Positions 1 through 32,000 of a stretch of DNA of 32,000 nucleotides are shown piece by piece. The notes beneath the pieces were generated by a model. The model saw only the letters and a list, made by a program, of their open reading frames with translations. It made no database searches and was not told the origin of the DNA. How positions within the stretch are numbered: the first letter of the stretch is position 1; every line of letters starts with the position of its first letter. The DNA is from Cupriavidus necator. Its GTDB lineage: Bacteria > Pseudomonadota > Gammaproteobacteria > Burkholderiales > Burkholderiaceae. The stretch is from the NCBI RefSeq assembly GCF_016127575.1, contig NZ_CP066018.1, positions 2,640,001 through 2,672,000 on the forward strand. The letters are read 5' to 3'. The translations under genes were made by a program, and so were the position numbers.

Positions 1-450
1 CACCACCAGCATCTTGGCCATGTCGGCCAGCCACAGGCCGAACGTCATCTTGTTGAAGCCGAAGCGCTGCTCGATGCCGAACTGGCCGTACAGCGAGAAC
101 GGCAGGTCCACCAGCCCGCCGATCAGCGCCACGCTGGCCACCAGCGCCACGCCATAGGCATAGCCTGGGCCGAAAGTGTCCAGCCAGGACTGGTTGAGCC
201 ACTGCAGCCCGCCCAGCATGGTGAAGCCGATCAGCACCGCGGCCCCGGCCAGCACCTCGAGCATCGACAGCCGGGTGCGGGCGATGGTGTAGTCCGCGGC
301 CTTCTGGTGCGAGGCCAGGCTGATGGTGTCGGCAAAGCGCGGCGGCACCGCATTGCGGTGCTGCGCCACATGCCGGACCTGGCGGGCGGCCAGCCAGAGC
401 CTGGTCAGCACCATCAGCACCAGGGCGGCGAGAAAGACAATCGTGAACAT
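1..450 (-). CDS. M48-family (Ste24/HtpX-like) membrane metallopeptidase, N-terminal part only; the 3' end lies left of the window
   Basis: Not in the ORF track because it runs off the window edge. My translation of the minus strand from ATG 450..448 gives [81 protein letters not shown]...[27 protein letters not shown], open to position 1. It has an N-terminal TM helix and HQKAADY / EQRFGFNK segments that I recall from Peptidase_M48 N-terminal domains. The HExxH motif is outside the window. Confidence 0.5.
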
Positions 451-677
451 CGGCAAGAGCCTTGTTGTGGGTGCGGGCGCCCCGCATTGTGCGCGGCGGG
501 CGTCCGTTGGAACCGCCGAGCCCCGGGGTGGGGCAGGCGGTGGTCCGGGATATCCGGAAAACACCCCGGCGCTGGTGCGCAAACGGCCATTCCGGACGGA
601 TATGCGAGAATTATAAATTGTTCGCGCCCGCCCCCGCCGCGGCCGCTTCCCTGAAATCCCTATCTTCCGCAGTCCCG

Positions 678-1304
678 ATGACAAGCCAAGCCACCGCCAA
701 ATCCGTCAAAAGCGAAAACAACCTGATCTGGCTGGACATGGAAATGACCGGCCTGCAGCCGGATACCGATCGCATCATCGAAATCGCGATCGTCGTTACC
801 GACTCCGAACTCAATATCCTGGCGGAAGGCCCGGTGCTGGTGATCCACCAGAGCGACGCCGTGCTCGATGGCATGGACAACTGGAACAAGGGCACCCACG
901 GCCGCTCGGGCCTGATCGACAAGGTCAAGGCATCGACCCTGACCGAAGAGCAGGCCGAGGCCGAGCTGCTGGCCTTCCTCAAGCGCTGGGTGCCGGCCAG
1001 CAAGTCGCCGATGTGCGGCAACTCGATCTGCCAGGACCGCCGCTTCATGGCGCGCTACATGCCCAAGCTGGAGGCCTTCTTCCACTACCGCAACCTGGAC
1101 GTGTCCACGCTGAAGGAGCTGTGCAAGCGCTGGGAGCCGGCCATCCACAAGGGCTTTATCAAGCGCCAGCTGCATACGGCGCTGGCCGACATCCTGGAAT
1201 CGGTCGAAGAACTGCGCTACTACCGCACGCACTTTATCCGGCACACCGCGCCGGGCGCCGCACCGGCAGCGGACGCGCCGGCCGCCGGCACGCCCGCGCA
1301 ATAA
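678..1304 (+). CDS. orn: Oligoribonuclease (DEDDh 3'-5' exoribonuclease)
   Basis: Track ORF 462..1304 trimmed to ATG 678 (M73), since the upstream part is Arg/Pro-rich junk. [12 protein letters not shown] (Exo I), [28 protein letters not shown] match Orn. Short Ala/Pro-rich C-terminal extension. Confidence 0.92.
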
Positions 1305-1399
1305 GCGGGGCCGGCTGCTCCCGGAACAACAACCCACTGCAAGCGACGGGCCGCCCGCACGGGGCGGCCGTCGCCGGGGCGCGTCCCGCCCGCCTGCCC

Positions 1400-2281
1400 A
1401 TGCTTGAGCGCATCGTCTCCATCATCACGCCGGTCATCCTGATCATCCTGGTCGGGTGGCTGTACGGGCGCAAGGCCCATCCGGACATGGCCGGCATCAA
1501 CCGCGCCACGCTGGACGTGATCGCACCGCTGCTGGTGGTGTCGGCCTTCGTCAGCAAGGATTTCGTGCTGGCCGACCAGCTGGTGCTGCTGGGCTGCGCT
1601 GTGGCGGTGGTGCTGGGCTCCGGCGTGCTGGCGTGGGCGCTGGCGCGGCTGCTGAAGGCCGATCCGCGCACCTTCGTGCCGCCGATGATGTTCAACAACT
1701 GCGGCAACATGGGGCTGCCGCTGTCGGTATTTGCCTTCGGTCCGGCGGGGCTGGCGCCGGCGGTGGCGCTGTTCGCGGCATCGAACCTGATGCACTTCAC
1801 CATCGGCATGAAGATCGTCAACCGCCATGCGTCGATGGCGCAGATCGCGCGCAACCCCATGGTGCTGGCCACCGTGGCGGGCGTGGCGCTGGCGCTGGCG
1901 CGGCCATGGTTCACGCTGCCGGACCCGGTATACCAGTCGGTCAAGCTGCTGGGCGACGCCACCGTGCCGCTGATGCTGTTTGCGCTGGGCGTGCGCATGA
2001 AGGACGTGAGCCTGCGCAACTGGGGCATGGGCCTGGTCGGCGCCGCGGCCTGCCCGCTGACGGGAATCGCGGTGGCGCTGCTGCTGGCGCAGTGGGTGCC
2101 GCTGACCGAATTGCAGCGCGGCCTGCTCTTTGTGTTTGCCGCGCTGCCGCCGGCGGTGCTGAACTTCCTGGTGGCGGACCATTTCCGGCAGGAGCCGGAC
2201 CAGGTGGCGTCGATCGTGCTGCTGGGCAACATCGCCGCGGTGGTGTTCGTGCCGGTGGGGTTGTACCTGGGCTTGCGCTGA
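1400..2281 (+). CDS. AEC-family (auxin efflux carrier / Mem_trans) membrane transporter
   Basis: Track ORF 1013..2281 trimmed to ATG 1400 (MLERIVSIITPVILIILVGWLYG...). About 10 hydrophobic segments; NNCGNMGLPL and ALPPAVLNF motifs are typical of the AEC family. Confidence 0.85.
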   Translation: MLERIVSIITPVILIILVGWLYGRKAHPDMAGINRATLDVIAPLLVVSAFVSKDFVLADQLVLLGCAVAVVLGSGVLAWALARLLKADPRTFVPPMMFNNCGNMGLPLSVFAFGPAGLAPAVALFAASNLMHFTIGMKIVNRHASMAQIARNPMVLATVAGVALALARPWFTLPDPVYQSVKLLGDATVPLMLFALGVRMKDVSLRNWGMGLVGAAACPLTGIAVALLLAQWVPLTELQRGLLFVFAALPPAVLNFLVADHFRQEPDQVASIVLLGNIAAVVFVPVGLYLGLR

Positions 2282-2298
2282 GGCGCGGGGAAGGGGAG

Positions 2299-2320
2299 CC
2301 CGCAGGCGCGCGCCTGCGGG
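2299..2320. terminator. Perfect 22-nt GC palindrome between convergent genes (possible bidirectional stop/structure, no U tract)
   Basis: cccgcaggcgcgcgcctgcggg lies between the AEC transporter stop (2281) and the mog stop (2330). Confidence 0.3.
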
Positions 2321-2329
2321 GATTGGCGA

Positions 2330-2968
2330 TTACGCCGCGGGCTTGGCCCGCACGGCGTTCTTCGGGCGCCAGGCCTTGACCACGGCCTCATCGGTTTCCA
2401 TGTAGGGGCCGCCGATCAGGTCGATGCAATACGGCACCGCAGCAAAGATCCCTTGCGCCACGGCCTTGCCATCGGCATCGCGCAGGCCCTCCAGGGTCTC
2501 GCGGATGGCGCGCGGCTGGCCGGGCAGGTTGACGATCAGCGCGGCGCGGCTGGCGGTCTCGCGGATCACCGCCACCTGGCGCGACAGGATCGCGGTCGGC
2601 ACGAAATGCAGGCTGACCTGGCGCATCTGCTCGCCGAAGCCGGGCATTTCCTTGGTGCCCACGGCCAGCGTGGCCTCTGGCGTCACGTCGCGGCGCGCCG
2701 GGCCGGTGCCGCCGGTGGTCAGCACCAGGTCGCAGCCGGCCACGTCGACCAGGTCGATCAGGGTGCGCGAGATCTGCGCCTGCTCGTCCGGGATCAGCCG
2801 CTCCACCGCCTGCCAGGGCGTGGTCAGCGTGCGCCCGAACCACTCGCGCAGCGCCGGGATGCCTTCGTCCTGGTAGGTGCCGGCCGAGGCGCGGTCCGAG
2901 ATCGAAACGAAGCCGACAACGAGTTCATCGGGATGGTTGCGGACTACCGGCTGCGTGGTCTGGGTCAT
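2330..2968 (-). CDS. mog: Molybdopterin adenylyltransferase MogA
   Basis: [89 protein letters not shown] are almost colinear with E. coli MogA. The start overlaps the yjgA stop (ATGA, 2965-2968). Confidence 0.95.
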
Positions 2969-3585
2969 GCCTCGGGCTCCGGGGTAGGGGGTTGGTCCGC
3001 GGCGGCGCCGGCCTTGCCGTCCTTCGCATCCAGCGCCGTCTTGATCGCCTGGAACAGCTCGCGGAAATAGCGCGGCGGCTTGCCTTGCTCCTTTTCCTTG
3101 CGCGCGTTGCGGATGGTGTTGCGCAGCGCCTGCACGTCGATGCCGGGGTGCTCGGCGAGGAAGCGCGTCAGCGCCGCGTCGTCGGCCAGCAGCAGCTCGC
3201 GCCAGCGCTCGATCAGGTGCATGCGGGCGGTTTCGGCCTTGCTGGTGCCCTTGAAGCCCTCCAGCGCTTGCCGGATCACCTCGACCTCTTCGTCGTCGAG
3301 GCCGCGCATGATCTTGCCCACGAACTGCATCTGGCGGCGCTTGCCCTCGTGGCTGTTGATGCGGCGGGCCTGGTGGATGGCGTCGGCGAGCGCTTCGGGC
3401 ATGGGCACGCGCGCCAGGCGGTCCTTGGCCAGGGCTTCGAGCTCGGCGCCAAGGTCCTGCAGGGCGGTCATTTCGCGCTTGCGCTGCGACTTGCTTTTCG
3501 GTTCGTCGTCTTCCGGTTCGGGCGCAAAGCCTCCGGGAAAGCGCGAGCCATTCGGATTACGGGAATTTCGCGTCATGCCCGGCAT
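2965..3585 (-). CDS. yjgA: YjgA/DarP (DUF615) ribosome-associated protein
   Basis: [58 protein letters not shown] match YjgA. It is divergent from pmbA, as in E. coli. Confidence 0.88.
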
Positions 3586-3634
3586 TTTATCTTGCTATGA
3601 TTGCCGCTTGGACTTTTGATGACACCCGCCCAGC

Positions 3635-5002
3635 ATGGACCAGATCGCAGAACAGACCGCGCACTTCACCTACACCCAGGCCCAGCTCAGCGAGATGGCC
3701 GCCGATGTGCTGCGCGTTGCACGCGAACTTGGGGCGACCGACGCCGCCACCGAGATCTCCGAAGGCAGCGGCCTGTCGGTATCGGTACGCAAGGGGCAGG
3801 TGGAAACCATCGAGCAGAACCGCGACAAGGTGGTCGGGGTCACGGTCATGATCGGCAAGCGCCGCGGCAATGCCAGCACCTCGGACTTCTCGCCGGCCGC
3901 GCTGCGCGCCACTGCCGAGGCCGCCTACAACATCGCCCGCTTCACGGCCGAGGACGATTGCGCCGGCCTGGCCGAGGAAGAACTGCTGGAACGCGCGCCG
4001 CAGGACCTGGAACTGTTCCACCCGTGGGCGCTGGACGCCGAGCGCGCCATCGACATTGCCACCCGCGCCGAGGCCGCCGCCTTCGCGGTGTCGCCGCGCA
4101 TCCGCAACAGCGACGGCGCCAGCGTGTCGGCGCAGCATTCGCAGTTCGTGCTGGCGACCACGCGCGGCTTCTCGGGCGGCTACCCGTATTCGCGCCATTT
4201 CATCTCGTGCGCGCCGATCGCCGGCAGCGGCAGCGGCATGCAGCGCGATGACTGGTACTCGTCCAAGCGCTCGCCGCTGGCGCTGGCCGCGCCCGAGGAC
4301 ATCGGCCGCTACGCCGCCGAGCGCGCGCTGGCGCGGCTGCAGGCGCGCCAGCTGTCCACGCGCCGCTGCCCGGTGCTGTTCGAGGCGCCGCTTGCCGCGG
4401 GGCTGCTGGGCGCCTTCGTGCAGGCGGTGTCGGGCGGCGCGCTGTACCGCAAATCCACGTTCCTGTGCGATTCGCTGGGCCAGGCCGTGTTTGCGCCGCA
4501 TATCCAGATCCATGAGCAGCCGCACACCCCCGGCGCCATGGGCAGCGCCCCGTTCGACGAGGAAGGCGTGCGCACCCGTGCCCGCGACGTGGTCCGCGAC
4601 GGCGTGGTGCAGGGCTATTTCCTGTCGACCTATTCCGCGCGCAAGCTCGGCATGCAGACCACCGGCAACGCCGGCGGCTCGCACAACCTGACACTGACCA
4701 GCTCGCTGACCGAGCCCGGCGACGACTTCCCGGCGATGCTGCGCAAGCTCGGCACCGGCCTGCTGGTGACCGAGCTGATGGGGCAGGGCGTCAACTACGT
4801 GACCGGCGACTATTCGCGCGGCGCCTCGGGCTACTGGGTCGAGAACGGCGTGATCCAGTACCCGGTGGAGGAAATCACCATCGCCGGCAATATGGCCGAG
4901 ATGTTCCAGCAGATCGTCGCCATCGGCGCGGACTCGCTGGTGCGCGGCACCAAGGAAACCGGCTCGATCCTGCTCGAGCAGATGACGATTGCCGGCACCT
5001 GA
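3635..5002 (+). CDS. pmbA: Metalloprotease PmbA (TldE)
   Basis: 455-aa ORF of PmbA/TldD family length with its typical C-terminal region (GGSHNL..., VTGDYSRGASGYWVENG, EEITIAGN). Conserved divergent arrangement with yjgA. Confidence 0.9.
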   Translation: MDQIAEQTAHFTYTQAQLSEMAADVLRVARELGATDAATEISEGSGLSVSVRKGQVETIEQNRDKVVGVTVMIGKRRGNASTSDFSPAALRATAEAAYNIARFTAEDDCAGLAEEELLERAPQDLELFHPWALDAERAIDIATRAEAAAFAVSPRIRNSDGASVSAQHSQFVLATTRGFSGGYPYSRHFISCAPIAGSGSGMQRDDWYSSKRSPLALAAPEDIGRYAAERALARLQARQLSTRRCPVLFEAPLAAGLLGAFVQAVSGGALYRKSTFLCDSLGQAVFAPHIQIHEQPHTPGAMGSAPFDEEGVRTRARDVVRDGVVQGYFLSTYSARKLGMQTTGNAGGSHNLTLTSSLTEPGDDFPAMLRKLGTGLLVTELMGQGVNYVTGDYSRGASGYWVENGVIQYPVEEITIAGNMAEMFQQIVAIGADSLVRGTKETGSILLEQMTIAGT

Positions 5003-5018
5003 GCGGCGCGCGCCACCC

Positions 5019-5051
5019 AAAAAAAAGCAGGCCTGACGGCCTGCTTTTTTA
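5019..5051. terminator. Bidirectional rho-independent terminator between pmbA (+) and folA (-)
   Basis: aaaaaaaagcaggcc-tgac-ggcctgctttttt: 9-bp GC stem flanked by an A run and a T run. Confidence 0.75.
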
Positions 5052-5067
5052 TTGCCCGCGCAACGGC

Positions 5068-5568
5068 TTACGACTCGTCCGACGGCGGCCGCTCGTACGT
5101 GACGAACGCATAGTCGAAGCCATTGGCCTCCGAATGATGCGTCTCGCGCGCGGTCTCCACCCATTGGGTGCGGTCGATTGCCGGGAAGAAGGCATCGCCT
5201 TCCACATCCGCATCGATCTCGGTCACCACCAGCCGGTCCGCGCATGGCATGGCCTCGGCGTAGAGCTGCGCGCCGCCGATCAGGAAGATCTGCTCCGCGC
5301 CCACGCACAGGCGCTGGGCATCTTCCAGCGAGGCCGCCACCTCGGCGCCCTCGATGCGCAGGTCCGGGTTGCGGCTGACCACGATATTGCGGCGCCCCGG
5401 CAGCGGGCGGCCGATCGAGTCCCAGGTCTTGCGGCCCATGATCACGGGCGCGCCCATGGTGGTACGCTTGAAGTGCGCCAGGTCTTCCGGCAGGCGCCAC
5501 GGCAGCGTGTTGTCGCGGCCGATGGTGTTGTTGCGGGCGCGGGCGACGACCAGTGTCAGCAGCGTCAT
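5068..5568 (-). CDS. folA: Dihydrofolate reductase
   Basis: [44 protein letters not shown] and IGGAQLY are DHFR motifs. The ATG overlaps the thyA stop. Confidence 0.93.
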
Positions 5569-6359
5569 ACGGCCACCGGTGCCTTGATGGCGGCGTGCGA
5601 CTGGTAGCCGGCCAGTTCAAAGTCTTCGTAGCGGTAGTCGAAGATGCTGTCGGGCTTGCGCAGGATCTTCAGCTGCGGCAGCGCCAGCGGCTCGCGCGCC
5701 AGCTGGGTCTGCACCTGCTCGAAATGGTTGTTGTACAGGTGGCAGTCGCCGCCGGTCCAGACGAAGTCGCCCACTTCCAGCCCGGTCTGCTGCGCCATCA
5801 TGTGGGTCAGCAGCGCATAGCTGGCGATATTGAACGGCACGCCCAGGAAAATATCGGCGCTGCGCTGGTAGAGCTGGCACGACAGCCGGCCATCGGCCAC
5901 GTAGAACTGGAAGAACGCGTGGCAGGGCGGCAGCTTCATGCGCGGGATGTCGGCCACGTTCCAGGCCGACACGATCAGGCGGCGCGAATCCGGATTGGCG
6001 CGGATCTGCGCCACCAGGTCGGTGATCTGGTCGATATGTCGGCCGTCCGGCGTCGGCCACGAGCGCCATTGCGAGCCGTAGACCGGGCCCAGTTCGCCGT
6101 TCTCGTCGGCCCACTCGTCCCAGATGGTGACGCCGTGCTCCTGCAGCCAGCGCACGTTGGTCGAGCCCTGCAGGAACCACAGCAGTTCATAGATGATCGA
6201 CTTCAGGTGCAGCTTCTTGGTGGTCACCACCGGGAAGCCTGCGCGCAGGTCGAAGCGCATCTGGTAGCCGAACACCGAGCGCGTGCCGGTGCCGGTGCGG
6301 TCGGCCTTGTCGGTGCCATGCTCGTACACATGGCGCATGAAGTCGAGGTACTGTTTCAT
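5565..6359 (-). CDS. thyA: Thymidylate synthase (ThyA type)
   Basis: Track ORF 5565..6947 trimmed to ATG 6359 ([31 protein letters not shown]...), giving 264 aa. [12 protein letters not shown] and [15 protein letters not shown] are the ThyA active-site motifs. Confidence 0.96.
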
Positions 6360-6411
6360 CGGCGCGGGGCGGGATCGGGAGTGACGCGGGTACTGGTCCC
6401 GCAAAGCTGGC

Positions 6412-6484
6412 ATTTTAAAGCAAAAGGGCCATCCCTCAGGATGGCCCTTCAGCGGCATGGCCGGGGCGGGTGCCCCGGCCATGC
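6412..6484 (-). terminator. Two consecutive hairpins after the TerC-family gene; the distal one is a rho-independent terminator
   Basis: Hairpin 6455-6484 is gcatggccgggg/ccccggccatgc. Hairpin 6424-6449 is aagggccatcc/ggatggccctt, followed on the minus strand by ttgctttaaaat. Confidence 0.6.
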
Positions 6485-6502
6485 CTGGCACGGCTTGCCG
6501 CC

Positions 6503-7204
6503 TTAGTGGCTGCCGGCCGGTTGCTGCACGCGGCGCTTCTGCACCAGGTAGCCGGCGCCCAGCACGCCGCCGACGATCAGCACGTACAGGCCCCAGTTGA
6601 CCACCGGGTTGGCTTCGAAGAACGCCTTGATCATCGGCTCGTGCACGATCATCTTGACTGCCGTGAACGCCAGCACGCCTGCGCCCAGGTAGATGATGAT
6701 CGGGAAGCGGCTCATCAGCTTGAGCACCAGGCTCGAGCCCCACACCACGATCGGGATGCTGATCAGCAGGCCCAGCACCACCAGCAGGAAGCTGCCGTGC
6801 GCGGCGCCGGCCACGGCCAGCACGTTGTCCACGCCCATCACCGCGTCGGCGATGATGATGGTCTTCATTGCGCCCCACAGGGTCGAGGCGCCCGAGCCGT
6901 GCCCCTCGCCGTCGCCTTCGTCGGACAGCAGCTTGTAGGCAATCCACACCAGCGCCAGGCCGCCGATCAGCATCAGCCCCGGAATCTTCAGCAGCCAGAC
7001 CACCCCGATCGTCATGGCCGAGCGCACCACCACGGCGCCGACGGTACCCCAGATGATGGCCTTCTTCTGCAGGTGGGCGGGCAGGTTGCGCGCCGCCAGG
7101 GCGATCACGATGGCATTGTCTCCAGCCAGCACCAGGTCAATGACGACGATGGACAGCAGTGCCGTCAGGAACTGCATCGTGAACAGATCGGTAAACCACT
7201 CCAT
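6503..7204 (-). CDS. TerC/YjbE-family integral membrane protein (putative metal, probably Mn2+, exporter)
   Basis: 233 aa, about 7 TM segments. [16 protein letters not shown] and a second [16 protein letters not shown] repeat are typical of the TerC family. It is preceded by a yybP-ykoY-like leader. Confidence 0.85.
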
Positions 7205-7285
7205 GAACTCTCCTCAGGGTACAAATCAGCGCAAGTGCGCGTATCGGGTTCGCCTGGTTTCACGTAGCACGGGAGCGTGGGGGCG

Positions 7286-7432
7286 CCTTTGCAAACCATG
7301 AAGTCCAGGTTGCAAAGGTCTTGCTCGACCACTGGCGCGGTATGCACGCCGGTAGTCAGCACAACCGGGGACAAGGGTCCCGGAATGACGATTGTGCTAA
7401 GGGCATGGGCCCCGGAGCTACTCCCCTTTGAG
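7286..7432 (-). promoter_or_regulatory. Probable yybP-ykoY (Mn2+) riboswitch in the 5' leader of the TerC-family gene
   Basis: The minus-strand RNA contains CUCAAAGGGGAGUAGCUCCGGGG... (hallmark AAAGGGGAGUAGC, plus 7417-7432). It also contains ...GGUCGAGCAAGACCUUUGCAA, whose CCUUUG can pair with the 5' CAAAGG (P1). The same CCUUUGCAA can alternatively pair with a downstream UUGCAAAGG (plus 7286-7294 / 7310-7318), giving an expression platform. A TATAAT box on the minus strand lies at 7472..7467. Confidence 0.6.
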
Positions 7433-7725
7433 GGACACGACCCGTTTCGGGGCCGCGCTGGGCGGGATTATAAACGAACTGCAAGGGATATGCCCCATTA
7501 GGAAAGATACTGACTCAAAGTTCTTGATGTGCTGCGTGCGGCGCATCCGGCGATCGGCGGTGCGCGATCCGCCGGATGGGCCTATCCTTTAGGTTCGGCT
7601 TCGCCCGATGCGTCCCGGACGGCACAGGGAGGCGTTGCGGAGACCGGCGCGCACGACATGCACAGCGCGGCCTTGGGGAATACGCAGTGAAGCAGTGACC
7701 ATTCGCGACCACACAAGGAAACGAC

Positions 7726-8823
7726 ATGCCGGCTGTCCCGAATCCGCCGAATACCCCCTTCCAGAAAAAAGCCCCGCAGACACCTCTCCCACCCCTGAAC
7801 CACCACAACGGCCATGCGGCCGCACCGCCCGCCCTGGTCGCGCTGGCCAATGGCCGCGCGCACCGGCAGCCGCCCCAGCCGGAGTTCGTGCAGCAGTACC
7901 GCGAGGACAGCGGCGCGCTGCGCGAGCAGGTGCTGGCCGGGCTGCGTGCCGGGCAGGCCGCCATCAGCCCCAAGTTCTTCTACGACGTGCTGGGCTCGCG
8001 CCTGTTCGAAGCCATCACCGACCTGCCAGAGTACTACCCGACCCGCACCGAGGCCGCGATCTTTGCCAGCGCGGCGCCCGCCATCGCCGCGCGTGCCGGC
8101 AGCGGCTGCGTGCTGGTGGACCTGGGTGCGGGCAATTGCGAAAAGGCTGCCAGGCTCTTTGGCACCCTGCGCCCGGCGCAGTACGTGGCGCTGGATATCT
8201 CCATAGAGTTCCTGCGCGCGACGCTGTCGTCGCTGCAGCAGCAGCATCCCGACATCCCGATGCTGGGCCTGGGCGCCGACCTGTGTGCGCCGTTCGATCT
8301 GCCCGCCAACGTCAGGCGCGGCAGGCGGCTGTTCTTCTATCCGGGCTCGAGCATCGGCAATTTCGCCCCGGTCGAGGCCCTGGCGTTGCTGCAGCGCATG
8401 CGCGGCGCGGCCGGGCGCGGCGACGGCGTGCTGATCGGGGTCGACCTGCACAAGGACGAAGCCACGCTGGTGTCTGCCTATGACGATGCGCTGGGCGTCA
8501 CCGCCGCGTTCAACCGCAACGTGCTGCGCAACGTGAACCGCATCGTCGGCACGGATTTCTCGCTGGACGACTGGCGCCATGTGGCGAGCTTCGACCGCGC
8601 GGCCTCGCGCATCCAGATGCACCTGCAGGCGTGCCGCGACGTGCGCGTGCAGTGGCAGGGCGGCGCGCGCGAGTTTGCCGCCGGCGAACGGATTCATACC
8701 GAGGACTCCTACAAGTACCGCCCGGAGGACTTCACGCTCTTGCTGGAAGCCGCCGGGTTTGACGACCCGGTGTACTGGACCGACCCGAGCGGCTGGTTCG
8801 CCGTGTTCCACGCGCGCGGCTGA
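7726..8823 (+). CDS. egtD: L-histidine N(alpha)-methyltransferase (EgtD-like, ergothioneine pathway)
   Basis: ISPKFFYDVLGSRLFEAITDLPEYYPTRTE, LVDLGAGNCEKA, YVALDIS, FFYPGSSIGNF, IHTEDSYKY match the EgtD family. AAGGAA sits 6 nt before ATG 7726. The N-terminal ~70 aa is a Pro-rich extension, so the true start is uncertain. Confidence 0.8.
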   Translation: MPAVPNPPNTPFQKKAPQTPLPPLNHHNGHAAAPPALVALANGRAHRQPPQPEFVQQYREDSGALREQVLAGLRAGQAAISPKFFYDVLGSRLFEAITDLPEYYPTRTEAAIFASAAPAIAARAGSGCVLVDLGAGNCEKAARLFGTLRPAQYVALDISIEFLRATLSSLQQQHPDIPMLGLGADLCAPFDLPANVRRGRRLFFYPGSSIGNFAPVEALALLQRMRGAAGRGDGVLIGVDLHKDEATLVSAYDDALGVTAAFNRNVLRNVNRIVGTDFSLDDWRHVASFDRAASRIQMHLQACRDVRVQWQGGAREFAAGERIHTEDSYKYRPEDFTLLLEAAGFDDPVYWTDPSGWFAVFHARG

Positions 8824-8967
8824 TCCGCCCGCGCGGGCGCCATCCGGCGGGGATGGCAGGTAGTGTCATAATGACCGCGGCCGGCCTGGCGTGCGAGCGC
8901 CGGGCCAGCAGTTGCCTGCTTCGGTCACTGCCTGTCCACTGTTCACTCCCCTGCACGGACTTTCCCG

Positions 8968-10224
8968 ATGAGCGGCTTTCCCATGCTTCCCGATCTCTAC
9001 TTCACCGGCGGCAAGGCGACCTGGTCCGACCCGCGCCGGCTGCCGCGCGAAGGGCTGGCGCAGGCGCTGGTCGATGCGCGCAACCGCACGCTGGCGTGGC
9101 TGGCACCGTTCGGGCAGACGCGCCGCGCCTGGGACGTGCCGCATCAGTACGATGCCGATCCGCCGTTGTGGACGCTCGGGCACGTGGCCTGGCATGCGGA
9201 GTGGTGGTGCCTGCGCGGCGTGCGCCAGGTGGACCGCGGCGGCGTGCCGGTGCCGGTGGCATCTGAGCCGTCGCTGCTGGACGGCGCCGACGAGTGGTTC
9301 GACCCGGACCGCATCGGCCCCGACGAGCGCTGGGAGGTCACGCTGCCCGACGTCGCGGTGGTCAAGCGCTACGCCGGCCACGTGCTCGACGGCGTGCTGC
9401 GCCGGATTGCGCTGCTGGCCGACGACAGCGACCTGACCCTGTACCCGTACCGCCGCGCGCTGCTGCATGAAGATGCCCAGGGCGAAGGCGTGGCCGCGCT
9501 GTTGCAGGCGCTGGGCATGGCTCCCGCGGAGGCCATCGGCGCCGGTCCGGTGCAGCCTGCGGGGCATGGCGGCACCCTGCATTTCCCGGGCGGTCGCTTC
9601 ACGCTCGGCTGGAGCGATCCCGACGGCTTTGCCTGGCCCGATGAGCTGCCGCCGCAGCCCACCTACGTGCCCGCGTTTGAAATGGACATGGCGCCGGTCA
9701 GCAACGCGCAGTTTCTCGAGTTCGTCGAGGACGGCGGCTACGAGCACCCGGCGTGGTGGTCGGCAGCGGGGCGCCAGTGGCTGATGACGCAGGAACGCTC
9801 GGCGCCGCGCTACTGGTCGCGCCATCCGGAATCGCGCGCCTGGATGGTGGAGCGCTTCGGAACGCGGCGCACGCTCAATCCGGATGAGGCGGTGCGCCAT
9901 GTCACGCTGTACGAGGCGCAAGCATGGTGCGTGTGGGCGGGGCGGCGCCTGCCGGCGGAATCGGAATGGGAGCTTGCCGCGACGCAGAACCGCGGCCTGC
10001 AGTGGGGGACGCTGCGTGAGTGGACTGCCACGCCCTATGAGCCGTACGCCGGGTTTGCCGCCGCGCCGTCAGACAGCGAGGTGGTGGGGCGCTTCGGCAC
10101 GCACCAGGCGGTGCGCGGTGTGTCGTTCGCCAGCCCCGCGCGGCTGCGCCATGTGCGGGCAAGGTGGGCGCGGTTGCCGGAGGACGACCTGTCCTTCATC
10201 GGCTTTCGCACCTGCGCGCCGTAG
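8968..10224 (+). CDS. egtB: EgtB-like sulfoxide synthase (DinB-like N-domain + FGE-sulfatase fold)
   Basis: N-terminal LWTLGHVAWHAEWW (DinB-type His motif). The C-terminal domain has FAWPDELPPQ, VSNAQFLEFVEDGGY, RHVTLYEAQAWCVWAGRRLPAESEWE, EWTATPYEPYAGF, VRGVSFAS, IGFRTC. It lies next to egtD. Confidence 0.75.
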   Translation: MSGFPMLPDLYFTGGKATWSDPRRLPREGLAQALVDARNRTLAWLAPFGQTRRAWDVPHQYDADPPLWTLGHVAWHAEWWCLRGVRQVDRGGVPVPVASEPSLLDGADEWFDPDRIGPDERWEVTLPDVAVVKRYAGHVLDGVLRRIALLADDSDLTLYPYRRALLHEDAQGEGVAALLQALGMAPAEAIGAGPVQPAGHGGTLHFPGGRFTLGWSDPDGFAWPDELPPQPTYVPAFEMDMAPVSNAQFLEFVEDGGYEHPAWWSAAGRQWLMTQERSAPRYWSRHPESRAWMVERFGTRRTLNPDEAVRHVTLYEAQAWCVWAGRRLPAESEWELAATQNRGLQWGTLREWTATPYEPYAGFAAAPSDSEVVGRFGTHQAVRGVSFASPARLRHVRARWARLPEDDLSFIGFRTCAP

Positions 10225-10242
10225 CGGGCTGTACGCGACAAC

Positions 10243-10274
10243 AAAAAAGAGCACCCGAGGGTGCCCTTTCTTCT
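10243..10274. terminator. Bidirectional terminator between egtB (+) and the helicase gene (-)
   Basis: aaaaaagagcacc-cgag-ggtgccctttcttct: hairpin with one mismatch, A run upstream and T-rich run downstream. Confidence 0.55.
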
Positions 10275-10305
10275 GCCTGGCAGGTGCGCTTAGCGCACCA
10301 CCGCA

Positions 10306-12222
10306 TCAACGCTCGTAGCGCGAACGGCTGTTGCGGTTGCCGCTGCCATTGCCGCCGAAACTGCGATTGCCGTCACGGTTGCCGTCGCGGTTGCCGAAGC
10401 TGCGGCCGTCGCCGTTGCCACCGGTGTTGCCACGATAGCCGCCGCCAGTGCGGTCGCCGAAGCCACCACGGTTGTTGTCGCCAAAGCTGCGGGGGGCGGC
10501 GCCGTCGCGGTTGCCGAAACCACCGCGGTTGTCGTCGCCGAAGCTGCGGCCACCTTCGCGGTTGCCGAAGCCACGCGCACCGTCGTTGGCGCCGCGGTAG
10601 CCGGCGCCCTGGCCGCCCTGGCCCTGGCCACGGTAGCCGCCTTCACGATTGCCGAAGCCGCCGCGGTTGTCGTCACCGAACGGGCGTGCGCCTTCCGGGC
10701 GGTTGCCGAAGCCGCGGCTCTCGCCGCTGAACTTGCGCTCGCCGAAGCCGGTGCGGCTTTCGCCGCCGCCGAACTTGCGGTCGCCGAAGCTGCGTTCGCC
10801 GCCACGGTAGCCGCCGCCATTGCCGCGGAAGTCACCACGGCCGCCACCCGGCTTGCCGCCGAAGTTGGAACGCGGCTTGGGCGAACGGCGCGGCTCCAGG
10901 CCTTCGATCACCGAAGCGTCGATGCGCTGGTTGGTGAAGCGCTCGATGCGCTTCCACTGGAACATGTCGTTGTGGTTCACCAGGTTGATGGCGGTGCCCG
11001 AGCGGCCCGCGCGGCCGGTACGGCCGATGCGGTGCACGTAGTCCTCGGCCTGCTTGGGCAGGTCGAAGTTCACCACGTGGGTGATATCGGGCACGTCGAT
11101 GCCGCGCGCGGCCACGTCGGTGGCCACCAGCACGCGCAGGTTGCCGCGGCGCAGCGCGGTCAGGGTGCGGTTGCGCGCGCCCTGGGTCATGTCGCCGTGC
11201 AGCGCGCCGGCCGAAAAGCCGGTGTCGGACAGGCGCTCGGCCAGCGAATCGGCATCGCGCTTGGTCGCGGTGAAGACGATGGCTTGCTTGAGCGTCGCGT
11301 CGCGCAGCAGGTGGTCCAGCAGGCGTTCCTTGTGCGACATGTCGTCGGTGAAGTGCAGGCGCTGCTCGATATGGCTCTGGTCGGCGCGGGCCGCGGCGAT
11401 CTCGATGCGCTGCGGGTCGCGCAGCTGGCGCGAGGCCAGCTGGGCAATGCGCGCATCCAGCGTGGCCGAGAACATCAGCGTCTGGCGCGTGGCCGGGGTG
11501 GCATTGACGATGGCGTCGATGTCGTCGGCAAAGCCCATGTCGAGCATGCGGTCGGCTTCGTCGAACACCAGCATCTGCAGGGCCGACAGGTCGATGCGGC
11601 CGGCGTCGATATGGTCGAGCAGGCGGCCCGGCGTGGCCACCAGGATGTCAGGCATCTTGGCCAGCGCGGCCAGCTGCTTGGGGTAGGGCATGCCGCCCAG
11701 GATGCTGGCGCAGACGATGCGGCGCAGGTTGCGGCCGTACTTGGCGGCGGCCTCGGTCACCTGCAGGGCCAGTTCGCGCGTCGGGGTCAGCACCAGCAGT
11801 GCGGGCTGCGCCGGCGACGGGCGGGGGCGCTTGCCCTTCATGCGCTTGGCGGGCTCGGTCGCGCGCTGCGGCGCCGGCATTTCGCTGATGCGCTGGATCG
11901 CGGGCAGCATGAACGCGGCGGTCTTGCCCGAGCCGGTCTGGCTCGAGACCAGCAGGTCGCGGCCGGCCAGGAAGGCCGGGATGGCCTGGGCCTGCACCGG
12001 CGTGGGCGTGTTGTAGTTCAGTTCGGAGAGGGCGCGCAGGATGGCCGCATCGAGGCCAAGCGTGGCGAAACCGCTTTCCACGGCCGGGGCTTCTTCAACT
12101 GCCGGGCTGGGGTTGAGCAGGGCGTCGAGCTTGTCGAGCGGGCTCTGGGCAGCGTCGGAAGTGATCGAAGCGTCGGTCGCGGAGGCAATAGCTTGCTCCG
12201 CACGAATGTCGTGCTGGGTCAT
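10306..12222 (-). CDS. DEAD-box ATP-dependent RNA helicase (RhlE-like) with a 187-aa Gly/Arg/Asn-rich C-terminal tail
   Basis: Track ORF 10306..12408 trimmed to ATG 12222 (MTQHDIRAEQ...). Q motif TPTPVQ, SQTGSGKTAAF, PTRELA, DEAD (FDEADRMLDMGF), SAT, HRIGRTGRAG. Confidence 0.9.
   Translation of the reverse strand: MTQHDIRAEQAIASATDASITSDAAQSPLDKLDALLNPSPAVEEAPAVESGFATLGLDAAILRALSELNYNTPTPVQAQAIPAFLAGRDLLVSSQTGSGKTAAFMLPAIQRISEMPAPQRATEPAKRMKGKRPRPSPAQPALLVLTPTRELALQVTEAAAKYGRNLRRIVCASILGGMPYPKQLAALAKMPDILVATPGRLLDHIDAGRIDLSALQMLVFDEADRMLDMGFADDIDAIVNATPATRQTLMFSATLDARIAQLASRQLRDPQRIEIAAARADQSHIEQRLHFTDDMSHKERLLDHLLRDATLKQAIVFTATKRDADSLAERLSDTGFSAGALHGDMTQGARNRTLTALRRGNLRVLVATDVAARGIDVPDITHVVNFDLPKQAEDYVHRIGRTGRAGRSGTAINLVNHNDMFQWKRIERFTNQRIDASVIEGLEPRRSPKPRSNFGGKPGGGRGDFRGNGGGYRGGERSFGDRKFGGGESRTGFGERKFSGESRGFGNRPEGARPFGDDNRGGFGNREGGYRGQGQGGQGAGYRGANDGARGFGNREGGRSFGDDNRGGFGNRDGAAPRSFGDNNRGGFGDRTGGGYRGNTGGNGDGRSFGNRDGNRDGNRSFGGNGSGNRNSRSRYER
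10309..10869 (-). repeat. Low-complexity tandem coding repeats (RGG / FGNR(D/E)G / SFGDDNRGGFGNR units) forming the helicase tail
   Basis: The tail reads ...RGFGNRPEGARPFGDDNRGGFGNREGGYRGQ...ARGFGNREGGRSFGDDNRGGFGNRDGAAPRSFGDNNRGGFGDRTGGGYRGN...SFGNRDGNRDGNRSFGGNGSGNRN. This repetitiveness also generates the spurious ORFs 10164..10730 (+) and 10290..10847 (-). Confidence 0.85.
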
Positions 12223-12610
12223 GTCGGAATGGTCAAATAAATGCATGGCACCCCGGCAAAGCAAAATGGGGTGGGCGCAGTGCAAAGTCTTAAAAAGGCT
12301 TCGGCGCCAATCGGTGAGGCCGTTACGACAGACACAGCTGGCAGTACGGCGGCAGGCAGGGCGGTGGCTGGTCCCGCTAGGCGGTCCGGCCGTATCCCTG
12401 GCAGGCAAACAGCTCAGGTTTCAGGCTGTTCAACAGGATCGGAGACGAGGCGACGTCAGGTGAGCGGTGCGTTCTGCTGGGCGGCTGGGGCCATGAAGTG
12501 ATGACTAGGCGTCCGGCAGCGAGGAAACAGAGCTTGGGAGGGCAGCGGATTCGCCGCGGCAGGAAGCCGGGCGTTTGGCGGATCTCACAGTTGCGAAACT
12601 CACGGCGCGG

Positions 12611-12619
12611 ATTATAGCA
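12611..12619 (-). promoter_or_regulatory. Candidate extended -10 promoter (TGcTATAAT) for the helicase gene, implying a ~380-nt 5' UTR
   Basis: The minus strand reads ctgcTATAATccgcg. The -35 (TGCAAC/GCAACA at 17-18 nt) is poor. Confidence 0.35.
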
Positions 12620-12706
12620 GAGTACGGAATTTTTGTTGCACTGCGAAAACGTAACCGGATATGTCAGGCGCTCGTCACCTTCCGGACGCGCCCCGCGCCA
12701 CGCTGG

Positions 12707-12734
12707 TTGAAAGGCGAAAACCCCCGCCTATACT
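12707..12734 (+). promoter_or_regulatory. Candidate sigma70 promoter TTGAAA-16 nt-TATACT
   Basis: ggTTGAAAggcgaaaacccccgccTATACTgg. It points into a ~285-nt region with no convincing ORF that ends at the terminator at 12993-13024. Confidence 0.45.
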
Positions 12735-12740
12735 GGAGGC

Positions 12741-13024
12741 GCGAGCACACAGGATGCCCGCACGGGGCGGACGAAAACGCTCCCGCTTGACCTCCTGCAG
12801 CGGCATTGGGCCGCTGTTCGCGGCGAGCACTGCGGTCATTGACTCCACGCGCCAGACTTCCTGCGACTCTCCGGGTGGTCCGGATGGGCGTCCGCTTCAT
12901 GCATCATGGGCGGAATCATGGGAAGCCTGCCTGGAACAGAATGACCGAACTGCTGACCGCGTGACCCAGGTGGTCCGGGCCCGTCCGCATCCAAAGCCCG
13001 CCAGCGATGGCGGGCTTTTCATTT
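12741..13024 (+). ncRNA. Candidate orphan small RNA / untranslated transcript (~285 nt), bounded by a promoter-like and a terminator-like element
   Basis: Promoter at 12707-12734 and rho-independent terminator at 12993-13024. Only tiny or low-quality ORFs lie inside. Internal stem cagcgg-cattggg-ccgctg at 12798-12816. Imperfect direct repeat GGTGGTCCGG..CGTCCGC at 12874-12895 and 12969-12988. No Rfam family recognised by eye. Confidence 0.3.
12993..13024. terminator. Rho-independent terminator; strong on the + strand, probably also ends the minus-strand peptide operon
   Basis: aaagcccgcc-agcgat-ggcgggcttt followed by tcattt. On the minus strand the same stem is preceded by aaatgaaaa and followed by only TTTGG. 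It lies 25 nt past the pepA4 stop. Confidence 0.6.
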
Positions 13025-13042
13025 GGCGGTTGTGGTTGCGGT

Positions 13043-13285
13043 TCAGTCTTCTGCATCCTTGCCAGCGGCCTTGCGCGGCAGCCGCCCTAGCGGCTGCTCC
13101 TGCGGCATCACATGGCGGTTGCCCGGCAATCCGCCCGGGTAGTCGACGATGCGCGCGGTGTCCTGGCGCCGCAGGCCATGCCATGCCTGGCCGCCGGCGG
13201 TACGCCCGCCGCCCAGGATGGCGGTCATGGCCTGCCGGTCGAGATCCATGCTGTCGGGCAAATCCTTGATGACGATCACTGCCAT
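13043..13285 (-). CDS. GG-leader peptide precursor, divergent basic cargo (pepA4, my label)
   Basis: MAVIVIKDLPDSMDLDRQAMTAILGG|GRTAGGQAWHGLRRQDTARIVDYPGGLPGNRHVMPQEQPLGRLPRKAAGKDAED. The leader is in the same 26-aa register as its five paralogs (D8 L9, L15 D16, M20, I23, G25 G26). The same ccGGAGAc..ATG initiation region is used. Confidence 0.55.
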   Translation of the reverse strand: MAVIVIKDLPDSMDLDRQAMTAILGGGRTAGGQAWHGLRRQDTARIVDYPGGLPGNRHVMPQEQPLGRLPRKAAGKDAED

Positions 13286-13389
13286 GGCTGTCTCCGGTCA
13301 AGCGGCGCCACGGCCATGCGGCCGCGGGACCGCTTCAGTATAGGCGAGGCGGTCCGCGGTATTGCCCGCGGGGCCGCCGCGCGGTGCGC

Positions 13390-13662
13390 TCAGACTGCGG
13401 CGAAATTGCCGGCCCATTGCGACGGGTTGACGTTGACGCGCACCGGGCCGAAGTCGGGGCCGACGATGCTGTTGTTGAGCGTGTTGACGTTGATGCTCTG
13501 CAGCTGCGCGATGTTCTGGTTGACGTTGACGGTGACGTTGGCCAGCGGGCCGACGCTGCCGACACCGCGGCTGAGCCACGAGTTGCCGCCGCGTACGGCG
13601 CACAGCGAGGCACGGTCGAGTTCTTTGCTCAGGGCGAGATCGCGGACGAGGATCGATGACAT
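13390..13662 (-). CDS. GG-leader peptide precursor, divergent Asn/Val-repeat cargo (pepA3)
   Basis: MSSILVRDLALSKELDRASLCAVRGG|NSWLSRGVGSVGPLANVTVNVNQNIAQLQSINVNTLNNSIVGPDFGPVRVNVNPSQWAGNFAAV. Good RBS (aaaggagcaccaccATG). Leader in the family register. Confidence 0.7.
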   Translation of the reverse strand: MSSILVRDLALSKELDRASLCAVRGGNSWLSRGVGSVGPLANVTVNVNQNIAQLQSINVNTLNNSIVGPDFGPVRVNVNPSQWAGNFAAV

Positions 13663-13696
13663 GGTGGTGCTCCTTTGAGTCGGGTGCCGGGGGCGG

Positions 13697-13728
13697 CTGG
13701 CGCGGAGATTGCAGCATCTGCGCGCCAG
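13697..13728 (-). other. Strong intercistronic hairpin between pepA2 and pepA3 (13-bp stem, one mismatch, 6-nt loop; no U tract)
   Basis: Plus strand: ctggcgcggagat-tgcagc-atctgcgcgccag. Confidence 0.4.
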
Positions 13729-13744
13729 CAGTGGCCAGGGCGTA

Positions 13745-14014
13745 TCAGCCGAAGATGTTGTTGGTGGCGTTCTGGTTGGTGTGCACGTCGGACTTGACGT
13801 GGTCCAGGAAGGCCGAGCCGTTGCCGTTCAGGTTGGTCACGGTCTGCATCTGCGCGATGCTTTGCGTGGCGTTGATGCTGTTGTCCAGCGACAGCCTGAT
13901 CGGCGTGTAGACGGCGGCGAAGGGCAGGTAGGCCAGGCCGCCGCGCACGGCGTGCATGCGCTTGCTGTCGAGGGTTTCGGCGGCGGGCAGGTCCTTGATG
14001 GTCAGCGTGGTCAT
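13745..14014 (-). CDS. GG-leader peptide precursor (pepA2)
   Basis: MTTLTIKDLPAAETLDSKRMHAVRGG|LAYLPFAAVYTPIRLSLDNSINATQSIAQMQTVTNLNGNGSAFLDHVKSDVHTNQNATNNIFG. 89 aa; hydrophobic residues at -4, -7, -12 relative to the GG. Confidence 0.8.
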   Translation of the reverse strand: MTTLTIKDLPAAETLDSKRMHAVRGGLAYLPFAAVYTPIRLSLDNSINATQSIAQMQTVTNLNGNGSAFLDHVKSDVHTNQNATNNIFG

Positions 14015-14068
14015 GATGGTCTCCGGTATCGGTCAGTGCGTGGGTGTGGGTGGCTGGGGCGCGTGGGC

Positions 14069-14338
14069 TCAGCCGTAGATGTTGTTGCTGGCGTTCTGGT
14101 TGGTATCCACATGCGAACGGACATGGTCCAGGAAGGCCGAGCCGTTGCCGTTCATGTTGGTGACGGTCTGCATCTGGGCGATTTCCTGCACGGCCTTGAT
14201 GCTGCTGTCGAACGACAGCTTCACCGGGCTGTAGACCGCGGCGAACGGCATGTAGGCCAGGCCGCCGCGTACGGCGTGCATGCCCTTGCGGTCCAGGGTT
14301 TCGGTGGAGGACAGGTCCTTGATGGTCAGCGTGGTCAT
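14069..14338 (-). CDS. GG-leader peptide precursor (pepA1)
   Basis: MTTLTIKDLSSTETLDRKGMHAVRGG|LAYMPFAAVYSPVKLSFDSSIKAVQEIAQMQTVTNMNGNGSAFLDHVRSHVDTNQNASNNIYG. First gene behind the sigma54 promoter. SD-like GGAG lies 7 nt before the ATG. Confidence 0.8.
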   Translation of the reverse strand: MTTLTIKDLSSTETLDRKGMHAVRGGLAYMPFAAVYSPVKLSFDSSIKAVQEIAQMQTVTNMNGNGSAFLDHVRSHVDTNQNASNNIYG

Positions 14339-14417
14339 GATGGTCTCCGGTAGAGGAAGGTACTGCCTTGGGTCTGGTTTCGAGCATCGGGTTGGTGTCG
14401 CGCTCGGGAGGTACTAA

Positions 14418-14433
14418 CGCAGGGACTGTGCCA
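14418..14433 (-). promoter_or_regulatory. Sigma54 (-24/-12) promoter of the pepA1-A4 operon
   Basis: The minus strand reads caTTGGCACAGTCCCTGCGTTag, i.e. TGGCAC-N5-CTGC with correct GG-N10-GC spacing. It is ~95 nt upstream of the pepA1 ATG and near-identical to the element at 19493-19508. Confidence 0.75.
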
Positions 14434-14464
14434 ATGCCGTTGCCGGTCCCGACCAGTCACGCGC

Positions 14465-14483
14465 AACTGCCTGAAAACACGGG
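14465..14483 (-). promoter_or_regulatory. Conserved upstream element (candidate enhancer/UAS or IHF-type site) of the sigma54 promoter, copy A
   Basis: Minus strand CCCGTGTTTTCAGGCAGTT, 31 nt upstream of TGGCAC and preceded by the A/T-rich gaaaataaat. It matches 17/19 with copy B at the same spacing. Confidence 0.35.
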
Positions 14484-14665
14484 CGATTTATTTTCGATGT
14501 CGGCTTGCGGGCACTGGCTGCGGGCGCTGCCGCATGCTACGGGTGACGGGCCGCGGCCAACAGGCGGCGTGCCGGTGTTGGCGCGGCCGCGACAGTGGCG
14601 CGCCAAAGGCGATGCGATTGGCAGGGGGCGCCCGCGCGCGGCGTTGCACGCCGGCTTCGCATGGT

Positions 14666-14694
14666 TTGCGCATGCCTTGGGTGCGCACTAGTAT
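14666..14694 (+). promoter_or_regulatory. Candidate sigma70 promoter of the kinase gene (TTGCGC-17 nt-TAGTAT)
   Basis: tTTGCGCatgccttgggtgcgcacTAGTATcc, ~50 nt upstream of ATG 14747. Confidence 0.3.
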
Positions 14695-14746
14695 CCATCT
14701 CGAAGGCAGGCATATCCGCATCGTGGGATGCGCCGTGCCAGCAACC

Positions 14747-16798
14747 ATGTCGGGGCATCCGGTGGCCAGTCTCAAAGAACTGATCCGCAAGTTCCAGAAC
14801 GGCGGTCTCTCCGACGACGAGTTTGTTGCGTCGTTCGAAACGGCGCTGGCGCAGGATCCCACCACGCCCAGCCAGGCCGCGCGCGTGGTCATCGAGGAAA
14901 ACACGCGCTTCCCGTTCCCGCCCGCGGTCTATGCCGAAGTCATGCGGCGCATCGAGCGCCGCGGCGCCACGCAGTACGACGGCGCCACCGAGGCCACGCG
15001 CCTGGCCGGCACGCAGACGGGCTCGCTGTATGCGACCTCGCCCGAGCCGGGCACGCTGCCGCAGGCGGCGCATACCAAGGGCGTGGGCGATACGCTGAAC
15101 GGCCGCTTCGTGCTGGAAGAATGCCTGGGCGTGGGCGGCATGGGCACGGTCTACAAGGCGCTCGACCTGCGCAAGCTGGAAGCCTCGGACCGCAAGCCCT
15201 ATATCGCCATCAAGGTGCTGAACCTGCAGTTCAGCGGGCACCCCAAGTCGCTGATGGCGCTGCAGCGCGAGGCGCGCAAGGCGCAGACGCTGGCGCACCG
15301 GAATATCGTCACCGTCTATGACTTCGACCGCGACGGGCCGGTGGTCTTCCTGACCATGGAATACCTGTCAGGCTCTTCGCTCAACCATGTGCTCAAGGCC
15401 CCGGGCTTCACCGGCATGCCGATGGCGCGCGCCATGTCGATCATCAACGGCATGGGCAATGCGCTGGCATACGCGCACGAGCGCGGCTTCGTGCACTGCG
15501 ACTTCAAGCCCGCCAACGTCTTCCTGACCGCCAACGGCGAGGTCAAGGTGATCGACTTCGGCATCGCGCGCGGCTTCCTGCCGCCGGCCGACGAGTCCGA
15601 CCGGACCGTGTTCGATCCCGGCTCGCTGGGTGGCATGACGCCAGCCTACGCCAGCCCGGAGATGTTCGACCATTGCGAGCCCGACCCGCGCGACGACATC
15701 TTTGCGCTGGCCTGCGTGACCTATGAACTGCTGACCGGCAAGCATCCCTACCAGCGGCTCTCGGCCAACCAGGCGCGCGATGCCGGGCTCAAGCCGGCGC
15801 AGCCGCCGCAGTTGAGCCGCACGCAGTGGAAGACCCTGCGCGAGGCGCTGTCGCTCGACCGCGAGACACGCACGCCCACCGTCGCGCGCTTCCTGCATGG
15901 CATGAGCGCGGTGCCGGTGGTGTCCACGCGGCGCCCCTCGCCGCTGATGGCAGGCGGCGCGCTGGCCGTGCTGGCGGGCGTGTCGGCGATCGGCTACTAC
16001 GCCTGGCATTCGCAGCGCCAGGCCGAAGCACCGGCTGGCGATGCGCGCGTCGAGGCCCCGGCTACACCGGTGCCCGCAGCGCCGGTCATCCCGCCCGCAC
16101 CGGCTGCCCGCCCGGCGGTGCTGTCGATGGCCGACGTCACGAAGATGCTGGCCGCGGTGCCGTGCTCGCTGCTCACCGCCACCCAGCAGGCGCAGACGTT
16201 GCGTGTGCGTGGCTTCCTGGCCGAGAGCGTCGGCGCCGTGCGGCTGCGCGAGCAGCTCAGCGCGTTGCCGGGCGTCAAGGAGCTCAAGGGCGTGTCGATC
16301 GACACCCAGCCGCTGGCCGCCGACAAGTGCGACGTGGCCACCCTGATCGCGCCGTACTGGTCGGGCCACCGCGAAGGGGGCACGGCTTCGTCGCTGCGGC
16401 TGCGCGGCCAGGGCACGCAGCTGACCGAAGGGTCACCGCTGGTGCTGGATCTGCGCACGCCGGCGCGCGACTCCTATGTCTATGTCGATTACTTCGCGGC
16501 CGACGGCAAGGTGGCGCACATGGTGCCGAGCGCGCGCGTGCCCGCCCACCAGGCGCCGCCCAGCCATGGCGCCACGGTTGGCGACGGTGGCGACTGGATC
16601 ATCTCCGGGCCGTTCGGCACCGAGCTGGTGGTGTTGCTGACCACGCCCGCGCCGCTGTTCGATGGCCGGCGCGCCGAGGTCGAGCTGCACAAGGACTACC
16701 TGAAGGCACTGGAAAAGCCGCTGGCGCAGATGGCGCGCACCTATGGCCGGGACCGCATCAGCGCGGACCTGGTGCAGATCTCCACGCGCGCGCGCTGA
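14747..16798 (+). CDS. Transmembrane Hanks-type Ser/Thr protein kinase (non-RD) with a periplasmic DUF4384-like C-terminal domain
   Basis: Track ORF 14534..16798 trimmed to ATG 14747 (MSGHPVASLKELIRKF...); GTG 14723 is an alternative. GVGGMGTVYKA, IAIKVL, HCDFKPANVF (HRD->HCD), VIDFGIA, TPAYASPE. TM segment LMAGGALAVLAGVSAIGYYAW. C-terminal SYVYVDYFAADGKVAHMVPS...ELVVLLT resembles DUF4384. Confidence 0.9.
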   Translation: MSGHPVASLKELIRKFQNGGLSDDEFVASFETALAQDPTTPSQAARVVIEENTRFPFPPAVYAEVMRRIERRGATQYDGATEATRLAGTQTGSLYATSPEPGTLPQAAHTKGVGDTLNGRFVLEECLGVGGMGTVYKALDLRKLEASDRKPYIAIKVLNLQFSGHPKSLMALQREARKAQTLAHRNIVTVYDFDRDGPVVFLTMEYLSGSSLNHVLKAPGFTGMPMARAMSIINGMGNALAYAHERGFVHCDFKPANVFLTANGEVKVIDFGIARGFLPPADESDRTVFDPGSLGGMTPAYASPEMFDHCEPDPRDDIFALACVTYELLTGKHPYQRLSANQARDAGLKPAQPPQLSRTQWKTLREALSLDRETRTPTVARFLHGMSAVPVVSTRRPSPLMAGGALAVLAGVSAIGYYAWHSQRQAEAPAGDARVEAPATPVPAAPVIPPAPAARPAVLSMADVTKMLAAVPCSLLTATQQAQTLRVRGFLAESVGAVRLREQLSALPGVKELKGVSIDTQPLAADKCDVATLIAPYWSGHREGGTASSLRLRGQGTQLTEGSPLVLDLRTPARDSYVYVDYFAADGKVAHMVPSARVPAHQAPPSHGATVGDGGDWIISGPFGTELVVLLTTPAPLFDGRRAEVELHKDYLKALEKPLAQMARTYGRDRISADLVQISTRAR

Positions 16799-16843
16799 TT
16801 GCCGCCAGCCGGCCGGCTTGCCGCTTGGCAATTGCGCCAGCCG

Positions 16844-18067
16844 CTACTTCATGTCGCGCGCCACGCGAAAGCCGTTCTGCGACTGCCGCACGCTGGGGCT
16901 GTACTTGAAGCGCGTGGACGACACCATGTAGTTCGCCCCCTCGCGCCAGGAGCCGCCGCGGATCACGCGTGCGCCGCAGGCGTTCTCGTTCCATACGCGC
17001 CCGTCGGCGGGCGCGCCCTTGTATGAGCTGTGCCAGCAATCGGCCACCCATTCCCACACGCTGCCGTTGACGTCGTGCAGGCCGTACGGGTTGGCCGCGA
17101 ATGTCCCGACCGCGGCCGGCGCATCCTGGCTCCATGGGTCGCCGCAGTCCTTGCAGTTGGCATTGCCCTTGCGCATCTGGTCGCCCCACCAGTAGGCACT
17201 GGCGGTGCCGCCGCGCGCTGCGTATTCCCATTCGGCCTCGGTGGGCAGCCGGTAGGACTTGCCGGTGGTCTTGCTGAGCCAGGCCACGTACTGCTGCGCG
17301 TCGTCCCAGCTGACGTCGCGCACCGGCGCGTTCTTCGCGCTGTCGGCGACGGTGGGGACGCGCTGGCAGCCGCCGGCGTCGGCGCAGGCATTCCATTGCT
17401 CGACCGTGACCTCATAGCGGCCGATGGCAAACGGCTGGCCGATGGTGACGTGGTGCGGGGGCTTCTCGGCGGGATCGCTGGCACTGCTGCCCATGGTGAA
17501 GCTGCCCGCCGGCAGGGGGACCAGCACCGGGCAGGCCGGGCAATCGCGGATCTCGCCGGTGCGCAATGTGGCGCTGACCGCGCCGCCCGCCGCCGCGCCC
17601 GGGCGCAGCGATGCCGTTGCCGGTGGCGCAGCAGGTGGCGCAGCAGGTGACGCAGCGGGCGGCGATGCCGGACGCGCTGCCGCGGCCGGTGCCGGCGGCC
17701 GCGTGACCTGGCCCCCGGCAGAGGTGCCGGAGCGGGGCGGCGGTGCGGGCGCCTGGGCCTTGGGTGCGGAGGCGGACGCCGCCAGCCGCTCCAGGCGCGC
17801 CCTGGCCAGCACCGCGAAGCGTCCGTTGGGGTACTGCTTCAGGTAGGCCTCGTAGTCGCCGGCATAATTGCTGTTCTTGATCGATTCCCAGAAGCTCAGC
17901 TCGTACTGCTCCTCGGTGTTCTTGGGCATGATGCCGGCGAGCAGCAGCGGTTCCGTGGCCGCGGGGCCGGCGGCAGCGGCGGCCGCCTGCGCGGGCAGCG
18001 GCGCGGCGGCGAGCATGGCGGCCATGGCGGCCGTGCGTACGACTGGTAGATTGCGCCACATCTTCAC
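16844..18067 (-). CDS. Secreted FGE-sulfatase-fold (SUMF1/EgtB/PvdO family) protein with an N-terminal helical module and a Pro/Ala linker
   Basis: Signal peptide [58 protein letters not shown] module. FGE domain: [76 protein letters not shown]. Confidence 0.85.
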
Positions 18068-18355
18068 ACCTCGCTGGAGCCGCGGCGATCCCGCTGCATG
18101 CCGGTAGCTGCCGGCACATGCGTCGGGGGCGCATTGTGGTGTTGCCGAGACGTCGACCGGCTTGCTTCAAGATAGCACAGCGCGTGTGTCTCCGGCGGGG
18201 CATTGGCACGCAACCGCGACGCGCCGGGTTCGCTTTTTCCGTGCTTGCGACCTAACCTGAATGACGAATCGCCGAGCGCTGACCAACAAGCAACAAGAAT
18301 GGGCTTTCGGGACAACGTGATCGGGTTTCGGACTGTTATCCGGGAGGCGCCGCGT

Positions 18356-18781
18356 ATGTCCAGACGATTCCTGTTCCGCCTGCTGGCGGTTGCCGCCCTC
18401 GCCGCGGCCCCGTCGCTGTCGCTGTCGACGGCAGCCCCGCCCAATGCCGAGGCCTACATCATCTGGCCGCACGATGGCACGGTCATCAGCGGCGGCAAGT
18501 TCTGGGTGCGCATGGGCCTGCGCAATATGGGCGTGTGCCCCAAGGGCGTCGAGTCGCCGCGCTGCGGGCACCACCACCTGCTGGTCGACACCGAGCTGCC
18601 GCCGCTGGACAAGGAAATCCCTTCGGACAAGAACCACCTGCACTTCGGCGCGGGCGAGACCGACGCGCGCATTGAGTTGCCGCCCGGCAAGCACACGCTG
18701 CAATTGCTGATGGGCGATGCCAAGCACGTGCCGTTCGAGCCGCCGATCTATTCGAAGAAGATCACGATCACGGTGAAATAG
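18356..18781 (+). CDS. Secreted DUF4399-family protein (copy 1)
   Basis: Track ORF trimmed to ATG 18356 (RBS gggagg). Signal peptide MSRRFLFRLLAVAALAAAPSLSLSTA. GHHHLLVD, HLHFGAGETD, LPPGKHTLQLLMGD motifs. Confidence 0.75.
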   Translation: MSRRFLFRLLAVAALAAAPSLSLSTAAPPNAEAYIIWPHDGTVISGGKFWVRMGLRNMGVCPKGVESPRCGHHHLLVDTELPPLDKEIPSDKNHLHFGAGETDARIELPPGKHTLQLLMGDAKHVPFEPPIYSKKITITVK

Positions 18782-18840
18782 CGGTGCAGCGCGCGCCGCG
18801 GAAGCCGAACCTAGGCCGATCAGCAAACAGGGAGAGCACC

Positions 18841-19269
18841 ATGTCCAGACTACTTGCCGCGGCTGTCTTTGCCGCCAGCCTGCTGCTGTCAGCGGTGGTG
18901 CAGGGTGGTTCGACGCCGGCGCCGCCCAACGCCTACCTGTATATCGGCTGGCCCAACGACGGGCAGACGATGCCCGCGGGCAAGCCATTCAAGGTCTGGT
19001 TCGGGTTGCGCAATATGGGGGTGGCGCCAAAGGACGTGAAGTATCCCAATACTGGGCACCATCACCTGCTTGTCGATGTGGACCTGCCGCCGATGGACAA
19101 GGAGATCCCCAATGACCGCAATCACCTGCATTTCGGGGCGGGGGAGACCGAGACCATGATCGAGCTGCCGCCCGGCAAGCATACGCTGCAGCTGCTGATG
19201 GGGGATGACAAGCACATTCCCACCAACCCGCCGGTTTATTCGAAGAGGATCACGATCTACGTGAAGTGA
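18841..19269 (+). CDS. Secreted DUF4399-family protein (copy 2, tandem paralog)
   Basis: Track ORF trimmed to ATG 18841 (RBS gggagag). Signal peptide MSRLLAAAVFAASLLLSAVVQG. Same GHHHLLVD / HLHFGAGETE / LPPGKHTLQLLMGD motifs; roughly two thirds identical to copy 1 by eye. Confidence 0.75.
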   Translation: MSRLLAAAVFAASLLLSAVVQGGSTPAPPNAYLYIGWPNDGQTMPAGKPFKVWFGLRNMGVAPKDVKYPNTGHHHLLVDVDLPPMDKEIPNDRNHLHFGAGETETMIELPPGKHTLQLLMGDDKHIPTNPPVYSKRITIYVK

Positions 19270-19289
19270 TCCGGACCTTGCGGTGACGG

Positions 19290-19314
19290 CGGCGCGCAAT
19301 GCGCCGTTTTTTTT
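19290..19314 (+). terminator. Rho-independent terminator after the DUF4399 pair
   Basis: cggcgc-gcaat-gcgccg followed by T8. Confidence 0.7.
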
Positions 19315-19443
19315 GTGCGCTGGCGCCGCAAGTGTCGGTCGCCATCCAACATCGACGGGCAAGCTGTTGGCTGCGCGCCGCCAGTGCGCGCTGACGCAGG
19401 CTCGCCGCGCCTCCGCCGCCGGCGCTGGCGGCAAGAAAAATTC

Positions 19444-19462
19444 CCCGTGTTTACAGGCACTT
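19444..19462 (+). promoter_or_regulatory. Conserved upstream element of the sigma54 promoter, copy B
   Basis: CCCGTGTTTACAGGCACTT, 30 nt upstream of TGGCAC and preceded by agaaaaatt. It pairs with copy A (14465-14483, minus strand). Confidence 0.35.
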
Positions 19463-19492
19463 CCGTGATCCGCGCGGCCATGGCGCCGGGGC

Positions 19493-19508
19493 TGGCACGC
19501 TCCCTGCG
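19493..19508 (+). promoter_or_regulatory. Sigma54 (-24/-12) promoter of pepB1-pepB2
   Basis: gcTGGCACGCTCCCTGCGAT: TGGCAC-N5-CTGC with GG-N10-GC spacing. The ~69-nt leader to ATG 19588 is highly similar to the pepA1 leader (cctcc.gagcgcgacaccaacccgatgctcga...ccttcctctacc.ggagaccatcATG). Confidence 0.75.
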
Positions 19509-19587
19509 ATTGTCCCTCCTGAGCGCGACACCAACCCGATGCTCGACCAACCACCAAGGTAACACCTTCCTCTACCCGGAGACCATC

Positions 19588-19857
19588 ATGACCACGCTGA
19601 CCATCACCGACCTGACCACCGTCGACACCCTGGACCGCAAGGGCATGCTCGCCGTTCGCGGCGGCCGCACCCTGCTCCCGTTCATGCCGGTGTACCACCC
19701 GCTCAACCTGTCGTTCGACCACAGCATCACCGCCGTGCAGGAAATCGCGCAGATGCAGACCGTCACCAATATGAATGGCAACGGCTCGGCCTTCCTGGAC
19801 CACGTGAAGTCCGACGTGCACACCAACCAGAACGCCACCAACAACATCTACGGCTGA
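19588..19857 (+). CDS. GG-leader peptide precursor (pepB1)
   Basis: Track ORF 19315..19857 trimmed to ATG 19588. MTTLTITDLTTVDTLDRKGMLAVRGG|RTLLPFMPVYHPLNLSFDHSITAVQEIAQMQTVTNMNGNGSAFLDHVKSDVHTNQNATNNIYG. Confidence 0.8.
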   Translation: MTTLTITDLTTVDTLDRKGMLAVRGGRTLLPFMPVYHPLNLSFDHSITAVQEIAQMQTVTNMNGNGSAFLDHVKSDVHTNQNATNNIYG

Positions 19858-19904
19858 GCCCCTGCGCGCCAGCTAGCTGCTTCTTACCGATACCGGAGAC
19901 CATC

Positions 19905-20174
19905 ATGACCACGCTGACCATCAAAGACCTGTCCGCCACCGAAACCCTCGACAGCAAGCGCATGCATGCCGTGCGCGGCGGCCTGTCGTACCTGCCCTTT
20001 GCCGCCGTGTATGCGCCGATCAAGCTCGCGTTCGACAGCAGCATCACCGCCAAGCAGGAAATCGCGCAGTTGCAGTCCGTGACCAACCTGAACGGCAATG
20101 GCTCGGCCTTCCTCGACCATGTCCGTTCGCATGTGGATACCAACCAGAACGCCAGCAACAATATCTATCGTTGA
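19905..20174 (+). CDS. GG-leader peptide precursor (pepB2)
   Basis: MTTLTIKDLSATETLDSKRMHAVRGG|LSYLPFAAVYAPIKLAFDSSITAKQEIAQLQSVTNLNGNGSAFLDHVRSHVDTNQNASNNIYR. Confidence 0.8.
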   Translation: MTTLTIKDLSATETLDSKRMHAVRGGLSYLPFAAVYAPIKLAFDSSITAKQEIAQLQSVTNLNGNGSAFLDHVRSHVDTNQNASNNIYR

Positions 20175-20194
20175 GAAGCTTGTTGAGATGGCGC

Positions 20195-20229
20195 AGCGCC
20201 GCGGGGGCGTCCCCGCGGCGCTTTTGTTG
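20195..20229 (+). terminator. Rho-independent terminator/attenuator between pepB2 and the NodT gene
   Basis: agcgccgcgggg-gcgt-ccccgcggcgct followed by tttgttg. Confidence 0.6.
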
Positions 20230-20358
20230 AGCCCTTGCATATCGGGGTTGGAGCGCGCGCCAGCGCGCACCACAATACAGACAGACTTCGCGGCCCCGGC
20301 ATGCCTTGGGGTATCTCCAGCGCATCCCGCCCGCCGCCGTCGCACGCAGGAACCCATC

Positions 20359-21822
20359 GTGCCTGAATCCATCACTGCCTCGCCCGCGGTTGCGTCAACC
20401 GCCGCGCCGCACCGTACCGCCTGGCTGGCCGCGCTGGCCGCCTGCGCGGCATTGCTGGCAGGCTGCGCCGATTTCCGGCCGCCGGTGTACCAGCGCCCGG
20501 AAACCCCGGCCAAGGCCGAATGGACGCGCCAGGAATCGATCACGGTATCGCCGGCCGAAACGGTGCAGCCCAACTGGTGGCTGGGCTTCAAGGATCCTTA
20601 CCTGAACAGGCTGATCGACCAGGCGCTTTACGGCAACTACGACATCAAGGTGCTGGCGGCGCGCATCCGCGTGGCCAACGCGCAGATCGGCGAGGCCCGT
20701 GCCGGCGGGCTGCCGGTGATCGATATCGGCGCCGGTGCGAGCTTCGAGAAGAGCACCGGGCAGAAGTCCACCTGGACCTATAACGCCGGCGCCCAGCTGA
20801 ACTGGGACATCGACATCTGGGGCAAGGTCGAGAAGGGCGTGCAGGCGCAGACCGCCGAGTTCCGCGCCACCGAGGCCGACTGGCGCGCCGGCTACCTGAC
20901 GCTGGTGTCCAATGTATCGACCACTTACTTCCAGATCCTGCAGTTCGACGAGCAGATCGAGCAGCAGGCGCGCACCGTGGCCAAGAACGGGCAGATCCTG
21001 TCGACCTACCAGGCCATGTACCAGAACGGCCTGGTGCCAAAGATCCGGGTGATGCAGCAGCAGGCGGAAATCAACCGCCTGAACAAGGACCTGCTGGAGC
21101 TGCGCCGTTCGCGCGATGTGGCTGAAAACGCGCTGGCCACGCTGGTCGGTGTGCCCGCGGGCAATCTCAAGGTGCCGGCGGGGCGCCTGCAGGACCGCGT
21201 GCAGCCGCCCGCGGTGCCGGCCGGGCTGCCGTCGCAACTGCTGGCGCGCCGCCCGGACGTGGTGGCGGCGGAATACCGCGTGCTGGCCGCGTACAACATC
21301 GTTGGCCAGGCCCGTTTGGCGCAGTTGCCCACCATCAGCCTGACCGCGCGCGGCGGCACCGCCAGCTTTGCGCTGAGCGACCTGCTCAAGTCATTCACCT
21401 TCGGCTTCATGCCCAGCATCAACCTGCCGATGCTCGACCCGAGCGTGCGCGCGCGCGTGAAGACCACCGAGGCGCAGGTGGGCGTGGCGGAAAACGAATA
21501 TGGCCGCACCGTGATGACCGCGTTCGAAGAGGTGGAGAGCGCACTGGTCAATGTCGACGCGCACAAGAAGCAGCGCATCGAGCTGCAGCAGCAGGTTGAG
21601 CAGCTGCGCGTCGTGTCCGCGCAGATCGAGGCGCAACTGAAGGAGGGCGTGGTCTCGCAGCTGGAAGTGTTCGAGACCGAGCGCTCGCTGCTGGCCGCGC
21701 AACTGCAGTTGTTGGCGGTCCACCAACAGATCCTGGCCGACACCGTCACCCTGTACAAGGCGCTTGGCGGTGGCTGGCCCGATACCGACGTGCGCAACGC
21801 GGCGTCGAATCCGCCGCAGTAA
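20359..21822 (+). CDS. NodT-family (OprM/TolC-like) outer-membrane efflux lipoprotein
   Basis: Track ORF trimmed to GTG 20359 (aggaa RBS 5 nt upstream). Lipobox LLAGC|ADF. WWLGFKDPYLNRLIDQALYGNYDIKVLAARI is the typical NodT N-terminus. Two OEP repeats; ends LYKALGGGW. Confidence 0.85.
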   Translation: MPESITASPAVASTAAPHRTAWLAALAACAALLAGCADFRPPVYQRPETPAKAEWTRQESITVSPAETVQPNWWLGFKDPYLNRLIDQALYGNYDIKVLAARIRVANAQIGEARAGGLPVIDIGAGASFEKSTGQKSTWTYNAGAQLNWDIDIWGKVEKGVQAQTAEFRATEADWRAGYLTLVSNVSTTYFQILQFDEQIEQQARTVAKNGQILSTYQAMYQNGLVPKIRVMQQQAEINRLNKDLLELRRSRDVAENALATLVGVPAGNLKVPAGRLQDRVQPPAVPAGLPSQLLARRPDVVAAEYRVLAAYNIVGQARLAQLPTISLTARGGTASFALSDLLKSFTFGFMPSINLPMLDPSVRARVKTTEAQVGVAENEYGRTVMTAFEEVESALVNVDAHKKQRIELQQQVEQLRVVSAQIEAQLKEGVVSQLEVFETERSLLAAQLQLLAVHQQILADTVTLYKALGGGWPDTDVRNAASNPPQ

Positions 21823-21956
21823 GTGCTGCCAACGGTGCTGTAGGGCGGTTCAGGTGATGCCGGCGCCTGCAACGCGTTGCGCAACGCGCCCATAGCCCTG
21901 GCCACTGCCCCGCTGCATGTGCCGCTGCCGCGCCAACCGCGCGTTCCGCGTCCCGA

Positions 21957-21984
21957 TTGACTAGCCTTTGCCGTCGCCTACTAT
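21957..21984 (+). promoter_or_regulatory. Candidate sigma70 promoter (TTGACT-16 nt-TACTAT) of the FHA-HlyD-PPIase-ABC-EBP operon
   Basis: gaTTGACTagcctttgccgtcgccTACTATgttc, ~65 nt upstream of ATG 22049. Confidence 0.4.
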
Positions 21985-22048
21985 GTTCTTAGTCGCTTCA
22001 TCCCCTGGCCTGCCGCCGCGGCAGCCGCGCTGTTGGCTTGCTGGAAAC

Positions 22049-24658
22049 ATGGCTCCTGACGAAGCACTGATCATGGAAATGCCGGTGAAAATGGCCCAGG
22101 GATTCACGCGGGAATTCTCTCAGGATCTGGCGCAGGAATTCGATGTGTTCCTGACGCCCGTGTCGCGCCCGGAGCTGGGCGAGATCCGCATCGACGAAGA
22201 CCTGTTCGCCGTCGGACGCAGCGAACTGCCGTTCGCCGCCTACCCCGAAGACCTGGCCGCACCGCTGTCGCGCCGGCATGCGCGCATCTTCGCCGAGCAT
22301 GGCGCGGTCTATGTGGCGGATCTCGGCAGCAAGAACGGCACGCGCGTGAACGGCGCGGCGGTGGCGCGCCAGCCGGCGCAGCTCAGCGATGGCGATGAGG
22401 TGGCCTTCGGGCCGGCGCTGTCGTTCCGGGTCCGGCTGTCGCCGCGCGCGGCGCAGCCCGAGCCGCCGCGGGTAGCGGTGACGTTGGTGCCCGAGCGCGG
22501 CGATGTCGGGCTGCAGCCGCTGCACGTGGACGGCTTCCCCTACCTGATCAGCAAGGCCGACGACGCCTTCGCGCGCTACCGCGACAGCTATCCGCAGCAG
22601 GTCAACTACCTGTCGCGGCGCCACGCGCACGTGTACCTCAAGGGTGGCGTGCCATTCGTTGAGGACCTGGGCAGCACCAACGGCACCTTCGTCAACGGCA
22701 AGCGCCTGGCCGACCACGGCGTGCCGCTGGACGACGGCGACCTGATCGCCTTTGGCGGCAACCACTTTGTCTACAAGGTGCAGGTCCAGCACACCGGCGA
22801 CGGCGATGCCACCGCGACGCATTCGATGCTGCAGCCAGTCGCTGCGCCCGACACGCCGCCCGCATCCCAGGCTTCGCCCGTGCGCGACGAGGATGACCGC
22901 ACTACCTTTGTCGGTGCCGCCGATTCCTTCCTCGACATCTTCTGCGTCGACTATGCCGCGCAGCAGGACGACGAGGTCAACGCCGAGGCCGAGGCACAGG
23001 CCGCGGCGGCCACGGCCGCGCACGACGGCGCGCAGGCACGCCGCAAGCGCGGGCGTGCCGCGCTGCTGCTGGCCGAAGGTGCCAGGCAGTTCGGCCTGAA
23101 CGATTCCGTACGCACGCGGCGCGCGGCGCGATGGGGCGGCGCGTTGCTGTTGCTCGCGCTGCTGGCGGGGGCGGCCGTGTACTGGCGCGGTGCGCCGGAG
23201 CGCGAAGTGCAGGCGCTGTTTGCCGCAGGCGATCACGCGCGCGCGGCGCAGGCCGCCGACAACTACCTGGCGCGTCATCCCGGCGATGCCCAGGTGCAGG
23301 CCATCGGCACCGAGGCACTGATGCGTGCCGACGTGCCCGCTTTCGCCGCCAGGCTGAAGGCCGGTGATTTCAGCGGCGCCGATGCCGTGCTGGCCCGGAT
23401 GCGCAAGCTCAGCGCGCACAATGCCGATGCGCGGCCGCTGGTGGCGGAACTCGACTGGATCGGCCGGCTCGAACGCTTCACCGCGCAGCGCGGCGCCGAC
23501 ACGCCGATCCGCCTCTACACCGACGAGGCGCCGATCCGGCAACTGCTGGCGTACTGGAACCAGGACACCACCGCGCACCAGCGCGCGCTCGGGCGCATCG
23601 CGGCCGATGTGCCGGCGTTCCGCGATCTCTACGCCGATGCGCTCAGCGACGTGCGTCGCCTGCAGAACGACGCCTCGGTCTACCTGGCGGCGATCGACCG
23701 GCTGAACACCACCATTGCCGCCGAACTCGGCCGCGACCGCCCGGAGGCATTGCAGCCCGTCATCGCCGAGTACCGCGAGAAGTATCCGCGCCTGGCCGGG
23801 CTGGACCGCGTGCAGTCAGACCTGGACCGCTACACCGCGCTGATGCAGGCACTGCGCGCGCGCCGGCCCGGGCCGCTGGTGGCGCGCCTTGCCGACAGCC
23901 GCTTCGCCACGCCGCCGTTCCAGGCGCAGTTCAACCAACTGGCCGCGCGCCTGCCGCCGCCGGAGATGGTGCGCCAGTATGCCGGTGCGGCCAGGGCGTG
24001 GCAGCAGGGCGACAGCGCCGCAGCGCTCGCGGGGATCAAGCAGATCAGCGGCGGCCCCTGGGCCGAGGACCTGGCGCGCGACCTGTCGCACAAGCAGAAG
24101 GTGGCGGCGCAGTACGCCGAGCTGCAGTCCGCGCGCGGCAGCAAGGGCTATGAGGACCGGCTGCTGGGCTTCTACGCCATGCTCGATGCCGCCGATGACG
24201 GCCACTTCGCCAAGGCGGTCGAGGCCGACGTCAACGGCGTGCGCGACAGTGCCCTGCGGCGCGCGCGGGAACTGATGGGCAGCGCCGTCGCCGCATGGAA
24301 GCAATACCGCAGCAATGGCGTGATCGGCAGCGAGCAGCGGCTCGAGCCCGGCATCTCGCCCAGGTTCCGCGCGCAGGCCCGGTTGCTGTCGCAGGCACAG
24401 GATGACGCGCGCCAGGGCATGCGCATCTTCACGCAACTGCGCGCGGGCGAAAGCGCCGACCTGGCGCAACTCGCCAAGATCGAGGAAGAGATCCGCGCCG
24501 AGGCCGACCAGCAGCGGCACGCGCTGCGCGAGTTGCGCACCGTGCTCGATCCCGCCGTGCTCAAGACCAAGCTGGAGCTGATCGGCGGTGAAGACACCGG
24601 CAAGGCGCCGGAGCCGGCCGCGGCTGCCGCGGCGCCACAGCAAGCGGGGCAGCCATGA
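22049..24658 (+). CDS. Membrane-anchored double-FHA-domain protein with a large helical (TPR-like) periplasmic region
   Basis: Start ambiguous (ATG 22049, 22073, 22079 or 22091; 22091 has ggtga upstream). FHA1: VGRSELPF...LSRRHARIF...DLGSKNGTRVNG. FHA2: LISKADDAF...LSRRHAHVY...DLGSTNGTFVNG (G-R replaced by S-K). TM segment WGGALLLLALLAGAAVYW. The stop overlaps the HlyD ATG (ATGA, 24655-24658). Confidence 0.8.
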   Translation: MAPDEALIMEMPVKMAQGFTREFSQDLAQEFDVFLTPVSRPELGEIRIDEDLFAVGRSELPFAAYPEDLAAPLSRRHARIFAEHGAVYVADLGSKNGTRVNGAAVARQPAQLSDGDEVAFGPALSFRVRLSPRAAQPEPPRVAVTLVPERGDVGLQPLHVDGFPYLISKADDAFARYRDSYPQQVNYLSRRHAHVYLKGGVPFVEDLGSTNGTFVNGKRLADHGVPLDDGDLIAFGGNHFVYKVQVQHTGDGDATATHSMLQPVAAPDTPPASQASPVRDEDDRTTFVGAADSFLDIFCVDYAAQQDDEVNAEAEAQAAAATAAHDGAQARRKRGRAALLLAEGARQFGLNDSVRTRRAARWGGALLLLALLAGAAVYWRGAPEREVQALFAAGDHARAAQAADNYLARHPGDAQVQAIGTEALMRADVPAFAARLKAGDFSGADAVLARMRKLSAHNADARPLVAELDWIGRLERFTAQRGADTPIRLYTDEAPIRQLLAYWNQDTTAHQRALGRIAADVPAFRDLYADALSDVRRLQNDASVYLAAIDRLNTTIAAELGRDRPEALQPVIAEYREKYPRLAGLDRVQSDLDRYTALMQALRARRPGPLVARLADSRFATPPFQAQFNQLAARLPPPEMVRQYAGAARAWQQGDSAAALAGIKQISGGPWAEDLARDLSHKQKVAAQYAELQSARGSKGYEDRLLGFYAMLDAADDGHFAKAVEADVNGVRDSALRRARELMGSAVAAWKQYRSNGVIGSEQRLEPGISPRFRAQARLLSQAQDDARQGMRIFTQLRAGESADLAQLAKIEEEIRAEADQQRHALRELRTVLDPAVLKTKLELIGGEDTGKAPEPAAAAAAPQQAGQP

Positions 24659-26037
24659 AGGACGATGCCCGCCAGGGCGGCCTCAAGCCACTCTCCGAGG
24701 CGCTGGAAGACCACAGCGCCGAGGGCATCGGCCTGCTGAGTGCCGAGCCGTCGCGCCTGGGGCTGCTGACCATCGTCACGACTTTCACGCTGGTGTTGTG
24801 CGGGCTGGTGTGGTCCTTCGTCGGGCATGCCGATGTCATTGTCACGGCGCAGGGCACGCTGGCGCCGGAATCCGAGGTGCGCCGCTTCTATGCCCCGGTG
24901 GACGGCGAGCTGGCCGACCTCTACGTGGCCGAGGGGCAACCGGTGTCCAAGGACGACGTGCTGGCGCGCCTGAATGCGCGCGGCGCGATCGAGGCCGCGG
25001 CCAACGCGCTGGAAGCGCAGCTCAAGCTGGAAGACTCCGAGCGCGAATGGAAGCAGTTCCCCGACAAGAAGGCGCTGATGGAACGCCGCGCGGCGGCGCT
25101 CAAGCAGCAGATCGACGTGGCCACGCGCCAGCACGAGACCCGCATCGCCGAAGGCACCACGCGGCTTGCCGAACAGCAGCGCGCGCAGTTGCAGGAAGCG
25201 CGCAGCAACCTCGAGAACGCCCGGCGCGCGCGCGAATTCGCGCGCCAGGAGCAGGACCGATACGCGCGCCTGCTGGCGTTGCCGGGTGGCGGTGGCGTTT
25301 CGCAGTCGCAGGTGGATGCCAAGCGCGCCGCGGCGCAGGACGCGGAGAACAACCTGCGCGTGGCGCAGTCGCGGCTGACGGAGCTGGACGCACGCCTGGG
25401 CCGCGAGCTTACCCAGGCCAGTTCCCAGCTAGAAAGCAGCGGCCAGGACCTGGCCGGGCTGCGCGTGCAGTACGACGCGGCGCTGCGCGAGATCGCCAAC
25501 ACCGAGGACAAGCTGCGCCTGCAGGTGCAGACCGCGCGCCTGGTGGCGGACGCGGCAGCGCGCATCCGCTTCGAGAACATCGACAAGGACAACTTCCTGC
25601 TGATCCTGGCGCCGGTGTCGGGCGTGATCACCGATGTCACCTCCACCCAGCGCGGCGACAAGGTGCAGGCCAACACGCCGCTGGGCGGCATTGCCCCCAA
25701 GGATGCGCGCCCGGTGGTGAAGATCGTCATCGCCGAGCGTGACCGCGCTTTCCTGCGCGAGGGCCTGCCGGTCAAGCTCAAGTTCAGTGCCTTCCCGTAC
25801 CAGCGCTACGGGATCATCGAGGGCACGCTGGAATTCATCTCGCCCGCGACCAAGCCGGGCGGACCCGACAAGCAGCCGGTCTACGAGGGCCGCGTGCGGC
25901 TGGCGCGCGACTACTACGCGGTGGCCGACAACAAGTATCCGCTGCGTTACGGCATGACCGCCACGGCAGAGATCGTGGTGCGCGAACGCCGCCTGATCGA
26001 CCTGGGGCTTGACCCCTTCCGCGAGGTGGCCGGCTAG
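24655..26037 (+). CDS. HlyD-family membrane-fusion / periplasmic adaptor protein
   Basis: N-terminal TM (LGLLTIVTTFTLVLCGLVWSF), long coiled-coil (residues ~110-300), C-terminal beta-barrel motifs (ISPVSG-like APVSGVITDV, VKIVIAERD, LKFSAFPYQRYG, GMTATAEI). Confidence 0.85.
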   Translation: MKDDARQGGLKPLSEALEDHSAEGIGLLSAEPSRLGLLTIVTTFTLVLCGLVWSFVGHADVIVTAQGTLAPESEVRRFYAPVDGELADLYVAEGQPVSKDDVLARLNARGAIEAAANALEAQLKLEDSEREWKQFPDKKALMERRAAALKQQIDVATRQHETRIAEGTTRLAEQQRAQLQEARSNLENARRAREFARQEQDRYARLLALPGGGGVSQSQVDAKRAAAQDAENNLRVAQSRLTELDARLGRELTQASSQLESSGQDLAGLRVQYDAALREIANTEDKLRLQVQTARLVADAAARIRFENIDKDNFLLILAPVSGVITDVTSTQRGDKVQANTPLGGIAPKDARPVVKIVIAERDRAFLREGLPVKLKFSAFPYQRYGIIEGTLEFISPATKPGGPDKQPVYEGRVRLARDYYAVADNKYPLRYGMTATAEIVVRERRLIDLGLDPFREVAG

Positions 26038-26114
26038 CGCAGCGGGGAGAGACTGGCGCAGAACATCGGGACAGCCCGGCGCGTAACCGCGCGGGCGTCA
26101 AAGGAGCCGAGAAA

Positions 26115-26867
26115 ATGACTGGTATTGTGCGTATCGACGACGAGGTGCTTGGCTTCGAGGAGTTCGTGCGCTTGCTCAAGCTGACCGGACAGTTCGAAGG
26201 GCTGGTCGAGCAGATGGTGCGCGACAAGCTGACCGTGCACGCGGCAAAGCGGCAGGGCGTGGTGGTCACGCCGGAGGAGATCCAGGAACGCGCGGACCAG
26301 TTCCGCCGCGTGCAGGGCCTGCATCGCGCCGCAGACATGAATCACTACCTGGATGCGCTGAACATCAGCCTGGACGAATTCGAGGCCTTTGTCACCGACA
26401 GCCTGTACCAGGAGCGGATGATGGAGCAGGTGTGCAGCGAGGCCGCGGTGCAGGCGTACTTTGCGCTCAACTCGCCGCGCTTCGACAGCATCGAGGTCAG
26501 CCATATCGTGGTCGACAGCGAGGGCAAGGCCAAGGAGCTGATCTCGTACCTGCAGGATGATCCCGATGCCTTTGCCGAGATGGCGCGCGAGCATTCCATC
26601 GCCGACACGCGCGAGCGCGGAGGCGAGATCGGCAAGGTGCTGCGCGGCTCGCTCAAGACCGATATCGAGGCCAAGGTGTTCAATGCCGAGCCTGGCGACC
26701 TGCTGGGACCGTTCCCGTCGGCTGACCGTTCCTTCTTCGAAGTCTTCCTGGTGCGCGAAAAACACCCGGCCACCCTCGATAGCGAGGTGGCGGTGGAAGT
26801 GCGCCGCCTGCTGCGCGAAGACTGGCTGATGGCCAGGGCGCAGGAACATGTCATCGAAGCCCGCTAG
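26115..26867 (+). CDS. Cytoplasmic PpiC/parvulin-type peptidyl-prolyl cis-trans isomerase
   Basis: No signal peptide (MTGIVRIDDEVLGFEEF...). Rotamase domain SHIVVDSEGKAKELISYLQDDPDAFAEMAREHSIADTRERGGEIGKVLRGSL...EPGDLLGPFPSADRSFFEVFLV. The 3' end overlaps the ABC gene start by 20 nt. Confidence 0.8.
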   Translation: MTGIVRIDDEVLGFEEFVRLLKLTGQFEGLVEQMVRDKLTVHAAKRQGVVVTPEEIQERADQFRRVQGLHRAADMNHYLDALNISLDEFEAFVTDSLYQERMMEQVCSEAAVQAYFALNSPRFDSIEVSHIVVDSEGKAKELISYLQDDPDAFAEMAREHSIADTRERGGEIGKVLRGSLKTDIEAKVFNAEPGDLLGPFPSADRSFFEVFLVREKHPATLDSEVAVEVRRLLREDWLMARAQEHVIEAR

Positions 26868-29800
26868 CGCGAGCGGCGAGCCCGCCGCCCCGCCTGCCCC
26901 GGACCAGCCGGAGGCAGGATCGGCGCTGGCCGCCTTCCTCGCCACCGTCGAGATCCTGTCGGTGCTGGTGCCGGAGGAGCTGGCACGCCTGGCGGAAGCC
27001 GCGCAGGTGCTGACCTTCGGCTTTGGCGACACCGTCTGCAATGCCGGCGAAGCGGCGCCGGGCCTGTTTATCGTCAAGTCCGGCTCGGTGCGCGTGTTCA
27101 ACGAGGAGCACGGCAAGGAAATCAGCATGGGCGTGCGCAAGGCCGGCGAGGTCTTTGCCGATATCGCGCTGCTGCGCGACTACCGGCATGAGTCGTCGGT
27201 GCGCGCCTCGGGCAAGACCGAACTGCTGCTGATCCCGCGCAGCGTGGGCGAGCCGGTGGTGGCCGGCAACCCGGCGGCGCTTGCGTTTATCACCAGCTAT
27301 GTCGCGATCAGCTCGGCCGGCGGCTTTGTCGCGCGGCTGTTCGACCTGCGCGGCAAGCTCGACAAGCAGGAGCTGGAAGACGCCGTGCGCAGCGTCGGCG
27401 TCAAGCGCGTGGCGGCCGGCAAGGAGATCCTGAAGCAGGACGGCCGCGAAGACCGGCGCCTGTACGTGGTGCGCCAGGGCACGGTGCGCATCGTGCGCAG
27501 CGAAGAGGGCAGCGAGTACCCGCTGGCGACGCTGGGGCAGGGCGACATCTTCGGCGAGCGCGCCTGCGTGATGCGGCAGGAGCAGCTGGCCTCGGCCATT
27601 GCCGATACCGACGTGCGCCTGCTGGTGATTCCCGAGAAGACGGTGCAGCTGATTTTGGAGCGCAACCCGCGCCTGCGCGAGGTGCTGGAAGAGCGCATCC
27701 GCGTGCTGGACCGCGAGTTGCATCGGCAGAAGAAGCTGGCCGAACGGCGCAAGCGCCCGGTGCTGCTGGACCTGCATTCAAAGCCCGAGCTCGGCGAAAA
27801 GCTGATCCGCCGCTTCGCGCTGGTGGAGCAGGCCGAGGAGATGGATTGCGGCGCGGCCTGCCTGGCGATGATCTGCCGGCACTACGGCATCCCGATGACG
27901 CTGGGCAAGCTGCGCGAACTGGCCAATGTGACCACCCAGGGCGCCACGCTCGACAGCCTGGCGCGCGCCGGCGAAGCGCTCGGCTTCACCACGCGCGGGG
28001 TGCAGTGCACGCGGGATTCGCTGATGGGGTTCGAGCTTCCCTTCATCGTGCACTGGGAGGGGTACCACTACGTGGTGGTGTACGGGATCTCGTCGCGCTG
28101 GGTGTGGGTGGCCGACCCGGCCATCGGCTTCCGCAAGATGAGCGCCGAGGAGTTCGAGCGCGGCTGGAGCGGCACCTGCCTGCTGTTCACGCCGGGCGAG
28201 AGCATGACCCAGCTGTCGGTGTCGCGCTCGCCGTGGCTGCGCTTTATCGGCTACCTGGCGCCGTACAAGAGGATCCTGGCGCACCTGTTTCTGGCCACCT
28301 TCGTGATCCAGATGCTGGGGGTGGTCCCGCCGCTGATTATCCAGAACATCCTGGACGGCGTGGTGGTGCACCAGAACGTGGGGCTGCTGAACCTGCTGAT
28401 CGCGGGGCTGATCATCTCCAACGTGTTCTCGCAGCTGATGTCTACGATTCGCGCGTATCTGGCCAACTTCATGGTGCGCAACATGGATTTCGCCATGATG
28501 TCGCACTTCTTCAAGCACACGCTGTCGCTGCCGCTGTCGTTCTTTGCCAAGCGCAAGACCGGGGACATCTTCGCGCGCTTCCAGGAGAACCAGACCATCC
28601 GCGCCTTCCTGACCGAGTCGACCGTGACCACGGCGCTGAACCTGCTGATGGTGTTTATCTACTTCACCATCATGTTTCTCTACAACGTCAAGCTGACGCT
28701 GCTGCTGATCGCCTTCGTGATCCCGATCGCGGCGCTGACGGTGGTGGTGACGCCCAAGGTCAAGACCTATGCGCGCGAGGTGTTCGCGGCATCGACCGAT
28801 GCCAAGGCCTACCTGATGGAAACGCTGGGCGGCGCCGAGACCGTCAAGGGCATGGGCATCGAGCGCCCGGTGCGGCTGCGCTGGGAGCGCAAGTACGCCA
28901 AGGCGCTGGACGCGCAATACCGGGCACAGGCCTTCCACATCCTGGTGGGGCTGGTGAGCCAGCTGCTCAACGCCGCCACCACCATCGCGGTGCTGTGGGT
29001 GGGCGCGACGCTGGTGCTGGAGCGCGAGCTCACCATCGGCCAGCTGATCGCCTTCAATGCCTTCATGGGCAGCGTGCTGGCGCCGCTGATGGGGCTGGTG
29101 GCGTTGTGGGGCCAGCTCAACGATGCCGGCGTGGCGATGGAGCGCCTGGGCGACGTGCTCGACCTGGAGCCCGAGCAGAAGCCGCAGGACGTGCTGTCGC
29201 GCGTGATGCTGCCCGACCTGCAGGGCGAGATCGTGATGAAGGACCTGTACTTCCGCTACGGCGGCGAAGACACGCCCTATGTGCTGGAGAACATCAGCTT
29301 CGCCATCCGCCCTGGCGAGATGGTGGCCATCGTCGGGCGCAGCGGCTCAGGCAAGACTACGCTGGCCAAGCTGCTGGTGGGCTTCTACAAGCCTACCGAG
29401 GGCTCGATGACAGTGGACGGCTATGACCTGAACGTGATCGACGCGGCGTTCTACCGCGCGCAGGTGGGCTACGTGATGCAGTCCAACCTGCTGTTCTCGG
29501 GGACCATTGCCGAGAACATCGCCTGCGGCGACGACAGCCCGGACCGGCGCCGCATCGAGGAGGTGGCGCGCATGGCCGATGCCCACGCCTTTATCAGCAA
29601 GCTGCCGCTGGGCTACGAGCAGGTGGTGGGCGAGCGTGGTATCGGGCTTTCCGGCGGGCAGATCCAGCGCCTGTGCATTGCCCGCGCGCTGTACCACGAC
29701 CCGCGCCTGCTGGTGTTCGACGAGGCCACCTCGGCGCTCGACACGCAGTCAGAGAGCAACATCCTGGCGAATATGCAGGAGATCCTGCGCGGGCGCACCG

Positions 29801-29958
29801 CGGTCATCATCGCGCACCGGCTCAGCACCATCATGCAGGCCGATAAGATCCTGGTGCTGTATGAAGGCGCCATCGTCGAGCAGGGCCGGCATGAGGAGCT
29901 GATCGAGCGCAAGGGCATGTATTTCCAACTGGTGCAGAAGCAACTGAGCGCAGCATGA
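26848..29958 (+). CDS. Peptidase-containing ABC transporter (PCAT): 2 x cNMP-binding-like domains + C39 Cys-peptidase + 6-TM ABC domain + NBD
   Basis: 1036 aa. CNB-like 1 is about aa 30-140 and CNB-like 2 about aa 160-285. C39 domain: EEMDC(334)GAACLAMICRHYG, HWEGYHYVVVYG, WVADP (Cys/His/Asp present). NBD: GRSGSGKTT, LSGGQIQRLCIARAL, LLVFDEATSALD, IIAHRLS. Confidence 0.92.
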   Translation: MSSKPASASGEPAAPPAPDQPEAGSALAAFLATVEILSVLVPEELARLAEAAQVLTFGFGDTVCNAGEAAPGLFIVKSGSVRVFNEEHGKEISMGVRKAGEVFADIALLRDYRHESSVRASGKTELLLIPRSVGEPVVAGNPAALAFITSYVAISSAGGFVARLFDLRGKLDKQELEDAVRSVGVKRVAAGKEILKQDGREDRRLYVVRQGTVRIVRSEEGSEYPLATLGQGDIFGERACVMRQEQLASAIADTDVRLLVIPEKTVQLILERNPRLREVLEERIRVLDRELHRQKKLAERRKRPVLLDLHSKPELGEKLIRRFALVEQAEEMDCGAACLAMICRHYGIPMTLGKLRELANVTTQGATLDSLARAGEALGFTTRGVQCTRDSLMGFELPFIVHWEGYHYVVVYGISSRWVWVADPAIGFRKMSAEEFERGWSGTCLLFTPGESMTQLSVSRSPWLRFIGYLAPYKRILAHLFLATFVIQMLGVVPPLIIQNILDGVVVHQNVGLLNLLIAGLIISNVFSQLMSTIRAYLANFMVRNMDFAMMSHFFKHTLSLPLSFFAKRKTGDIFARFQENQTIRAFLTESTVTTALNLLMVFIYFTIMFLYNVKLTLLLIAFVIPIAALTVVVTPKVKTYAREVFAASTDAKAYLMETLGGAETVKGMGIERPVRLRWERKYAKALDAQYRAQAFHILVGLVSQLLNAATTIAVLWVGATLVLERELTIGQLIAFNAFMGSVLAPLMGLVALWGQLNDAGVAMERLGDVLDLEPEQKPQDVLSRVMLPDLQGEIVMKDLYFRYGGEDTPYVLENISFAIRPGEMVAIVGRSGSGKTTLAKLLVGFYKPTEGSMTVDGYDLNVIDAAFYRAQVGYVMQSNLLFSGTIAENIACGDDSPDRRRIEEVARMADAHAFISKLPLGYEQVVGERGIGLSGGQIQRLCIARALYHDPRLLVFDEATSALDTQSESNILANMQEILRGRTAVIIAHRLSTIMQADKILVLYEGAIVEQGRHEELIERKGMYFQLVQKQLSAA

Positions 29959-31271
29959 AGCTATACAACCAGGGAGCCACCCCCGCCTCGGTCACGTCCC
30001 CGGTGTCGTTCGCCGGGCTGATCGAGAAGATCGAGATCCTGCGTTCCACGCTGCGCTGGTCGTCGCGGCTTGACCGGCCGGAGATCGAGAAGCTGCTCAA
30101 GCAGGTCACCACGCTGCGCGACGAGGTGATGGGGCTGTCGCACAAGGAGCGCTTCGTGCAGGCCGCGTCGGCCGAGGCGGCCCCGCCGCAGGAAGAAGTC
30201 GAGCGCATGCCGCGCGCGCGCCGGCAGGCACTGGTTGAGCGCAGCTTTATTTTCGAAGGGACCTTCGGCGACAACCCCAAGTTGCTGGAGGCACTGGAGA
30301 TTGCCGAGAAGGCGGCGCCGACCGACCTGCCGGTGCTGATCGATGGAGAGAGCGGCACCGGCAAGGAGCTGATGGCCAAGGTGATCCATGCCAATGGCTC
30401 ACGCACCGACAAGCCGTTTATCTCGGTCAACTGCGGCGCCATCCCCGACAGCCTGCTTGAATCCGAGCTGTTCGGCCACAAGAAGGGCGCCTTCACCGGC
30501 GCCAGCAATGACCGCCGCGGCAAGTTCGAGAGCGCGCATACCGGCACCATCTTCCTGGACGAGATCGGCGAGCTGCCGCTGACCGGGCAGGTCAAGCTGC
30601 TGCGCGTGCTGGAGGCGCACGAGATCCAGCGCGTGGGCTCGGACGAGGCGATCTCGGTCGATACGCGCATCGTCGCGGCGACCAACAAGGACCTGCGCCG
30701 CATGAGCCAGGCCGGCACCTTCCGCGAAGACCTGTTCTATCGCCTGAGCGTGATCCACGTCAGCCTGCCGTCGCTGCGCGAGCGGCGCGACGAGATCCCG
30801 CTGCTGGTGTCGTACTTCAGTGACGAGGCCGCCGGCATGCTCAAGCGCCGGCCACTCAAGCTGACGCCGCGGCTGCGCGACTTCCTGCTGCACTACGACT
30901 ACCCGGGCAATATCCGCGAACTGCGCAACCTGATGTACCGGCTGAGCTGCCTGGCCGGCGACACCGCCGACCTGGCCCAACTGCCGCAGGACATCCGCCC
31001 CAGGCCCGCCGCACTGGCGGTGGTGGGCAATGGCCCCGCCGCTGCCGACATTGCCATGGCGACGTCCCTCAGCGAAGCCAAGCGCGCCGCCAGCGACGAG
31101 GCCGAGCGGGCCTTCCTCGAACGGGGCTTGCAGGAGGTCGGCGGCACCGTCGCCGAACTGGCGCGGCGCTTCGACATGAACCGCTCGCACCTGCAGATGC
31201 TGCTGAAGAAGCACGGCATCCACTCGAAGGATTTCCGCGCCAACCGGCAGGCCGAAGGCGGCAAGGGGTAG
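29955..31271 (+). CDS. Sigma54-dependent enhancer-binding protein (bEBP) with a non-receiver ~115-aa N-terminal region and a Fis-type HTH
   Basis: GESGTGKELMAKVIH (Walker A), ESELFGHKKGAFTGA (GAFTGA loop), FLDEIGELP, RVGS, RIVAATN, FREDLFYRL, C-terminal GGTVAELARRFDMNRSHLQMLLKKHGI. The ATG overlaps the ABC stop (ATGA, 29955-29958). Confidence 0.9.
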   Translation: MKLYNQGATPASVTSPVSFAGLIEKIEILRSTLRWSSRLDRPEIEKLLKQVTTLRDEVMGLSHKERFVQAASAEAAPPQEEVERMPRARRQALVERSFIFEGTFGDNPKLLEALEIAEKAAPTDLPVLIDGESGTGKELMAKVIHANGSRTDKPFISVNCGAIPDSLLESELFGHKKGAFTGASNDRRGKFESAHTGTIFLDEIGELPLTGQVKLLRVLEAHEIQRVGSDEAISVDTRIVAATNKDLRRMSQAGTFREDLFYRLSVIHVSLPSLRERRDEIPLLVSYFSDEAAGMLKRRPLKLTPRLRDFLLHYDYPGNIRELRNLMYRLSCLAGDTADLAQLPQDIRPRPAALAVVGNGPAAADIAMATSLSEAKRAASDEAERAFLERGLQEVGGTVAELARRFDMNRSHLQMLLKKHGIHSKDFRANRQAEGGKG

Positions 31272-31299
31272 GGCGGCGAGGCCGCCGGCGGTCGTGCCT

Positions 31300-32000
31300 T
31301 CAGGCGTCCAGCTCGGGATTGACCAGGGTCTTGTCAGAGCCGTACGGGTCCGCCGCACGCAGCACCACCACCGACACGTTGTCGCGGCCGCCGGCATCGA
31401 GCGCCATCTGCACCAGCGTCGGCGCGGCCTGCGCAACGTCCTGCTGCGCCAGCACCGCCGCGATGTCGTCATCGTCGACCTCGTTGCTCAGGCCATCGCT
31501 GCACAGCAGGTACACGTCGCCATCGGCGACCTCGGTCAGCAGCTGCTCCGGCGCCAGCGTCGGGGCCGCGCCGACGGCGCGTGTGATGGTGTTCTGCGCG
31601 GGATGGTGGCGCGCTTCTTCCGGGGTGATCAGCCCGCGCGCCAGCAGGCGCTCGACCTGGTTGTGGTCGCGCGTGAGGCGCGCGAACTGGCCGCCGCGCA
31701 GCCGGTACAGGCGGCTGTCGCCGGCCCACACGCAGGCGCAACGGCGATCGCCCGCCAGCATTACCACCACCGTGCTGCCGATGCAGCGCACGCCCAGGCG
31801 CGCCGCTTCATCGACCAGCGCCAGGTTCACGCCCTGCAGCGCCGCGCGCGTGGCGTCGACCCGGTCTTCCAGCCGGGGCTGCGGCGGCAGCGTGGCCAGC
31901 GCCTGGACCACCGCCTGGCTGGCGAAGTCTCCCACGGCATGGCCGCCCATGCCGTCGGCCACTGCCCACAGGTCCTGGCTGGGCAGATCCAGGCAAGCGT
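31300..32000 (-). CDS. PP2C-family Ser/Thr protein phosphatase (5' end beyond the right edge of the window)
   Basis: The track ORF starts at M 31962, but the frame stays open to 32000 (..ACLDLPSQDLWAVADGMGGHAVGDFAS). The ADGMGGH motif is internal in PP2C enzymes. LLCSDGLSNEV and GGRDNVSVVVL are the C-terminal PP2C motifs. Confidence 0.85.
   Translation of the reverse strand, partial: ACLDLPSQDLWAVADGMGGHAVGDFASQAVVQALATLPPQPRLEDRVDATRAALQGVNLALVDEAARLGVRCIGSTVVVMLAGDRRCACVWAGDSRLYRLRGGQFARLTRDHNQVERLLARGLITPEEARHHPAQNTITRAVGAAPTLAPEQLLTEVADGDVYLLCSDGLSNEVDDDDIAAVLAQQDVAQAAPTLVQMALDAGGRDNVSVVVLRAADPYGSDKTLVNPELDA

Follow-up and report, generated by a model that had tools for sequence, protein, structure and literature searches.

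Sigma-54 promoters, GG-leader peptide genes, a predicted PCAT exporter and kinase/FHA/PP2C genes in a conserved Cupriavidus necator island

Gene content of the island

We analysed a 32,000-nt stretch of Cupriavidus necator DNA (NZ_CP066018.1, positions 2,640,001 to 2,672,000; hereafter, the window), the counterpart of which lies, reversed, at ~2.88–2.905 Mb on chromosome 1 of C. necator H16 (AM260479.1). The features are listed in Table 1. The initial annotation had described six paralogous small genes with one GG leader; the ORF list and an alignment over the window recovered all six, with a common 26-aa leader ending in GG (consensus M.TL.IKDLS...ELD.K.M.AVRGG) and precursors of ~90 aa. The cores measured 63 aa in four cases, 64 aa in one and 54 aa in pep4, and the pep4 leader (MAVIVIKDLPDSMDLDRQAMTAILGG) matched a peptide of a distant locus, L083. 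The pep2 region and positions 19883–20179 form an inverted duplication.

Table 1. Features of the island, in window coordinates
Feature	Position	Strand	Description
pep4	13043..13285	-	GG-leader peptide, type D; core divergent, basic, Pro/Gly-rich
pep3	13390..13662	-	GG-leader peptide; 64-aa N-rich core (NVTVNVNQNIAQLQSINVNTLNN...)
pep2	13745..14014	-	GG-leader peptide, type A; 63-aa core
pep1	14069..14338	-	GG-leader peptide, type A; heads four-gene operon
Sigma-54 promoter, pep1-pep4	14419..14433	-	-24 TGGCAC, -12 CTGC; ATG 95 nt downstream
Candidate UAS (enhancer) palindrome	14557..14581	.	CCAACA-N13-TGTTGG; divergent pep1/kinase intergenic region
Transmembrane Ser/Thr kinase	14747..16798	+	Pkinase (E = 8e-39), TM segment
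FGE-sulfatase-fold secreted protein	16844..18067	-	PF03781 (E = 2.5e-58), signal peptide
DUF4399 protein a	18356..18781	+	PF14347 (E = 6e-38), signal peptide, HHHL motif; syntenic
DUF4399 protein b	18841..19269	+	PF14347 (E = 2e-35); tandem paralogue, direct repeat D2
Intrinsic terminator	19288..19308	+	After DUF4399 protein b
Second candidate UAS palindrome	19346..19370	.	CCAACA-N13-TGTTGG
Sigma-54 promoter, pep5-pep6	19493..19507	+	ATG 95 nt downstream
pep5	19588..19857	+	GG-leader peptide, type A
pep6	19905..20174	+	GG-leader peptide, type A
Strong intrinsic terminator	20195..20222	+	Between pep6 and export genes; 12-bp stem, 11 GC pairs
NodT-family outer-membrane lipoprotein channel	20359..21822	+	LAGC lipobox; PF02321
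2xFHA membrane protein	22049..24658	+	FHA1 residues 31-132, FHA2 141-249
HlyD-family membrane-fusion protein	24655..26037	+	Domain match; ATGA overlap with FHA gene
SurA-like/parvulin protein	26115..26867	+	250 aa, cytoplasmic, no signal peptide
PCAT	26848..29958	+	Two non-canonical CNB domains, C39 peptidase, 6-TM region, ABC ATPase
Sigma-54 enhancer-binding protein (EBP)	29955..31271	+	AAA+ with GAFTGA, C-terminal HTH region; ATGA overlap with PCAT
PP2C phosphatase	31300..32000	-	258 aa, domain match; start ~32076, outside window

The tripartite export set claimed for the island was confirmed by domain matches to C39-ABC, HlyD and NodT, and PCAT, HlyD and NodT are, by gene content, a complete trans-envelope exporter. 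The C39 Gln, Cys, His and Asp of the PCAT aligned with the residues of PCAT1 (4ry2), bearing out the intact catalytic residues, and the lipobox agrees with the annotation of NodT as a lipoprotein; this protein scored 312 bits against TIGR01845 (cutoff 210). The description of the PCAT as a cNMP-domain protein stood in part: two cNMP_binding matches were present, but both CNB domains lack the canonical cNMP phosphate-binding Arg. The proposed sigma-54 activator was recognised by its GAFTGA motif, and its gene is translationally coupled to that of the PCAT through the overlap at 29955–29958; its N-terminal domain (100 aa) is conserved and carries no family assignment. The cytoplasmic parvulin, also as annotated, gave a domain match. 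It was 77–98% identical across genera (408 species genomes) and scored 84.5 bits against TIGR04500, under the cutoff of 180. The related MirC (TIGR04500), likewise SurA-like, serves as a partner protein in a peptide cluster that includes a PCAT.

Domain matches likewise supported the annotated transmembrane kinase, double-FHA protein and PP2C, as well as the secreted FGE-fold and two DUF4399 proteins. The kinase ORF opens at 14534, with translation probably starting at MSGHPV. Its catalytic loop reads HCD, making it a non-RD kinase, and its periplasmic C-terminus matched DUF4384 weakly (25.6 bits, under the cutoff of 27). The FGE-fold protein gave a PvdO-like match of 183 bits, also under cutoff; as it has no Cys pair after GGSW, formylglycine-generating activity is not predicted for it. 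In the 2xFHA protein, FHA1 has the canonical GR/SRxH/NGT motifs, and a disordered linker with invariant Thr residues (251–339) is followed by one TM segment and a ~460-aa all-alpha periplasmic domain (AlphaFold pLDDT ~90). A Foldseek search with this protein returned matches to FHA domains only. The reported translational coupling to HlyD corresponds to an ATGA overlap at 24655–24658.

The island runs past position 32000, as had been anticipated: the rest of PP2C, a conserved type B peptide gene (the seventh) and, after the latter, a conserved gene for an LRAT-fold protein (papain-like acyltransferase fold) all lie there. The type B gene lies just beyond the window, 74 nt upstream of PP2C, and in H16 has its own textbook TGGCACGCGCCTTGCT sigma-54 promoter. 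The peptides could be modified in view of the LRAT-fold neighbour, and since this gene lies directly outside the window, the claim that no RiPP maturase is visible is not secure.

Sigma-54 promoters and upstream palindromes

The motif TGGCAY-N5-YTGC occurred three times in the window (0.6 expected). Two copies are the promoters of the pep1-pep4 and pep5-pep6 operons, so the claim of textbook -24/-12 promoters only in front of peptide genes held with two amendments: there is one promoter per peptide operon, not one per gene, and the -12 reads CTGC, not TTGC. The third copy, at 17158, lies antisense within the FGE gene on a conserved K-G-N-A codon run and is probably a coincidence. In ~70 related loci, a sigma-54 promoter preceded the first peptide-gene ATG by 48–115 nt.

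The palindrome CCAACA-N13-TGTTGG was found at two sites in the window (0.02 expected) and nowhere else in it; the one at 14557..14581 is ~125–150 nt upstream of the -24 element. Among related loci, 91 of 112 promoter regions contained a palindrome of the form CCAACA-N13/15-TGTTGG; the background frequency is 0.024 per 300 nt. Conservation of the promoters together with the common upstream palindrome strongly supports predicted sigma-54 control of the peptide genes.

Conservation across genomes

The cluster is found in hundreds of soil betaproteobacteria. In the related loci compared, the parvulin/CNB-PCAT/EBP core was present in 72 of 72, with NodT, 2xFHA and HlyD genes upstream in 57–58 of 67 and PP2C downstream in 61 of 72. 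The FGE-fold gene was syntenic in ~50 loci, and the FHA gene always lay between the OMP and HlyD genes. Full sets, including the kinase, FGE-like and DUF4399 genes, occurred in Cupriavidus, Paraburkholderia, Pandoraea, Caballeronia, Noviherbaspirillum and Aromatoleum. The cluster is syntenic over six or more genera in Burkholderiales and Rhodocyclales. Conservation of the neighbourhood had been set as a check on the initial annotation, and a chance juxtaposition fails it: judged by synteny, the island is not one. Peptide, parvulin, CNB-PCAT and EBP genes make up the invariant core, with kinase, FGE, DUF4399, NodT, FHA and HlyD as a second module.

It is very improbable that the island joins two independent systems, with the kinase, FGE and DUF4399 genes (perhaps also PP2C) as a separate envelope-stress module. 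Kinase-associated FGE-fold, caspase and CHAT domains are found in many settings besides this one, L089 (Noviherbaspirillum massiliense) and L090 (Aromatoleum) carry C14-FGE and CHAT genes, and in Noviherbaspirillum the kinase/FGE/DUF4399/NodT/FHA/HlyD block lies ~20 kb from the PCAT core. Even there (L089), however, the kinase, FGE and DUF4399 genes remain with NodT-FHA-HlyD. The whole set also travels together through rearrangements in L090, L092 (a metagenome contig) and L093 (Caballeronia); these three loci and L089 hold full sets in altered order, and in L092 and L093 the components stay together despite changes in order or orientation. Kinase and FGE genes again adjoin each other in L089, L090 and L092. 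Further evidence against independence is the coupling of FHA to HlyD and the link between PP2C and a peptide gene with a sigma-54 promoter.

Possible functions of the system and its peptides

As the best explanation, which we hold tentatively and judge slightly short of evenly likely, the island encodes a dedicated, conserved betaproteobacterial system that makes, processes and secretes small, polar, apparently unmodified peptides. The EBP would bind the CCAACA-N13/15-TGTTGG sites and drive all peptide operons. The parvulin may keep aggregation-prone precursors export-ready; the PCAT would cleave behind the GG and act with HlyD and NodT to release cores of 54–71 aa outside the cell. The kinase, the TagR-like FGE-fold periplasmic protein, 2xFHA and PP2C would constitute a threonine-phosphorylation switch that, on an envelope or extracellular cue, gates exporter assembly or activity and possibly the EBP. 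Such a kinase/FHA/phosphatase switch is so far known from the threonine-phosphorylation pathway of type VI secretion, where TagR1 has an annotated FGE-sulfatase domain; here, the same kinds of genes, with the FGE-fold gene in a TagR-like position beside the kinase, stand next to a peptide exporter. In agreement with the initial annotation, we found no description in the literature of a PCAT or type I exporter controlled by kinase/FHA/PP2C, nor a paper describing the island system. Against this explanation, the phospho/adaptor module of Noviherbaspirillum does not adjoin the PCAT core, one genome (L087) has no peptide gene near the core, and the strong terminator after pep6 lies between the pep5-pep6 promoter and the export operon.

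The type B and PP2C genes appear to be co-transcribed, and they relocate as one unit in Caballeronia. Their arrangement behind a sigma-54 promoter suggests feedback, as induction would bring its own brake. It also fits a peptide-pheromone circuit, in essence the model of the initial annotation, in which the kinase periplasmic domain, assisted by the FGE-like and DUF4399 proteins, would detect a secreted peptide (type B being the most plausible), phosphorylation would activate the EBP and so bring about autoinduction, and PP2C would reset the circuit. Such a circuit would be the Gram-negative counterpart of the Gram-positive three-component bacteriocin/competence systems, whose inducer peptide genes are transcribed together with those of the kinase and regulator. 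Both the kinase and the FHA protein have large periplasmic domains, although peptide sensing by them is pure inference, and a single enhancer motif at all peptide promoters is compatible with one autoregulated regulon. We nevertheless consider the circuit quite unlikely: cores of 63–71 aa are long for such a signal, type B cores are conserved from genus to genus with no split into pherotypes, seven precursor genes exceed signalling needs, the EBP lacks both a receiver and an FHA domain and shows no visible link to the kinase, and in Noviherbaspirillum the kinase module and the EBP core are separated.

The leader is kept from Cupriavidus to Noviherbaspirillum, and the cores sort into types A to D. 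Type A cores vary from species to species, which, with their tandem paralogues and core lengths, would suit a class II microcin-type weapon: unmodified antibacterial toxins leaving through a CvaAB/TolC-like machine, with the regulators only timing production. The island indeed has the canonical microcin layout (GG leader, C39-ABC/PCAT, HlyD-type MFP, outer-membrane channel, tandem paralogous 6–7 kDa peptides), and class II microcins were recently reported to be abundant and sequence-diverse (PMC12219008). In described microcin loci, however, immunity genes are immediately adjacent (microcin literature), and no immunity-like gene was seen at this locus, including any small TM gene adjoining a peptide gene; immunity would have to come from an unrecognised gene such as that of the LRAT-fold membrane protein or the DUF4399 proteins. 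The locus is not patchy but keeps its order from genus to genus; Cupriavidus and Paraburkholderia have closely similar type B cores, unusual for a toxin with no matching immunity; and we found no paper reporting parvulin, EBP or kinase/FHA/PP2C genes in microcin loci. We judge the toxin reading unlikely.

Within the dedicated secretion system that we favour, the peptides may be self-assembling extracellular or surface peptides, not toxins, a role we regard as possible rather than probable. Domain and family searches returned no match of the peptides to curli, Fap or other families, and AlphaFold predicted no beta-solenoid, so this role is argued from composition and analogy only. Type A (variable, multi-copy) might then serve as the major subunit and type B (conserved, single-copy) as the minor one. 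EbfG matrix proteins of Synechococcus, to which we liken the island peptides, also carry a GG leader, and EbfG/PteB is a precedent for such a role. Counted in favour of a structural role were the missing immunity-like gene, the conserved locus order, the strong terminator between peptide and machinery genes, the predicted disorder of the peptide monomer, and the composition of the cores, which are N+Q-rich (17–25%), near neutral in charge and free of Cys.

Gene content and conservation of the island

By exact protein look-up, the window lies on chromosome 1 of C. necator H16 (AM260479.1, ~2.88-2.905 Mb, reversed). Every gene named in the initial annotation was found from position 13043 onward using ORFs and family scans. 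Four minus-strand genes for peptides with a GG leader (pep1-pep4) are followed by a divergent transmembrane (TM) Ser/Thr kinase, a secreted FGE-fold protein, two DUF4399 proteins, two plus-strand peptide genes (pep5 and pep6), NodT, a membrane protein with two FHA domains, HlyD, a parvulin without a signal peptide, a transporter combining two CNB domains with C39 and ABC domains (PCAT), and a sigma-54 enhancer-binding protein (EBP). The last gene in the window, a convergent PP2C, runs off its end. ATGA overlaps join the FHA and HlyD genes, as expected from the translational coupling proposed for this pair, and the PCAT and EBP genes. The island was also predicted to continue past position 32000, and the flank from the same H16 chromosome (L002) indeed contains the remainder of PP2C (258 aa in full), a seventh peptide gene, and an LRAT-family gene. 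The kinase/FGE/DUF4399 block is bracketed by an inverted duplication (83-87% identity) of a unit made up of the promoter, the 5' leader, and two peptide genes. Most relatives possess just the NodT-side peptide copy within the stretch examined. Coordinates are collected in the table.

The left flank is housekeeping in nature (RNase T, PmbA, thyA, TerC, egtD/egtB, and a DEAD-box helicase). GC content is uniform (63-73%), and the island shows no compositional break. With an integrase absent, composition unbroken, and housekeeping flanks, a mobile element or horizontal island was rejected. The EgtD-like and EgtB-like genes in this flank look like ergothioneine biosynthesis genes, the latter being a second FGE-fold gene in the window; the pair (7726-10224) has no relation to the island. 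Rfam yielded no match in the window. PADLOC detected no defence system there, returning generic domain matches alone (kinase, CNB, AAA+). Toxin-antitoxin genes occur at or within the island borders: those of the HigB type lie downstream in H16, and in a metagenome relative a HicB-containing pair separates EBP from PP2C. In another related locus, L087, the DNA after EBP, at the expected site of peptide genes, is low in GC and looks foreign.

Conservation was assessed by scanning one genome per species, which revealed relatives in 408 genomes, and examining the best 80 loci. Components were counted by tblastn of the window proteins against the related loci, with loci possessing enough flank as denominators. 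PCAT and EBP were present in all 72 of 72 loci, NodT, FHA, and HlyD in 57-58 of 67, and PP2C in 61 of 72; FGE and DUF4399 were located upstream, with the kinase at the flank edge. Identity to Paraburkholderia was 75-80% for the parvulin, PCAT, and EBP, ~65% for NodT, ~57% for PP2C, and ~48% for FHA, and the parvulin was 77-98% identical among relatives. Chance juxtaposition, the outcome against which the composite island had initially been set, was rejected, since the neighbourhood is conserved across genera.

Gene order nevertheless varies. Adjacency is limited to parvulin-PCAT-EBP in most Noviherbaspirillum loci, and in N. massiliense a block of kinase, C14-FGE, two DUF4399 genes, and, further along, FHA-GAF-HD, OMP, 2xFHA, and HlyD lies ~20 kb off on the same contig. 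The whole set is present in Aromatoleum diolicum (Rhodocyclales) and in a 177-kb metagenome contig, with the orientations of kinase, FGE, and DUF4399 rearranged and an extra FHA-GAF-HD gene. In Caballeronia terrestris, the type B peptide gene and PP2C are relocated as a unit. Since the components stay linked despite such separation and rearrangement, the island is, judged by gene order, two co-travelling modules.

Features of the window, its H16 flank (L002), and related loci
Feature	Location	Strand	Remarks
EgtD-like histidine methyltransferase	7726-8823	+	PF10017
EgtB-like FGE-sulfatase-domain protein	8968-10224	+	After the EgtD-like gene
DEAD-box helicase	10306-12408	-	C-terminal tail of ~200 aa of GG/RG/GN repeats (FGNR.GG..); left island border
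pep4	13043-13285	-	Type D peptide
Inverted duplication	13740-14444 and 19482-20179		
5'-leader stem-loops	14339-14418 and 19508-19587		
Palindromes of the window	14557-14581 and 19346-19370		
Third exact promoter match, rejected	17158-17172	+	TGGCATTGCCCTTGC (TGGCAT-N5-CTTGC)
Seventh GG-leader peptide	L002 12197-12490 (window ~32151-32444)	-	Type B, 97 aa, MATLAINDLASCRELAPAAMARVRGAGG...
Sigma-54 promoter of type B peptide	L002 ~12542-12556		TGGCACGCGCCTTGCT, textbook
Palindrome upstream of type B peptide	L002 12779-12805		
LRAT-family gene	L002 12955-13440 (window ~32909-33394)	+	PF04970, 80 bits
HigB-type toxin-antitoxin genes	L002 14512-15245	-	
Recurrence of pep4 leader variant	L083 (uncultured Burkholderiales) 16635-16829	-	
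FHA-GAF-HD (HD_5) gene	L089 (N. massiliense) 6463-8499; L090 (Aromatoleum) 3090-5015; L092 (metagenome contig) 6546-8474		Directly upstream of OMP gene
HicB-containing pair	L092 19313-19883		Between EBP and PP2C

The peptide family and its sigma-54 regulon

Six GG-leader substrates lie near PCAT in the window, and one just outside. Conservation of their leader reaches from Cupriavidus to Noviherbaspirillum and uncultured Burkholderiales, and the hydrophobic leader residues at -4, -7, and -12 are consistent with recognition by PCAT. The cores fall into four types (A, B, C, and D). Type A is encoded upstream of NodT and is variable, with one or two copies. Type B is encoded upstream of PP2C as a single copy, and its core (WV[FY]GWI[QR]P...NFYA[DN]QM.NQFQ..D[IV]RN) is highly conserved from Cupriavidus to Paraburkholderia. 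Type C was found in Noviherbaspirillum and L083, whereas the basic type D is represented by pep4. H16 has four extra peptide genes, namely pep1 and pep2 (type A), the divergent pep3, and pep4, whose Pro/Gly-rich core is unlike those of the other peptides. Because its leader variant (MA[VT]IVIKDL..S.DLDRQAM.AI.GG) recurs in uncultured Burkholderiales, we regard pep4 as a real subtype rather than a decayed copy.

An exhaustive profile search expanded the family to 282 clusters at 50% identity. Almost every member was 85-100 aa long, and they share the C-terminal motif SQ.IGQ[ST]QNV.N.NGNNAAF..GI.S.V.PTQ.A.NNI. Members that were looked up were unnamed or "hypothetical". Some 89-aa peptides (P0001, P0013, P0021, and P0029) carry the NCBI name "STAS domain-containing protein"; no Pfam or NCBIfam match to a STAS domain was found in them, and the name looks like a misannotation. 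The cores are near neutral and Cys-free, with 17-25% N+Q (9% in pep4) and 12-17% S+T (less in pep4 and in the seventh peptide, pep7). Pfam (E<=10) and NCBIfam scans of the peptides returned nothing meaningful, including no match to known bacteriocin families, and comparing the peptide profile to PDB sequences gave chance-level matches alone (E ~0.1). Curlin or Fap repeat homology was not found by the Pfam (E<=10) or PDB profile searches, and the exporter is not of the CsgG/FapF type. AlphaFold predicted no secondary structure for a type A precursor (mean pLDDT 49), a result that speaks neither for nor against amyloid.

The initial annotation placed sigma-54 promoters only in front of the peptide genes. 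A loose pattern (TGGCAC-N5-TTGC with two mismatches) was uninformative, with 55 matches found versus 52 expected, and was replaced by the exact pattern TGGCAY-N5-YTGC combined with comparative analysis. There were three exact matches in the window versus 0.6 expected, two of them each 95 nt upstream of the first gene of a peptide operon. The third, which was rejected, is probably no promoter: it runs antisense within the FGE gene, at a conserved K-G-N-A stretch of the coding sequence, and a similar match occurs at the same codon position in a related locus (L027). In ~70 loci, wherever the upstream sequence sufficed, the leading gene of each peptide cluster carries such an element 48-115 nt ahead of it, and downstream tandem peptide genes have none. 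The promoters thus precede peptide operons and not each peptide gene. Among related loci, GG and GC persist despite a variable spacer, a pattern that marks selection on a sigma-54 promoter.

An alignment of the upstream regions brought out the palindrome CCAACA-N13/15-TGTTGG. Allowing one mismatch or none, 91 of 112 distinct promoter regions contain it (background 0.024 per 300 nt), at a median position 148 nt upstream of the -24 element. The window contains exactly two copies versus 0.02 expected, and the palindrome is common to type A and type B promoters. The EBP encoded in the cluster has an AAA+ sigma-54 interaction domain (PF00158, E=2e-70) with a readable GAFTGA, and we infer that the palindrome is a candidate enhancer for this protein. 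The N-terminal 100 residues of EBP are nearly invariant across genera (AGLIE.IEILRSTLRW...LSHKERFVQAA, with invariant S34/T35 in RSTLRW) and matched no family, with Pfam hits at E<=1 being noise.

Strong terminators follow DUF4399b and pep6, and the peptide genes are therefore predicted to be expressed, probably, far above the machinery genes. A conserved stem-loop is located near the 5' end of the peptide transcripts (CGAGC-N16-GCTCG in Cupriavidus, TCGAGCA-GACAAGT-TGCTCGA in Paraburkholderia), with one compensatory change in the related locus L082 (TCGAACA/TGTTCGA). It matched no Rfam family and may be an mRNA-stabilising or regulatory hairpin.

The type B peptide gene precedes PP2C by 74 nt and shares its strand. 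Divergent from the promoter of this peptide gene is the LRAT-family gene, encoding a protein with an NCEHF motif and a hydrophobic C-terminal tail, which may be an enzyme of the system for peptide modification, immunity, or the envelope. Its position is kept in 59 fetched loci, H16 copies included, of Cupriavidus, Paraburkholderia, Pandoraea, Burkholderia, and Caballeronia. The earlier observation that no maturase is visible holds inside the window; given this gene just outside, it is valid only there.

Exporter and phospho-signalling proteins

The C39 domain of PCAT (PF03412, E=1.5e-39) has Gln, Cys, His, and Asp residues that align with those of PCAT1 (DCGAACL / H / DP of 4ry2), in agreement with the intact catalytic residues reported initially. 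The protein also has ABC_membrane and ABC ATPase domains, and its full-length similarity extends to HlyB (7sgr, E=1e-138), PCAT1 (E=4e-137), and ComA (E=3e-111). Since it fell below the NCBIfam cutoffs of TIGR01193 (487 vs 524 bits), TIGR01846 (614 vs 726 bits), and TIGR03796 (564 vs 853 bits), we consider it, by these profiles, a distinct subfamily and not an equivalog of the named ones. The cNMP domains ascribed to this protein proved to be a matter of fold: the CNB fold was detected (PF00027, E=2e-34), but the canonical phosphate-binding cassette is missing in both. Aligned to PKG, the cassette reads AD...HES in domain 1 and GE...QLA in domain 2 rather than GE...R[ST]A, so that the phosphate-binding Arg is missing from both, as is GE from domain 1.

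The parvulin comprises a SurA-N-like region and a Rotamase domain. It resembles MirC (TIGR04500), the SurA-like partner protein of a PCAT-containing graspetide cluster, in being a SurA/parvulin-related cytoplasmic protein beside PCAT and GG-type precursor genes. Unlike MirC, it scored below the cutoff (84.5 vs 180 bits), with the match beginning at profile position 90 and the RRE-like N-domain absent, and there is no ATP-grasp ligase gene at the locus. Because of the latter, the simplest inference is that the parvulin would act as a chaperone or holdase for export.

The Hanks-type TM kinase, PP2C, and FHA protein are encoded together, with synteny in relatives. The catalytic loop of the kinase reads HCD, making it a non-RD kinase, and its ectodomain has a weak DUF4384 match. 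The FGE-fold protein encoded beside it (PF03781) has a signal peptide, and its sequence lacks the Cys pair that true FGEs possess. TagR1 carries the annotation FGE-sulfatase domain protein, and by domain and position the FGE-fold protein may be likened to TagR, whose place beside PpkA in the Pseudomonas type VI pathway it occupies. In the FHA protein, AlphaFold and a 24-sequence alignment revealed two FHA domains (canonical pThr-binding residues in the first), a disordered linker of 90 residues with invariant Thr (T255, T257, and T285/T286 in KTTFV), one TM helix, and a confidently modelled all-alpha periplasmic domain of ~460 residues. Foldseek matches were limited to the FHA domains (FhaA, GarA/OdhI, DgcB, and Rv1747 FHA-2); the periplasmic domain had no solved relative in Foldseek, and its Pfam hits at E<=1 were noise.

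Proposed mechanism and likeness to known systems

Read from sequence, the locus encodes a complete machine for GG-peptide processing and export and a sigma-54 regulon whose promoters share an enhancer-like site, and the linkage of the locus to the kinase, TagR-like protein, FHA protein, and PP2C is conserved. EBP would activate all peptide operons, the parvulin would hold the precursors export-competent, and PCAT would cut after GG, with export via HlyD and NodT. Cleavage at this site would yield cores of 63, 64, 54, and ~69-71 aa. The FHA gene, flanked by the OMP and MFP genes, is coupled to the MFP gene, and its product would be an exporter scaffold reading phosphothreonine, written by the kinase and erased by PP2C. 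Induction would be self-limiting because PP2C appears to ride on the type B peptide transcript.

By analogy, this logic, in which a cluster EBP drives substrate genes and a Thr-phosphorylation switch is present, mirrors type VI secretion. VasH is the type VI sigma-54 activator and drives hcp genes. As in the type VI Thr-phosphorylation pathway (PpkA/TagR/Fha1/PppA), a TM kinase, an FGE-fold partner, an FHA protein, and PP2C accompany a secretion machine, and an EBP in the cluster would activate sigma-54 promoters before secreted substrates. Here, however, the machine is a type I-like PCAT/HlyD/NodT exporter, and neither the window nor the 10-kb flanks of related loci contain T6SS core genes (TssA-M, Hcp, VgrG). 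The FHA protein also differs in being an integral membrane protein with a large periplasmic domain, as does the kinase in its ectodomain. In Mycobacterium tuberculosis, the ABC exporter Rv1747 has two FHA domains and is under the control of the kinase PknF. It shares the two FHA domains, a Thr-bearing disordered linker, and the association of an ABC exporter with a Ser/Thr kinase, but its FHA domains are fused to the transporter, which is not a PCAT, has no peptide substrates, and works in a monoderm-type envelope.

HetC of Nostoc PCC 7120, the only characterised CNB-PCAT, likewise unites an N-terminal CNB-type domain with C39 and ABC in one protein. Its CNB domain is essential and binds neither cAMP nor 2-OG, with ppGpp/GTP bound in vitro, and according to the HetC paper there is no MFP gene near hetC. 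Here there are two CNB domains and both MFP and OMP genes, and phylum, substrates, and regulators differ.

The peptides could be microcins, which we consider somewhat doubtful. As in colicin V/class II microcin export (CvaA-CvaB-TolC) and the PCAT1 and ComA systems, GG-leader precursors of <10 kDa occur with a C39-ABC protein possessing Gln/Cys/His/Asp, an HlyD-type adaptor, and a TolC-type outer-membrane channel; if the peptides were toxins, they would form a new microcin class with unusual regulation. An adjacent small membrane immunity protein is a criterion for class II microcins (PMC12219008). No TM ORF adjoins any peptide gene, which bears out the initial remark that no immunity-like gene is visible. 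This cluster also differs in the two N-terminal CNB-like domains of its exporter and in adding a parvulin, an EBP, the 2xFHA membrane protein, a kinase, PP2C, and its own NodT gene.

We tentatively prefer a structural, self-assembling role. Counted in its favour were the core composition, the pairing of a variable with a conserved type, the predicted dedicated chaperone, the missing immunity gene, the conservation of locus and gene order across genera, and the EbfG/PteB precedent. EbfG1-4 of Synechococcus elongatus are small GG-motif proteins that are secreted by the PCAT PteB, are biofilm matrix components, and form amyloid. The likeness is one of small GG-motif proteins with a PCAT, the Cupriavidus peptides being known here from their sequences; no sequence relation between the two was detected, and the Synechococcus system has no sigma-54, kinase, FHA, or PP2C module. 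A pheromone role appears unlikely. The most far-reaching reading is no less improbable as a whole: a hitherto unrecognised secretion and signalling device of Betaproteobacteria, in which a type I-like PCAT exporter would be switched on post-translationally by type VI-style Thr phosphorylation through an integral 2xFHA scaffold, with new self-assembling peptides as substrates. In it, the conserved type B would be a nucleator or signal and type A the variable subunits, together building an extracellular structure or mediating cell-cell recognition, and EBP, coupled to the exporter, would monitor export status so that substrate feeds back on transcription.

Each part belongs to a known kind, which does not hold for their combination, the peptide family, or the enhancer-like motif. 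In the literature searched, we found no description of the cluster or of kinase/FHA/PP2C control over a PCAT or type I exporter, and no paper uniting FHA, HlyD, C39, kinase, sigma-54, and PP2C. To our knowledge, there is no earlier case of such control attached to a type I/PCAT peptide exporter; if true, it would suggest that the phospho-switch can be carried over, as a module, from one envelope-spanning machine to another. The peptide family is uncharacterised, and its regulon is defined by a sigma-54 promoter and a palindromic enhancer-like site. If the peptides are matrix or recognition factors, they bear on biofilm and rhizosphere behaviour of Burkholderiales. The system occurs in at least 408 species genomes, including the tractable, industrially used C. 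necator H16 and P. xenovorans LB400, and being widespread and directly testable in model strains, it is of high interest. The FHA-GAF-HD gene, absent from H16, is a hint that the circuit may use a nucleotide second messenger, an interesting prospect given the CNB domains of PCAT.

Follow-up and report, generated by a model that had tools for sequence, protein, structure and literature searches.

A shared 26-residue double-glycine leader points to six Cupriavidus necator H16 peptides as probable cargo of a dedicated type I secretion island

Six small genes on chromosome 1 of Cupriavidus necator H16 probably encode unmodified precursors of one large peptide family, which would be the cargo of a type I secretion system dedicated to them in the same genomic island. 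Double-glycine (GG) leader peptides and the ABC exporters that cleave them form the main bacterial release route for bacteriocins and peptide signals, and what is known in detail of such systems in Gram-negatives comes mainly from a few dozen enterobacterial microcins. The island described here is a large, unannotated form of this well-known peptide-secretion scheme, because it is conserved and combines six leaders with a dedicated cleaving ABC exporter and a control system of unusual complexity. The window, meaning the whole stretch of 32,000 nucleotides that we analysed, contains four of the genes on the minus strand (13043-14338) and two on the plus strand (19588-20174), with products of 80-90 aa:

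13043..13285, minus strand: pepA4, type-3 precursor of 80 aa with leader MAVIVIKDL...AILGG and a short basic core carrying a ARIVDYPGGLPG motif (ORF, alignment)
13390..13662, minus strand: pepA3, type-2 precursor of 90 aa with the same leader and a core beginning NVTVNVNQNIAQLQSINVNTLNN (ORF, alignment)
13745..14014, minus strand: pepA2, type-1 precursor of 89 aa, paralogue of pepA1 (ORF, alignment, synteny)
14069..14338, minus strand: pepA1, type-1 precursor of 89 aa with a 26-aa GG leader and a 63-aa N/Q/S/T-rich core containing GNGSAF (ORF, alignment)
19588..19857, plus strand: pepB1 (CAJ93769), type-1 precursor of 89 aa (ORF, alignment)
19905..20174, plus strand: pepB2 (CAJ93768), type-1 precursor of 89 aa (ORF, alignment)

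All six genes carry a GGAG-type ribosome-binding site 6-8 nt 5' of the ATG, and the first 27 nt are near-identical among the paralogues. The original prediction of a gap-free 26-residue leader following one pattern holds for all six products, in which D8, L9, L15, D16, A22, G25 and G26 are invariant and the GG always occupies residues 25-26. The predicted hydrophobic residues are also in place, with V/I at -4, M/L at -7 and L at -12. A profile search extended the family to 534 clusters (50% identity) at E<=1e-3, 113 of them at E<=1e-10, and in 127 of 143 full-length representatives the GG stands exactly at residues 25-26 from the annotated Met; homologues with a conserved GG in relatives, which had been named as a test of the idea, are thus present. 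Among the representatives V occupies -4 in 92%, M occupies -7 in 91% and L occupies -12 in 97%. The information content lies at about 2.3-2.6 bits per position within the leader and falls to 0.6 bits immediately past G26, and the N-terminal half averages 2.25 bits per position compared to 2.58 for the GG-proximal half, so that the similar conservation of both halves claimed for the window extends family-wide. Judged from the sequences, the leader resemblance is far beyond chance. What did not stand as an argument is the length of the leader, which had been called longer than classical: 26 residues by itself is within the known range of GG leaders and carries little weight alone. The unusual feature of the alignment is rather its conservation beyond position -13. 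With more than 500 sequence clusters outside current domain libraries, the near-invariant export tag offers a direct handle for genome mining.

Several observations count against the reading of the peptides as exporter cargo. The classical consensus, as Havarstein et al. reportedly gave it in 1994, is L-S-x-x-E-L-x-x-I-x-G-G, in which -8 is Glu and -15 is hydrophobic. The family departs from it, having Ala at -8 in 73% of representatives (Glu in 9%) and T/S/A at -15; Asp occupies -11 in 86%. Also, no relevant match of the six peptides to Pfam or NCBIfam models (TIGR01847, PF10439, PF03047 and others) was found at E<=10. The SAF and MAG6790 matches from these scans are noise (E about 0.1), and the RefSeq name "STAS domain-containing protein" on some family members is backed by no Pfam match. 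Our literature search found no paper on the peptide locus or the family.

The genes evolve as protein-coding genes. Conserved leader residues use several synonymous codons (L9, for example, is encoded by CTG, CTC, TTG or CTT among 79 distinct leader DNA sequences), and dN/dS against orthologues is 0.14-0.75, with about 0.4 for pepA1 (orthologues in 14 loci), 0.23 for pepA3 and 0.14 for pepA4, indicating that selection acts on the protein. Within Cupriavidus, dS is lower in the leader (0.05-0.22) than in the core (0.14-0.45), and therefore the 5' conservation among close paralogues may partly reflect gene conversion or a constraint at the mRNA level.

The putative exporter genes lie downstream of the second peptide operon:

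20359..21822, plus strand: NodT-family outer-membrane factor lipoprotein, probable GTG start at 20359, longest ORF from 20098 (Pfam; TIGR01845)
21968..24658, plus strand: inner-membrane protein with two cytoplasmic FHA domains, one TM segment and a helical C-terminal region (Pfam, synteny)
24655..26037, plus strand: HlyD-family membrane fusion protein (Pfam, NCBIfam)
26115..26867, plus strand: cytoplasmic PrsA/SurA-like parvulin (rotamase) without a signal peptide (Pfam, AF2, Foldseek, synteny)
26848..29958, plus strand: PCAT (CAJ93763) with two cNMP-binding stretches, C39 peptidase, ABC transmembrane domain and ATPase (Pfam, NCBIfam)
29955..31271, plus strand: sigma-54-dependent transcriptional activator (bEBP; Pfam, NCBIfam, distant loci)

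The PCAT, with domain order PF00027 (two stretches), PF03412, PF00664, PF00005, keeps the catalytic residues Q328, C334, H407 and D423 of its C39 domain, which spans residues of about 320-460. It is encoded 6.7 kb from the peptide genes, beside the HlyD protein and the outer-membrane factor, which scores 312 bits with TIGR01845, above the cut-off. The PCAT does not reach the equivalog cut-off of any named PCAT family, which we also count against the exporter-cargo reading. Using an alignment of the four type-1 peptides we found related loci, and the whole island keeps its gene order in Cupriavidus, Pandoraea and Paraburkholderia, with changing outer flanks. The parvulin gene is found in every related exporter locus. 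In distant metagenomic loci, whose PCAT N-terminus is 53-69% identical to that of the window, the order is outer-membrane factor, FHA or unknown protein, HlyD, rotamase and cNMP-PCAT; only the rotamase-PCAT pair is kept in L027. The double-FHA gene adjoins the HlyD gene in L025 and L028 as well, and the activator follows the PCAT gene on its 3' side in L024, L025, L026 and L028; in L027 the activator and PCAT genes are neighbours on opposite strands. A leader of this type precedes unrelated cargos in L024, L025, L026 and L028; no such leader was found in L027. Together with the three core classes of the window, these loci bear out the notion of one leader serving several cargos. The assignment of the peptides as GG-leader substrates of a C39-peptidase ABC exporter likewise gains computational support from the intact C39 domain, the adjoining HlyD and outer-membrane genes, the synteny and the distant loci. 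By this comparison, the leader is specific to an exporter subtype consisting of a cNMP-C39-ABC protein, a cytoplasmic PrsA/SurA-like protein and a sigma-54 activator. This subtype would unite features that are not known to have been described together: sigma-54 control, two nucleotide-binding domains on the exporter, a PrsA/SurA-like partner in the cytoplasm, a membrane protein with two FHA domains, and a kinase and phosphatase of eukaryotic type.

The scheme resembles class II microcin and bacteriocin systems (colicin V with CvaAB-TolC, PCAT1-CtA, ComAB-ComC) in its GG leader with hydrophobic residues at -4, -7 and -12, in its C39 ABC exporter with membrane fusion protein and outer-membrane factor, and in its tandem small precursor genes. 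Class II microcins possess a signal sequence of 15-18 aa, an adjacent immunity gene and antibacterial activity (PMC12219008). In contrast, the window has an invariant leader of 26 residues with a second block from -18 to -24 and no immunity gene; its peptides match no GG-leader HMM and carry N/Q/S/T-rich cores in three conserved classes, and they are accompanied by sigma-54 promoters, two exporter cNMP domains and genes for FHA, parvulin, kinase and phosphatase proteins. The exporter itself is closest in architecture to HetC of Nostoc PCC 7120, an experimentally established cNMP-C39-ABC exporter for whose N-terminal domain binding of a nucleotide (ppGpp) was reported (PMC10986499). Both proteins place a cNMP-binding domain N-terminal to a catalytically competent C39-ABC exporter in the same domain order. 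However, the window PCAT has two cNMP stretches, has HlyD and outer-membrane factor genes next to it while HetC lacks a nearby membrane fusion protein gene, and has identifiable substrates where none is known for HetC; lineage and regulation differ too.

The sequences themselves show the genes, the conserved leader, the catalytic residues, the promoters and the synteny; we infer cleavage and export of the peptides, a second reader of the leader and phospho-gating. Both peptide operons would be transcribed from sigma-54 promoters and switched on by the enhancer-binding protein of the island. The 26-residue leader would direct the precursor to the ABC exporter, whose C39 domain would dock V-4, M-7 and L-12 and then cut after G26, and the HlyD adaptor and the NodT outer-membrane factor would pass the mature peptide of 54-64 residues, starting at residue 27, out of the cell. 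The collapse of conservation exactly past G26 speaks indirectly for cleavage at this point. The second leader block, residues 3-9 (T-L-x-I-K-D-L, -24 to -18), may be read by a system-specific partner before or during loading.

That a reader besides C39 recognises the leader is plausible but unproven; the idea draws on the N-terminal half being as conserved as the GG half and lying outside the known C39 footprint. For LahT150, C39 cleavage needs no more than the last 13-14 residues of the leader, with V-4, L-7 and L-12 docking in a groove (PMC6363468). The most likely reader of the N-terminal block would be the PrsA/SurA-like chaperone, with the cNMP domains as the alternative. The parvulin model (AF2 pLDDT 76) has PrsA as its top Foldseek match (E=4e-11), and a weak match of the protein to TIGR04500 ("putative peptide maturation system protein") scores 84 bits where the cut-off is 180. 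A TIGR04500 PpiC/SurA-like protein, MirC of the rosaritide graspetide cluster, is a required partner in a PCAT-linked peptide pathway (PMC13097080). Both are non-secreted SurA/parvulin-like proteins encoded beside a PCAT in a peptide cluster, and MirC acts in a chaperone-like manner. They differ in that the window protein matches the family only weakly with its parvulin domain still recognisable, and in that the window has no ATP-grasp enzyme. Docking of an FHA domain on a phospho-Thr at leader position 3 (T-L-x-I) does not qualify as a general mechanism, since only 62% of representatives have Thr there and 23% have Ser. Should the N-terminal block serve for docking to a chaperone, type I secretion would recognise its leaders in two steps, and C. 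necator H16, a biotechnological host, would gain a portable tag for secretion.

The N-terminal half could also be conserved without any second recognition event, either as a longer amphipathic helix at the same C39/transmembrane entrance or through a constraint from translation initiation or gene conversion. The low leader dS within Cupriavidus and the near-identical first 27 nt of the paralogues fit this explanation, and the hydrophobic positions -18, -21, -22 and -23 could prolong the helical face. However, the variety of synonymous codons at conserved residues, the retention of the block in loci with unrelated cargos and nucleotide sequences and the small C39 requirement all speak against it, and the AF2 model shows a helix only at residues 17-24 and with low confidence. 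We regard this explanation as less likely than not and lean towards a second reader.

The cores were described correctly in the original prediction, with two 63-aa N/Q/S/T-rich cores, one Asn/Val-repeat core and one moderately basic core in the first operon. Three conserved classes result, low in charge, rich in N/S/V/A/G/Q/T and nearly free of Cys (0.5%). The C-terminal halves are strongly conserved, and the operon order is fixed across genera as type 1 (1-3 copies), type 2 and type 3. A type-2 precursor occupies the operon position of pepA3 in L016, L017, L021, L022 and L023, and L016, L017, L021, L022 and L025 have type-3 orthologues whose motif resembles RIVDYPxGFP; no type-3 peptide was found in L023, L024 and L026. 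Our leading guess for the mature peptides is a role as secreted, bacteriocin-like antagonists, and the short basic type-3 peptide may be the inducer. This guess is weakened because no ORF for an immunity-like small membrane protein was found in or between the peptide operons.

A different role for the same peptides would be that of extracellular assembly parts of an amyloid-like fibre or matrix, type 1 being the major and type 2 the minor subunit and type 3 an accessory, exported unfolded, with the PrsA/SurA-like chaperone maintaining their solubility in the cytoplasm. The fixed operon order, the core composition, the conserved C-terminal halves and the dedicated chaperone-like gene are consistent with such a role, as is the AF2 model of pepA1 from a 79-sequence alignment, which shows no stable monomer fold (pLDDT 54). 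Against it, the peptides are not built from internal repeats, the type-1 genes are lost or truncated in one strain (L020), and no nucleator or anchor component is recognisable. A relation to curli, suggested by the likeness of NGNGSAF to GxGNSA, was not detected (hhalign probability against CsgA 0.3%), and a profile search of the PDB gave no match to any solved structure. We consider an assembly role rather unlikely and keep the antagonistic peptides as our leading guess.

The control genes of the island are located between the two peptide operons and at the end of the window, and each operon is preceded by a candidate promoter:

14419..14433, minus strand: pepA operon promoter of the sigma-54 -24/-12 type (TGGCACAGTCCCTGC), 95 nt 5' of the pepA1 ATG (motif match, conservation)
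14534..16798, plus strand: Hanks-type Ser/Thr kinase with a C-terminal DUF4384 region, true start probably near 14747, 14534 marking the longest ORF (Pfam, synteny)
16844..18067, minus strand: FGE-sulfatase-domain (PvdO/TagR-like) protein with a signal-peptide-like N-terminus (Pfam, NCBIfam, synteny, L022)
18203..19269, plus strand: two tandem DUF4399 proteins, 18203-18781 and 18784-19269 (Pfam, synteny, L022)
19493..19507, plus strand: sigma-54 type -24/-12 promoter (TGGCACGCTCCCTGC) of the pepB operon (motif match, conservation)
31300..32000, minus strand: PP2C-type Ser/Thr phosphatase, running off the window end (Pfam; same position in L025)

The exact sigma-54 motif occurs twice in the window compared to 0.13 expected matches; both lie upstream of the peptide operons, and the motif is kept in all related loci. 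The predicted transcript starts are near 14406 on the minus strand and near 19520 on the plus strand. The Pfam matches place the kinase, the PP2C, two FHA domains and the FGE-sulfatase protein all within the island. The C-terminal region of the kinase is predicted to be periplasmic, and the FGE-like protein would be periplasmic because of its signal-peptide-like N-terminus. Both DUF4399 proteins have a signal-peptide-like hydrophobic N-terminus and a GHHHLLVD motif. The double-FHA protein has its TM segment at residues 386-404 and a helical C-terminal region of about 490 aa. These proteins may form a threonine-phosphorylation module, with kinase, PP2C, double-FHA protein and the periplasmic FGE-like and DUF4399 proteins, which by analogy probably gates export and/or transcription. 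Its tie to the exporter is conserved linkage: synteny across the related loci holds for the kinase, FHA and FGE-like genes, and for the kinase gene in every locus; the distant L022 again has the kinase and FGE-like genes, close to a PP2C gene, and L025 again has genes for kinase, FHA and PP2C proteins, the PP2C gene coming after the activator as in the window. The kinase is absent near the exporter and activator in L024 and L026. PmbA/TldD (3635-5002) was ruled out as a processing factor since it lies outside the syntenic island.

The model for this module is the threonine phosphorylation pathway of type VI secretion, made up of PpkA, PppA, Fha1 and TagR (PMC5995506, PMC6082577). As there, a Hanks kinase with a predicted extracytoplasmic C-terminus, a PP2C, an FHA protein and a periplasmic FGE-sulfatase partner are encoded together with a secretion machine. 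The island module goes with a type I (ABC) exporter instead, its FHA protein is bitopic with two FHA domains, and the link to a sigma-54 activator is our inference. No T6SS core families are among the Pfam matches of the large ORFs of the window. The likeness is one of analogy and not of membership because the associated machine is a type I system. If the module does gate export, the logic of type VI secretion would extend to type I systems.

One may also speculate about an autoinducer circuit, a Gram-negative counterpart of com/blp/pln, in which the short basic type-3 peptide would be sensed by the extracytoplasmic domain of the kinase and would act via FHA and PP2C on the sigma-54 activator, switching on the exporter and both peptide operons. 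Between these operons lies the kinase gene, a linkage kept in distant loci; RIVDYPxGFP type-3 peptides persist in L025 although the other cargos differ; and every locus has a sigma-54 activator, which in L027 carries its own FHA domain with a kinase gene nearby. Against the circuit, L024 and L026 have exporter and activator with no kinase nearby, and these two loci and L023 showed no type-3 peptide. We judge the circuit distinctly unlikely. Equally speculative, and doubtful as a whole, is the most ambitious reading, that the island represents a class of regulated type I secretion, as yet undescribed, that occurs in Burkholderiales and soil proteobacteria related to them. Its leader would be read twice, by the PrsA/SurA-like chaperone on the N-half and by C39 on the GG-half; a Hanks-kinase/PP2C/FHA switch and a nucleotide ligand of the exporter would gate export and sigma-54 transcription; and the type-3 peptide would be the inducer sensed by the kinase, in the equivalent of a com/blp/pln system that controls type-1 and type-2 peptides, secreted together to kill competitors or to assemble outside the cell.

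That the peptides are RiPP precursors modified before export, for instance by the FGE-like enzyme or the parvulin, is very improbable: an FGE-family enzyme and the weak TIGR04500 match of the rotamase favour it, but the island has no LanM, radical-SAM, YcaO, ATP-grasp or other RiPP enzyme, the FGE-like protein would be periplasmic, the cores hold hardly any Cys, and the six peptides have no NHLP or Nif11 matches. Returning to unmodified precursors, the NHLP/Nif11 systems (TIGR03793/03798 precursors, TIGR03796/03797 exporters, TIGR03794 HlyD) are nevertheless similar in joining one GG leader family to diverse cargos and to a PCAT and HlyD pair. Models of these systems give the second-best NCBIfam matches of the window PCAT and HlyD, with 564 bits against a cut-off of 853 for the PCAT (TIGR03796/03797) and 72 against 156 for HlyD. 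They differ from the window in its leader of 26 aa, not homologous to nitrile hydratase or Nif11, its sub-cut-off exporter and its lack of modification enzymes.

Two further DNA elements flank the peptide operons:

14381..14406, minus strand: inverted repeat CGAGC...GCTCG at the predicted pepA transcript start (conserved)
20195..20222, plus strand: intrinsic-terminator-like 12-bp hairpin with a T tail, 3' of pepB2 (hairpin)

An Rfam search of 12400-20500 gave no match. The inverted repeat in the pepA 5'-UTR folds as a 5-bp hairpin and is conserved without compensatory changes.

All six peptide genes that the original prediction had placed under one shared 26-residue leader were confirmed as open reading frames, each preceded by a GGAG-type ribosome-binding site:

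13043-13285, minus strand: locus A (pepA cluster), short basic core (type 3, 80 aa)
13390-13662, minus strand: locus A
13745-14014, minus strand: locus A
14069-14338, minus strand: locus A
19588-19857, plus strand: locus B (pepB cluster)
19905-20174, plus strand: locus B

The window proteins match CAJ93763-CAJ93769 of Cupriavidus necator H16, chromosome 1, exactly. Leader residues 1-26 align without gaps, with D8, L9, L15, D16, A22, G25 and G26 invariant, and the residue pattern proposed for them fits 6/6 peptides. The cargos indeed differ sharply: two N/Q/S/T-rich cores of 63 aa, to which locus B adds two more, besides an Asn/Val-repeat core and a moderately basic one. The comparison with GG-leader models gave no Pfam or NCBIfam match for any of the six peptides, even at E<=10. 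RefSeq names some family members 'STAS domain-containing protein' (window 19588-20174; P0002, P0003, P0014, P0016); they have no Pfam STAS match at E<=10, and the label looks like a misannotation.

The GG-leader family to which the window peptides belong is very large and unannotated, and it goes with a distinctive and heavily regulated type I system with a C39-peptidase ABC exporter (PCAT). A word-indexed search with the six-peptide profile returned 528 relatives, mostly from Cupriavidus and Pandoraea, and an exhaustive profile search covering 1.84 billion cluster representatives gave 534 clusters at E<=1e-3, of which 113 reach E<=1e-10; their length is 80-105 aa in nearly all cases. Where a source is named, it is Cupriavidus, Pandoraea, Paraburkholderia or Noviherbaspirillum; the remainder are metagenomic. 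The double glycine is conserved among these relatives: with positions numbered from the annotated Met and no pattern filter, GG stands at residues 25-26 in 127 of 143 full-length representatives. The family consensus is M-[KST]-[TS]-L-x-I-[KR]-D-L-x-x-[TS]-x-E-L-D-x-x-A-M-x-A-V-R-G-G.

Mean information content is 2.25 bits for residues 2-13, 2.58 bits for residues 14-24 and 0.59 bits for residues 27-40. The N-terminal half is thus about as conserved as the GG-proximal half, as had been claimed, and the sharp drop past G26 is the boundary expected from a cleavage site. The predicted hydrophobic positions hold family-wide (V-4 92%, M-7 91%, L-12 97%); these are the positions at which the C39 domain docks in the LahT150 co-crystal study, where the final 13-14 leader residues were enough for cleavage (PMC6363468). 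The conserved L-23, I-21, D-19 and L-18 fall beyond such a footprint. The family does not keep two features of the classical GG-leader consensus, the Glu at -8 and the hydrophobic residue at -15. Several synonymous codons are used per conserved leader residue (79 distinct leader DNA sequences), so selection works at the protein level. Between close orthologues in Cupriavidus, dS is lower in the leader than in the core, so that some gene conversion or mRNA-level constraint likely adds to the conservation.

The genes between and beyond the two loci are as follows.

Between locus A and locus B: Hanks kinase with a DUF4384 C-terminal region
Between locus A and locus B: FGE-sulfatase-domain protein, signal-peptide-like N-terminus
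18203-19269, between locus A and locus B: two DUF4399 proteins, signal-peptide-like N-termini
Downstream of locus B: NodT-family outer-membrane lipoprotein
Downstream of locus B: protein of 896 aa, with two FHA domains on the cytoplasmic side, a single TM segment and a long helical C-terminal region
Downstream of locus B: HlyD
Downstream of locus B: parvulin-domain protein, 250 aa, without signal peptide
Downstream of locus B: PCAT exporter, 1036 aa, with two cNMP-binding stretches, C39 and ABC core
Downstream of locus B: sigma-54 enhancer-binding protein
After it, opposite strand: PP2C phosphatase, continuing past the window end

The C39 domain retains Q328/C334/H407/D423, in contrast to HlyB, whose C39-type domain is inactive. 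In its export logic the system follows class II bacteriocins and microcins. Its kinase, PP2C, FHA and FGE-like genes parallel those for PpkA, PppA, Fha1 and TagR in type VI secretion. The exporter architecture matches that of Nostoc HetC, whose cNMP domain is needed in vivo and binds ppGpp in vitro (PMC10986499). We found no paper describing the locus, its leader family or such a set of components together.

Comparison of Cupriavidus, Pandoraea terrae and Paraburkholderia GAS42 loci, each spanning part of the order, gave a kept arrangement: pepA cluster, kinase, FGE, DUF4399 x2, pepB cluster, outer-membrane factor, FHA, HlyD, parvulin, PCAT. The exceptions are L016 (Pandoraea), without pepB genes, and L020 (C. 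necator A5-1), without type-1 genes. Beyond Cupriavidus the flanks on the outside (DEAD helicase, SenA) are not kept, which makes the kinase, FGE and DUF4399 genes part of the island. In the distant metagenomic locus L022 the DUF4399 pair, FGE, kinase and peptide genes recur, joined by a further peptide array with a PP2C gene after it. Both DUF4399 proteins have an invariant G-H-H-H-L-L-V-D and a second motif, H-L-H-F-G; the two motifs suggest metal binding. In the window, L016, L017 and L022 the DUF4399 genes are found alongside type-1/2 cargo, the FGE-like protein and the DUF4384 kinase; they do not occur with the L025 system.

A search with the cNMP-C39 region of PCAT found 53-77% identical proteins in Oxalobacteraceae, Burkholderiaceae, Ramlibacter, Lysobacter, Steroidobacteraceae and several sulfur-oxidising gammaproteobacterial MAGs. 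In all five loci inspected (L024-L028) the cNMP-PCAT gene is immediately preceded by a parvulin gene, and a sigma-54 activator gene follows the exporter or lies next to it. Further upstream, an outer-membrane factor, an FHA or unknown protein and HlyD come in this order in four loci (not L027), and FHA, PP2C or kinase genes are present in three (L025, L027, L028). The L027 activator (13117-14463) has its own N-terminal FHA domain, with a Hanks kinase gene 2.5 kb off, a direct link between phospho-threonine signalling and sigma-54 activation within this family of systems. Phospho-gating may be envisaged. Small genes that put the same leader type on unrelated cargos occur in four of the five loci, not in L027:

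L024: leader MLNIIVKDLEMSKELDKIAMMNIIGS, Cys-rich cargo
L025: leader MTSITFSDLPRSEVLDRKAMWSIRGA, unrelated cargo
L026: leader MTTLMTNDLTIGKELDRAALTNLTGG, 21-aa core
L028: leader MITIKDLEQSEELDQQAMRKVFGG, unrelated cargo

The leader therefore tracks the exporter subtype, not the cargo. This is the strongest support for one leader serving several cargos, as originally proposed, and for a putative system-specific reader of the extra leader block. The leader-peptide finding is real, and the evidence supports its central reading, GG-leader substrates of a C39 exporter; the precursors would be cleaved and exported.

As the second reader of the leader we prefer the parvulin protein as a candidate, which may read the N-terminal block or keep the disordered N/Q-rich precursors export-competent. 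It is extremely conserved, always 250 aa long and 77-94% identical between Cupriavidus and Oxalobacteraceae, and predicted to be cytoplasmic because it lacks a signal peptide. Its AF2 model (pLDDT 76) is nearest to the PrsA and SurA chaperones (Foldseek E=4e-11). It matches TIGR04500 weakly; MirC, a TIGR04500 protein, was recently shown to act as a chaperone-like partner that a PCAT-linked graspetide pathway cannot do without (PMC13097080).

The window has exactly two copies of TGGCAC-N4-CCTGC (0.13 expected), each 95 nt ahead of the first gene in a peptide operon. These -24 GG and -12 GC elements precede every peptide operon in the Cupriavidus loci, and variants occur in L016, L017 and L021-L026. 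With the conserved activator gene, the recurring elements make sigma-54 control well supported. A terminator-like hairpin follows pepB2. Both transcripts have, at their predicted +1, a conserved inverted repeat, CGAGC(N13-16)GCTCG (14381-14406, minus; 19520-19545, plus), also present in distant loci. The repeat surfaces as 'ERDTNPML' where the N-terminal extensions of homologues are mis-called. It lacks compensatory changes, matches nothing in Rfam, and might form a hairpin at the 5' end of the mRNA or serve as a palindrome bound by a protein. A conserved block, AAAAACCCCnTGTTTTCAGGCA, stands at 14468-14490 (plus-strand coordinates) and 19437-19458; in all Cupriavidus loci it precedes each -24 element by about 50-70 nt, and it may be a site for IHF or for the activator.

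The window, L016, L017 (Paraburkholderia) and the metagenomic L021 and L022 all have the same operon order: one to three type-1 genes, one type 2, one type 3. Their cores read as follows.

Type 1: ...Q.I.Q.Q.V.N..GNGSAF...Q.A.NN.
Type 2: NVNVNQNIAQLQ.INVN.LNN...
Type 3: short basic core with a RIVDYPxGFP-like motif; slightly different leader, MA.I.IKDL...AI.GG

The C-terminal plan is conserved between types 1 and 2, whose variation is greatest in the ~15 residues past the predicted cleavage site. An AF2 model of the precursor (79-sequence alignment) has pLDDT 54 and a sole helix at 17-24; we found no relation of the peptides to curli or to any solved structure. The dN/dS values against orthologues (type 3 0.14, type 2 0.23, type 1 0.23-0.75) mark all peptide ORFs as real genes, the odd-looking 80-aa one included. 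Type-3 genes lie at 13043-13285 (minus) in the window, 11096-11314 in L016, 10840-11070 in L017, 1168-1362 in L021, 4952-5158 in L022 and 16231-16437 in L025. Their cores share R-I-V-D-Y/W/F-P-x-G-F-P. They persist even in L025, where the remaining cargos are unrelated; this suggests a role at the level of the whole system, perhaps as inducer or adaptor. Sigma-54 control and a possible inducer peptide recall, in outline, com/blp/pln circuits. A biological role for each of the three classes is something we infer.

L020 (3128-3802, 9953-10132) lacks both locus A type-1 genes and has a truncated, 59-aa locus B copy, while types 2 and 3 and the whole exporter are retained; type-1 genes are thus dispensable and prone to loss. 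In L023 (Noviherbaspirillum MAG; 10001-11348) three type-1 genes and then one type 2 lie in unrelated surroundings, between a GGDEF/EAL regulator and propionate-catabolism genes. This array has no type-3 gene and no exporter nearby, so satellite cargo arrays exist.

Upstream in the window lie darP (yjgA, minus) and pmbA (TldE, plus) at 2965-5002. PmbA/TldD processes microcin B17; pmbA here lies outside the syntenic island and is most likely a mere housekeeping neighbour. At 7726-10224 (plus) an EgtD-like histidine methyltransferase (Methyltransf_33) precedes a SenA/EgtB-like sulfoxide or selenoneine synthase (368 bits against NF041186, under the cut-off of 420), and this ergothioneine/selenoneine-type pair flanks the island in Cupriavidus.

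Follow-up and report, generated by a model that had tools for sequence, protein, structure and literature searches.

A very probable sigma-54 promoter with a candidate upstream enhancer array ahead of double-glycine peptide genes in Cupriavidus necator

The TGGCAC-N5-CTGC motif on the minus strand of a 32,000-nt stretch of Cupriavidus necator DNA (this whole stretch is denoted here as the window) very probably marks a genuine sigma-54 promoter, accompanied by a candidate enhancer array further upstream, that would switch on the production of a family of exported double-glycine peptides in this species and its relatives. Every in-silico test able to break the sigma-54 reading came out in its favor. 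Judged from sequence, the decisive support is the conservation of the element across genera and not a statistic of the single window.

Core promoters P1 and P2

P1 (14419..14433, minus strand) was recognized from its letters, a matrix score, and its conservation across genera. On the minus strand, where the surrounding stretch reads cattggcacagtccctgcgttagt, the core consists of TGGCAC (14433-14428), the 5-nt spacer AGTCC, and CTGC (14422-14419). The GG dinucleotide (14432-14431; -25/-24) and the GC dinucleotide (14420-14419; -13/-12) are exactly 10 nt apart, and direct reading of the letters bears out both the motif and the GG-N10-GC spacing of the original prediction. The distance of ~95 nt to the first peptide gene claimed there is recovered as well, with 95 nt between the T of TGGCAC and the ATG at 14338 of the first peptide ORF, and the transcription start site (TSS) expected near 14407 agrees with the predicted +1 (~14407) obtained from standard -24/-12 geometry. 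The site is located in 408 nt of intergenic DNA (14339-14746) in the right orientation for the peptide operon, with a kinase gene starting at 14747.

Compared with the extended consensus TGGCACG-N4-TTGCW, TGGCAC and the TGC at -14 to -12 are perfect, and departures from the preferred letters are found at -20 (A for G), -15 (C for T), and -11 (G for W); overall, P1 is near-consensus and not perfect. The earlier label "textbook" goes a little too far for the -12 half, where CTGCG stands in place of TTGCA/TTGCW. A CTGC-type -12 element as at P1 is present in the mapped RpoN1-dependent promoter of Aquincola pepA, TGGCAC...CTGCTT (PMC9850573). The rpoN gene of C. necator H16 is H16_A0386 and is expressed (PMC3734047); rpoN is located outside the window. 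H16_A2627 was considered as the H16 counterpart tag for the locus and rejected, as it designates gltA. The literature search on this locus found no TSS, rpoN-mutant or expression data. In the region 12900-14800, a consensus scan, crude and tuned to E. coli, detected no sigma-70-like promoter.

The sole other perfect motif in the window, P2 (TGGCAC-GCTCC-CTGC, 19493..19507, plus strand), emerged from the motif scan, the alignment to P1, and the matrix. With GG at 19494-95 and GC at 19506-07 its spacing is identical to that of P1; the predicted +1 is ~19519, and the motif lies 95 nt before a second, homologous peptide gene pair. P1 and P2 are paralogous: their aligned upstream regions of ~285 nt show a mean column identity of 81%.

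Exact matches to TGGCAC-N5-YTGC number two in the 32-kb window versus 0.43 expected, and at least two were obtained in 7/100 shuffles. Both are paralogous copies fronting peptide genes and do not represent independent events. Scoring of the window with a sigma-54 matrix, as had been proposed, was done with an approximate matrix after the compilation of Barrios et al. (1999). Among ~64,000 positions, P1 reaches 11.8 bits (rank 5) and P2 12.3 bits (rank 4), so P1 is a high-ranking match and not the top one; both promoters are kept below the top ranks by C at -15 and G at -11, plus A at -20 in the case of P1. The top-scoring position (13698-13713, plus strand, 14.1 bits), antisense and between peptide genes 2 and 3, was judged a by-product because it is kept only in the necator clade and overlaps the arms of an intercistronic hairpin. 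The matches at 7480 (276 nt upstream of the TerC gene) and 17158 (within an FGE-sulfatase gene) fit the chance rate.

Conservation across genera and elements upstream of the core

Loci for the survey were collected by peptide homology with one genome per species, resulting in 80 loci from Cupriavidus, Pandoraea, Massilia, Noviherbaspirillum, Herbaspirillum, and Caballeronia; Paraburkholderia was added through a separate fetch anchored on the candidate activator described below. At a threshold of at least 11 bits, a sigma-54 site is present 74-115 nt upstream of 69/80 cluster-first peptide genes, compared with 1/96 later genes, and the T of TGGCAC precedes the ATG by a median of 95 nt. The apparent exceptions among the cluster-first genes trace to contig ends or to first genes that the regex did not pick up. 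The matrix background amounts to ~66 non-peptide matches per 958,000 positions. Most of the surveyed loci come from Cupriavidus, so a large share of the 69 sites do not count as independent events, and the weight of the survey is carried by roughly 10-12 promoters from six genera other than Cupriavidus. Massilia and N. autotrophicum harbor two sites apiece (15-18 bits), and in the activator-anchored loci of Noviherbaspirillum, Paraburkholderia, and Caballeronia, double-glycine (GG)-leader peptides are directly preceded by sites of 13-17 bits. Altogether, the -24/-12 element is kept in seven genera, including Paraburkholderia, while spacer and flanks have diverged. Among 55 distinct cores GGCA and TGC are invariant and the N5 spacer is variable, a profile that is partly circular because the matrix picked the sites.

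Further upstream, motif counts revealed a candidate enhancer (UAS) for P1 (14544..14594, minus strand), in which four TGT[TC]GG-like half-sites follow each other every 16 bp in alternating orientation: TGTCGC (14594-89), CCAACA (14581-76), TGTTGG (14562-57), and CCGTCA (14549-44). This array is situated about 136-187 nt upstream of the predicted +1. The candidate P2 enhancer (19333..19383, plus strand) comprises TGTCGG (19333-38), CCAACA (19346-51), TGTTGG (19365-70), and CCGCCA (19378-83). Two matches to CCAACA-N13-TGTTGG occur in the window versus 0.02 expected, and two to TGT-N13-ACA-N13-TGT versus 0.06 expected. The array is found at a fixed position in 59/78 unique upstream regions, and periodic information peaks appear when these regions are anchored on a single half-site. 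Dimeric helix-turn-helix (HTH) proteins do not usually go with a half-site period of 16 bp, equal to 1.5 helical turns. The ORF-list start of the kinase at 14534 would place the candidate enhancer inside the kinase coding sequence; this was rejected and the start set to the ATG at 14747, because homologs from distant genera match only from codon ~75 onward.

Between the candidate enhancer and P1, an A-tract is combined with an IHF-like box (14464..14490, minus strand; AAATCGCCCGTGTTTTCAGGCAGTTG, core TTTCAGGCAGTTG at 14476-14464), at about -57 to -83 relative to the P1 +1. The alignment shows that the A/T block with the box is common to both paralogous promoters. The box is degenerate in C. 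necator, with 7/9 specified positions matched at P1 and ~5/9 at P2, and near-consensus in other genera (WATCAANNNNTTR); AATCAATGGGTTA and ATTCAATGACTTG occupy the same position in Noviherbaspirillum, Massilia, and Herbaspirillum. A strict IHF regex matched 25/78 upstream regions, each time at about -50. The terminator scan had flagged the conserved A/T block at P1 and P2 as an opposite-strand terminator. This was set aside in favor of the IHF reading because other genera lack a G+C hairpin at this place and possess a near-consensus IHF box.

Peptide genes, exporter and candidate activator

The operon downstream of P1 (13043..14338, minus strand; identified from ORFs and homology) encodes four double-glycine-leader peptide precursors at 14338-14069 (89 aa), 14014-13745, 13662-13390, and 13285-13043, which share the leader M..L.I.DL....LD......VRGG. 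By their sequence, the peptides are of the double-glycine-leader type with PCAT export, and their cleavage is predicted. The family comprises 85 protein clusters, nearly all from Cupriavidus; searches against Pfam and NCBIfam matched no model, including the NHLP/Nif11 leader models. The likely operon terminator (12993..13015, minus strand; GCCCGCCA-tcgc-TGGCGGGC followed by TTT) is read from the letters only because it falls under the T-run threshold of the scan. Two further genes of the same family (19588-19857 and 19905-20174; 19588..20174, plus strand), again recognized from ORFs and homology, form the unit that P2 would drive. The scan predicts a strong intrinsic terminator ending this unit before the exporter operon (20195..20222, plus strand), with a 12-bp stem of 11 G-C pairs followed by TTTTGTTG, and a further terminator (19288-19308) insulating it on the upstream side.

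According to letters, alignment and folding, the P1 transcript would start with a 69-nt 5' leader (14339..14407, minus strand) that carries a GGAG Shine-Dalgarno sequence 9 nt ahead of the ATG. A conserved stem-loop, CGAGCG-N14-UGCUCG, begins at about +1 to +3 (~14406-14381). It is the minimum free energy structure in most of 22 leaders folded independently, and compensatory changes occur in Noviherbaspirillum. With a stem of 5-6 bp and z-scores of +0.1 to -3.6 for the individually folded leaders, the conserved hairpin is only suggestive. No Rfam family was matched in the leader or the remainder of the window.

The putative peptide exporter (26848..29958, plus strand) consists, as deduced from Pfam and motifs, of two cNMP-binding domains, a C39 peptidase (E 1.5e-39; motifs Q...DCGAACL, HYVVV, and ADP), and an ABC transporter. 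The same operon encodes an HlyD protein (24655-26037) and an OEP (ending at 21822). A 700-aa ORF (10306-12408) was rejected as exporter; Pfam assigns it to the DEAD-box helicases, unrelated to the island. Divergent from the P1 operon, a receptor-type Ser/Thr kinase with a periplasmic DUF4384 domain is encoded at 14747..16798 (plus strand), in a synteny conserved across genera. Together with a PP2C protein (31300-31962, minus strand) and a membrane protein with two FHA domains (2xFHA; 21968-24658), this kinase possibly provides an input to the system, with a putative functional link to the promoter.

The candidate cognate activator is a sigma-54 enhancer-binding protein (EBP; 29955..31271, plus strand), proposed on the basis of Pfam, motifs and co-occurrence. 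The original prediction had placed an EBP gene here, and the assignment is confirmed by Sigma54_activat (PF00158, E 1.9e-70) and AAA_lid_14 (PF25601, 1.7e-18): by its sequence it is a real bacterial enhancer-binding protein of the GAFTGA type, built from an N-terminal helical hairpin, an AAA+ domain with GAFTGA, and a C-terminal Fis-type HTH. The conserved hairpin spans roughly 55 residues, its predicted structure having low to moderate confidence (pLDDT 62.5); S31/T32 are conserved residues of this N-terminus, and a search for known sensor domains (receiver, GAF, PAS) detected none. The protein does not appear to be an equivalog of NtrC, NifA, NorR or PrsR, as its scores are under the curated NCBIfam cut-offs (NorR 328.8/476, NifA 311.1/528.85, NtrC 291.8/558.6, PEP_resp_reg 286.6/502.6). 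It is 76-83% identical across genera. A 4-nt overlap joins the start of the EBP gene to the stop codon of the ABC exporter gene, and it is kept, along with co-occurrence, in Noviherbaspirillum, Paraburkholderia, and Caballeronia without exception. C. necator possesses other EBPs, encoded outside this window.

The island EBP is most likely the activator of P1, as suggested by co-localization and co-occurrence. Autoregulation of the EBP by P2 read-through into the exporter/EBP operon is not supported, because the 12-bp G+C terminator follows the second P2 peptide gene and the exporter operon has no sigma-54 site in front of it. The same arrangement bears on the suggestion that peptide production is an "all-or-none" decision: the exporter operon, to which the EBP gene belongs, contains no sigma-54 site, and the strong terminator stands between it and the plus-strand peptide unit, so that no transcriptional positive-feedback loop is evident. 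This suggestion is speculation that nothing in the sequence backs.

Proposed mechanism, alternatives and known systems

With a probability of about 0.85, the best explanation for the locus as a whole is that RpoN-dependent P1 (start ~14407) and P2, assisted by the enhancer, the IHF-like site and the island EBP, drive the peptide operons; sigma-54 dependence in vivo, the exact start, the protein at the enhancer, the involvement of IHF, and the signal controlling the EBP are deduced. P1 would transcribe the four-gene operon from a start near 14407, through 14338 to 13043 on the minus strand, and P2 at 19493 would drive the two further peptide genes. On the -24/-12 element, sigma-54 holoenzyme is expected to form a closed complex that does not open unaided. 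An AAA+ activator would assemble on the half-site enhancer, and DNA looping, probably helped by IHF, would bring it to the holoenzyme, where ATP hydrolysis via the GAFTGA loop would open the promoter. This activator is most likely the EBP, whose translation is coupled to that of the C39-ABC exporter; this exporter would both cut the peptides and secrete them. It is proposed that, owing to this coupling, peptides would be synthesized only in cells that also make exporter and activator. The EBP may receive its signal from the island's own module of Ser/Thr kinase, PP2C and FHA protein.

A more elaborate circuit of autoinduction or secretion coupling in Burkholderiales is considered rather unlikely. 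In this circuit, the DUF4384 kinase, acting with the PP2C phosphatase and the membrane 2xFHA protein, would sense an exported peptide or an envelope signal. The "sensor-less" EBP would receive either a phospho-threonine signal or information on how far the cNMP-gated C39-ABC exporter is occupied, and would then fire the sigma-54 promoters of all peptide operons. If true, it would constitute a Gram-negative counterpart of ComCDE signaling, assembled from eukaryote-like kinase signaling and sigma-54, and could yield the switch-like behavior suggested originally.

The proposed mechanism has to be weighed against three other explanations. P1 and P2 might be real promoters activated by an EBP from elsewhere, e.g. 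NtrC under nitrogen limitation, with the island EBP controlling something else. H16 rpoN expression is indeed up under nitrogen limitation (PMC3734047). The island EBP is encoded 15 kb away from P1, is devoid of a recognizable sensor domain, and is linked to the promoters by co-occurrence only. This explanation is nevertheless given little chance. In three distant genera the EBP, always with its 4-nt exporter overlap, is encoded within a few kb of sigma-54-fronted GG-peptide genes; its HTH is invariant in the same genera that retain the half-sites; and no other sigma-54 site was seen in the window that could serve as its alternative target. Moreover, no NtrC-type site is present near P1 or P2, and the TGT-N13-ACA-N13-TGT array corresponds neither to the NtrC consensus nor to the TGT-N10-ACA of NifA.

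Conservation of a sequence does not by itself tell which factor binds it, strong conservation extends to the leader region, and the sigma-70 scan, as stated, was a crude one. TGGCAC-N5-CTGC could thus be the binding site of another regulator, or belong to a 5' leader RNA transcribed from a weak upstream sigma-70 promoter. Such readings are very improbable given that GG and GC are fixed at the exact spacing with a free spacer, as sigma-54 needs, and that the element marks operon-first genes only; in addition, an enhancer-like array and an IHF-like box are placed at canonical distances, a dedicated GAFTGA activator co-occurs, and neither sigma-70-like hexamers nor an Rfam family were found. A chance match in GC-rich DNA, doubled by regional duplication, fits the paralogy of the two window copies, the frequency of double matches in shuffled sequences, and the three non-peptide positions that outscore P1 and P2 in the matrix. 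It is effectively refuted by the retention of the element in Pandoraea, Massilia, Noviherbaspirillum, Herbaspirillum, Caballeronia, and Paraburkholderia despite diverged flanks, and by the distribution of sites between first and later genes.

The promoter type is known and its mechanism is textbook; the peptide system under its control is new to study, and the searchable literature yielded no account of double-glycine or PCAT-exported peptides being under sigma-54 control. The locus would define a compact, conserved regulon of at least two sigma-54 promoters with a recognizable enhancer, one activator, one exporter, and multi-copy peptides. This regulon is present both in related Burkholderiales from soil and in C. 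necator H16, a strain widely engineered for production. The trio of promoter, enhancer and EBP offers an experimental handle, since over-expression or deletion of the EBP should toggle the peptides and reveal their role. As an orthogonal expression switch that is tightly silent, the trio may also be of use in C. necator engineering.

Classical enhancer-dependent sigma-54 promoters with IHF-assisted looping include glnAp2/NtrC, nifH/NifA, and Pu/XylR. The architecture proposed here shares with them enhancer dyads ~100-200 bp upstream, an IHF site in between, the GG/GC core, and a GAFTGA AAA+ activator. It differs in the half-site, TGT[TC]GG with an alternating 16-bp period, which matches neither the NtrC consensus nor the TGT-N10-ACA of NifA; its activator lacks the receiver, GAF, PAS or V4R modules of NtrC, NifA, and XylR; and its target is peptide secretion, whereas glnAp2, nifH, and Pu serve metabolic operons. 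Gram-positive double-glycine peptides are subject to three-component regulation, as with ComC/ComD/ComE and the induction factors of class II bacteriocins. There, too, an ABC transporter with a C39 peptidase handles both the processing and the export of the GG-leader peptides, and transcription awaits a dedicated activator encoded at the locus. These Gram-positive systems rely on sigma-70-type promoters with direct repeats and on a histidine kinase together with a LytTR response regulator. Here, the activator would work via sigma-54, and the candidate sensor is the receptor Ser/Thr kinase, partnered by PP2C and FHA proteins.

NHLP/Nif11-type export (TIGR03796 NHLM_micro_ABC1, TIGR03794) likewise combines multiple GG-leader genes with a C39-ABC exporter and an HlyD-family adaptor, and TIGR03796 is the second-best NCBIfam match of the ABC exporter. 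The exporter (564 bits versus a cut-off of 853.3) and HlyD (71.7 versus 156.2) remain under the NHLP cut-offs and are therefore not members; the exporter differs further by its two N-terminal cNMP-binding domains. A similar organization is displayed by the PEP-CTERM genes under PrsK/PrsR, exemplified by pepA of Aquincola tertiaricarbonis (PMC9850573). They also belong to Burkholderiales and encode small secreted proteins, often in multiple copies; each gene has its own TGGCAC...CTGC -24/-12 promoter with an upstream enhancer, a dedicated EBP is encoded in the same island, and a stem-loop terminator is found downstream (PMC9850573). The EBP described here, unlike PrsR, has neither a receiver domain nor a partner histidine kinase, and its PEP_resp_reg score lies below the cut-off. 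PEP-CTERM proteins bear C-terminal sorting signals handled by exosortase, whereas the peptides of the C. necator island carry N-terminal double-glycine leaders and are predicted to leave the cell by type I export via C39-ABC, HlyD, and OEP.

A probable sigma-54 promoter of the peptide operon

The candidate sigma-54 promoter P1 reads TGGCAC-AGTCC-CTGC on the minus strand (14433-14419), within ...cattggcacagtccctgcgttagt..., with GG at 14432-31 and GC at 14420-19 separated by exactly ten bases. The first ORF 3' of it (14069..14338, 89 aa) begins with an ATG at 14338, a codon that the T of TGGCAC precedes by 95 nt, and standard -24/-12 geometry places the predicted +1 at ~14407. The original prediction was correct in its coordinates, the GG-N10-GC spacing, the distance of ~95 nt to the first peptide gene, and the start near 14407. 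Its term "textbook" fits the -24 half (TGGCAC) but is slightly generous for the near-consensus -12 half, given A at -20, C at -15, and G at -11. Due to these bases, P1 scores high but not top in the window (11.8 bits, 5th among ~64,000 positions) with an approximate sigma-54 weight matrix that follows the consensus compiled by Barrios et al. (1999). A mapped precedent for a CTGC-type -12 element exists in Burkholderiales, namely the experimentally mapped RpoN1-dependent pepA promoter of Aquincola, TGGCAC...CTGCTT (PMC9850573). Two sites in the window match the motif TGGCAC-N5-YTGC exactly (0.43 expected). No sigma-70-like promoter was found within 12900-14800, and no NtrC-type dyad near P1 or P2.

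P1 is followed by four tandem genes on the minus strand (14338-14069, 14014-13745, 13662-13390, and 13285-13043) and a hairpin with a short T-run (13015-12993, minus strand). They encode precursors of 80-90 aa sharing the leader M..L.I.DL....LD......VRGG, by its sequence a double-glycine leader. The peptides match no curated family in Pfam or NCBIfam; one is 100% identical to CAJ93774, and the window belongs to chromosome 1 of C. necator H16. Some NCBI records call the 89-aa peptide and its relatives "STAS domain-containing protein", a name that looks like an annotation error, since Pfam/NCBIfam domain support is absent. The fourth peptide (13043-13285, minus strand; 80 aa), which adjoins the third in most genomes, keeps the GG leader; its charged, Pro/Gly/Arg-rich core is unrelated to the others (25% identity to peptide 1) and could serve a different role, e.g. 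as signal or antagonist. Between genes 2 and 3 lies a hairpin lacking a T-run (CTGGCGCG-N15-CGCGCCAG, 13697-13727, minus strand) that may function in processing or attenuation. The window's top matrix score (14.1 bits; 13698-13713, plus strand) falls on the opposite strand of this hairpin; it is probably not a promoter, its conservation being confined to the C. necator clade.

For comparison, 80 loci were gathered with peptide homology as the sole criterion and a single genome for each species, and in each the family members were located by a leader regex and grouped as tandem clusters. A site scoring 11 bits or more lay no more than 250 nt upstream of the first cluster gene in 69/80 cases, versus 1/96 later genes with such a site in their own intergenic spacer. 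The interval between the first T of the site and the start codon has a median of 95 nt and is 74-115 nt in 68 of these 69. In the remaining eleven cases the site only seemed to be lacking: the contig ended there, or the regex had overlooked the true first gene. Two sites of 15-18 bits precede such overlooked genes in Massilia, and two more do so in N. autotrophicum. Background amounted to ~66 non-peptide matches of at least 11.3 bits per 958,000 positions scanned. The -24/-12 element is kept despite diverged flanks in Pandoraea, Massilia, Noviherbaspirillum, Herbaspirillum, and Caballeronia. The 55 distinct cores all agree in GGCA and TGC and differ in the N5 spacer, a profile that is partly circular because the matrix had picked the sites; the independent evidence for the promoter is the occupancy counts. 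The sigma-54 reading is supported, with qualifications for the -12 element and a speculative "all-or-none" output, and the probability that P1 is a functional sigma-54 promoter is put at roughly 85%.

A paralogous unit and shared upstream features

A second perfect motif, P2 (TGGCACGCTCCCTGC, 19493-19507, plus strand), precedes two more members of this peptide family (19588-19857 and 19905-20174, plus strand) by 95 nt and is not a random match. The ORF list masks the first of these genes within a longer GTG-started ORF (19315..19857). On the plus strand (19288-20222), an intrinsic terminator (19288-19308), a half-site array (19333-19383), P2, the two peptide genes, and a strong intrinsic terminator (20195-20222) follow one another as a second, insulated, probable sigma-54 transcription unit. 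The regions upstream of P1 and P2 are paralogous (~285-nt alignment, 81% mean column identity) and share the -24/-12 element, an A/T-rich block, an upstream inverted repeat, and the leader.

When divergent promoters are anchored on the -24 element, three further conserved features appear. The most distal is a candidate enhancer-like array at 14594-14544 (P1) and 19333-19383 (P2), roughly 137-187 nt before the predicted starts. Each promoter has one copy of CCAACA-N13-TGTTGG upstream of it, and the window contains no others (0.02 expected); the minimal TGT-N13-ACA-N13-TGT likewise occurs exactly twice (0.06 expected), each copy oriented with its downstream promoter. The repeat is found at -150 to -130 from TGGCAC in 59 of 78 unique upstream regions, and anchoring on the proximal TGT[TC]G only yields independent 16-bp-spaced information peaks (TGT[CT]GC, C[CA]RACA, CCRYCA), indicating a putative array of four half-sites of alternating orientation. 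Between array and promoter lie an A-tract and an IHF-like box, near-consensus in Massilia, Noviherbaspirillum, and Herbaspirillum (AATCAATGGGTTA, ATTCAATGACTTG) and degenerate in C. necator (TTTCAGGCAGTTG, 14476-14464). IHF-assisted looping is frequent at sigma-54 promoters. The third feature is a stem-loop, CGAGCG-N14-UGCUCG, at the 5' end of the predicted transcripts (14381-14406, minus strand; 19520-19545, plus strand), conserved in the related loci gathered by peptide homology (L002-L079). It is the MFE structure in most leaders folded independently, and compensatory substitutions preserve it in Noviherbaspirillum (GAGUG/CACUC and AAGUGC/GCACUU). Its stem measures just 5-6 bp, z-scores are modest, and the leader and window match no Rfam family. 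It may act as a 5'-terminal stabiliser or regulatory hairpin.

The enhancer-binding protein and its operon

Bound at -24/-12, sigma-54 holoenzyme sits in a closed complex, and opening requires that an AAA+ activator on the enhancer remodel it in an ATP-dependent reaction. P1 and P2, whose dependence on sigma-54 in vivo we infer, would therefore be silent unless an enhancer-binding protein (EBP) is active. The EBP gene claimed for the same island is genuine: ORF 29955-31271 (plus strand) carries Sigma54_activat (1.9e-70), AAA_lid, GAFTGA, and a Fis-type HTH. The protein scores below cut-off for every named NCBIfam equivalog, including NorR, NifA, NtrC, and PrsR, and no receiver, GAF, or PAS domain was found in it. 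Its residues 18-73 hardly vary, and a helical hairpin is predicted for them with modest confidence. Orthologues in Pandoraea, Noviherbaspirillum, Caballeronia, and Paraburkholderia are 76-83% identical, with an invariant HTH that parallels half-site conservation. The EBP and the exporter are each 100% identical to H16 proteins (CAJ93762 and CAJ93763), and that strain also has rpoN (H16_A0386) and expresses it well (PMC3734047).

The EBP gene belongs to an operon (plus strand) that also encodes an OEP, a membrane protein (21968-24658) in which two FHA domains are combined with an extensive helical part in the periplasm, HlyD, PpiC, and the cNMP-C39-ABC exporter (26848-29958). Its start overlaps the exporter stop by 4 nt (29955-29958), an arrangement common to Cupriavidus, Noviherbaspirillum, Paraburkholderia, and Caballeronia, which suggests that activator and exporter are translationally coupled in each of these genera; peptide synthesis would thereby be tied to export capacity. 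In a blind test, three loci were gathered via the EBP alone (L081, L082, and L083). All three show this overlap (10001-10004), an adjacent PP2C phosphatase gene, and sites of 13-17 bits directly 5' of GG-leader peptide genes. Paraburkholderia and Caballeronia harbor a divergent peptide class (MASITVNDL...IRGGGG and MSAITVTDL...IGGGG) with sigma-54 sites upstream, in Paraburkholderia preceded by TGTTGG repeats and a ATCAACGTGTTG box. In these two genera, TGGCCC-N5-ATGCAA sites (11-12 bits; L082 12828, plus strand; L083 13622, minus strand) precede LRAT/NlpC-P60-like genes near the island, which may belong to the same regulon.

Promoter anatomy, conservation, and co-occurrence with the EBP are direct observations; protein binding and signal input are what we infer. 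The island's own EBP would be the best candidate activator of both promoters, and, rivals taken into account, it likely activates P1, with somewhat less confidence than is given to P1 itself. "All-or-none" peptide production is without sequence support: the EBP gene sits in the exporter operon, where there is no sigma-54 site, and the strong terminator shields it from P2. Positive feedback via the receptor kinase is conceivable.

Further island genes and known systems

Divergent from the P1 operon lies the gene of a receptor-type Ser/Thr kinase with a periplasmic DUF4384 domain (14747-16798, plus strand). Since homology in distant genera begins at codon ~75, its start is likely ATG 14747 and the ORF from 14534 over-extended, leaving a divergent intergenic region of 408 nt that contains the array. 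Between the two peptide clusters, a gene for a secreted FGE-sulfatase-domain protein (16844-18067, minus strand) and two for tandem paralogous DUF4399 proteins with signal peptides (18203-18781 and 18784-19269, plus strand) share synteny between Cupriavidus and Caballeronia; they may serve in peptide modification or in immunity. The exporter's C39 domain has its catalytic motifs, and two cyclic-nucleotide-binding domains at its N-terminus (26848-27800; Pfam cNMP_binding, two stretches) suggest that export may be gated by a cyclic nucleotide. Left of the island, genes for an EgtD-like histidine methyltransferase (7726-8823, plus strand) and an EgtB-like DinB_2 + FGE-sulfatase protein (8968-10224, plus strand) form an ergothioneine-type biosynthesis pair, unrelated to the promoter finding.

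The kinase, the 2xFHA protein, and the PP2C phosphatase (31300-31962, minus strand) show conserved synteny with the genes for the peptides and the exporter in different genera and resemble the threonine-phosphorylation module (PpkA/PppA/Fha1) of type VI secretion, but here the set is attached to a type I peptide exporter. Exporter and HlyD both fall under the cut-offs for the NHLP system. No literature was found on this locus or linking sigma-54 to double-glycine or PCAT-exported peptides. The promoter class itself is already well known and its mechanism ordinary; P1 is a useful handle on an unstudied, conserved peptide-secretion island. Among characterised systems, the nearest parallel is the RpoN/PrsR-dependent PEP-CTERM gene family, likewise of Burkholderiales, in which each small secreted-protein gene has a TGGCAC...CTGC promoter and an enhancer (PMC9850573), whereas the island differs in secretion signal, exporter, and activator type.

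Follow-up and report, generated by a model that had tools for sequence, protein, structure and literature searches.

A gene for a membrane Ser/Thr kinase lies in Cupriavidus necator between genes for small double-glycine-leader peptides and the genes of a peptidase-ABC (type I) exporter, which raises the question of what such a kinase senses and which process it governs. To address this, we analyzed the 32,000-nucleotide stretch of genomic DNA that contains the gene (here called the window) together with orthologous loci from other genomes. Our literature search found no paper on the island or on the kinase.

The kinase gene in a conserved peptide-export island

The island combines sigma-54-driven peptide genes, the kinase, periplasmic partner proteins and a C39-ABC exporter, and the kinase is its fixed member in Burkholderiales and Rhodocyclales (Table 1). 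The gene order runs from the peptide genes (-) through the kinase (+), an FGE-like protein (-), two DUF4399 proteins, OEP, a double-FHA protein, HlyD, PPIase, ABC and an enhancer-binding protein (EBP) to a PP2C phosphatase (-), and it is kept in Cupriavidus, Paraburkholderia, Massilia, Undibacterium, Azoarcus and others. From position 20098, the neighbors within the window are the OEP, FHA, HlyD, PPIase, C39-ABC and EBP genes, the ABC exporter being of the cNMP-C39-ABC type. No Tss family appeared when the window genes between 3587 and 31271 were scanned against Pfam and NCBIfam.

The kinase reading frame spans 14534..16798 (+). We placed the start at the ATG at 14747 because the resulting length and N terminus agree with those of annotated Cupriavidus orthologues (83-97% identity, 100% coverage). 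Full-length orthologues occur in many genera at 50-97% identity and, given also the conserved synteny, chance is excluded as a source of the observation. A preliminary description of this DNA had the kinase diverging from the peptide operon across a shared spacer of about 400 bp; the distance to the pepA1 start codon (14338, -) is indeed 408 bp.

A consensus promoter scan upstream of the kinase gave no match. The spacer does contain a conserved element, TTGCGC/A-17-TAGTAT, which scores under the scanner threshold and was found solely through cross-species comparison: of 43 orthologous loci, 28 have the pattern TTGNNN-16..18-TANTAT in front of the kinase (in Cupriavidus, Paraburkholderia, Caballeronia and Trinickia), and the element is probably the kinase's own sigma-70-type promoter. 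On the other strand, the sigma-54 pattern match is by itself not above chance within the window, but its location and the conservation seen at other loci support it. A strict regular expression missed most orthologous promoters; by eye and with a looser pattern, sigma-54-like elements were found in five of the six orthologous spacers inspected. These elements suggest that a conserved sigma-70-like promoter of its own serves the expression of the kinase, and that the peptides depend on sigma-54.

Table 1. Features of the kinase and its island, in window coordinates
Feature	Position	Strand	Basis or remark
pepA1-4, four double-glycine-leader peptide genes	13043..14338	-	Divergent from kinase
pepA4, distinct Arg-rich type with RIVDYP motif	13043-13285	-	
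Sigma-54-type -24/-12 element TGGCAC-N5-CTGCG	14418..14433	-	For peptide operon
Promoter-like element TTGCGC-17-TAGTAT	14665..14693	+	82 to 54 bp 5' of kinase ATG
Ser/Thr kinase gene	14747..16798	+	683 aa plus stop; translation, Pkinase match, full-length orthologues
N-terminal four-helix domain, residues 9-75	14771..14971	+	AF2 helices; particular to this kinase clade
Disordered Thr-rich linker, residues 76-120	14972..15106	+	pLDDT below 50
Hanks-type catalytic domain, residues 123-373	15113..15865	+	Pfam Pkinase; best PDB fold and sequence matches PknB, PknA
Catalytic loop HCDFKPAN, residues 250-257	15494..15517	+	Non-RD; C251 replaces Arg
TM helix LMAGGALAVLAGVSAIGYYAW, residues 400-420	15944..16006	+	Hydropathy scan, motif position
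Periplasmic module, residues 459-683	16121..16795	+	BON-like subdomain, DUF4384 beta-sandwich, C-terminal helix plus strand
DUF4384 beta-sandwich, residues 561-635	16427..16651	+	PF14326 match, AF2 model
Periplasmic FGE-sulfatase/PvdO-like protein	16844..18067	-	Convergent with kinase; signal-peptide-like N terminus
DUF4399 protein a	18356..18781	+	PF14347 E 5.8e-38; signal peptide; His-rich motif GHHHLLVD
DUF4399 protein b	18841..19269	+	PF14347 E 1.6e-35; signal peptide; His-rich motif
Double-FHA membrane protein	21968..24658	+	FHA E 1.2e-28, two stretches; 4-nt overlap with HlyD gene
PP2C phosphatase	31300..32000, past window end to about 32076	-	PF13672 at G000:C1:2671462-2672016 (-)

A non-RD kinase with a composite periplasmic module

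Pfam Pkinase (PF00069) matched residues 123-373 with an E value of 6.8e-39 and 134.3 bits, above the cut-off of 31.7. The catalytic loop had been described as HCDFKPAN rather than HRD, and a phmmer alignment bears this out: C251, invariant in 50 orthologues, stands opposite the Arg of the PknB HRD motif. Lacking the HRD arginine, the protein is not of the RD type, and its relatives carry HSD, HCD or HAD at the same position. The catalytic residues are all present (Gly loop GVGGMG at 128-133, K156 within IAIKVL, E175, D252, K254 and N257), as are D270-F-G and S303-P-E305, and all of these are invariant in the 50 orthologues. With these residues intact and one TM helix, the earlier assignment as a non-RD bitopic kinase stands, and the protein is probably an active Ser/Thr kinase that crosses the membrane once. 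In general, non-RD kinases are not controlled by activation-loop phosphorylation in the usual way.

AlphaFold2 (AF2) modelled the N-lobe poorly, and the full-length model matched kinase domains only when compared with PDB folds. In front of the catalytic domain, four AF2 helices (residues 9-17, 23-36, 41-54 and 59-75; pLDDT about 86-93) form a domain that is seen in island-type orthologues only and that had no match in Pfam or the PDB. T84 and T116 of the linker that follows are invariant in the 50 orthologues and are candidate phospho-acceptor or FHA-docking sites. Residues 400-420 are the main hydropathy peak, in agreement with an AF2 helix at 405-422; just one other 19-residue window, at residue 458 within the confidently folded periplasmic module, also exceeds the hydropathy cut-off. 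The TM helix is followed by 263 extracytoplasmic residues, beginning with a Pro/Ala linker that leads to this module.

Within the module, the first subdomain has the alpha-beta-beta-alpha-beta order of a BON-like fold, and in DotU-fused homologues it receives BON and YscD-BON-like Pfam matches. The periplasmic domain had been called DUF4384-like, and the HMM search that we ran gave a near-threshold match: PF14326 aligned to residues 561-635 over profile positions 4-80 of 81, scoring 23.5 bits (E 6e-5) with the whole protein and 25.2 with the tail alone, both under the gathering score of 27. Many kinase orthologues have PF14326 in their precomputed Pfam annotation, and 51 of 54 more distant tail homologues match it at E<1e-3 (best, 5e-13). 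When the tail was modelled alone (pLDDT 91.9, pTM 0.88), a beta-sandwich appeared at the DUF4384 region. Two invariant cysteines of the ectodomain, C473 and C528, may be disulfide-bonded. A PDB fold search with the ectodomain model gave generic Ig-like/macroglobulin-type sandwiches only, at TM-scores of 0.5 or lower, with no solved homologue.

The whole module is matched at E<1e-3 by 1345 cluster representatives, and it also forms the C terminus of TssL/DotU, PP2C, FecR and cyclase proteins. A search for the kinase tail in a phylum sample of 400 genomes found one further genome only; the module is therefore rare, and context statistics are thin. A second word-based homologue search with the tail alone added almost no diversity.

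Phylogenetic link to type VI secretion clusters

The loci compared here were sampled by a motif-biased search (patterns NIV[TA]VYDF and HCD[FL]KP[AG]N). In a tree of catalytic domains, 43 island kinases form one clade (100/100) whose sister is a kinase from Pelagibius (100/99) with the same ectodomain. This sister (locus L057) is encoded in a type VI secretion system (T6SS) cluster with the order TssM-TagF-PP2C-kinase-...-FGE-2xDUF4399; the cluster is without the exporter, and no double-glycine peptide was found within 10 kb. Three further relatives stand in the order TssM-TagF-PP2C-kinase, and kinase-FGE fusions fall in the same catalytic-domain clade. From these comparisons, in which the T6SS link comes from a single sister locus and from scattered members of the clade, the kinase belongs to a non-RD (HSD/HCD/HAD) proteobacterial clade that includes PpkA-position kinases of T6SS clusters. 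A block flanking TssM-TagF in a T6SS cluster contains homologues of the island's kinase, PP2C, FGE-like and DUF4399 genes.

The other members of this block are conserved along with the kinase. The FGE-like protein (FGE-sulfatase, E 2.5e-58; best PDB match PvdO 5hha, E 5e-46) is encoded next to the kinase in most loci, and where it is not, its gene was present elsewhere in 5 of 5 genomes checked. An orthologous PP2C occurs in the loci that extend that far, and is likely the eraser of kinase marks. The double-FHA protein has a large periplasmic part; its first FHA domain (FHA1) contains GR, SRRH and NGT, and in the second (FHA2) SK replaces GR. Orthologous kinase tails were present in 4 of 301 genomes sampled in the order, three of which carried FHA2 while none of the other genomes did; in the fourth, the island lies on a truncated contig. 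Co-occurrence of this kind makes the double-FHA protein the likely reader of phosphothreonine marks made by the kinase. In the checked genomes whose kinase locus has no nearby island genes, those genes are present elsewhere.

A possible phosphorylation switch on a peptide exporter

Control of the T6SS by PpkA, Fha and PppA has been described (PMC12607579), and TagR, a periplasmic protein of the FGE superfamily, has been modelled as binding the periplasmic domain of PpkA and is needed for T6SS activation (PMC13713981). We consider it moderately probable that the island re-uses a Thr-phosphorylation switch of the T6SS style (PpkA/TagR/Fha/PppA logic), with its phosphatase and periplasmic helpers, on a peptide exporter. 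The kinase would be the writer, PP2C the eraser and the HlyD-coupled double-FHA protein the reader, with the FGE/PvdO-like protein and the two DUF4399 proteins on the periplasmic side; in Burkholderiales this block would have been connected to double-glycine peptides and their cNMP-C39-ABC/HlyD/OEP exporter.

Under this model, a periplasmic cue, either envelope state or an exported peptide, would be relayed by the ectodomain, probably in concert with the FGE-like protein, and result in clustering or dimerization of the kinase. We propose that activation-loop phosphorylation is not needed, because the HRD arginine is absent. The kinase would then phosphorylate Thr residues on itself, with T84 and T116 as candidates and T287 and T298 as further predicted sites, or on exporter components; the FHA protein would bind these marks and license assembly or opening of the exporter, and PP2C would reset the system. 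The FGE-like protein is a candidate TagR-like co-sensor, the shared ground being the FGE superfamily. PvdO is reported as an enzyme-like maturation factor, and since it is the best solved relative, the FGE-like protein could instead act on a small molecule. As to the cue, the T6SS sister locus, the TssL/DotU-borne ectodomain and the TagR precedent favor envelope or partner-protein input, and peptide input is also possible.

To our knowledge, Thr-phosphorylation switches with a periplasmic FGE-like helper have so far been known as type VI secretion regulators. If the block governs the peptidase-ABC peptide exporter, envelope-coupled post-translational gating would be a portable module that serves unrelated secretion machines, and the BON-plus-DUF4384 ectodomain, found also on TssL, would be a tractable candidate for sensing or anchoring. 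A defined clade of bacterial non-RD kinases with clear genetic context also makes switching without activation-loop priming testable, and C. necator H16 and Paraburkholderia are convenient hosts for laboratory work.

Alternative roles of the kinase

The most serious alternative, which we regard as unlikely, is that the kinase is a peptide-pheromone receptor: the BON/DUF4384 module would bind an exported mature double-glycine peptide, and the kinase would drive sigma-54 transcription of the peptide operons, as a Gram-negative Hanks-kinase analogue of the peptide/histidine-kinase/response-regulator loops of class II bacteriocins. In 37 of the 43 orthologous loci, a divergent double-glycine peptide gene lies 256-733 bp 5' of the kinase; peptide genes are the kinase's most constant neighbor, which fits peptide sensing at least as well as the switch model. 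The most plausible ligand would be the short Arg-rich pepA4 type, a family conserved in at least 23 loci; in four Caballeronia genomes, where the kinase lies away from the island, exactly one such gene is retained alongside it. Sigma-54-like elements 5' of the peptide genes also suit this scheme. Against it, the Pelagibius sister, with the same ectodomain, FGE and DUF4399 proteins, has no such peptide nearby, and the presence of the module on TssL/DotU, PP2C, FecR and cyclase proteins argues that it is not a dedicated peptide receptor. Divergent adjacency, moreover, may mean a shared control region only.

The enhancer-binding protein also speaks against a pheromone loop. It contains no FHA, receiver or other recognizable phospho-input domain, and its N-terminal 95 residues matched nothing in Pfam or the PDB; we therefore see no direct route from the kinase to sigma-54 transcription, and an FHA-type EBP as a direct kinase target was dropped from consideration. 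The preliminary description had suggested a sensor of the secreted peptides or of envelope state: the tie to the island is borne out by the conserved neighborhood, and either input may apply. The narrower claim that the ectodomain is the receptor for the conserved exported pepA4-type (RIVDYP) peptide is doubtful in our judgment; if true, it would mean that Gram-negative bacteria run a peptide-pheromone autoinduction circuit without a two-component system, through a Hanks kinase of the non-RD type together with FHA readers and a sigma-54 activator.

That the protein is a general envelope-stress or housekeeping kinase, with incidental island adjacency and substrates elsewhere in the cell, seems improbable. 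The Caballeronia kinase is unlinked from exporter genes, the promoter is seemingly its own and of a constitutive type, and the ectodomain module is generic. Yet the otherwise rare tail and FHA2 co-occur, synteny is kept across families, and the four unlinked Caballeronia copies retain their adjoining peptide gene and FHA2 (4 of 4 genomes checked), with FGE confirmed in the one genome examined for it.

We hold it very improbable that the kinase tailors the peptides, phosphorylating Ser/Thr of the precursors before export, as class III/IV lanthipeptide synthetases do with their kinase domains. Ser, Thr and Asn abound in the peptide cores, the peptide genes are constantly adjacent, and NCBIfam gave partial matches to the LanL and LanKC kinase domains (E 5e-23 and 2e-14). 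These lie far under the cut-offs (81 bits versus 650 for LanL, 53 versus 575 for LanKC) and reflect generic kinase-domain similarity, PknB-type models scoring much better. Lyase and cyclase domains are absent from the island, the TM helix, conserved periplasmic module, PP2C and FHA readers are hallmarks of signaling, and the Pelagibius sister stands without peptides nearby.

Least probable of all is a noncatalytic, pseudokinase-like scaffold that only nucleates exporter assembly: the HRD arginine is lost, and Acidovorax PpkA, in addition to being catalytic, works as a scaffold and in condensates (PMC12607579), but K156, E175, D252, K254, N257 and DFG are invariant in 50 orthologues, and the dedicated PP2C implies real phosphorylation.

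Comparison with known systems

The favored T6SS-style switch has its closest counterpart in the PpkA/PppA/Fha1/TagR pathway of the Pseudomonas aeruginosa H1-T6SS and its relatives. In both, the kinase is a bitopic Hanks enzyme whose periplasmic part is folded; both also have a dedicated PP2C and an FHA reader encoded in one cluster with it, a nearby gene for a secreted FGE-like accessory protein (compared at the superfamily level), and a secretion machine as output. They differ in that the island machine is a C39-ABC/HlyD/OEP peptide exporter in a window without Tss genes, and that its reader, a membrane protein, carries two FHA domains together with a large periplasmic part. The PpkA ectodomain is von Willebrand A-like, whereas that of the island kinase is BON-like plus DUF4384, and the island kinase has an additional N-terminal four-helix domain.

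In Mycobacterium tuberculosis, the activity of the exporter Rv1747 is read via two FHA domains that bind phosphothreonines made by PknF, and the island shares the combination of ABC exporter, two FHA domains and Hanks kinase. In Rv1747, however, FHA is fused to the ABC transporter, whereas the island has it on a separate HlyD-coupled membrane protein, and PknF is an RD-type kinase without the ectodomain of the island kinase.

Class II bacteriocin autoinduction offers another parallel, with the gene for a short cationic double-glycine-leader peptide beside that of a membrane sensor kinase and a C39-ABC exporter. The island, however, has a Ser/Thr kinase as its sensor instead of a histidine kinase and lacks a response regulator, and transcription proceeds via a sigma-54 activator without a receiver domain.

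PknS of Xanthomonas citri is a further Gram-negative bitopic Hanks kinase, in which a conserved N-terminal extension of 83 aa precedes the catalytic domain and signaling needs the periplasmic domain; it controls a secretion system (PMC13147305). In contrast to the island kinase, it has a canonical catalytic-loop motif and a TPR-repeat periplasmic domain, and it phosphorylates an ECF sigma factor and thereby controls transcription (PMC13147305).

A preprint atlas of bacterial STKs describes a proteobacterial STK family, Proteo1, with three architectures, namely a C-terminal TM only, FGE-sulfatase and DUF4384 (bioRxiv 10.1101/2025.01.12.632604). The same three occur in our sampled kinase clade, a match made by description only; in the preprint text as searched, neither a function nor a genomic context nor a non-RD state is given for the family (bioRxiv 10.1101/2025.01.12.632604). 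The new elements here are the placement of the non-RD clade with T6SS PpkA-position kinases, the Pelagibius T6SS sister, and the BON-like plus DUF4384 module shared with TssL/DotU.

Genome-wide, C. necator has four Pkinase and two PP2C matches, and one kinase/PP2C pair is that of the island. The other pair was considered as a paralogue and rejected, its kinase being a cytosolic HLD kinase that lies outside any T6SS or island context.

Catalytic domain of the kinase

The window DNA is high in GC and belongs to Cupriavidus (necator group). Translated from the ATG at 14747, its Ser/Thr kinase gene encodes a product of 683 aa whose length and N terminus match those of annotated orthologues. The preliminary description had read a catalytic loop with cysteine, not arginine, before the catalytic aspartate, and had quoted an IAIKVL motif, a transmembrane (TM) segment and two ectodomain stretches; all were recovered from the translation (see table). 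In a phmmer alignment the loop ("vhcdfkpanv") lies opposite "ihrdvkpani" of M. tuberculosis PknB, so that C251 stands for the HRD arginine and the loop is indeed non-RD.

Features of the kinase, its gene neighborhood and related loci (window coordinates, kinase residues, or positions in fetched loci of kinase homologues, L numbers)
Feature	Position	Strand	Remark
Kinase ORF	14534..16798	+	ATG at 14747
Protein kinase domain	residues 123-373	+	Pfam, E 6.8e-39
Lys of IAIKVL	K156
HCDFKPAN catalytic loop	residues 250-257
DFG	residues 270-272
SPE	residues 303-305
TM segment	residues 400-420		LMAGGALAVLAGVSAIGYYAW
YVYVDYF	residues 577-583
VVLLT	residues 628-632
TTGCGC-17-TAGTAT element	14665-14693	+
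Four double-glycine peptide genes (pepA1-4)	13043-14338	-
Sigma-54-type element	14418-14433		upstream of pepA1-4
pepA4-type peptide, window	13043-13285	-
pepA4-type peptide, L028	9324-9545	-
pepA4-type peptide, L001	9399-9614	-
FGE-sulfatase/PvdO-like protein	16844-18067		signal peptide; convergent with kinase
DUF4399 pair	18356-18781 and 18841-19269	+	signal peptides
Two more peptide genes; OEP; HlyD; PPIase; cNMP-C39-ABC exporter			further island genes
Double-FHA membrane protein	21968-24658	+	further island gene
Sigma-54 activator (EBP)	29955-31271	+	further island gene
PP2C	window's end	-
EgtD-like histidine methyltransferase	7726-8823	+	probable ergothioneine pair
EgtB-like DinB_2/FGE-sulfatase	8968-10224	+	probable ergothioneine pair

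Neither C251 nor any catalytic residue varied across 50 full-length orthologues, which come from Cupriavidus, Pandoraea, Paraburkholderia, Caballeronia, Trinickia, Massilia, Undibacterium, Azoarcus, Rhodoferax and others. Gammaproteobacterial relatives (42 to 58% catalytic-domain identity) carry HSD, HCD, HAD or HLD loops, with HRD in a single locus of that set (L089). Loop counts among kinases sharing the periplasmic module were HRD 19, HSD 12, HCD 9, HAD 3, HYD 2, HFD 1 and HLD 1. Judged from these alignments, the non-RD state is a trait of the kinase clade, and its clade-wide extent is new from this analysis. Non-RD kinases usually escape activation-loop control, and we infer that this kinase is activated without activation-loop priming. 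The host genome has a second kinase/PP2C pair (G000:C1:469491-471034; L096 9491-11382), in which a cytosolic 363-aa kinase with an HLD loop, also non-RD, is followed by the PP2C; no T6SS or island genes were found near it.

A BON-like and DUF4384-type periplasmic module

In the full-length AlphaFold2 model, built from the 50 orthologues, a confidently predicted domain of four helices at the N terminus (residues 9-75) is joined by a disordered linker (76-120) to a kinase domain with a poorly modelled N-lobe; behind this come a TM helix, a Pro/Ala linker that is also disordered, and a confident periplasmic module. T84 and T116 in the linker are invariant in the same orthologues and are candidate phosphosites. 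Modelled alone from 35 sequences from the fetched loci, the module (pLDDT 91.9, pTM 0.88) consists of an alpha-beta-beta-alpha-beta(-alpha) subdomain, a beta-sandwich corresponding to DUF4384, and a C-terminal piece made of a long helix and a strand. For the proposed DUF4384 likeness, PF14326 aligned at residues 561-635 over almost its full profile, at 23.5 and 25.2 bits, just below the gathering score of 27, which orthologues and more distant homologues pass. C473 and C528 are invariant across all aligned homologues, distant ones included, which fits a periplasmic disulfide. The PDB held no close structural relative of the module, only generic Ig-like or macroglobulin-type sandwiches.

An exhaustive HMMER search matched the 229-aa module to 1345 cluster representatives (E<1e-3), in almost all of which it is C-terminal. 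Its commonest non-kinase N-terminal partner is DotU/TssL (12 of 54 scanned proteins), and in these fusions BON or YscD-BON-like Pfam matches coincide exactly with the first subdomain; other partners are PP2C, FecR, cyclase and papain-like domains. The proteobacterial STK plus DUF4384 architecture was already catalogued in the bSTK atlas preprint (10.1101/2025.01.12.632604); what is new here is that the BON-like plus DUF4384 module is defined and that it occurs on TssL.

Kinase ancestry and the T6SS

In a midpoint-rooted maximum likelihood tree of 82 catalytic domains, from loci gathered by a motif-biased search, the 43 island kinases form a single clade (support 100/100) with the kinase of the alphaproteobacterium Pelagibius (L057) as sister (100/99). 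This nearest kinase outside the island clade is 58% identical in its catalytic domain, a figure that falls to 33% across the periplasmic module as a whole. Its locus reads TssM(IcmF)-TagF-PP2C-kinase-glycosyltransferase-(caspase-SH3-FGE)-DUF4399-DUF4399, with no double-glycine peptide or exporter within 10 kb. The TssM-TagF-PP2C-kinase order recurs in three more members of the wider non-RD clade, and three members of the kinase clade have a fused FGE-sulfatase ectodomain, in agreement with the description of "Proteo1" in the same preprint. The putative T6SS ancestry of the kinase/PP2C/FGE/DUF4399 block is likewise new from this analysis.

A Steroidobacter MAG (L054 5725-11803) encodes an HCD kinase that lacks the BON/DUF4384 tail and lies divergently beside genes for OEP, a double-FHA protein, HlyD and an ABC protein; a gammaproteobacterium therefore shows the kinase-exporter link as well, combined with another ectodomain.

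Conservation of the island

The kinase is, as proposed, divergent from a sigma-54-type peptide operon, which comprises four peptide genes. Of 82 fetched loci searched with the island proteins by tblastn, 43 hold a full-length kinase orthologue, and most of these keep the gene order; exceptions are Massilia, where the order is circularly permuted, and Trinickia, Caballeronia and some Paraburkholderia, where the island is split. Where the FGE-like or double-FHA gene was not near the kinase, an FGE-like orthologue lay elsewhere in the genome in 5/5 genomes checked, as did the double-FHA gene in 4/4 Caballeronia genomes. In 37 of the 43 loci a divergent double-glycine peptide gene lies 256-733 bp upstream of the kinase; the exceptions are mostly cut contigs. 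Among 301 evenly sampled genomes of the order, 4 had an orthologue-grade match to the kinase tail, and the double-FHA protein occurred in 3 of these and 0/297 others, counts that are descriptive only because the genomes are related to each other; in the fourth tail-bearing genome, PP2C, peptides and kinase lie on a contig ending right after the kinase.

A contig labelled "Actinomycetota bacterium MAG" (L030, JBLNBI010000179.1) carries a typical island segment with peptide, kinase, FGE-like and two DUF4399 genes, and is probably mis-binned, since its kinase nests within the betaproteobacterial clade. In Undibacterium (L001) and Azoarcus (L003), the DUF4399 pair and OEP are separated by an additional FHA-GAF-HD(-GYP-like) protein, at the spot where Cupriavidus has its pepB peptide genes. 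The EgtD/EgtB-like pair is unrelated to the island; its EgtB-like gene is the window's second FGE-fold gene.

A putative phosphorylation switch on a peptide exporter

A literature search found no publications on the island or the kinase. For the T6SS, assembly is gated by PpkA, Fha and PppA (PMC12607579); TagR, a periplasmic member of the FGE-sulfatase superfamily, is needed for H1-T6SS activation and has been modelled to bind the periplasmic domains of PpkA and bring them together (PMC13713981). The kinase, PP2C, FGE-like and DUF4399 block is common to a T6SS locus and the island; the island has its own probable FHA reader, adjoining the exporter's HlyD. On these grounds, together with the published TagR/PpkA/Fha/PppA logic, we propose that the kinase acts as writer in a threonine-phosphorylation switch of the T6SS kind that has been rewired onto the peptidase-ABC exporter. 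Homology, synteny and co-occurrence were observed, as was the intact set of catalytic residues; in which direction the signal runs, which proteins are substrates and what part the FGE-like and DUF4399 proteins play are inferred.

The nearest match to the FGE-like protein is PvdO (E 5e-46). By eye, the FGE-like protein has no Cys in the segment after RGGSW, where genuine FGEs carry their catalytic Cys pair; this favors a binding or non-FGE role. The first FHA domain of the double-FHA protein has canonical GR, SxxH (SRRH) and NGT motifs; the second has SK instead of GR, so its way of binding phosphothreonine, if it binds it, may be unusual. Both DUF4399 proteins carry His-rich motifs (GHHHLLVD and NHLHFGAGET) that suggest metal binding, and the pair accompanies the kinase and FGE-like gene, the T6SS-linked Pelagibius locus included. 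The sigma-54 activator has just approximately 95 helical-looking residues ahead of its AAA+ domain; they contained no receiver, FHA or GAF domain, nor any other recognizable phospho-input domain, and had no Pfam or PDB match, so a direct route by which the kinase could reach sigma-54 transcription is not seen.

The main rival reading, that the kinase senses an exported double-glycine peptide, we consider unlikely; such sensing and the proposed switch are not mutually exclusive. It draws support from four Caballeronia genomes, in which the kinase has gone from the island and the only island gene left beside it is a single short, Arg-rich peptide gene of the pepA4 type. This family, found in at least 23 loci, has the leader consensus MAxIxIKDLxDSxELDRQAMxAIVGG and a core that is short, rich in Arg and marked by the conserved motif R(I/V)V(D/E/N)(Y/F)P (RIVDYP). 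The pepA4-kinase link is new from this analysis.

Kinase expression

Promoter scans found no sigma-54 element or consensus sigma-70 site upstream of the kinase. However, 28 of 43 loci, spread over Burkholderiaceae, keep a TTGCG(C/A)-17-TAGTAT element at 54-215 bp ahead of the start codon; in Oxalobacteraceae and Azoarcus this pattern had no match. The window's copy is probably the kinase's own sigma-70-type promoter. The surrounding region must contain the enhancer sites for the divergent sigma-54 promoter as well.

Follow-up and report, generated by a model that had tools for sequence, protein, structure and literature searches.

The peptide loci and their gene neighbourhood

The window, that is, the whole stretch of 32,000 nucleotides analysed here, is a high-GC betaproteobacterial segment that carries two loci of small tandem genes (A and B). 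These genes encode 89-aa precursors, each of which begins with a double-glycine leader (MTTLTIKDL...AVRGG). The genes of both loci and the end of locus B are arranged as follows.

19588-19857, forward strand: pepB1, an 89-aa precursor with the double-glycine leader MTTLTITDL...AVRGG
19905-20174, forward strand: pepB2, the second 89-aa precursor of locus B
20195-20230, forward strand: strong intrinsic terminator after pepB2, found by terminator scan, with a 12-bp stem (11 G-C pairs) followed by TTTTGTTG
14338-14069, reverse strand: pepA1, the first peptide gene of locus A
14014-13745, reverse strand: pepA2, locus A
13662-13390, reverse strand: third gene of locus A, divergent

Since a strong terminator follows pepB2, the predicted main product of locus B is a short, bicistronic mRNA bounded by two hairpins. 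A promoter of its own is absent in front of pepB2, which has only the ACCGGAGACCATCATG ribosome-binding region in common with pepB1. The close relatives of the peptides are all from Cupriavidus, and a profile search extended the family to at least 1375 cluster representatives. Around the peptide loci, a domain search identified a TolC-like OEP, a protein with two FHA domains, HlyD, a PPIase and an ABC exporter that combines a C39 peptidase with two cNMP-binding domains, as well as a PP2C phosphatase, a Ser/Thr kinase, FGE-sulfatase-like proteins and DUF4399. The same gene set flanks peptide arrays in Duganella aceris and in a Pseudomonadota MAG, and part of it is present at the arrays of Paraburkholderia.

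Double-glycine and class II microcin operons encode C39-peptidase ABC transporters, an MFP and a TolC-like protein (PMC12219008; for the cNMP-domain HetC, PMC10986499). The loci described here share with them the tandem small precursors with a ...RGG leader and an exporter of the C39-ABC type encoded at the same locus, in this case with cNMP-binding domains and together with HlyD and OEP. They differ from these operons in that the 89-aa peptides match no family in Pfam or NCBIfam, and in that sigma-54 promoters are predicted within a kinase, phosphatase and FHA cassette. The literature searched holds no description of any member of the peptide family and no paper on the locus; the cassette as a whole, in which sigma-54 and Ser/Thr signalling would lead to arrays of GG-leader peptides and an exporter of the C39 type with cNMP domains, appears to be undescribed.

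The probable sigma-54 promoter and its upstream elements

The elements in front of pepB1, their locus-A twins and the regulator gene are listed below.

19333-19351, forward strand: distal dyad TGTCGGTCGCCATCCAACA, a candidate UAS, with one mismatch to TGTTGG-N8-CNYCA on the minus strand
19365-19383, forward strand: proximal dyad TGTTGGCTGCGCGCCGCCA, a candidate UAS and an exact match to TGTTGG-N8-CNYCA
19433-19465, forward strand: A/T-rich conserved block with core CCCGTGTTTACAGGCA at 19444-19459, an IHF-like bending site between UAS and promoter
19492-19508, forward strand: sigma-54 -24/-12 element CTGGCACGCTCCCTGCG, with GG at 19494-95 and GC at 19506-07
19519-19521, forward strand: predicted start of transcription, placed by the usual sigma-54 spacing 12-14 nt past the -12 GC (counted from its C)
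14544-14594, reverse strand: dyad pair of locus A (14562-14544 and 14576-14594), twin of that of locus B
14418-14434, reverse strand: twin promoter of locus A, TTGGCACAGTCCCTGCG, an exact motif match
29955-31271, forward strand: sigma-54 enhancer-binding protein (Pfam Sigma54_activat, E 1.9e-70) with GAFTGA and a C-terminal HTH

The sequence at 19492-19510 reads CTGGCACGCTCCCTGCGAT, in which the two dinucleotides of the core have the GG-N10-GC spacing typical of sigma-54 promoters. An earlier note on this DNA, made from the letters alone, had attributed a common TGGCAC-N5 sigma-54 architecture to the two loci, and a scan of the window agrees with it: TGGCAC-N5-YTGC occurs exactly at just two sites in 32 kb, against 0.43 expected, namely as TGGCACGCTCCCTGC at 19493-19507 (forward strand) and at 14433-14419 (reverse strand). 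At either locus, the site is 95 nt upstream of the ATG with which the first peptide gene begins. When one mismatch is tolerated, the motif is at chance level (18 in the window and 20 expected), so the significance of the promoter comes from its position and conservation and not from the motif count.

Both were followed in about 110 related loci (27 genomic, 80 metagenomic, plus four long contigs). Of 117 genes that open a peptide array, 97 have TGGCA-N8-GC at 60-115 nt upstream of the ATG; of 131 later genes, one does, a case that is not accompanied by the rest of the module. The -24/-12 element of the first gene is kept across Cupriavidus, Pandoraea, Paraburkholderia, Duganella and metagenomes. 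A composite pattern that adds the start of the transcript (TGGCA-N8-GC, N10-14, GAG, N10-19, CTC) is found twice in the window, against 0.25 expected, and both sites are the promoters of loci A and B; it is found four times in the Duganella locus and three times in the Paraburkholderia locus, where 0.07 is expected. Four arrays of Duganella each have a copy of their own, as do three arrays of Paraburkholderia.

The upstream elements are kept in position as well. The proximal dyad lies about 128 nt before the T of TGGCAC and the distal one about 160 nt before it. TGTTGG, the inner half of the dyad TGTTGG-N8-CNYCA, was found at -126 to -130 from the T of TGGCA in approximately 62 of 92 distinct upstream regions; a second dyad, which ends in CCAACA, lies 13 nt farther upstream, and CCAACA occupies the position of the distal dyad relative to the proximal one in 68 of 91 regions. 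The proximal dyad is also kept between locus A and locus B. Just two copies of the A/T-rich block CCCGTGTTTNCAGGCA are present in the window, one for each promoter, and 13 of its 33 columns are invariant in Cupriavidus. In the wider family, its core TCA[AG]N4TT[AG] stands at -39 to -41 from TGGCA in 47 of 92 upstream regions and almost nowhere else; the core of locus B has ACAG instead of TCAG, that is, one extra mismatch. The consensus for IHF is WATCAANNNNTTR, and sigma-54 promoters generally have their UAS some 80-150 nt upstream and, in many cases, an IHF site between UAS and core. By their resemblance to the consensus and their conserved positions, the TGTTGG/CCAACA dyads are likely to be activator sites, and the A/T-rich core is IHF-like. 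Two other signals in this part of the analysis were set aside. The terminator scan flagged the upstream block as a possible reverse-strand terminator with a 5-bp stem and a T run, and distant relatives have no hairpin there; a TGTTGG...CCAACA palindrome at 21710-21728 lies inside the OEP gene, with no promoter at the spacing of the family, and was taken as chance.

The protein encoded at 29955-31271 has an AAA+ domain with KKGAFTGA, a C-terminal HTH and a short N-terminus, in which no recognisable sensor domain was found. Its gene is linked to peptide arrays in Duganella and in a MAG, which makes it a candidate activator of the promoters of loci A and B. Two dyads, a bending site, a -24/-12 core and a linked activator thus add up to the standard enhancer-dependent architecture. 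In enhancer-dependent promoters such as glnAp2, nifH and Pu of the TOL plasmid, the same GG-N10-GC core is found, with the same paired dyads more than 100 nt upstream, an IHF-like core between them and the promoter at fixed spacing, and a GAFTGA-bearing AAA+ activator with a C-terminal HTH encoded nearby. The pepB1 promoter matches the sigma-54 consensus YTGGCACG-N4-TTGCW except for a C instead of T before the GC. Unlike the promoters of the glnAp2, nifH and Pu type, its target is a pair of small GG-leader peptide genes, and the activator has a short N-terminus and belongs to a Ser/Thr kinase, PP2C and FHA cassette instead of being paired with a histidine kinase. As a promoter, it is an ordinary member of a well-known kind. 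Literature searches for transcription start sites or the RpoN regulon of C. necator returned nothing relevant; on sequence grounds, 19493-19507 is very probably a functional sigma-54 promoter, which would depend on RpoN and on an activator.

A conserved leader with a predicted 5' hairpin

The sigma-54 start is usually about 12 nt past the -12 GC. If transcription starts 12 nt after the C of this dinucleotide, the predicted leader of pepB1 is 69 nt long (19519-19587), and its features are these:

19520-19545, forward strand: predicted 5'-terminal hairpin, obtained for both loci in the MFE fold as well as the centroid fold, and again in the RNAalifold consensus; pairs U19520.G19545, G21-C44, A22-U43, G23-C42, C24-G41, G25.U40, C26-G38 and G27-C37, with A39 bulged
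19528-19536, forward strand: hairpin loop ACACCAACC
19546-19577, forward strand: G-poor, C/A-rich linker, which holds an AAGGT-AAC-ACCTT stem (19556-19568) and a CCTTCCTCT tract (19565-19573)
19578-19581, forward strand: Shine-Dalgarno GGAG, 6 nt before the ATG
14381-14406, reverse strand: twin hairpin of locus A, CGAGCGCGACACCAACCCGATGCTCG, before pepA1

The leaders of A and B are colinear, as the earlier note had described, with 84% identity over 19509-19587 (88% in the first 40 nt, 59% in the middle and 95% in the last 22 nt). The alignment of the two loci runs from about 160 nt upstream of the promoter through the stop codon of the second gene. Within and around it, identity is 49% far upstream, 62% in the upstream block, 48% in the spacer before -24, 82% in the promoter, 83-85% in the coding sequences, 79% between the genes and 32% downstream. 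The identity of the leader thus equals that of the coding sequences, as would be expected if the likeness of the leaders were a mere trace of duplication or gene conversion with no function, and a leader of C. lacunae (L012) is a mosaic of B-type and A-type variants that suggests some conversion. Against this stands the random-level identity of the sequence between the conserved blocks: the flanking non-functional DNA (spacer, far upstream and downstream) does not have the identity of the leader. In addition, A-type (TGGCACAGTCC...GTTAGTACC) and B-type (TGGCACGCTCC...GATTGTCC) variants each recur in other species; the split between A and B therefore predates speciation, and the duplication is old enough for neutral sequence between the blocks to have been randomised. 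The core of the hairpin is also kept in other genera and in metagenomes where the peptides are about 40-50% identical. Descent from a common copy is scarcely credible as the whole reason for the likeness.

The distribution of invariant columns among the leaders of Cupriavidus (n=24) supports conservation beyond what a promoter needs, as had been claimed from the two leaders of the window. In the region 19520-19546, 21 of 27 columns are invariant, more than in any other part. The promoter follows with 13 of 18, and in the 25-nt spacer that separates -24 from the upstream block none of the 25 is.

In the wider family, GAG was found 12-13 nt after the -12 GC and CTC 11-18 nt past GAG in all of the 88 distinct leaders. 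With a start 12-14 nt after the GC, the hairpin would begin right at the 5' end. In the window, its covariance model matches at E below 1e-4 only the site in the pepB1 leader and 14377-14410. Across the two loci, the outermost pair is U-G or C-G. The pair adjoining the core is G.U in 53 leaders, A-U in three and G-C in three. One clade has a stem lengthened to 7 bp (GGUGAGC/GCUCACC), and in one group a C inserted in the 3' arm shifts the register, so that GCA pairs with UGC, and the bulge varies between C and U. The loop differs in length and sequence between clades and genera, and within Cupriavidus ACACCAACC is nearly invariant. The earlier note had quoted the GAGC...GCUC segment just as conserved sequence; the element that appears to be selected in it is the hairpin.

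The GAGC...GCTC inverted repeat could instead be read at the DNA level by a repressor whose operator it would form across the start site, and its invariant half-sites directly downstream of -12 occupy a common position for a repressor. A dimeric DNA-binding protein, however, would not tolerate a distance of 11-18 nt between half-sites, and the symmetry of the DNA ends beyond 4 bp, with a G.T at the fifth position in the same 53 leaders. The register-shift and bulge variants keep the pairing of the RNA and not the symmetry of the DNA. Given the G.U pairs and the variable spacing of the arms, an RNA stem fits better than an operator, which we regard as improbable.

The diverse hairpins were counted on the covariance-model alignment, in which 93% of the cells are paired; a plain MAFFT alignment was left out, as it mis-registered the 3' arm. 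The covariation analysis of homologous leaders that the earlier note had suggested gave no significant result, since the stem is invariant: 95 of 500 shuffles reach the observed score and four of the six pairs never vary. The alignment of Cupriavidus contains no two-sided (compensatory) changes in the stem either. Invariant pairs speak neither for nor against structure. Native hairpins are just about 1.6 kcal/mol more stable than chimeras made of halves from different types, and the folding energies of the whole leaders are not exceptional (z -0.9 to -1.8). Rfam gave no match at the gathering score in the whole window, nor up to E 10 in 19400-19950. What speaks for structure is thus a pair of complementary blocks that never vary, the first at a fixed offset and the second at a changing one, and not compensatory change. 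On this comparative basis, the hairpin is probably a selected element at the level of the RNA, and from the predicted folds we infer that it forms in the transcript.

Possible roles in transcript stability or regulated translation

The best overall explanation, to which we give a probability of about 0.6, is a sigma-54 promoter followed by a hairpin that protects the 5' end of the mRNA. The activator encoded in the cassette (29955-31271) would bind the two TGTTGG/CCAACA dyads, whose centres lie some 120 and 150 nt before -24, and the IHF-like A/T-rich block, about -40 from -24, would bend the DNA and thereby allow the activator to remodel the closed sigma-54 complex. Control of the activator itself is probably exerted by way of the Ser/Thr kinase, the PP2C phosphatase and the FHA proteins encoded nearby. 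Transcription from 19519-19521 would then yield the short bicistronic pepB1-pepB2 mRNA that ends at the strong terminator (20195-20222), and the same module would drive locus A. In the predicted fold, the hairpin takes up the first 26 nt of the mRNA and leaves at most 1-2 nucleotides unpaired at the 5' end; the G-poor, C/A-rich spacer and GGAG come next. Such a hairpin would shield the 5' end from the removal of pyrophosphate and from 5'-end-dependent attack by RNase E. Together with the hairpin of the 3' terminator, it would make the peptide mRNA long-lived and abundant once the promoter fires.

Stem-loops at the 5' terminus are an established class of mRNA stabilisers, for example those of ompA and papA, in which the hairpin lies 0-2 nt from the 5' end and is followed by an unstructured region and the ribosome-binding site (PMC3997798). 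The pepB1 hairpin has the same arrangement with respect to its predicted 5' end, and these stem-loops appear to be its closest analogue; by this analogy, mRNA stabilisation is a tentative assignment of function, held at somewhat less than even odds. In contrast to ompA and papA, the stem sequence of the peptide leaders is invariant across a large family, which a pure structural protector does not need. A structural stabiliser is free to covary, and an invariant stem in front of peptides that are about 40% identical suggests either sequence-specific recognition or a second constraint on one of the arms. In an intermediate view, one arm may be fixed by another constraint, for instance as the initially transcribed sequence, and the other by pairing with it.

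Sequence-specific recognition would make the hairpin a site for an RNA-binding protein or a small RNA that sets translation or decay. In none of the 88 distinct leaders does the GAG/CUC core or the C-G pair next to it change, in contrast to loops, linkers and peptides; among the Cupriavidus leaders, the loop too is almost constant; and the G-poor, C/A-rich linker and the mostly paired Shine-Dalgarno leave room for regulated access of ribosomes. Yet the conserved cassette encodes no recognisable RNA-binding protein, the loop is not kept between genera, so that recognition would have to read the stem, no Rfam family is matched, and the alternative pairing of the 3' arm with the Shine-Dalgarno never exceeds 3 bp. 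We consider a site of this kind unlikely, albeit the main rival to stabilisation and well above the operator. The fuller proposal, that the hairpin is a dedicated cis-regulatory RNA read by a specific factor and that the output of peptide is gated both at the sigma-54 promoter and in the mRNA, is a little more doubtful still. Post-transcriptional control through the leader, at which the earlier note had hinted, may reasonably be supposed, and passive stabilisation of the mRNA fits the data at least as well.

The linker between the hairpin and the Shine-Dalgarno has 18-36 nt and contains 7.6% G in the 88 leaders, against 34.6% in the window. With 42% C, its composition is rut-like, and the hairpin lies upstream of it, an order that would suit a transcription attenuator in which RNA polymerase pauses at the hairpin, Rho loads on the spacer and continuation requires efficient translation of the peptide gene. 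At 18-36 nt, however, the linker is far below the length of typical Rho loading sites, and the Shine-Dalgarno and ATG come immediately after it. The hairpin is not followed by a U tract (GACCAACC or GAAACC in its place), and the terminator scan found no intrinsic terminator in the leader. Attenuation is thus very improbable.

GGAG stands 6-8 nt ahead of the ATG in all 88 leaders and is predicted to be mostly paired, with a probability of being unpaired of 0.26 on average and 0.13-0.15 in the window. The leader is therefore not obviously built for maximal access of ribosomes, which counts against the explanation preferred here, a sigma-54 promoter with a protective 5' hairpin. Shuffled linkers give the same probability as native ones, and for this reason we claim neither a designed mask of the Shine-Dalgarno nor a designed open one; a leader built to expose it was rejected on the same figures. 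In leaders that sequester the Shine-Dalgarno, such as RNA thermometers and riboswitches, this element is likewise paired, and in Cupriavidus a UUCC or CUCU tract can pair with GGAG. Here, in contrast to those leaders, the pairing is weak (4 bp), the CU tract is not conserved in the family and Rfam holds no match.

With the promoter and leader taken together, the analysis provides a regulatory map of an unannotated peptide family (two dyads, bending site, core, predicted start, hairpin, Shine-Dalgarno and terminator) and, for bacteria of the Cupriavidus necator type and their relatives, connects the making of exported GG-leader peptides with signalling through sigma-54 and Ser/Thr-kinase/FHA proteins. 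A hairpin that stabilises the mRNA could be used directly to engineer expression in C. necator; one that is read by a factor would be a new regulatory RNA. Were peptide output gated twice, the loci would represent a new class of RNA motif and a new peptide signalling or bacteriocin system, in a cassette widespread in Burkholderiales.

Some further elements of the leader were considered and rejected. The small stems pointed out in the earlier note are indeed present in the sequence, but AAGG/CCTT is not conserved: it is broken in five of 24 distinct close relatives, with no compensation in leaders L001/2/4/7 (AACG) and L008/10 (CCAT), and it is missing from the wider family. The CCTTCCTC tract upstream of the Shine-Dalgarno is likewise present, but specific to a lineage and not conserved family-wide. 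The CU tract CCUUCCUC was dismissed as a conserved anti-Shine-Dalgarno on the same ground, UUCC/GGAG pairing being confined to leaders of the Cupriavidus type. A three-way switch, in which CUC of the 3' arm would alternate between the 5' arm and the Shine-Dalgarno, was discarded since just 3 bp are possible. An upstream ORF from an ATG in the 3' arm of the hairpin (CGATGCTC) was rejected too, as 17 of the 88 leaders do not have that ATG and no Shine-Dalgarno precedes it; in B it has seven codons, in A it enters pepA1 in another frame, and only the frame in Paraburkholderia agrees.

Gene starts of the peptide arrays

The ribosome-binding region and the first ~8 codons (CCGGAGACCATCATGACCACGCTGACCATCA) are nearly identical across all four genes for the double-glycine (GG) leader peptide precursors, synonymous sites included. 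The near-identical starts lie at:

19588-19612, plus strand, start of pepB1
19905-19929, plus strand, start of pepB2
14338..14314, minus strand, start of pepA1
14014..13990, minus strand, start of pepA2

This suggests that the genes have undergone gene conversion or that their translation-initiation region is constrained. In Cupriavidus lacunae (locus L012, 352-446), a promoter of the locus-B type (TGGCACGCTCC) is fused to a downstream segment of the locus-A type (GTTAGTACCTCC), a mosaic suggesting that sequence passes occasionally from one locus to the other by gene conversion.

Locus A holds a further, divergent peptide gene after pepA2:

13390-13662, minus strand, third GG-leader peptide gene (MSSILVRDL...AVRGG)

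Its product has ~30% identity to that of pepB1, and the gene carries its own AAGGAG and no -24/-12 element; comparable third genes at other loci are likewise without this promoter.

The 3' arm of the predicted leader hairpin contains an ATG that opens a reading frame of 7 codons in locus B (19536-19565), a long out-of-frame one in locus A (14390..14340) and an in-frame extension in Paraburkholderia (L027). The annotation of one database entry, P0058 (145 aa), includes an extension of this kind.

Borders of locus B and the enclosing cassette

Two intrinsic terminators flank the locus-B peptide genes:

19288-19316, plus strand, terminator of the DUF4399 gene (GGCGGCGCGCAATGCGCCGTT, then T8), directly before the distal upstream dyad
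20195-20230, plus strand, strong terminator separating pepB2 from the OEP gene; 11 of the 12 base pairs in its stem are G-C, and a T tract follows

The first is the left boundary of the locus-B regulatory region. Transcription of the transporter genes beyond the second terminator therefore depends on either read-through or a separate promoter.

The peptide arrays are enclosed by a multi-gene cassette (13390-31962) that is conserved in Cupriavidus, Duganella and a MAG (L108, L110 and L111 as comparison loci), and for which a literature search found nothing. Its members comprise a Ser/Thr kinase with DUF4384, FHA proteins, PP2C, a sigma-54 activator, OEP, HlyD and a cNMP-binding C39 ABC exporter, together with FGE-sulfatase-like proteins, DUF4399 and a PPIase. 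In Duganella, 11 peptide genes are spread over four arrays.

Choosing the longest ORF seems to place the start of the kinase gene (14534; 14534-14760) and that of the OEP gene (20098; 20098-20190) too far upstream. Since the former overlaps the locus-A upstream dyads and the latter pepB2, the real starts are probably further downstream.

Further motif matches in the window

21710-21728, perfect palindrome TGTTGG-N7-CCAACA resembling the upstream dyads, inside the OEP gene at its 3' end
21899-21913, weak GG-N10-GC match, TGGCCACTGCCCCGC
17158-17172, plus strand, good sigma-54-like match with one mismatch, TGGCATTGCCCTTGC

The palindrome lies ~240 nt ahead of an FHA-protein gene and may be a chance occurrence, given that its spacing to the GG-N10-GC match is unlike that of the peptide promoters. 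The sigma-54-like match, located inside an FGE-sulfatase-like ORF of the opposite strand, is probably due to chance.

Follow-up and report, generated by a model that had tools for sequence, protein, structure and literature searches.

A short tract of paralogous tail sequence in a double-glycine-leader peptide gene of Cupriavidus necator, probably copied by gene conversion between inverted arms

The window analysed here is a 32,000-nt stretch (C1:2640001-2672000) of the Cupriavidus necator genome under study (G000), which is 7.4 Mb in size and comprises three contigs. It contains two inverted arms, each consisting of a pair of small peptide genes and about 150 nt of upstream DNA. Arm A (13745..14494, minus strand) carries an upstream element, a sigma-54-type promoter, a leader and the genes A1 (14069..14338) and A2 (13745..14014), both on the minus strand. 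Arm B (19434..20174, plus strand) has the same makeup, with B1 (19588..19857) followed by B2 (19905..20174), both on the plus strand. The promoter motif, TGGCAC-N5-CTGC, is found in the sequence near 14419-14433 (minus strand) in arm A and near 19493-19507 (plus strand) in arm B. A blastn alignment of the arms spans 741 nt with 81.9% identity (window positions 13753-14489 against 19438-20166), which bears out the inverted repeat of about 740 nt described in a first-pass annotation of this DNA. Exact runs between the two G000 arms are 25–47 nt long. The homology takes in both promoter motifs and has its end precisely at the A2 and B2 stop codons; an intrinsic terminator located 3′ of B2 (20195..20222, plus strand), which ends the arm-B transcription unit, is outside the repeat.

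The arms bracket a central block (14534..19269) that encodes, according to Pfam, a Ser/Thr kinase (plus strand), an FGE-fold protein (minus strand) and two DUF4399 proteins (plus strand). Beyond arm B, Pfam and NCBIfam identify a NodT-type outer-membrane protein, a double-FHA protein, an HlyD protein, a 1036-aa ABC exporter and a sigma-54 activator. B2, as the last gene of arm B, adjoins the exporter genes. The ABC protein scores 487 bits against TIGR01193 (peptide cleavage/export) and 564 bits against TIGR03796, below the respective cutoffs of 524 and 853 bits, and has HlyD and OEP genes nearby. Beyond arm A are two more divergent GG-leader genes and a DEAD-box helicase. A search of the G000 genome found no further close copies of A1, A2, B1 or B2.

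The four genes are 270 nt (89 codons) each and align with one another without gaps. The 89-aa products start with a 26-aa leader, MTTLTIKDL..LD.K.M.AVRGG, that is conserved in 50 homologs, with G25 and G26 invariant; B1 has a distinct variant of this leader. Pfam and NCBIfam hold no family for the four peptides, and AlphaFold2 prediction of A1 with the 50 homologs gave a mean pLDDT of 49, with no secondary structure and no confident model. No relevant paper on these C. necator peptides emerged from a literature search, and an Rfam search of positions 12900-20500 gave no match at E ≤ 1. Near the 3′ end of all four genes is a near-invariant block, GGCTCGGCCTTCCT-N-GACCA (20100..20119 on the plus strand in B2), that encodes GSAFLDH. 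In the four-gene alignment, nt 196-209 and 211-215 are invariant, and nt 210 is variable.

The genes pair differently on the two sides of this block. Over nt 1-213, nine quartet-informative sites group A1 with B1 and A2 with B2, against two for A1B2|A2B1 and two for A1A2|B1B2. Over nt 214-270, all ten informative sites are of the A1B2|A2B1 type, and neither of the other patterns occurs (Fisher exact P = 6.7e-5 for head against tail). Accordingly, the last 57 nt are 93% identical between A1 and B2 and 96.5% between A2 and B1, and 74–81% between the remaining pairs. The crossed sites include synonymous ones, such as CAT/CAC at nt 216 and TCG/TCC at nt 225. The first-pass annotation had described this arrangement from short peptide strings, every one of which is present in the four genes: first genes matching first and second matching second upstream, crossed C-terminal tails downstream, and a switch right after the invariant NGNGSAFLDHV block. 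A breakpoint is indeed found there, at the invariant GGCTCGGCCTTCCT...GACCA block. Between A1 and B2 there is no difference from nt 211 to nt 257, a run of 47 nt that includes 11 concordant variable sites (permutation P = 0.013). A2 and B1 share a concordant run of 10 sites (permutation P = 0.0014), with a max-chi2 breakpoint between nt 189 and 195 (P = 5e-5). The corresponding single-breakpoint test for A1 and B2 is not significant (P = 0.39), because the stretch they share has two ends; for this pair, the run test and diagnostic sites were used instead.

To which of the genes the crossing belongs can be seen by comparison with other species. The peptides were found in 57 of 78 genomes searched across the genus, and the whole locus was taken from 40 other species, giving 41 with G000. 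The nearest comparators of G000 are other species; the close clade consists of 21 species, namely G000 and 20 relatives. Two kinds of tail are found. The R type has the haplotype GAC CAT GTC CGT TCG CAT GTG GAT ACC AAC CAG AAC GCC AGC AAC AAT ATC TAT CGT TGA, which translates to RSHVDTNQNASNNIYR, the tail of B2. The K type, KS[DN]V[HR]TNQNATNNI[YF]G, uses GC-ending codons and is found in B1 and, as KSDVHTNQNATNNIFG, in A2. The last gene of arm B is R-type in all 21 species of the clade, with a near-invariant haplotype, and each of the 20 close relatives has K-type tails in A1, A2 and B1. The sole exception in the clade is A1 of G000. The other three G000 genes have the tails expected of their positions: that of A2 is identical to A2 orthologs from six species (57/57), that of B2 is identical to B2 orthologs of many species (57/57), and that of B1 matches both its own A2 and the B1 ortholog of G038 at 55/57 positions.

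The tails are also conserved at the level of their codons. Synonymous-codon differences from G000 per conserved residue amount to 0.03 in the tails, compared with 0.08–0.18 in the heads, 0.18 in NodT and 0.30 in DUF4399b. Seven of 18 codons in the R tail are T-ending and non-preferred (GC3 0.61 against 0.90 in the neighbouring genes), and these T-ending codons are retained in 93% of comparisons, against 55–59% in NodT and DUF4399b. The 3′ UTR, the terminator (with compensatory changes in its stem) and an element upstream of NodT are likewise near-invariant in the relatives. In the fold predicted for G000, GAACGG pairs with the R-specific CCGUUC, and AUGG with CCAU (z = −2.5 with the terminator included). 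An RNA hairpin was rejected as the cause of the rare-codon conservation, given that CGT is changed to CGC in five species and the pairs are broken in G046, G010 and G065.

A1 of G000 is K-type apart from an R-type patch of 36–47 nt in its interior. Its head (nt 1-213) is 93–95% identical to A1 orthologs of other species. At the diagnostic sites, defined as consistent differences between 18 A1 orthologs and 10 B2 orthologs, it is A1-like at nt 31 and 109, B2-like at nt 216, 220, 221, 228, 232 and 234, and A1-like again at nt 264, 265 and 267. The flanks of the patch are K-type (G at nt 210, C at nt 258, and nt 258-267 as a whole), and so is the 3′ end of the gene, ..AAC ATC TAC GGC TGA. The minimum tract thus spans nt 216-251 (14088..14123, minus strand) and the maximum tract nt 211-257 (14082..14128, minus strand), corresponding to 20115..20161 on the plus strand in B2. 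Over the maximum tract, A1 matches its own B2 at 47 of 47 positions, compared with 38 of 47 for the best A1 ortholog. The match includes synonymous sites (T at nt 216, 222, 228 and 234, and G at nt 225), and the patch shares the rare synonymous codons CAT, CGT, TCG, CAT and GAT of the B2 haplotype. Thirteen assemblies, of which 12 are chromosomes of about 4.05 Mb, contain the identical A1 protein, and therefore the patch is not an assembly error. In a tree of the NodT and kinase proteins, G000 is nested among species with a K-type A1.

The most probable explanation, and one that we consider likely, is a single short, non-reciprocal gene conversion from B2 into A1, in a pair of arms that evolve in concert by homologous recombination. 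Gene conversion among the paralogs, one of the origins offered in the first-pass annotation, is supported both by the run tests and by the comparison with orthologs. Since only A1 departs from its orthologs, one non-reciprocal event suffices. The direction, B2 to A1, and the timing, in the lineage leading to G000, follow from parsimony: on the NodT and kinase tree, the gain of the R patch in this lineage counts as one step. As a non-reciprocal transfer requires, the putative donor is unchanged: the B2 tail retains the sequence of its orthologs (57/57). The R tail is near-invariant among species, so identity to B2 of the same genome cannot by itself prove that this copy was the donor. The T-ending B2 codons in the patch speak for the B2 haplotype having been copied directly.

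The proposed course of events is as follows. The arms would derive from an old inverted duplication of a sigma-54-driven operon encoding double-glycine-leader peptides, and would since have co-evolved through homologous, RecA-type, non-reciprocal recombination. In the G000 lineage, 36–47 nt of the R-type tail of B2 would have been copied into A1, most likely while a break or gap in A1 was being repaired. The involvement of RecA and of break repair is presumed from what is generally known of such conversions (PMC5485169). The left end of the tract would be within the invariant GSAFLDH-coding block and the right end inside the conserved ACCAACCAGAACGCC...AAC stretch, upstream of the last four codons. 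B2 would have been left unaltered, with A2 and B1 outside the event, and the product would be an A1 head joined to RSHVD..AS and the ..IYG end, a new combination of head and tail. Recombination between the arms would generally be resolved as conversion, without fixation of crossovers that invert the central block. The exact runs of 25–47 nt would be enough for homologous pairing but a poor substrate for long tracts or crossovers, which fits both the shortness of the patches and the absence of fixed inversions.

A different history would be that A1 was R-type originally, and that K-type sequence replaced it in the other species and eroded it from both ends in G000. R-type sequence is not restricted to arm B: A1 tails of the RSHVD type occur in the outgroup species G063 and G004 and in a compost-metagenome genome (L056), whose A1 encodes RSHVDTNQNASNNISR, and A1 of G010, G028 and G038 retains an R-like 3′ end (..ISR or ..IYR), so that K-type overwriting of A1 must have occurred in some lineages. 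These observations show that an old R allele of A1 exists somewhere in the genus. However, the R alleles of A1 in G063, G004 and L056 have GC-ending codons and a CGC TAA end, and the G000 patch has the T-ending B2 haplotype. On the NodT and kinase tree, moreover, retention would require at least three independent replacements, compared with a single gain. Ancestral retention is therefore improbable.

The symmetry of the four-gene comparison might also suggest a reciprocal swap of tails, by linked exchanges or a double crossover, in which A1/B2 and A2/B1 are both recombinant, much like the mosaic, tail-swapped relationship proposed in the first-pass annotation. The ten tail sites of the A1B2|A2B1 type make up this symmetric pattern, and the most significant breakpoint belongs to A2 and B1. 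However, the A2 and B1 tails are the ordinary K type, identical or nearly so to their orthologs (57/57 for A2 in six species; 55/57 for B1 against both B1 of G038 and A2), and the A2-B1 breakpoint is merely where a diverged B1 head joins the common K tail. The likeness of A2 and B1 is thus explained by the K-type tail that both carry, which is standard in the clade, and requires no second exchange. With A1 as the sole gene that departs from its orthologs, the mosaic description holds for A1, which is chimeric, but not for reciprocity, and we regard a swap as very unlikely.

The geometry of the locus raises the question of whether the central block flips, either as a programmed system or by frequent RecA-mediated recombination, with mosaic genes as a by-product. 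The inverted arms and their exact runs of 25–47 nt would permit this, and the first-pass annotation had suggested that the arms might mediate inversion. The fixed differences between species give no support for it. Inverted arms are present in every one of the 41 species compared, and the order DEAD-A4-A3-A2-A1 | kinase, FGE, DUF4399a, DUF4399b | B1-(B2)-NodT-FHA is the same in all 41; A2, B2 and B3 are variable among the 40 other species, and the layout is otherwise that of the window. The reference orientation is also found in L055, L056 and two H16-type assemblies. None of the genes in or beside the 4.9-kb segment (kinase, FGE, the two DUF4399 proteins, NodT, FHA, HlyD and the DEAD helicase) encodes a recombinase. 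The one sequence that resembles an inversion product is a 2.6-kb contig from a compost metagenome (L058), in which DUF4399b and the arm-B upstream DNA are joined to A1-A2-A3. The switch point in this contig is inside a 59-nt repeat covering promoter and leader, of which the two arms of the organism have exact copies. This repeat exceeds common assembly k-mers. Another contig from the same sample (L062) begins at the same 59-nt repeat, and a short contig (L064) has B1 joined to A3, which makes misassembly likely; a search with the kinase found no contig from the sample concerned. Misassembly of L058 is at least as likely as a real inversion, and the contig is uninformative. The G000 arms are, furthermore, only 82% identical, and an inversion in register would not yield a patch shared between A1 and B2. 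As an account of the locus, an inversion system has very little to recommend it.

Convergent evolution, in which selection would have driven A1 to RSHVD..S without transfer of DNA, is just as hard to credit: A1 of L056 has the same residues by way of other codons (CGC TCG CAC GTC GAC, and TCC rather than AGC for the serine), so that the pattern may be favoured or old, but this same gene makes clear that identity of residues does not require identity of bases, and the G000 patch matches B2 at all synonymous positions of the tract (47/47 nt) through T-ending codons that are non-preferred in the surroundings (GC3 0.90 in neighbouring genes, 0.61 in the R tail). A template switch at a quasi-palindrome was also considered as the source of the K/R difference, as the K tail contains CACGTC-N6-GACGTG; by eye, flipping the loop or the arms gives no R sequence.

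Conversion between the arms, the preferred explanation for the A1 patch, recurs across the genus and appears as the rule in this peptide family. In G030, the core of A1 matches its own B1 at 131 of 135 positions, compared with 122 of 135 for the best ortholog, and the leader stays A1-type (77/78). In G057, the head of B2 matches its own A2 at 207 of 213 positions (best ortholog, 191 of 213), and the tail is still R-type. L055, a record of C. nantongensis, has a single arm-B gene made up of an A1-like head and an R tail; the head matches its own A1 at 199 of 213 positions, compared with 180–183 of 213 for B1 orthologs. Exchange within an arm is seen as well: TSNVR is unique to A1 and A2 of G025, NQNGT is unique to A1 and A2 of G065, and A1 and A2 of G038 have the same two-codon deletion. 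In seven species, arm B has just one gene, in which a B1 head is joined to an R tail, as expected from unequal recombination between B1 and B2. The junction at the GSAFLDH block recurs in B2 of G057, in the one-gene B arms and in L055. Identity between the arms ranges from 78% to 96% across the genus, and the arms are homogenised in G004 (96.2%), G068 (95.3%) and G063 (93.6%), over 743–919 nt. At the protein level, A1 equals B1 and A2 equals B2 in G004 and G063, with G068 close to this state. In the G000 clade, homogenisation is incomplete and patchy, and the exporter-proximal gene has kept its R tail throughout.

A further suggestion, which we put forward tentatively and think unlikely to hold, is that the 16-residue tail is a functional module with two alleles under selection, that the GSAFLDH block serves as a fixed junction for cassette-like exchange, and that the bases of the R tail carry a signal at the RNA or DNA level. 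If this were true, the family would diversify the specificity of its secreted peptides by exchange between expressed paralogs. The combinations of heads and tails cited for a module of this kind are G000 A1, G057 B2, L055, the one-gene B arms and the SK-4 protein P0033.

The conversion from B2 into A1 is of a known kind, namely ectopic gene conversion and concerted evolution of paralogs, and calls for no new mechanism. The nearest studied analogue in geometry is the tufA/tufB pair of Salmonella enterica, for which gene conversion between inverted paralogs was described by Abdulkarim and Hughes in 1996 (as cited in PMC5485169). When one of the inverted tuf genes is broken, the other serves as the template for repair, giving a continuous tract, and mismatch repair shortens the tracts between diverged copies (PMC5485169). 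The Cupriavidus arms resemble the tuf genes in being inverted paralogs on one chromosome with non-reciprocal, continuous tracts and homology that ends at the repeat boundary, and the geometry of both could give rise to inversion. However, the Cupriavidus repeats are about 740 nt long and 78–96% identical, whereas the tuf genes are about 1.2 kb and near-identical. The Cupriavidus tracts are short (36–213 nt), and they involve small secreted-peptide genes in two-gene arms, with partners that may be out of register (A1 with B2). Natural tuf-mediated inversions are found in many Enterobacteriaceae, going by the account in PMC6735719, whereas no inversion is fixed in the 41 Cupriavidus species.

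Concerted evolution in prokaryotes (PMC6053082), including that of rRNA operons (PMC8022953), provides a second parallel, in that paralogs within a genome are closer to each other than to distant orthologs. This is the case in G004, G063 and G068, where the arms are 94–96% identical and the flanking proteins are about 60–80% identical to those of G000. The difference is that homogenisation in the G000 clade is patchy, with the R tail of the last arm-B gene resisting it in every species.

Mosaic bacteriocin and microcin genes represent module shuffling in families of secreted peptides. Conversion between pilE and pilS in pilin genes (among the examples cited in PMC5485169) is a related case. 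The likeness between such shuffling of pilins, surface proteins and secreted peptides and the Cupriavidus locus is that a short C-terminal module is moved at a conserved junction to give new combinations of head and tail. Unlike the pilin system, the Cupriavidus arms have no silent cassettes, both partners being behind promoters of their own, and no evidence was found for a high rate of variation or for programmed variation at these arms.

These findings revise the annotation of the locus: the four genes are positional orthologs across Cupriavidus, and A1 of H16 is a natural chimera with a B2 tail. Conversion at this locus is cleanly bounded, with very short tracts copied between inverted repeats that are diverged (82% identical). 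Across the 41 species the arms have evolved in concert and no inversion has been fixed, in contrast to the tuf genes. For the study of these sigma-54-controlled secreted peptides, the last 16 residues stand out as a candidate separable unit, and the natural recombinants between heads and tails allow the role of the tail to be tested.

The R-type tail, one of the two C-terminal nucleotide haplotypes of the 89-codon GG-leader peptide genes, occupies positions 20118-20174 of the plus strand in B2, with a matching stretch in the last arm-B gene of the close relatives (L035-L054). Seven of its 18 codons are non-preferred and T-ending, and its GC3 is 0.61, versus 0.90 in the neighbouring genes. Across 20 species, these non-preferred T-ending codons were kept in 125 of 134 comparisons, as against 55-59% for the same codon class in the NodT and DUF4399b genes. 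Synonymous divergence is about 0.03 in both tail types, compared with 0.18-0.30 in the neighbours. The retention of rare T-ending codons together with this low synonymous divergence suggests that the tails are constrained at the nucleotide level.

At the protein level, an Asp and a His, two residues apart, are exchanged between the tail alleles (KSDVH versus RSHVD). All four genes, A1, A2, B1 and B2, carry a His/Asp-rich tail stretch (for example, at 13760-13810 and 20118-20170), and the tail alleles adjoin the invariant DH of FLDHV. This stretch is a candidate metal- or partner-binding site. The nearby DUF4399 proteins contain a GHHHLLVD motif.

In the A1 ortholog of a compost-metagenome Cupriavidus (L056:8001-8270), the gene encodes RSHVDTNQNASNNISR, written in GC-ending codons and followed by a TAA stop; A1 is similar in G063 and G004, both outgroup species. 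In the species G010 and G028, only the ..ISR/TAA end of the L056-like A1 tail remains. It appears that, in that clade, K-type sequence has replaced an older R allele of A1 bit by bit. In another species, G038, an identical two-codon deletion (PF--VY) leaves both A1 and A2 at 87 codons, a derived indel common to two paralogs of one genome.

The number of genes per arm is also variable. Seven species (arm B of L037, L050-L054 and L035) have a single arm-B gene that joins a B1-type head to an R tail, arm B of G063 has three genes, and arm A of more distant species has one. Outside the repeat, two further GG-leader genes are found on the minus strand, A3 (13390-13662; 90 aa, with many N/V repeats) and A4 (13043-13285; 80 aa). 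Their position is kept in nearly all 41 species, and arm B has no counterpart of either.

Compared with L056, a short compost-metagenome contig (L058, GCA_026648475.1) has the DUF4399b side fused to the A1-A2-A3 side. The joint falls within L058:1480-1538, 59 nt of promoter and leader that do not differ between the two arms of that organism; it represents either an inversion isoform or a chimeric assembly. A similar joint, B1 to A3, is seen in a short Logan contig (L064).

Downstream of the B2 terminator and ahead of the NodT gene, the segment ATCGGGGTTGGAGCGCGCGCC.GCGCGCACCACAATACAGACAGAC (20241-20283) is almost without variation across 21 species. It resembles TTGGAG-N17-CACAAT with a GC palindrome inside, and may be the promoter/operator for the exporter operon.

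Follow-up and report, generated by a model that had tools for sequence, protein, structure and literature searches.

A double-FHA membrane protein encoded within a conserved type I peptide-export cassette of Cupriavidus necator

A gene for a membrane protein with two FHA domains was found in Cupriavidus necator beside a peptide-exporting type I secretion system (T1SS), a Ser/Thr kinase, and a phosphatase, all within the 32,000-nucleotide stretch of DNA analyzed here (the window). Given these neighbors, peptide export is probably switched by threonine phosphorylation, a form of control so far undescribed for type I secretion. We see about an even chance that the FHA protein acts as an accessory subunit under phospho-regulation, with a part in gating or assembling the exporter; such a role would be like that of Fha1 in type VI secretion (T6SS) or of the FHA pair of Rv1747. 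A full-text search of the published literature returned nothing that combines FHA with type I secretion and nothing on this cassette. One candidate description of the cassette (PMC9088363) was dropped, as it concerns a different genomic island.

The FHA gene and its parts are as follows.
22049–24658, plus strand: gene for the double-FHA, single-pass membrane protein, from the open reading frame and its translation (869 aa)
22139–22444, plus strand: FHA1, residues 31–132 (Pfam FHA, 52.5 bits, E 7e-14, scanned alone)
22469–22795, plus strand: FHA2, residues 141–249 (Pfam FHA, 54.7 bits, E 1.4e-14, scanned alone)
22895–22951, plus strand: linear motif D-R-T285-T286-F-V-G-A-A-D-S-F-L-D-I-F-C-V-D in a disordered linker, a candidate phospho-acceptor and FHA ligand
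23132–23188, plus strand: single transmembrane (TM) helix, residues 362–380, the only hydrophobic window and helical in both models
23189–24655, plus strand: periplasmic all-helical domain, residues 381–869 (489 aa), of an unclassified family

A preliminary description of this gene had proposed two FHA domains and had named their HMM significance beforehand as a refuting test. Both domains passed, each scoring far above the Pfam FHA cut-off of 20.7 bits when scanned in isolation, and the whole protein scored 99.8 bits against the same model (PF00498). AlphaFold2 models residues 31–132 and 141–249 as beta-sandwiches (pLDDT >90 for both), and Foldseek matched them to the FHA domains of GarA, FhaA, OdhI, and DgcB with target-normalized TM scores of 0.75–0.84; for DgcB, the structure of the FHA domain in complex with the protein's own phosphorylated tail is available (PDB 6hc1). 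The FHA region gave no match to the PDB in a single-sequence phmmer search; FHA structures, including the Rv1747 FHA domain (6cah), were found with the family profile alone. The phosphothreonine (pThr)-contact residues of FHA1 (G56-R57, S74-R-R-H77, and N96-G97) are canonical, as had been described, and invariant in 31 aligned homologues. The replacement of G-R by S-K in FHA2 was likewise confirmed (S168-K169, followed by S189-R-R-H192 and N211-G212). The Ser, His, and Asn of FHA2 are invariant and K169 is invariant among close homologues, with G-R or T-R at positions 168–169 in some relatives at 26–27% identity. Judged from these alignments, the contact residues are invariant or conservatively replaced family-wide, and per-domain HMM score, beta-sandwich model, and contact residues (with Lys for Arg in FHA2) agree on an FHA fold. 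Pfam and NCBIfam returned FHA-type matches only, with none to the core T1SS subunit families (ABC, MFP, OMF). The gene has a GC3 of 0.87, and a Cupriavidus sp. SK-4 protein shares 97% identity with its product. Full-length homologues number in the hundreds and are present in at least 450 species genomes, so these features are not a chance pattern.

The linker that follows FHA2 (residues 252–311) is modeled with pLDDT <50. Its motif, DRTTFVGAADSFLDIF, resembles VETTSVFRADFLSEL of GarA (ETTSVFRADFL; GarA sequence checked against PDB 2kfu), in which pT21 and pT22 lie, though the likeness is short and could be convergent. A single-sequence phmmer search with the motif gave no match in the PDB. T285, F294, L295, and I297 are invariant even at 24–27% identity, and T285 has a hydrophobic residue at +3. 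Nine K/R occur in the 30 residues before the TM helix and three in the 30 after it, which predicts an N-in, C-out topology with the FHA side in the cytoplasm, as proposed earlier. The expected helical periplasmic region of ~480 aa is also present, with 22 helices in the AlphaFold2 model (mean pLDDT 89.8) and no strands of three or more residues. The domain has no match in Pfam, the C-terminal 472 aa of the protein have no family in Pfam or NCBIfam, and the domain's best Foldseek match in the PDB has an E value of 0.07 and a TM score <0.2. A TPR identity was considered and dropped, as Pfam, NCBIfam, and Foldseek against the PDB gave only weak TPR/spectrin-like noise. Any role assigned to this domain is guesswork because it has no recognizable relative.

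The FHA gene is surrounded by genes for all parts of an exporter.
20359–21822, plus strand: outer-membrane factor (OMF) lipoprotein, NodT/OEP family (Pfam OEP, TIGR01845)
21957–21984, plus strand: promoter-like element of the sigma-70 type, TTGACT-N16-TACTAT, preceding the FHA gene (consensus scan)
24655–26037, plus strand: HlyD-family T1SS adaptor (Pfam HlyD_3; TIGR01843, E 3.4e-49)
26115–26867, plus strand: PpiC-type peptidyl-prolyl isomerase-like protein (Pfam Rotamase)
26848–29958, plus strand: ABC exporter of the PCAT type, in which an active-type C39 peptidase domain is combined with two cNMP-binding domains (Pfam, NCBIfam)
29955–31271, plus strand: sigma-54 enhancer-binding protein (EBP; Pfam Sigma54_activat, residues 105–269)

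The predicted export operon is ordered FHA protein, HlyD, PpiC-like isomerase, cNMP/C39 ABC exporter, and sensor-less sigma-54 activator. The stop codon of the FHA gene overlaps the HlyD start as ATGA (cagccATGAagg, 24655–24658), as first described. The fixed stoichiometry with HlyD that had been read from this overlap does not follow, because the exact ATGA occurs in only 33 of the 80 loci examined. Elsewhere the two genes are joined by other overlaps or short gaps, among them a gap of 112 nt in one locus (L082); overlap or tight spacing is found in most loci, with overlap not universal, and the genes adjoin in 78 of the 80. The earlier placement of the FHA gene as first in its operon is supported by the promoter-like element upstream. 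This element is kept between diverging flanks in Cupriavidus, Pandoraea, Caballeronia, and Paraburkholderia. However, the same-strand OMF gene lies directly upstream and abuts or overlaps the FHA gene in ~12 loci. The OMF gene probably starts at the GTG at 20359, judging from the lipobox LLAGC.

The ABC exporter has the catalytic Cys of its C39 domain in MDCGAACLAM, with His (HYVVV) and Asp (ADP) motifs, and matches the HlyB, PCAT1, and ComA structures by sequence. The system thus combines an ABC exporter, a HlyD adaptor, and an outer-membrane factor with a complete C39 Cys/His/Asp set and double-glycine (GG)-leader substrates, as in a T1SS of the PCAT type. The PpiC-like protein is related to the TIGR04500 peptide-maturation family at a sub-threshold score (84.5 bits against a cut-off of 180). 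An anti-phage defense system was also considered and rejected; PADLOC gave generic kinase, AAA+, and cNMP domain matches only, and none for the FHA protein.

The putative substrates and their control elements lie upstream.
19588–19857 and 19905–20174, plus strand: two 89-aa GG-leader peptide genes (translations MTTLTIKDL...AVRGG)
14069–14338, 13745–14014, 13390–13662, and 13043–13285, minus strand: four more GG-leader peptide genes (translations)
19493–19508, plus strand: sigma-54-type -24/-12 element TGGCACGCTCCCTGCG, ~80 nt 5' of the first plus-strand peptide gene
14418–14433, minus strand: sigma-54-type -24/-12 element TGGCACAGTCCCTGCG, 5' of the first minus-strand peptide gene
20195–20222, plus strand: intrinsic terminator-like hairpin with a 12-bp stem and T-rich tail, 3' of the plus-strand peptide genes

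The leaders of all six peptides in the window end in (V/I)(R/L)GG, and a regex search across 82 sequences identified 251 peptides of this kind, spread over 71 of them. Neither Pfam nor NCBIfam holds a model for the family, and a microcin survey (PMC12219008) does not mention the taxa that carry the cassette. The regions upstream of the first plus-strand and first minus-strand peptide genes are 83% identical. The -24/-12 motif occurs 126 times in total in 3.37 Mb; it precedes a peptide gene in 70 cases, which are spread over 46 of 71 sequences. No Rfam RNA element was matched in the window.

A kinase, a phosphatase, and several exported proteins complete the cassette.
14747–16798, plus strand: Hanks-type Ser/Thr kinase that spans the membrane and has a DUF4384 domain in the periplasm (Pfam Pkinase and DUF4384)
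16844–18067, minus strand: exported FGE-sulfatase-fold protein, syntenic across loci (Pfam FGE-sulfatase, E 2.5e-58)
18350–19269, plus strand: two tandem DUF4399 genes for exported proteins (Pfam DUF4399, E 1e-35 to 1e-38)
31300–32000, minus strand: PP2C-family Ser/Thr phosphatase (Pfam PP2C_2, PP2C), cut by the window end

The kinase has an HCD catalytic loop and an inferred start codon, and forms a separate transcription unit upstream. The PP2C gene, the six peptide genes, their sigma-54-type promoters, and the Thr285 motif had not been named in the preliminary description. The order OEP-FHA-HlyD-PpiC-like-cNMP/C39/ABC-EBP is kept in ~65 of the 80 loci, and an identical core order is found in contigs of 43–46% GC whose FHA protein is only 26–27% identical. 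The cassette is conserved across Burkholderiales and Rhodocyclales, in taxa (at least 450 species genomes) that include Cupriavidus, Paraburkholderia, Caballeronia, Pandoraea, and Aromatoleum. This supports the earlier proposal that a pThr reader is placed genetically at the exporter, and by these comparisons the linkage is strong and old. In Noviherbaspirillum loci, the OEP-FHA-HlyD trio is kept where the ABC and EBP genes are absent nearby, which ties the FHA protein to the envelope-spanning parts and not to the activator.

We propose that the FHA protein spans the inner membrane once as an accessory component to a dedicated type I PCAT system, which would export the family of ~89-aa GG-leader peptides. 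The kinase, sensing through its periplasmic DUF4384 domain and perhaps assisted by the FGE-like and DUF4399 proteins outside the cytoplasm, would phosphorylate threonines. The likeliest target is the invariant Thr285 in the FHA protein's own linker, and the next candidate is the activation loop of the kinase. Binding of these pThr sites by the FHA domains, in cis or in trans, would alter the self-association or conformation of the FHA protein. That change could be relayed through the TM helix and the periplasmic domain to permit or block assembly or gating of the HlyD-ABC-OMF conduit, and PP2C would reset the switch. A T1SS would thereby come under post-translational control by threonine phosphorylation, layered over the regulation of the peptide genes by sigma-54 and the EBP. 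Neither HlyD nor the ABC protein was found to have an invariant Thr in its cytoplasmic N-terminus, so any docking site for the FHA domains on the exporter is not obvious.

The T6SS of Pseudomonas aeruginosa has a threonine phosphorylation pathway made of PpkA, PppA, and Fha1, and some T6SS clusters contain sigma-54 activators. The analogy with Fha1 drawn in the preliminary description is apt: in both cases a secretion-system cluster encodes an FHA protein, a PP2C, and a transmembrane Hanks kinase that has a periplasmic domain. Here the kinase lies upstream; the PP2C gene lies downstream and is convergent with the EBP gene (59 of 66 loci). Regulation in T6SS is post-translational, as is proposed here. 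However, Fha1 is soluble with a single FHA domain whereas the protein described here has two and is membrane bound, and the secretion machine is a T1SS/PCAT system; Pfam and NCBIfam identified no T6SS genes (TssA-M, Hcp, VgrG) among the window's open reading frames. In Agrobacterium tumefaciens, the T6SS is activated when Fha binds pThr-TssL (PMC3953482). Rv1747 of Mycobacterium tuberculosis is an ABC exporter with two FHA domains at its N-terminus and pThr sites in its linker, and is positively regulated by PknF (PMC3138270, PMC8339232). Two cytoplasmic FHA domains, a cognate Hanks kinase encoded alongside, and an ABC exporter are common to both systems, and the disordered linker that carries phospho-acceptors T152 and T210 in Rv1747 may have its counterpart here in the linker with candidate T285. 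The Rv1747 sites lie between its FHA domains, whereas the candidate motif here follows FHA2. Rv1747 carries its FHA pair on the ABC polypeptide itself, whereas here the pair sits on a bitopic protein of its own, together with the 489-aa periplasmic domain, and the ABC protein instead has N-terminal cNMP and C39 domains. Unlike Rv1747, the exporter here belongs to a tripartite T1SS of a Gram-negative bacterium and has a C39 peptidase, and the sequence relationship between the two is confined to the FHA fold.

FHA-TM-periplasmic proteins are known as components of other envelope machines, namely YscD/PrgH/MxiG in T3SS, EssC in T7SS, and GltG in gliding motility. The protein described here shares with them a cytoplasmic FHA domain, a membrane anchor, and a large extracytoplasmic part. 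The ring-building (alpha-beta) motifs of the YscD/PrgH type are absent, the periplasmic part being all-helical and without a PDB match. The whole protein scored 42.7 bits against Yop-YscD_cpl (cut-off 33.2), but its single domains scored only 24–26 bits, which the generic FHA model appears to explain better; the GltG model gave 46.6 bits against a cut-off of 650. GarA/OdhI and DgcB, the best structural matches of the FHA domains, bind their own phosphorylated tails, but they are small soluble regulators of metabolism or c-di-GMP. On the exporter side, the active-type C39 ABC protein, nearby GG-leader substrates, and HlyD/OMF partners are as in PCAT1, ComA, and CvaAB-TolC (an exporter of class II microcins), and the N-terminal cNMP-binding domains are as in the Nostoc PCAT HetC (PMC10986499). 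No FHA membrane protein, kinase/PP2C pair, or sigma-54 activator is described for these four systems in the literature searched.

The main output of the FHA protein could instead be transcriptional, a reading that we consider rather improbable. According to the state of the kinase and PP2C, or to what the periplasmic domain senses, the membrane-bound FHA domains would either retain the EBP (or a phospho-intermediate) or set it free. Sigma-54 transcription of the peptide genes, and likewise that of the peptide-PP2C unit, would be set in this way, comparable to PspA/PspF-type control in trans or to a membrane anti-activator. The EBP is encoded in the same operon, with a start that overlaps the ABC stop, and its residues 1–100 form a conserved helical region without a family match; no recognized sensor domain was found, and an FHA or receiver domain at the N-terminus was rejected for want of a family match. 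An EBP without a sensor domain must be controlled in trans, which makes the FHA protein a candidate controller. The cassette also has three conserved sigma-54 site classes, one of which precedes the peptide-PP2C unit, and the heptamer CTGTTGG that recurs 110–140 nt upstream of sigma-54 sites is found within 40 nt of the FHA-gene ATG in 36 of 40 loci. Against a transcriptional output, the EBP N-terminus has no invariant Thr and only one that is nearly so (the threonine of RSTLRW is replaced in two loci and those of TTLRD vary), the Noviherbaspirillum trio persists without a nearby EBP, and the tight linkage of the FHA gene is to HlyD, not to the EBP.

We regard as unlikely that the periplasmic domain is the business end of a sensor or co-receptor whose FHA domains merely dock to the autophosphorylated kinase. 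The domain might bind the peptide itself, whether mature or misprocessed, one of the FGE-like or DUF4399 proteins, or a signal from the envelope, and the protein would then act in a peptide-sensing loop of the autocrine or quorum type. The domain is large, its sequence is well conserved, many of its aromatic residues are invariant, and it matches 329 representative clusters, most of which, among the matches listed, carry it only in an FHA-FHA-TM architecture. Activation-loop threonines are conserved in the kinase ortholog alignment and could be FHA ligands, and several exported accessory proteins are encoded alongside. This explanation does not account for linkage to the HlyD and OMF genes rather than to the kinase 5 kb away, and the domain has no recognizable ligand-binding fold. 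That the gene is a passenger, a generic FHA membrane protein whose adjacency to the exporter has no functional meaning, is very improbable. The database name of its homologues, merely "FHA domain-containing protein", agrees with such a role, but synteny kept across genera and down to 26% identity, reading frames that overlap with HlyD, and a conserved promoter upstream all oppose it.

In the usual description, a T1SS is a machine of three components, and its control is exerted mainly through transcription or the substrate. An exporter-associated role for the FHA protein could extend to a T1SS with a fourth dedicated inner-membrane subunit, its helical periplasmic domain sitting in or clamping the HlyD-OMF conduit and its FHA pair making export conditional on threonine phosphorylation; we offer this only tentatively. 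If true, the cassette would be a self-contained circuit for peptide signaling or peptide warfare, in which a receptor kinase senses the outside and export is gated post-translationally. The sigma-54 activator driving the peptide genes would then provide positive feedback and the sigma-54-driven PP2C delayed negative feedback. Hanks-type phospho-control, already known for T6SS and one mycobacterial ABC exporter, would be extended to Gram-negative peptide export by an FHA membrane protein with its kinase and phosphatase. The fold of the 489-aa periplasmic domain is predicted well but has no relative among solved structures, and the cassette is a tractable and widespread system with an uncharacterized family of secreted peptides, for which R57, K169, T285, the kinase, and PP2C provide mutational handles.

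The FHA gene is a real open reading frame, with a GC3 of 0.87 and a codon-position GC pattern that matches coding genes of this 68% GC window. A Cupriavidus sp. SK-4 protein is 97% identical to its product, and relatives occur in at least 450 species genomes among those scanned. Pfam FHA matched the protein twice, and the halves, cut apart, scored 52.5 and 54.7 bits (cut-off 20.7 bits), so the two FHA-like regions of the preliminary description are each significant when scanned alone. In an AlphaFold2 model of residues 1-410, residues 31-132 and 141-249 form two confident beta-sandwiches. Foldseek matched both to the FHA domains of GarA, FhaA, OdhI, and DgcB, with target-normalised TM-scores of ~0.8. 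Both are bona fide FHA domains. FHA1 had been called canonical (G-R, S-R-R-H, N-G), and its G56-R57, S74-x-x-H77, and N96-G97 are invariant in 31 homologues. FHA2 has S168-K169, S189-x-x-H192, and N211-G212, with S-K in place of G-R as originally read. K169 is invariant in close homologues, and in place of S168-K169 several relatives with 26-27% identity carry G-R or T-R. The lysine is thus a conservative replacement, not decay, and FHA2 is still under selection.

One hydrophobic segment was found in the FHA protein (residues 362-380), flanked by nine K/R within the preceding 30 residues and three within the following 30. This bias predicts an N-in topology. The remaining 489 residues were modelled as 22 helices with a mean pLDDT of 89.8, and prediction thus agrees with the single TM helix and ~480-aa helical periplasmic region first proposed. 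An exhaustive search with the periplasmic domain matched 329 representative clusters. Among the matches listed, most have a length of 800-860 aa and carry the domain at the same C-terminal position. The domain has no Pfam family, and the PDB yielded no structural relative (best E 0.07, TM <0.2).

A stretch of 60 residues with predicted disorder (pLDDT <50) sits between FHA2 and the TM helix. It carries D-(K/R)-T285-T286-F-V-x-A-A-D-S-F-L-D-I-F-C, which was absent from the preliminary description. T285, F294, L295, and I297 are invariant even among the most distant relatives, and position +3 from T285 is hydrophobic in every case, a pattern that reads as the signature of a short linear motif. 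The motif resembles the GarA phospho-switch VETTSVFRADFLSEL (GarA sequence verified against PDB 2kfu, "Rv1827 pThr 22"), a short likeness that may reflect convergence. Even so, this likeness makes T285 the obvious candidate for phospho-acceptor and FHA ligand. A distant family member, P0166, has a third FHA domain between FHA2 and this motif.

The FHA gene lies in the following neighbourhood.

Features of the FHA cassette in the window
13043-14338, minus strand: four GG-leader peptide genes (translations)
14553-14560 and 19368-19375: TGTT[GC]G elements upstream of sigma-54 sites (examples)
14747-16798, plus strand: transmembrane Hanks kinase with a periplasmic DUF4384 domain, between the peptide groups
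Between the peptide groups: gene for an exported FGE-sulfatase-fold protein
Between the peptide groups: two DUF4399 protein genes
19588-20174, plus strand: two 89-aa GG-leader peptide genes, before the OEP gene
20195-20222: strong terminator-like hairpin at the end of the plus-strand peptide genes
Upstream of the FHA gene: NodT/OEP outer-membrane factor lipoprotein gene
21957-21984: TTGACT-N16-TACTAT, ahead of the FHA gene
22049-24658, plus strand: FHA gene, its stop codon overlapping the HlyD start
Directly downstream, plus strand: HlyD-family adaptor (family match)
Downstream, after HlyD, plus strand: PpiC-type isomerase-like protein gene
Downstream, plus strand: ABC exporter, 1036 aa, two cNMP-binding domains and a C39 peptidase domain
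Downstream, plus strand: sigma-54 enhancer-binding protein (EBP) gene, its start overlapping the ABC-gene stop
Convergent with the EBP gene: PP2C phosphatase gene, cut by the window end

The C39 domain of the exporter keeps its catalytic Cys, His, and Asp, and the machine around the FHA protein fits the definition of a type I secretion system (T1SS) of the PCAT type. Both cNMP-binding domains precede C39 (window 26848-27800, plus strand), and with these two domains export may also respond to a cyclic nucleotide, as has been proposed for the cyanobacterial PCAT HetC (PMC10986499). The kinase belongs to the non-RD kinases, as its catalytic loop reads HCD in place of HRD. At its N-terminus is a conserved domain of ~75 residues for which no family was assigned.

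To assess conservation, the window proteins were compared by tblastn with 80 loci fetched from Cupriavidus, Ralstonia, Pandoraea, Caballeronia, Paraburkholderia, Noviherbaspirillum, Undibacterium, Aromatoleum, and Rhodocyclaceae. The order of the whole cassette is the same in ~65 of the 80, and EBP is followed by PP2C in 59 of the 66 with enough sequence. Two relatives at 26-27% identity, on contigs of 43-46% GC, have the order OEP, FHA protein, HlyD, PpiC-like protein, cNMP/C39/ABC, EBP, with unannotated split ORFs at the HlyD position in one. The ATGA overlap with HlyD reported initially is present in the window and occurs in this exact form in 33 of the 80 loci; ~33 more have overlaps of ~14-38 nt, a length that depends on start-codon choice, and a few have short gaps. 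Co-translation-type linkage to HlyD is therefore common but not universal, and the "fixed stoichiometry" drawn from it exceeds the data. In some Noviherbaspirillum loci, no isomerase, ABC, or EBP gene stands beside HlyD; the OEP, FHA, and HlyD genes remain together, and the kinase, FGE-like, and DUF4399 genes are retained as well. Such a variant cassette, with no isomerase, ABC exporter, or EBP gene next to the OEP-FHA-HlyD genes, occupies 1-13900 of two N. massiliense loci (L001/L047). These encode an additional FHA-GAF-HD protein, a 540-aa protein of unknown family, an NHL/Vgb_lyase-like protein, and an FGE-like protein fused to a caspase (Peptidase_C14) domain.

The six paralogous peptide genes encode products of 80-90 aa (four of 89 aa) with the double-glycine leader consensus MTTLTIKDL...LD...M.AVRGG. 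Their cores are polar, Asn/Gln/Thr-rich, and Cys-free, and match no Pfam or NCBIfam family. By a regex search, 71 of 82 related sequences contain such peptides, for a total of 251. Sigma-54-type elements, TGGCACGCTCCCTGCG and TGGCACAGTCCCTGCG, precede the peptide groups, one each, ~80 nt before the first ATG, and the two upstream regions share 83% identity. In related loci, 70 peptide genes (46 of 71 sequences) have TGGCAY-N5-YTGC in the 200 nt ahead of them, and the motif occurs just 126 times in 3.37 Mb overall. Sigma-54-type sites of a third class, also conserved, are found in ~45 loci. They are on the strand opposite to the FHA gene and ~10 kb downstream of it, just past window position 32000. 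In the related locus L005 (19255-20488, minus strand), a site of this class, TGGCACGCCGCTTGC, is followed by another GG-leader peptide gene and then the PP2C gene, by which PP2C would be sigma-54/EBP-dependent, a possible negative feedback. TTGACT-N16-TACTAT is kept in four genera while the surrounding spacer diverges. Together with the sigma-54 sites and the hairpin, it points to a likely layout of sigma-54 peptide units, a sigma-54 peptide-PP2C unit, and a sigma-70-type FHA-HlyD-PpiC-like-ABC-EBP operon.

TGTT[GC]G, often as CTGTTGGC, occurs ~110-140 nt upstream of 66 of the 126 sigma-54 sites (background ~1), most often at 120-129 nt from the -24 element. In some cases it belongs to an inverted repeat (TGTTGG-N-CCAACA), and it is a candidate EBP binding site. 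A second conserved block, CCCGTGTTT(A/T)CAGGCA, lies ~46 nt upstream of the -24 element (window 19444-19457 and 14472-14487). It occurs at 8 of the 126 sites, only in the Cupriavidus necator group, and may serve as a bending site, of the IHF type or another.

We infer that the FHA protein is a phospho-regulated accessory subunit of the exporter, a reading that carries about half of our confidence. The kinase, whose activation loop has conserved threonines, would phosphorylate T285 or that loop, and the FHA pair would bind the pThr sites in cis or in trans. A conformational or oligomeric change of the FHA protein would then act through the TM helix and periplasmic domain on HlyD and the outer-membrane factor, where the signal would permit or block export, and PP2C would reverse the switch. 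The main rival is that the FHA protein controls the EBP, not the exporter. Family searches recognised no sensor domain in the EBP, and such control would account for how it is regulated. A CTGTTGG heptamer within 40 nt upstream of the FHA-gene ATG (36 of 40 loci; window 22029-22035) also fits EBP control, because TGTT[GC]G is the element that peaks upstream of the sigma-54 sites. However, the conserved, helical N-terminal 100 residues of the EBP hold no invariant Thr that we could find, and the OEP-FHA-HlyD trio survives in loci with no EBP nearby; we regard this rival as unlikely, if still serious. Rather less probable again is that the periplasmic domain acts as a co-receptor, and that the FHA gene is a passenger seems very improbable.

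Precedents exist for the accessory-subunit reading. Rv1747 combines two FHA domains with a linker phosphorylated at T152 and T210 and the kinase PknF (PMC3138270, PMC8339232), and in the Agrobacterium T6SS, Fha binds pThr-TssL (PMC3953482), a precedent for the proposed FHA control. In GarA, OdhI, and DgcB, the FHA domain binds the phosphorylated tail of the same protein. The FHA protein was rejected as a member of the T6SS Fha1/TagH family, to which it had been likened, because T6SS genes are absent from the window. It is not of the YscD/PrgH type, since its periplasmic part is all-helical without ring-building motifs and each FHA domain scanned alone scores below the Yop-YscD_cpl cut-off (33.2 bits, which the whole protein passes with 42.7), nor of the Rv1747 type, since it is separate from the ABC protein. 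In outline, it would work like all three. Full-text searches of literature outside subscription journals returned no paper in which type I secretion is tied to FHA domains or threonine phosphorylation, and no description of the cassette, and public annotation of the protein reads only "FHA domain-containing protein." Control of secretion machines by phospho-Thr and FHA domains is of a known kind. What appears to be new is its use on a T1SS, which would be exerted by a new bitopic protein with a new periplasmic domain. The interest lies mainly in how widespread and sharply defined the system is, and in how directly it can be tested.

Elsewhere in the window, the products of adjoining genes at 7726-10224 (plus strand) are a histidine-specific methyltransferase (Methyltransf_33) and a protein that combines DinB_2 with FGE-sulfatase. 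They look like an EgtD/EgtB pair for ergothioneine and have no relation to the cassette. An ORF at 10306-12408 (minus strand) resembles a DEAD-box-type helicase, from motifs read by eye in its translation, and its product ends in a C-terminal tail of ~200 residues with Gly/Arg/Asn/Phe-rich repeats (GGFGNR, GGYRG).
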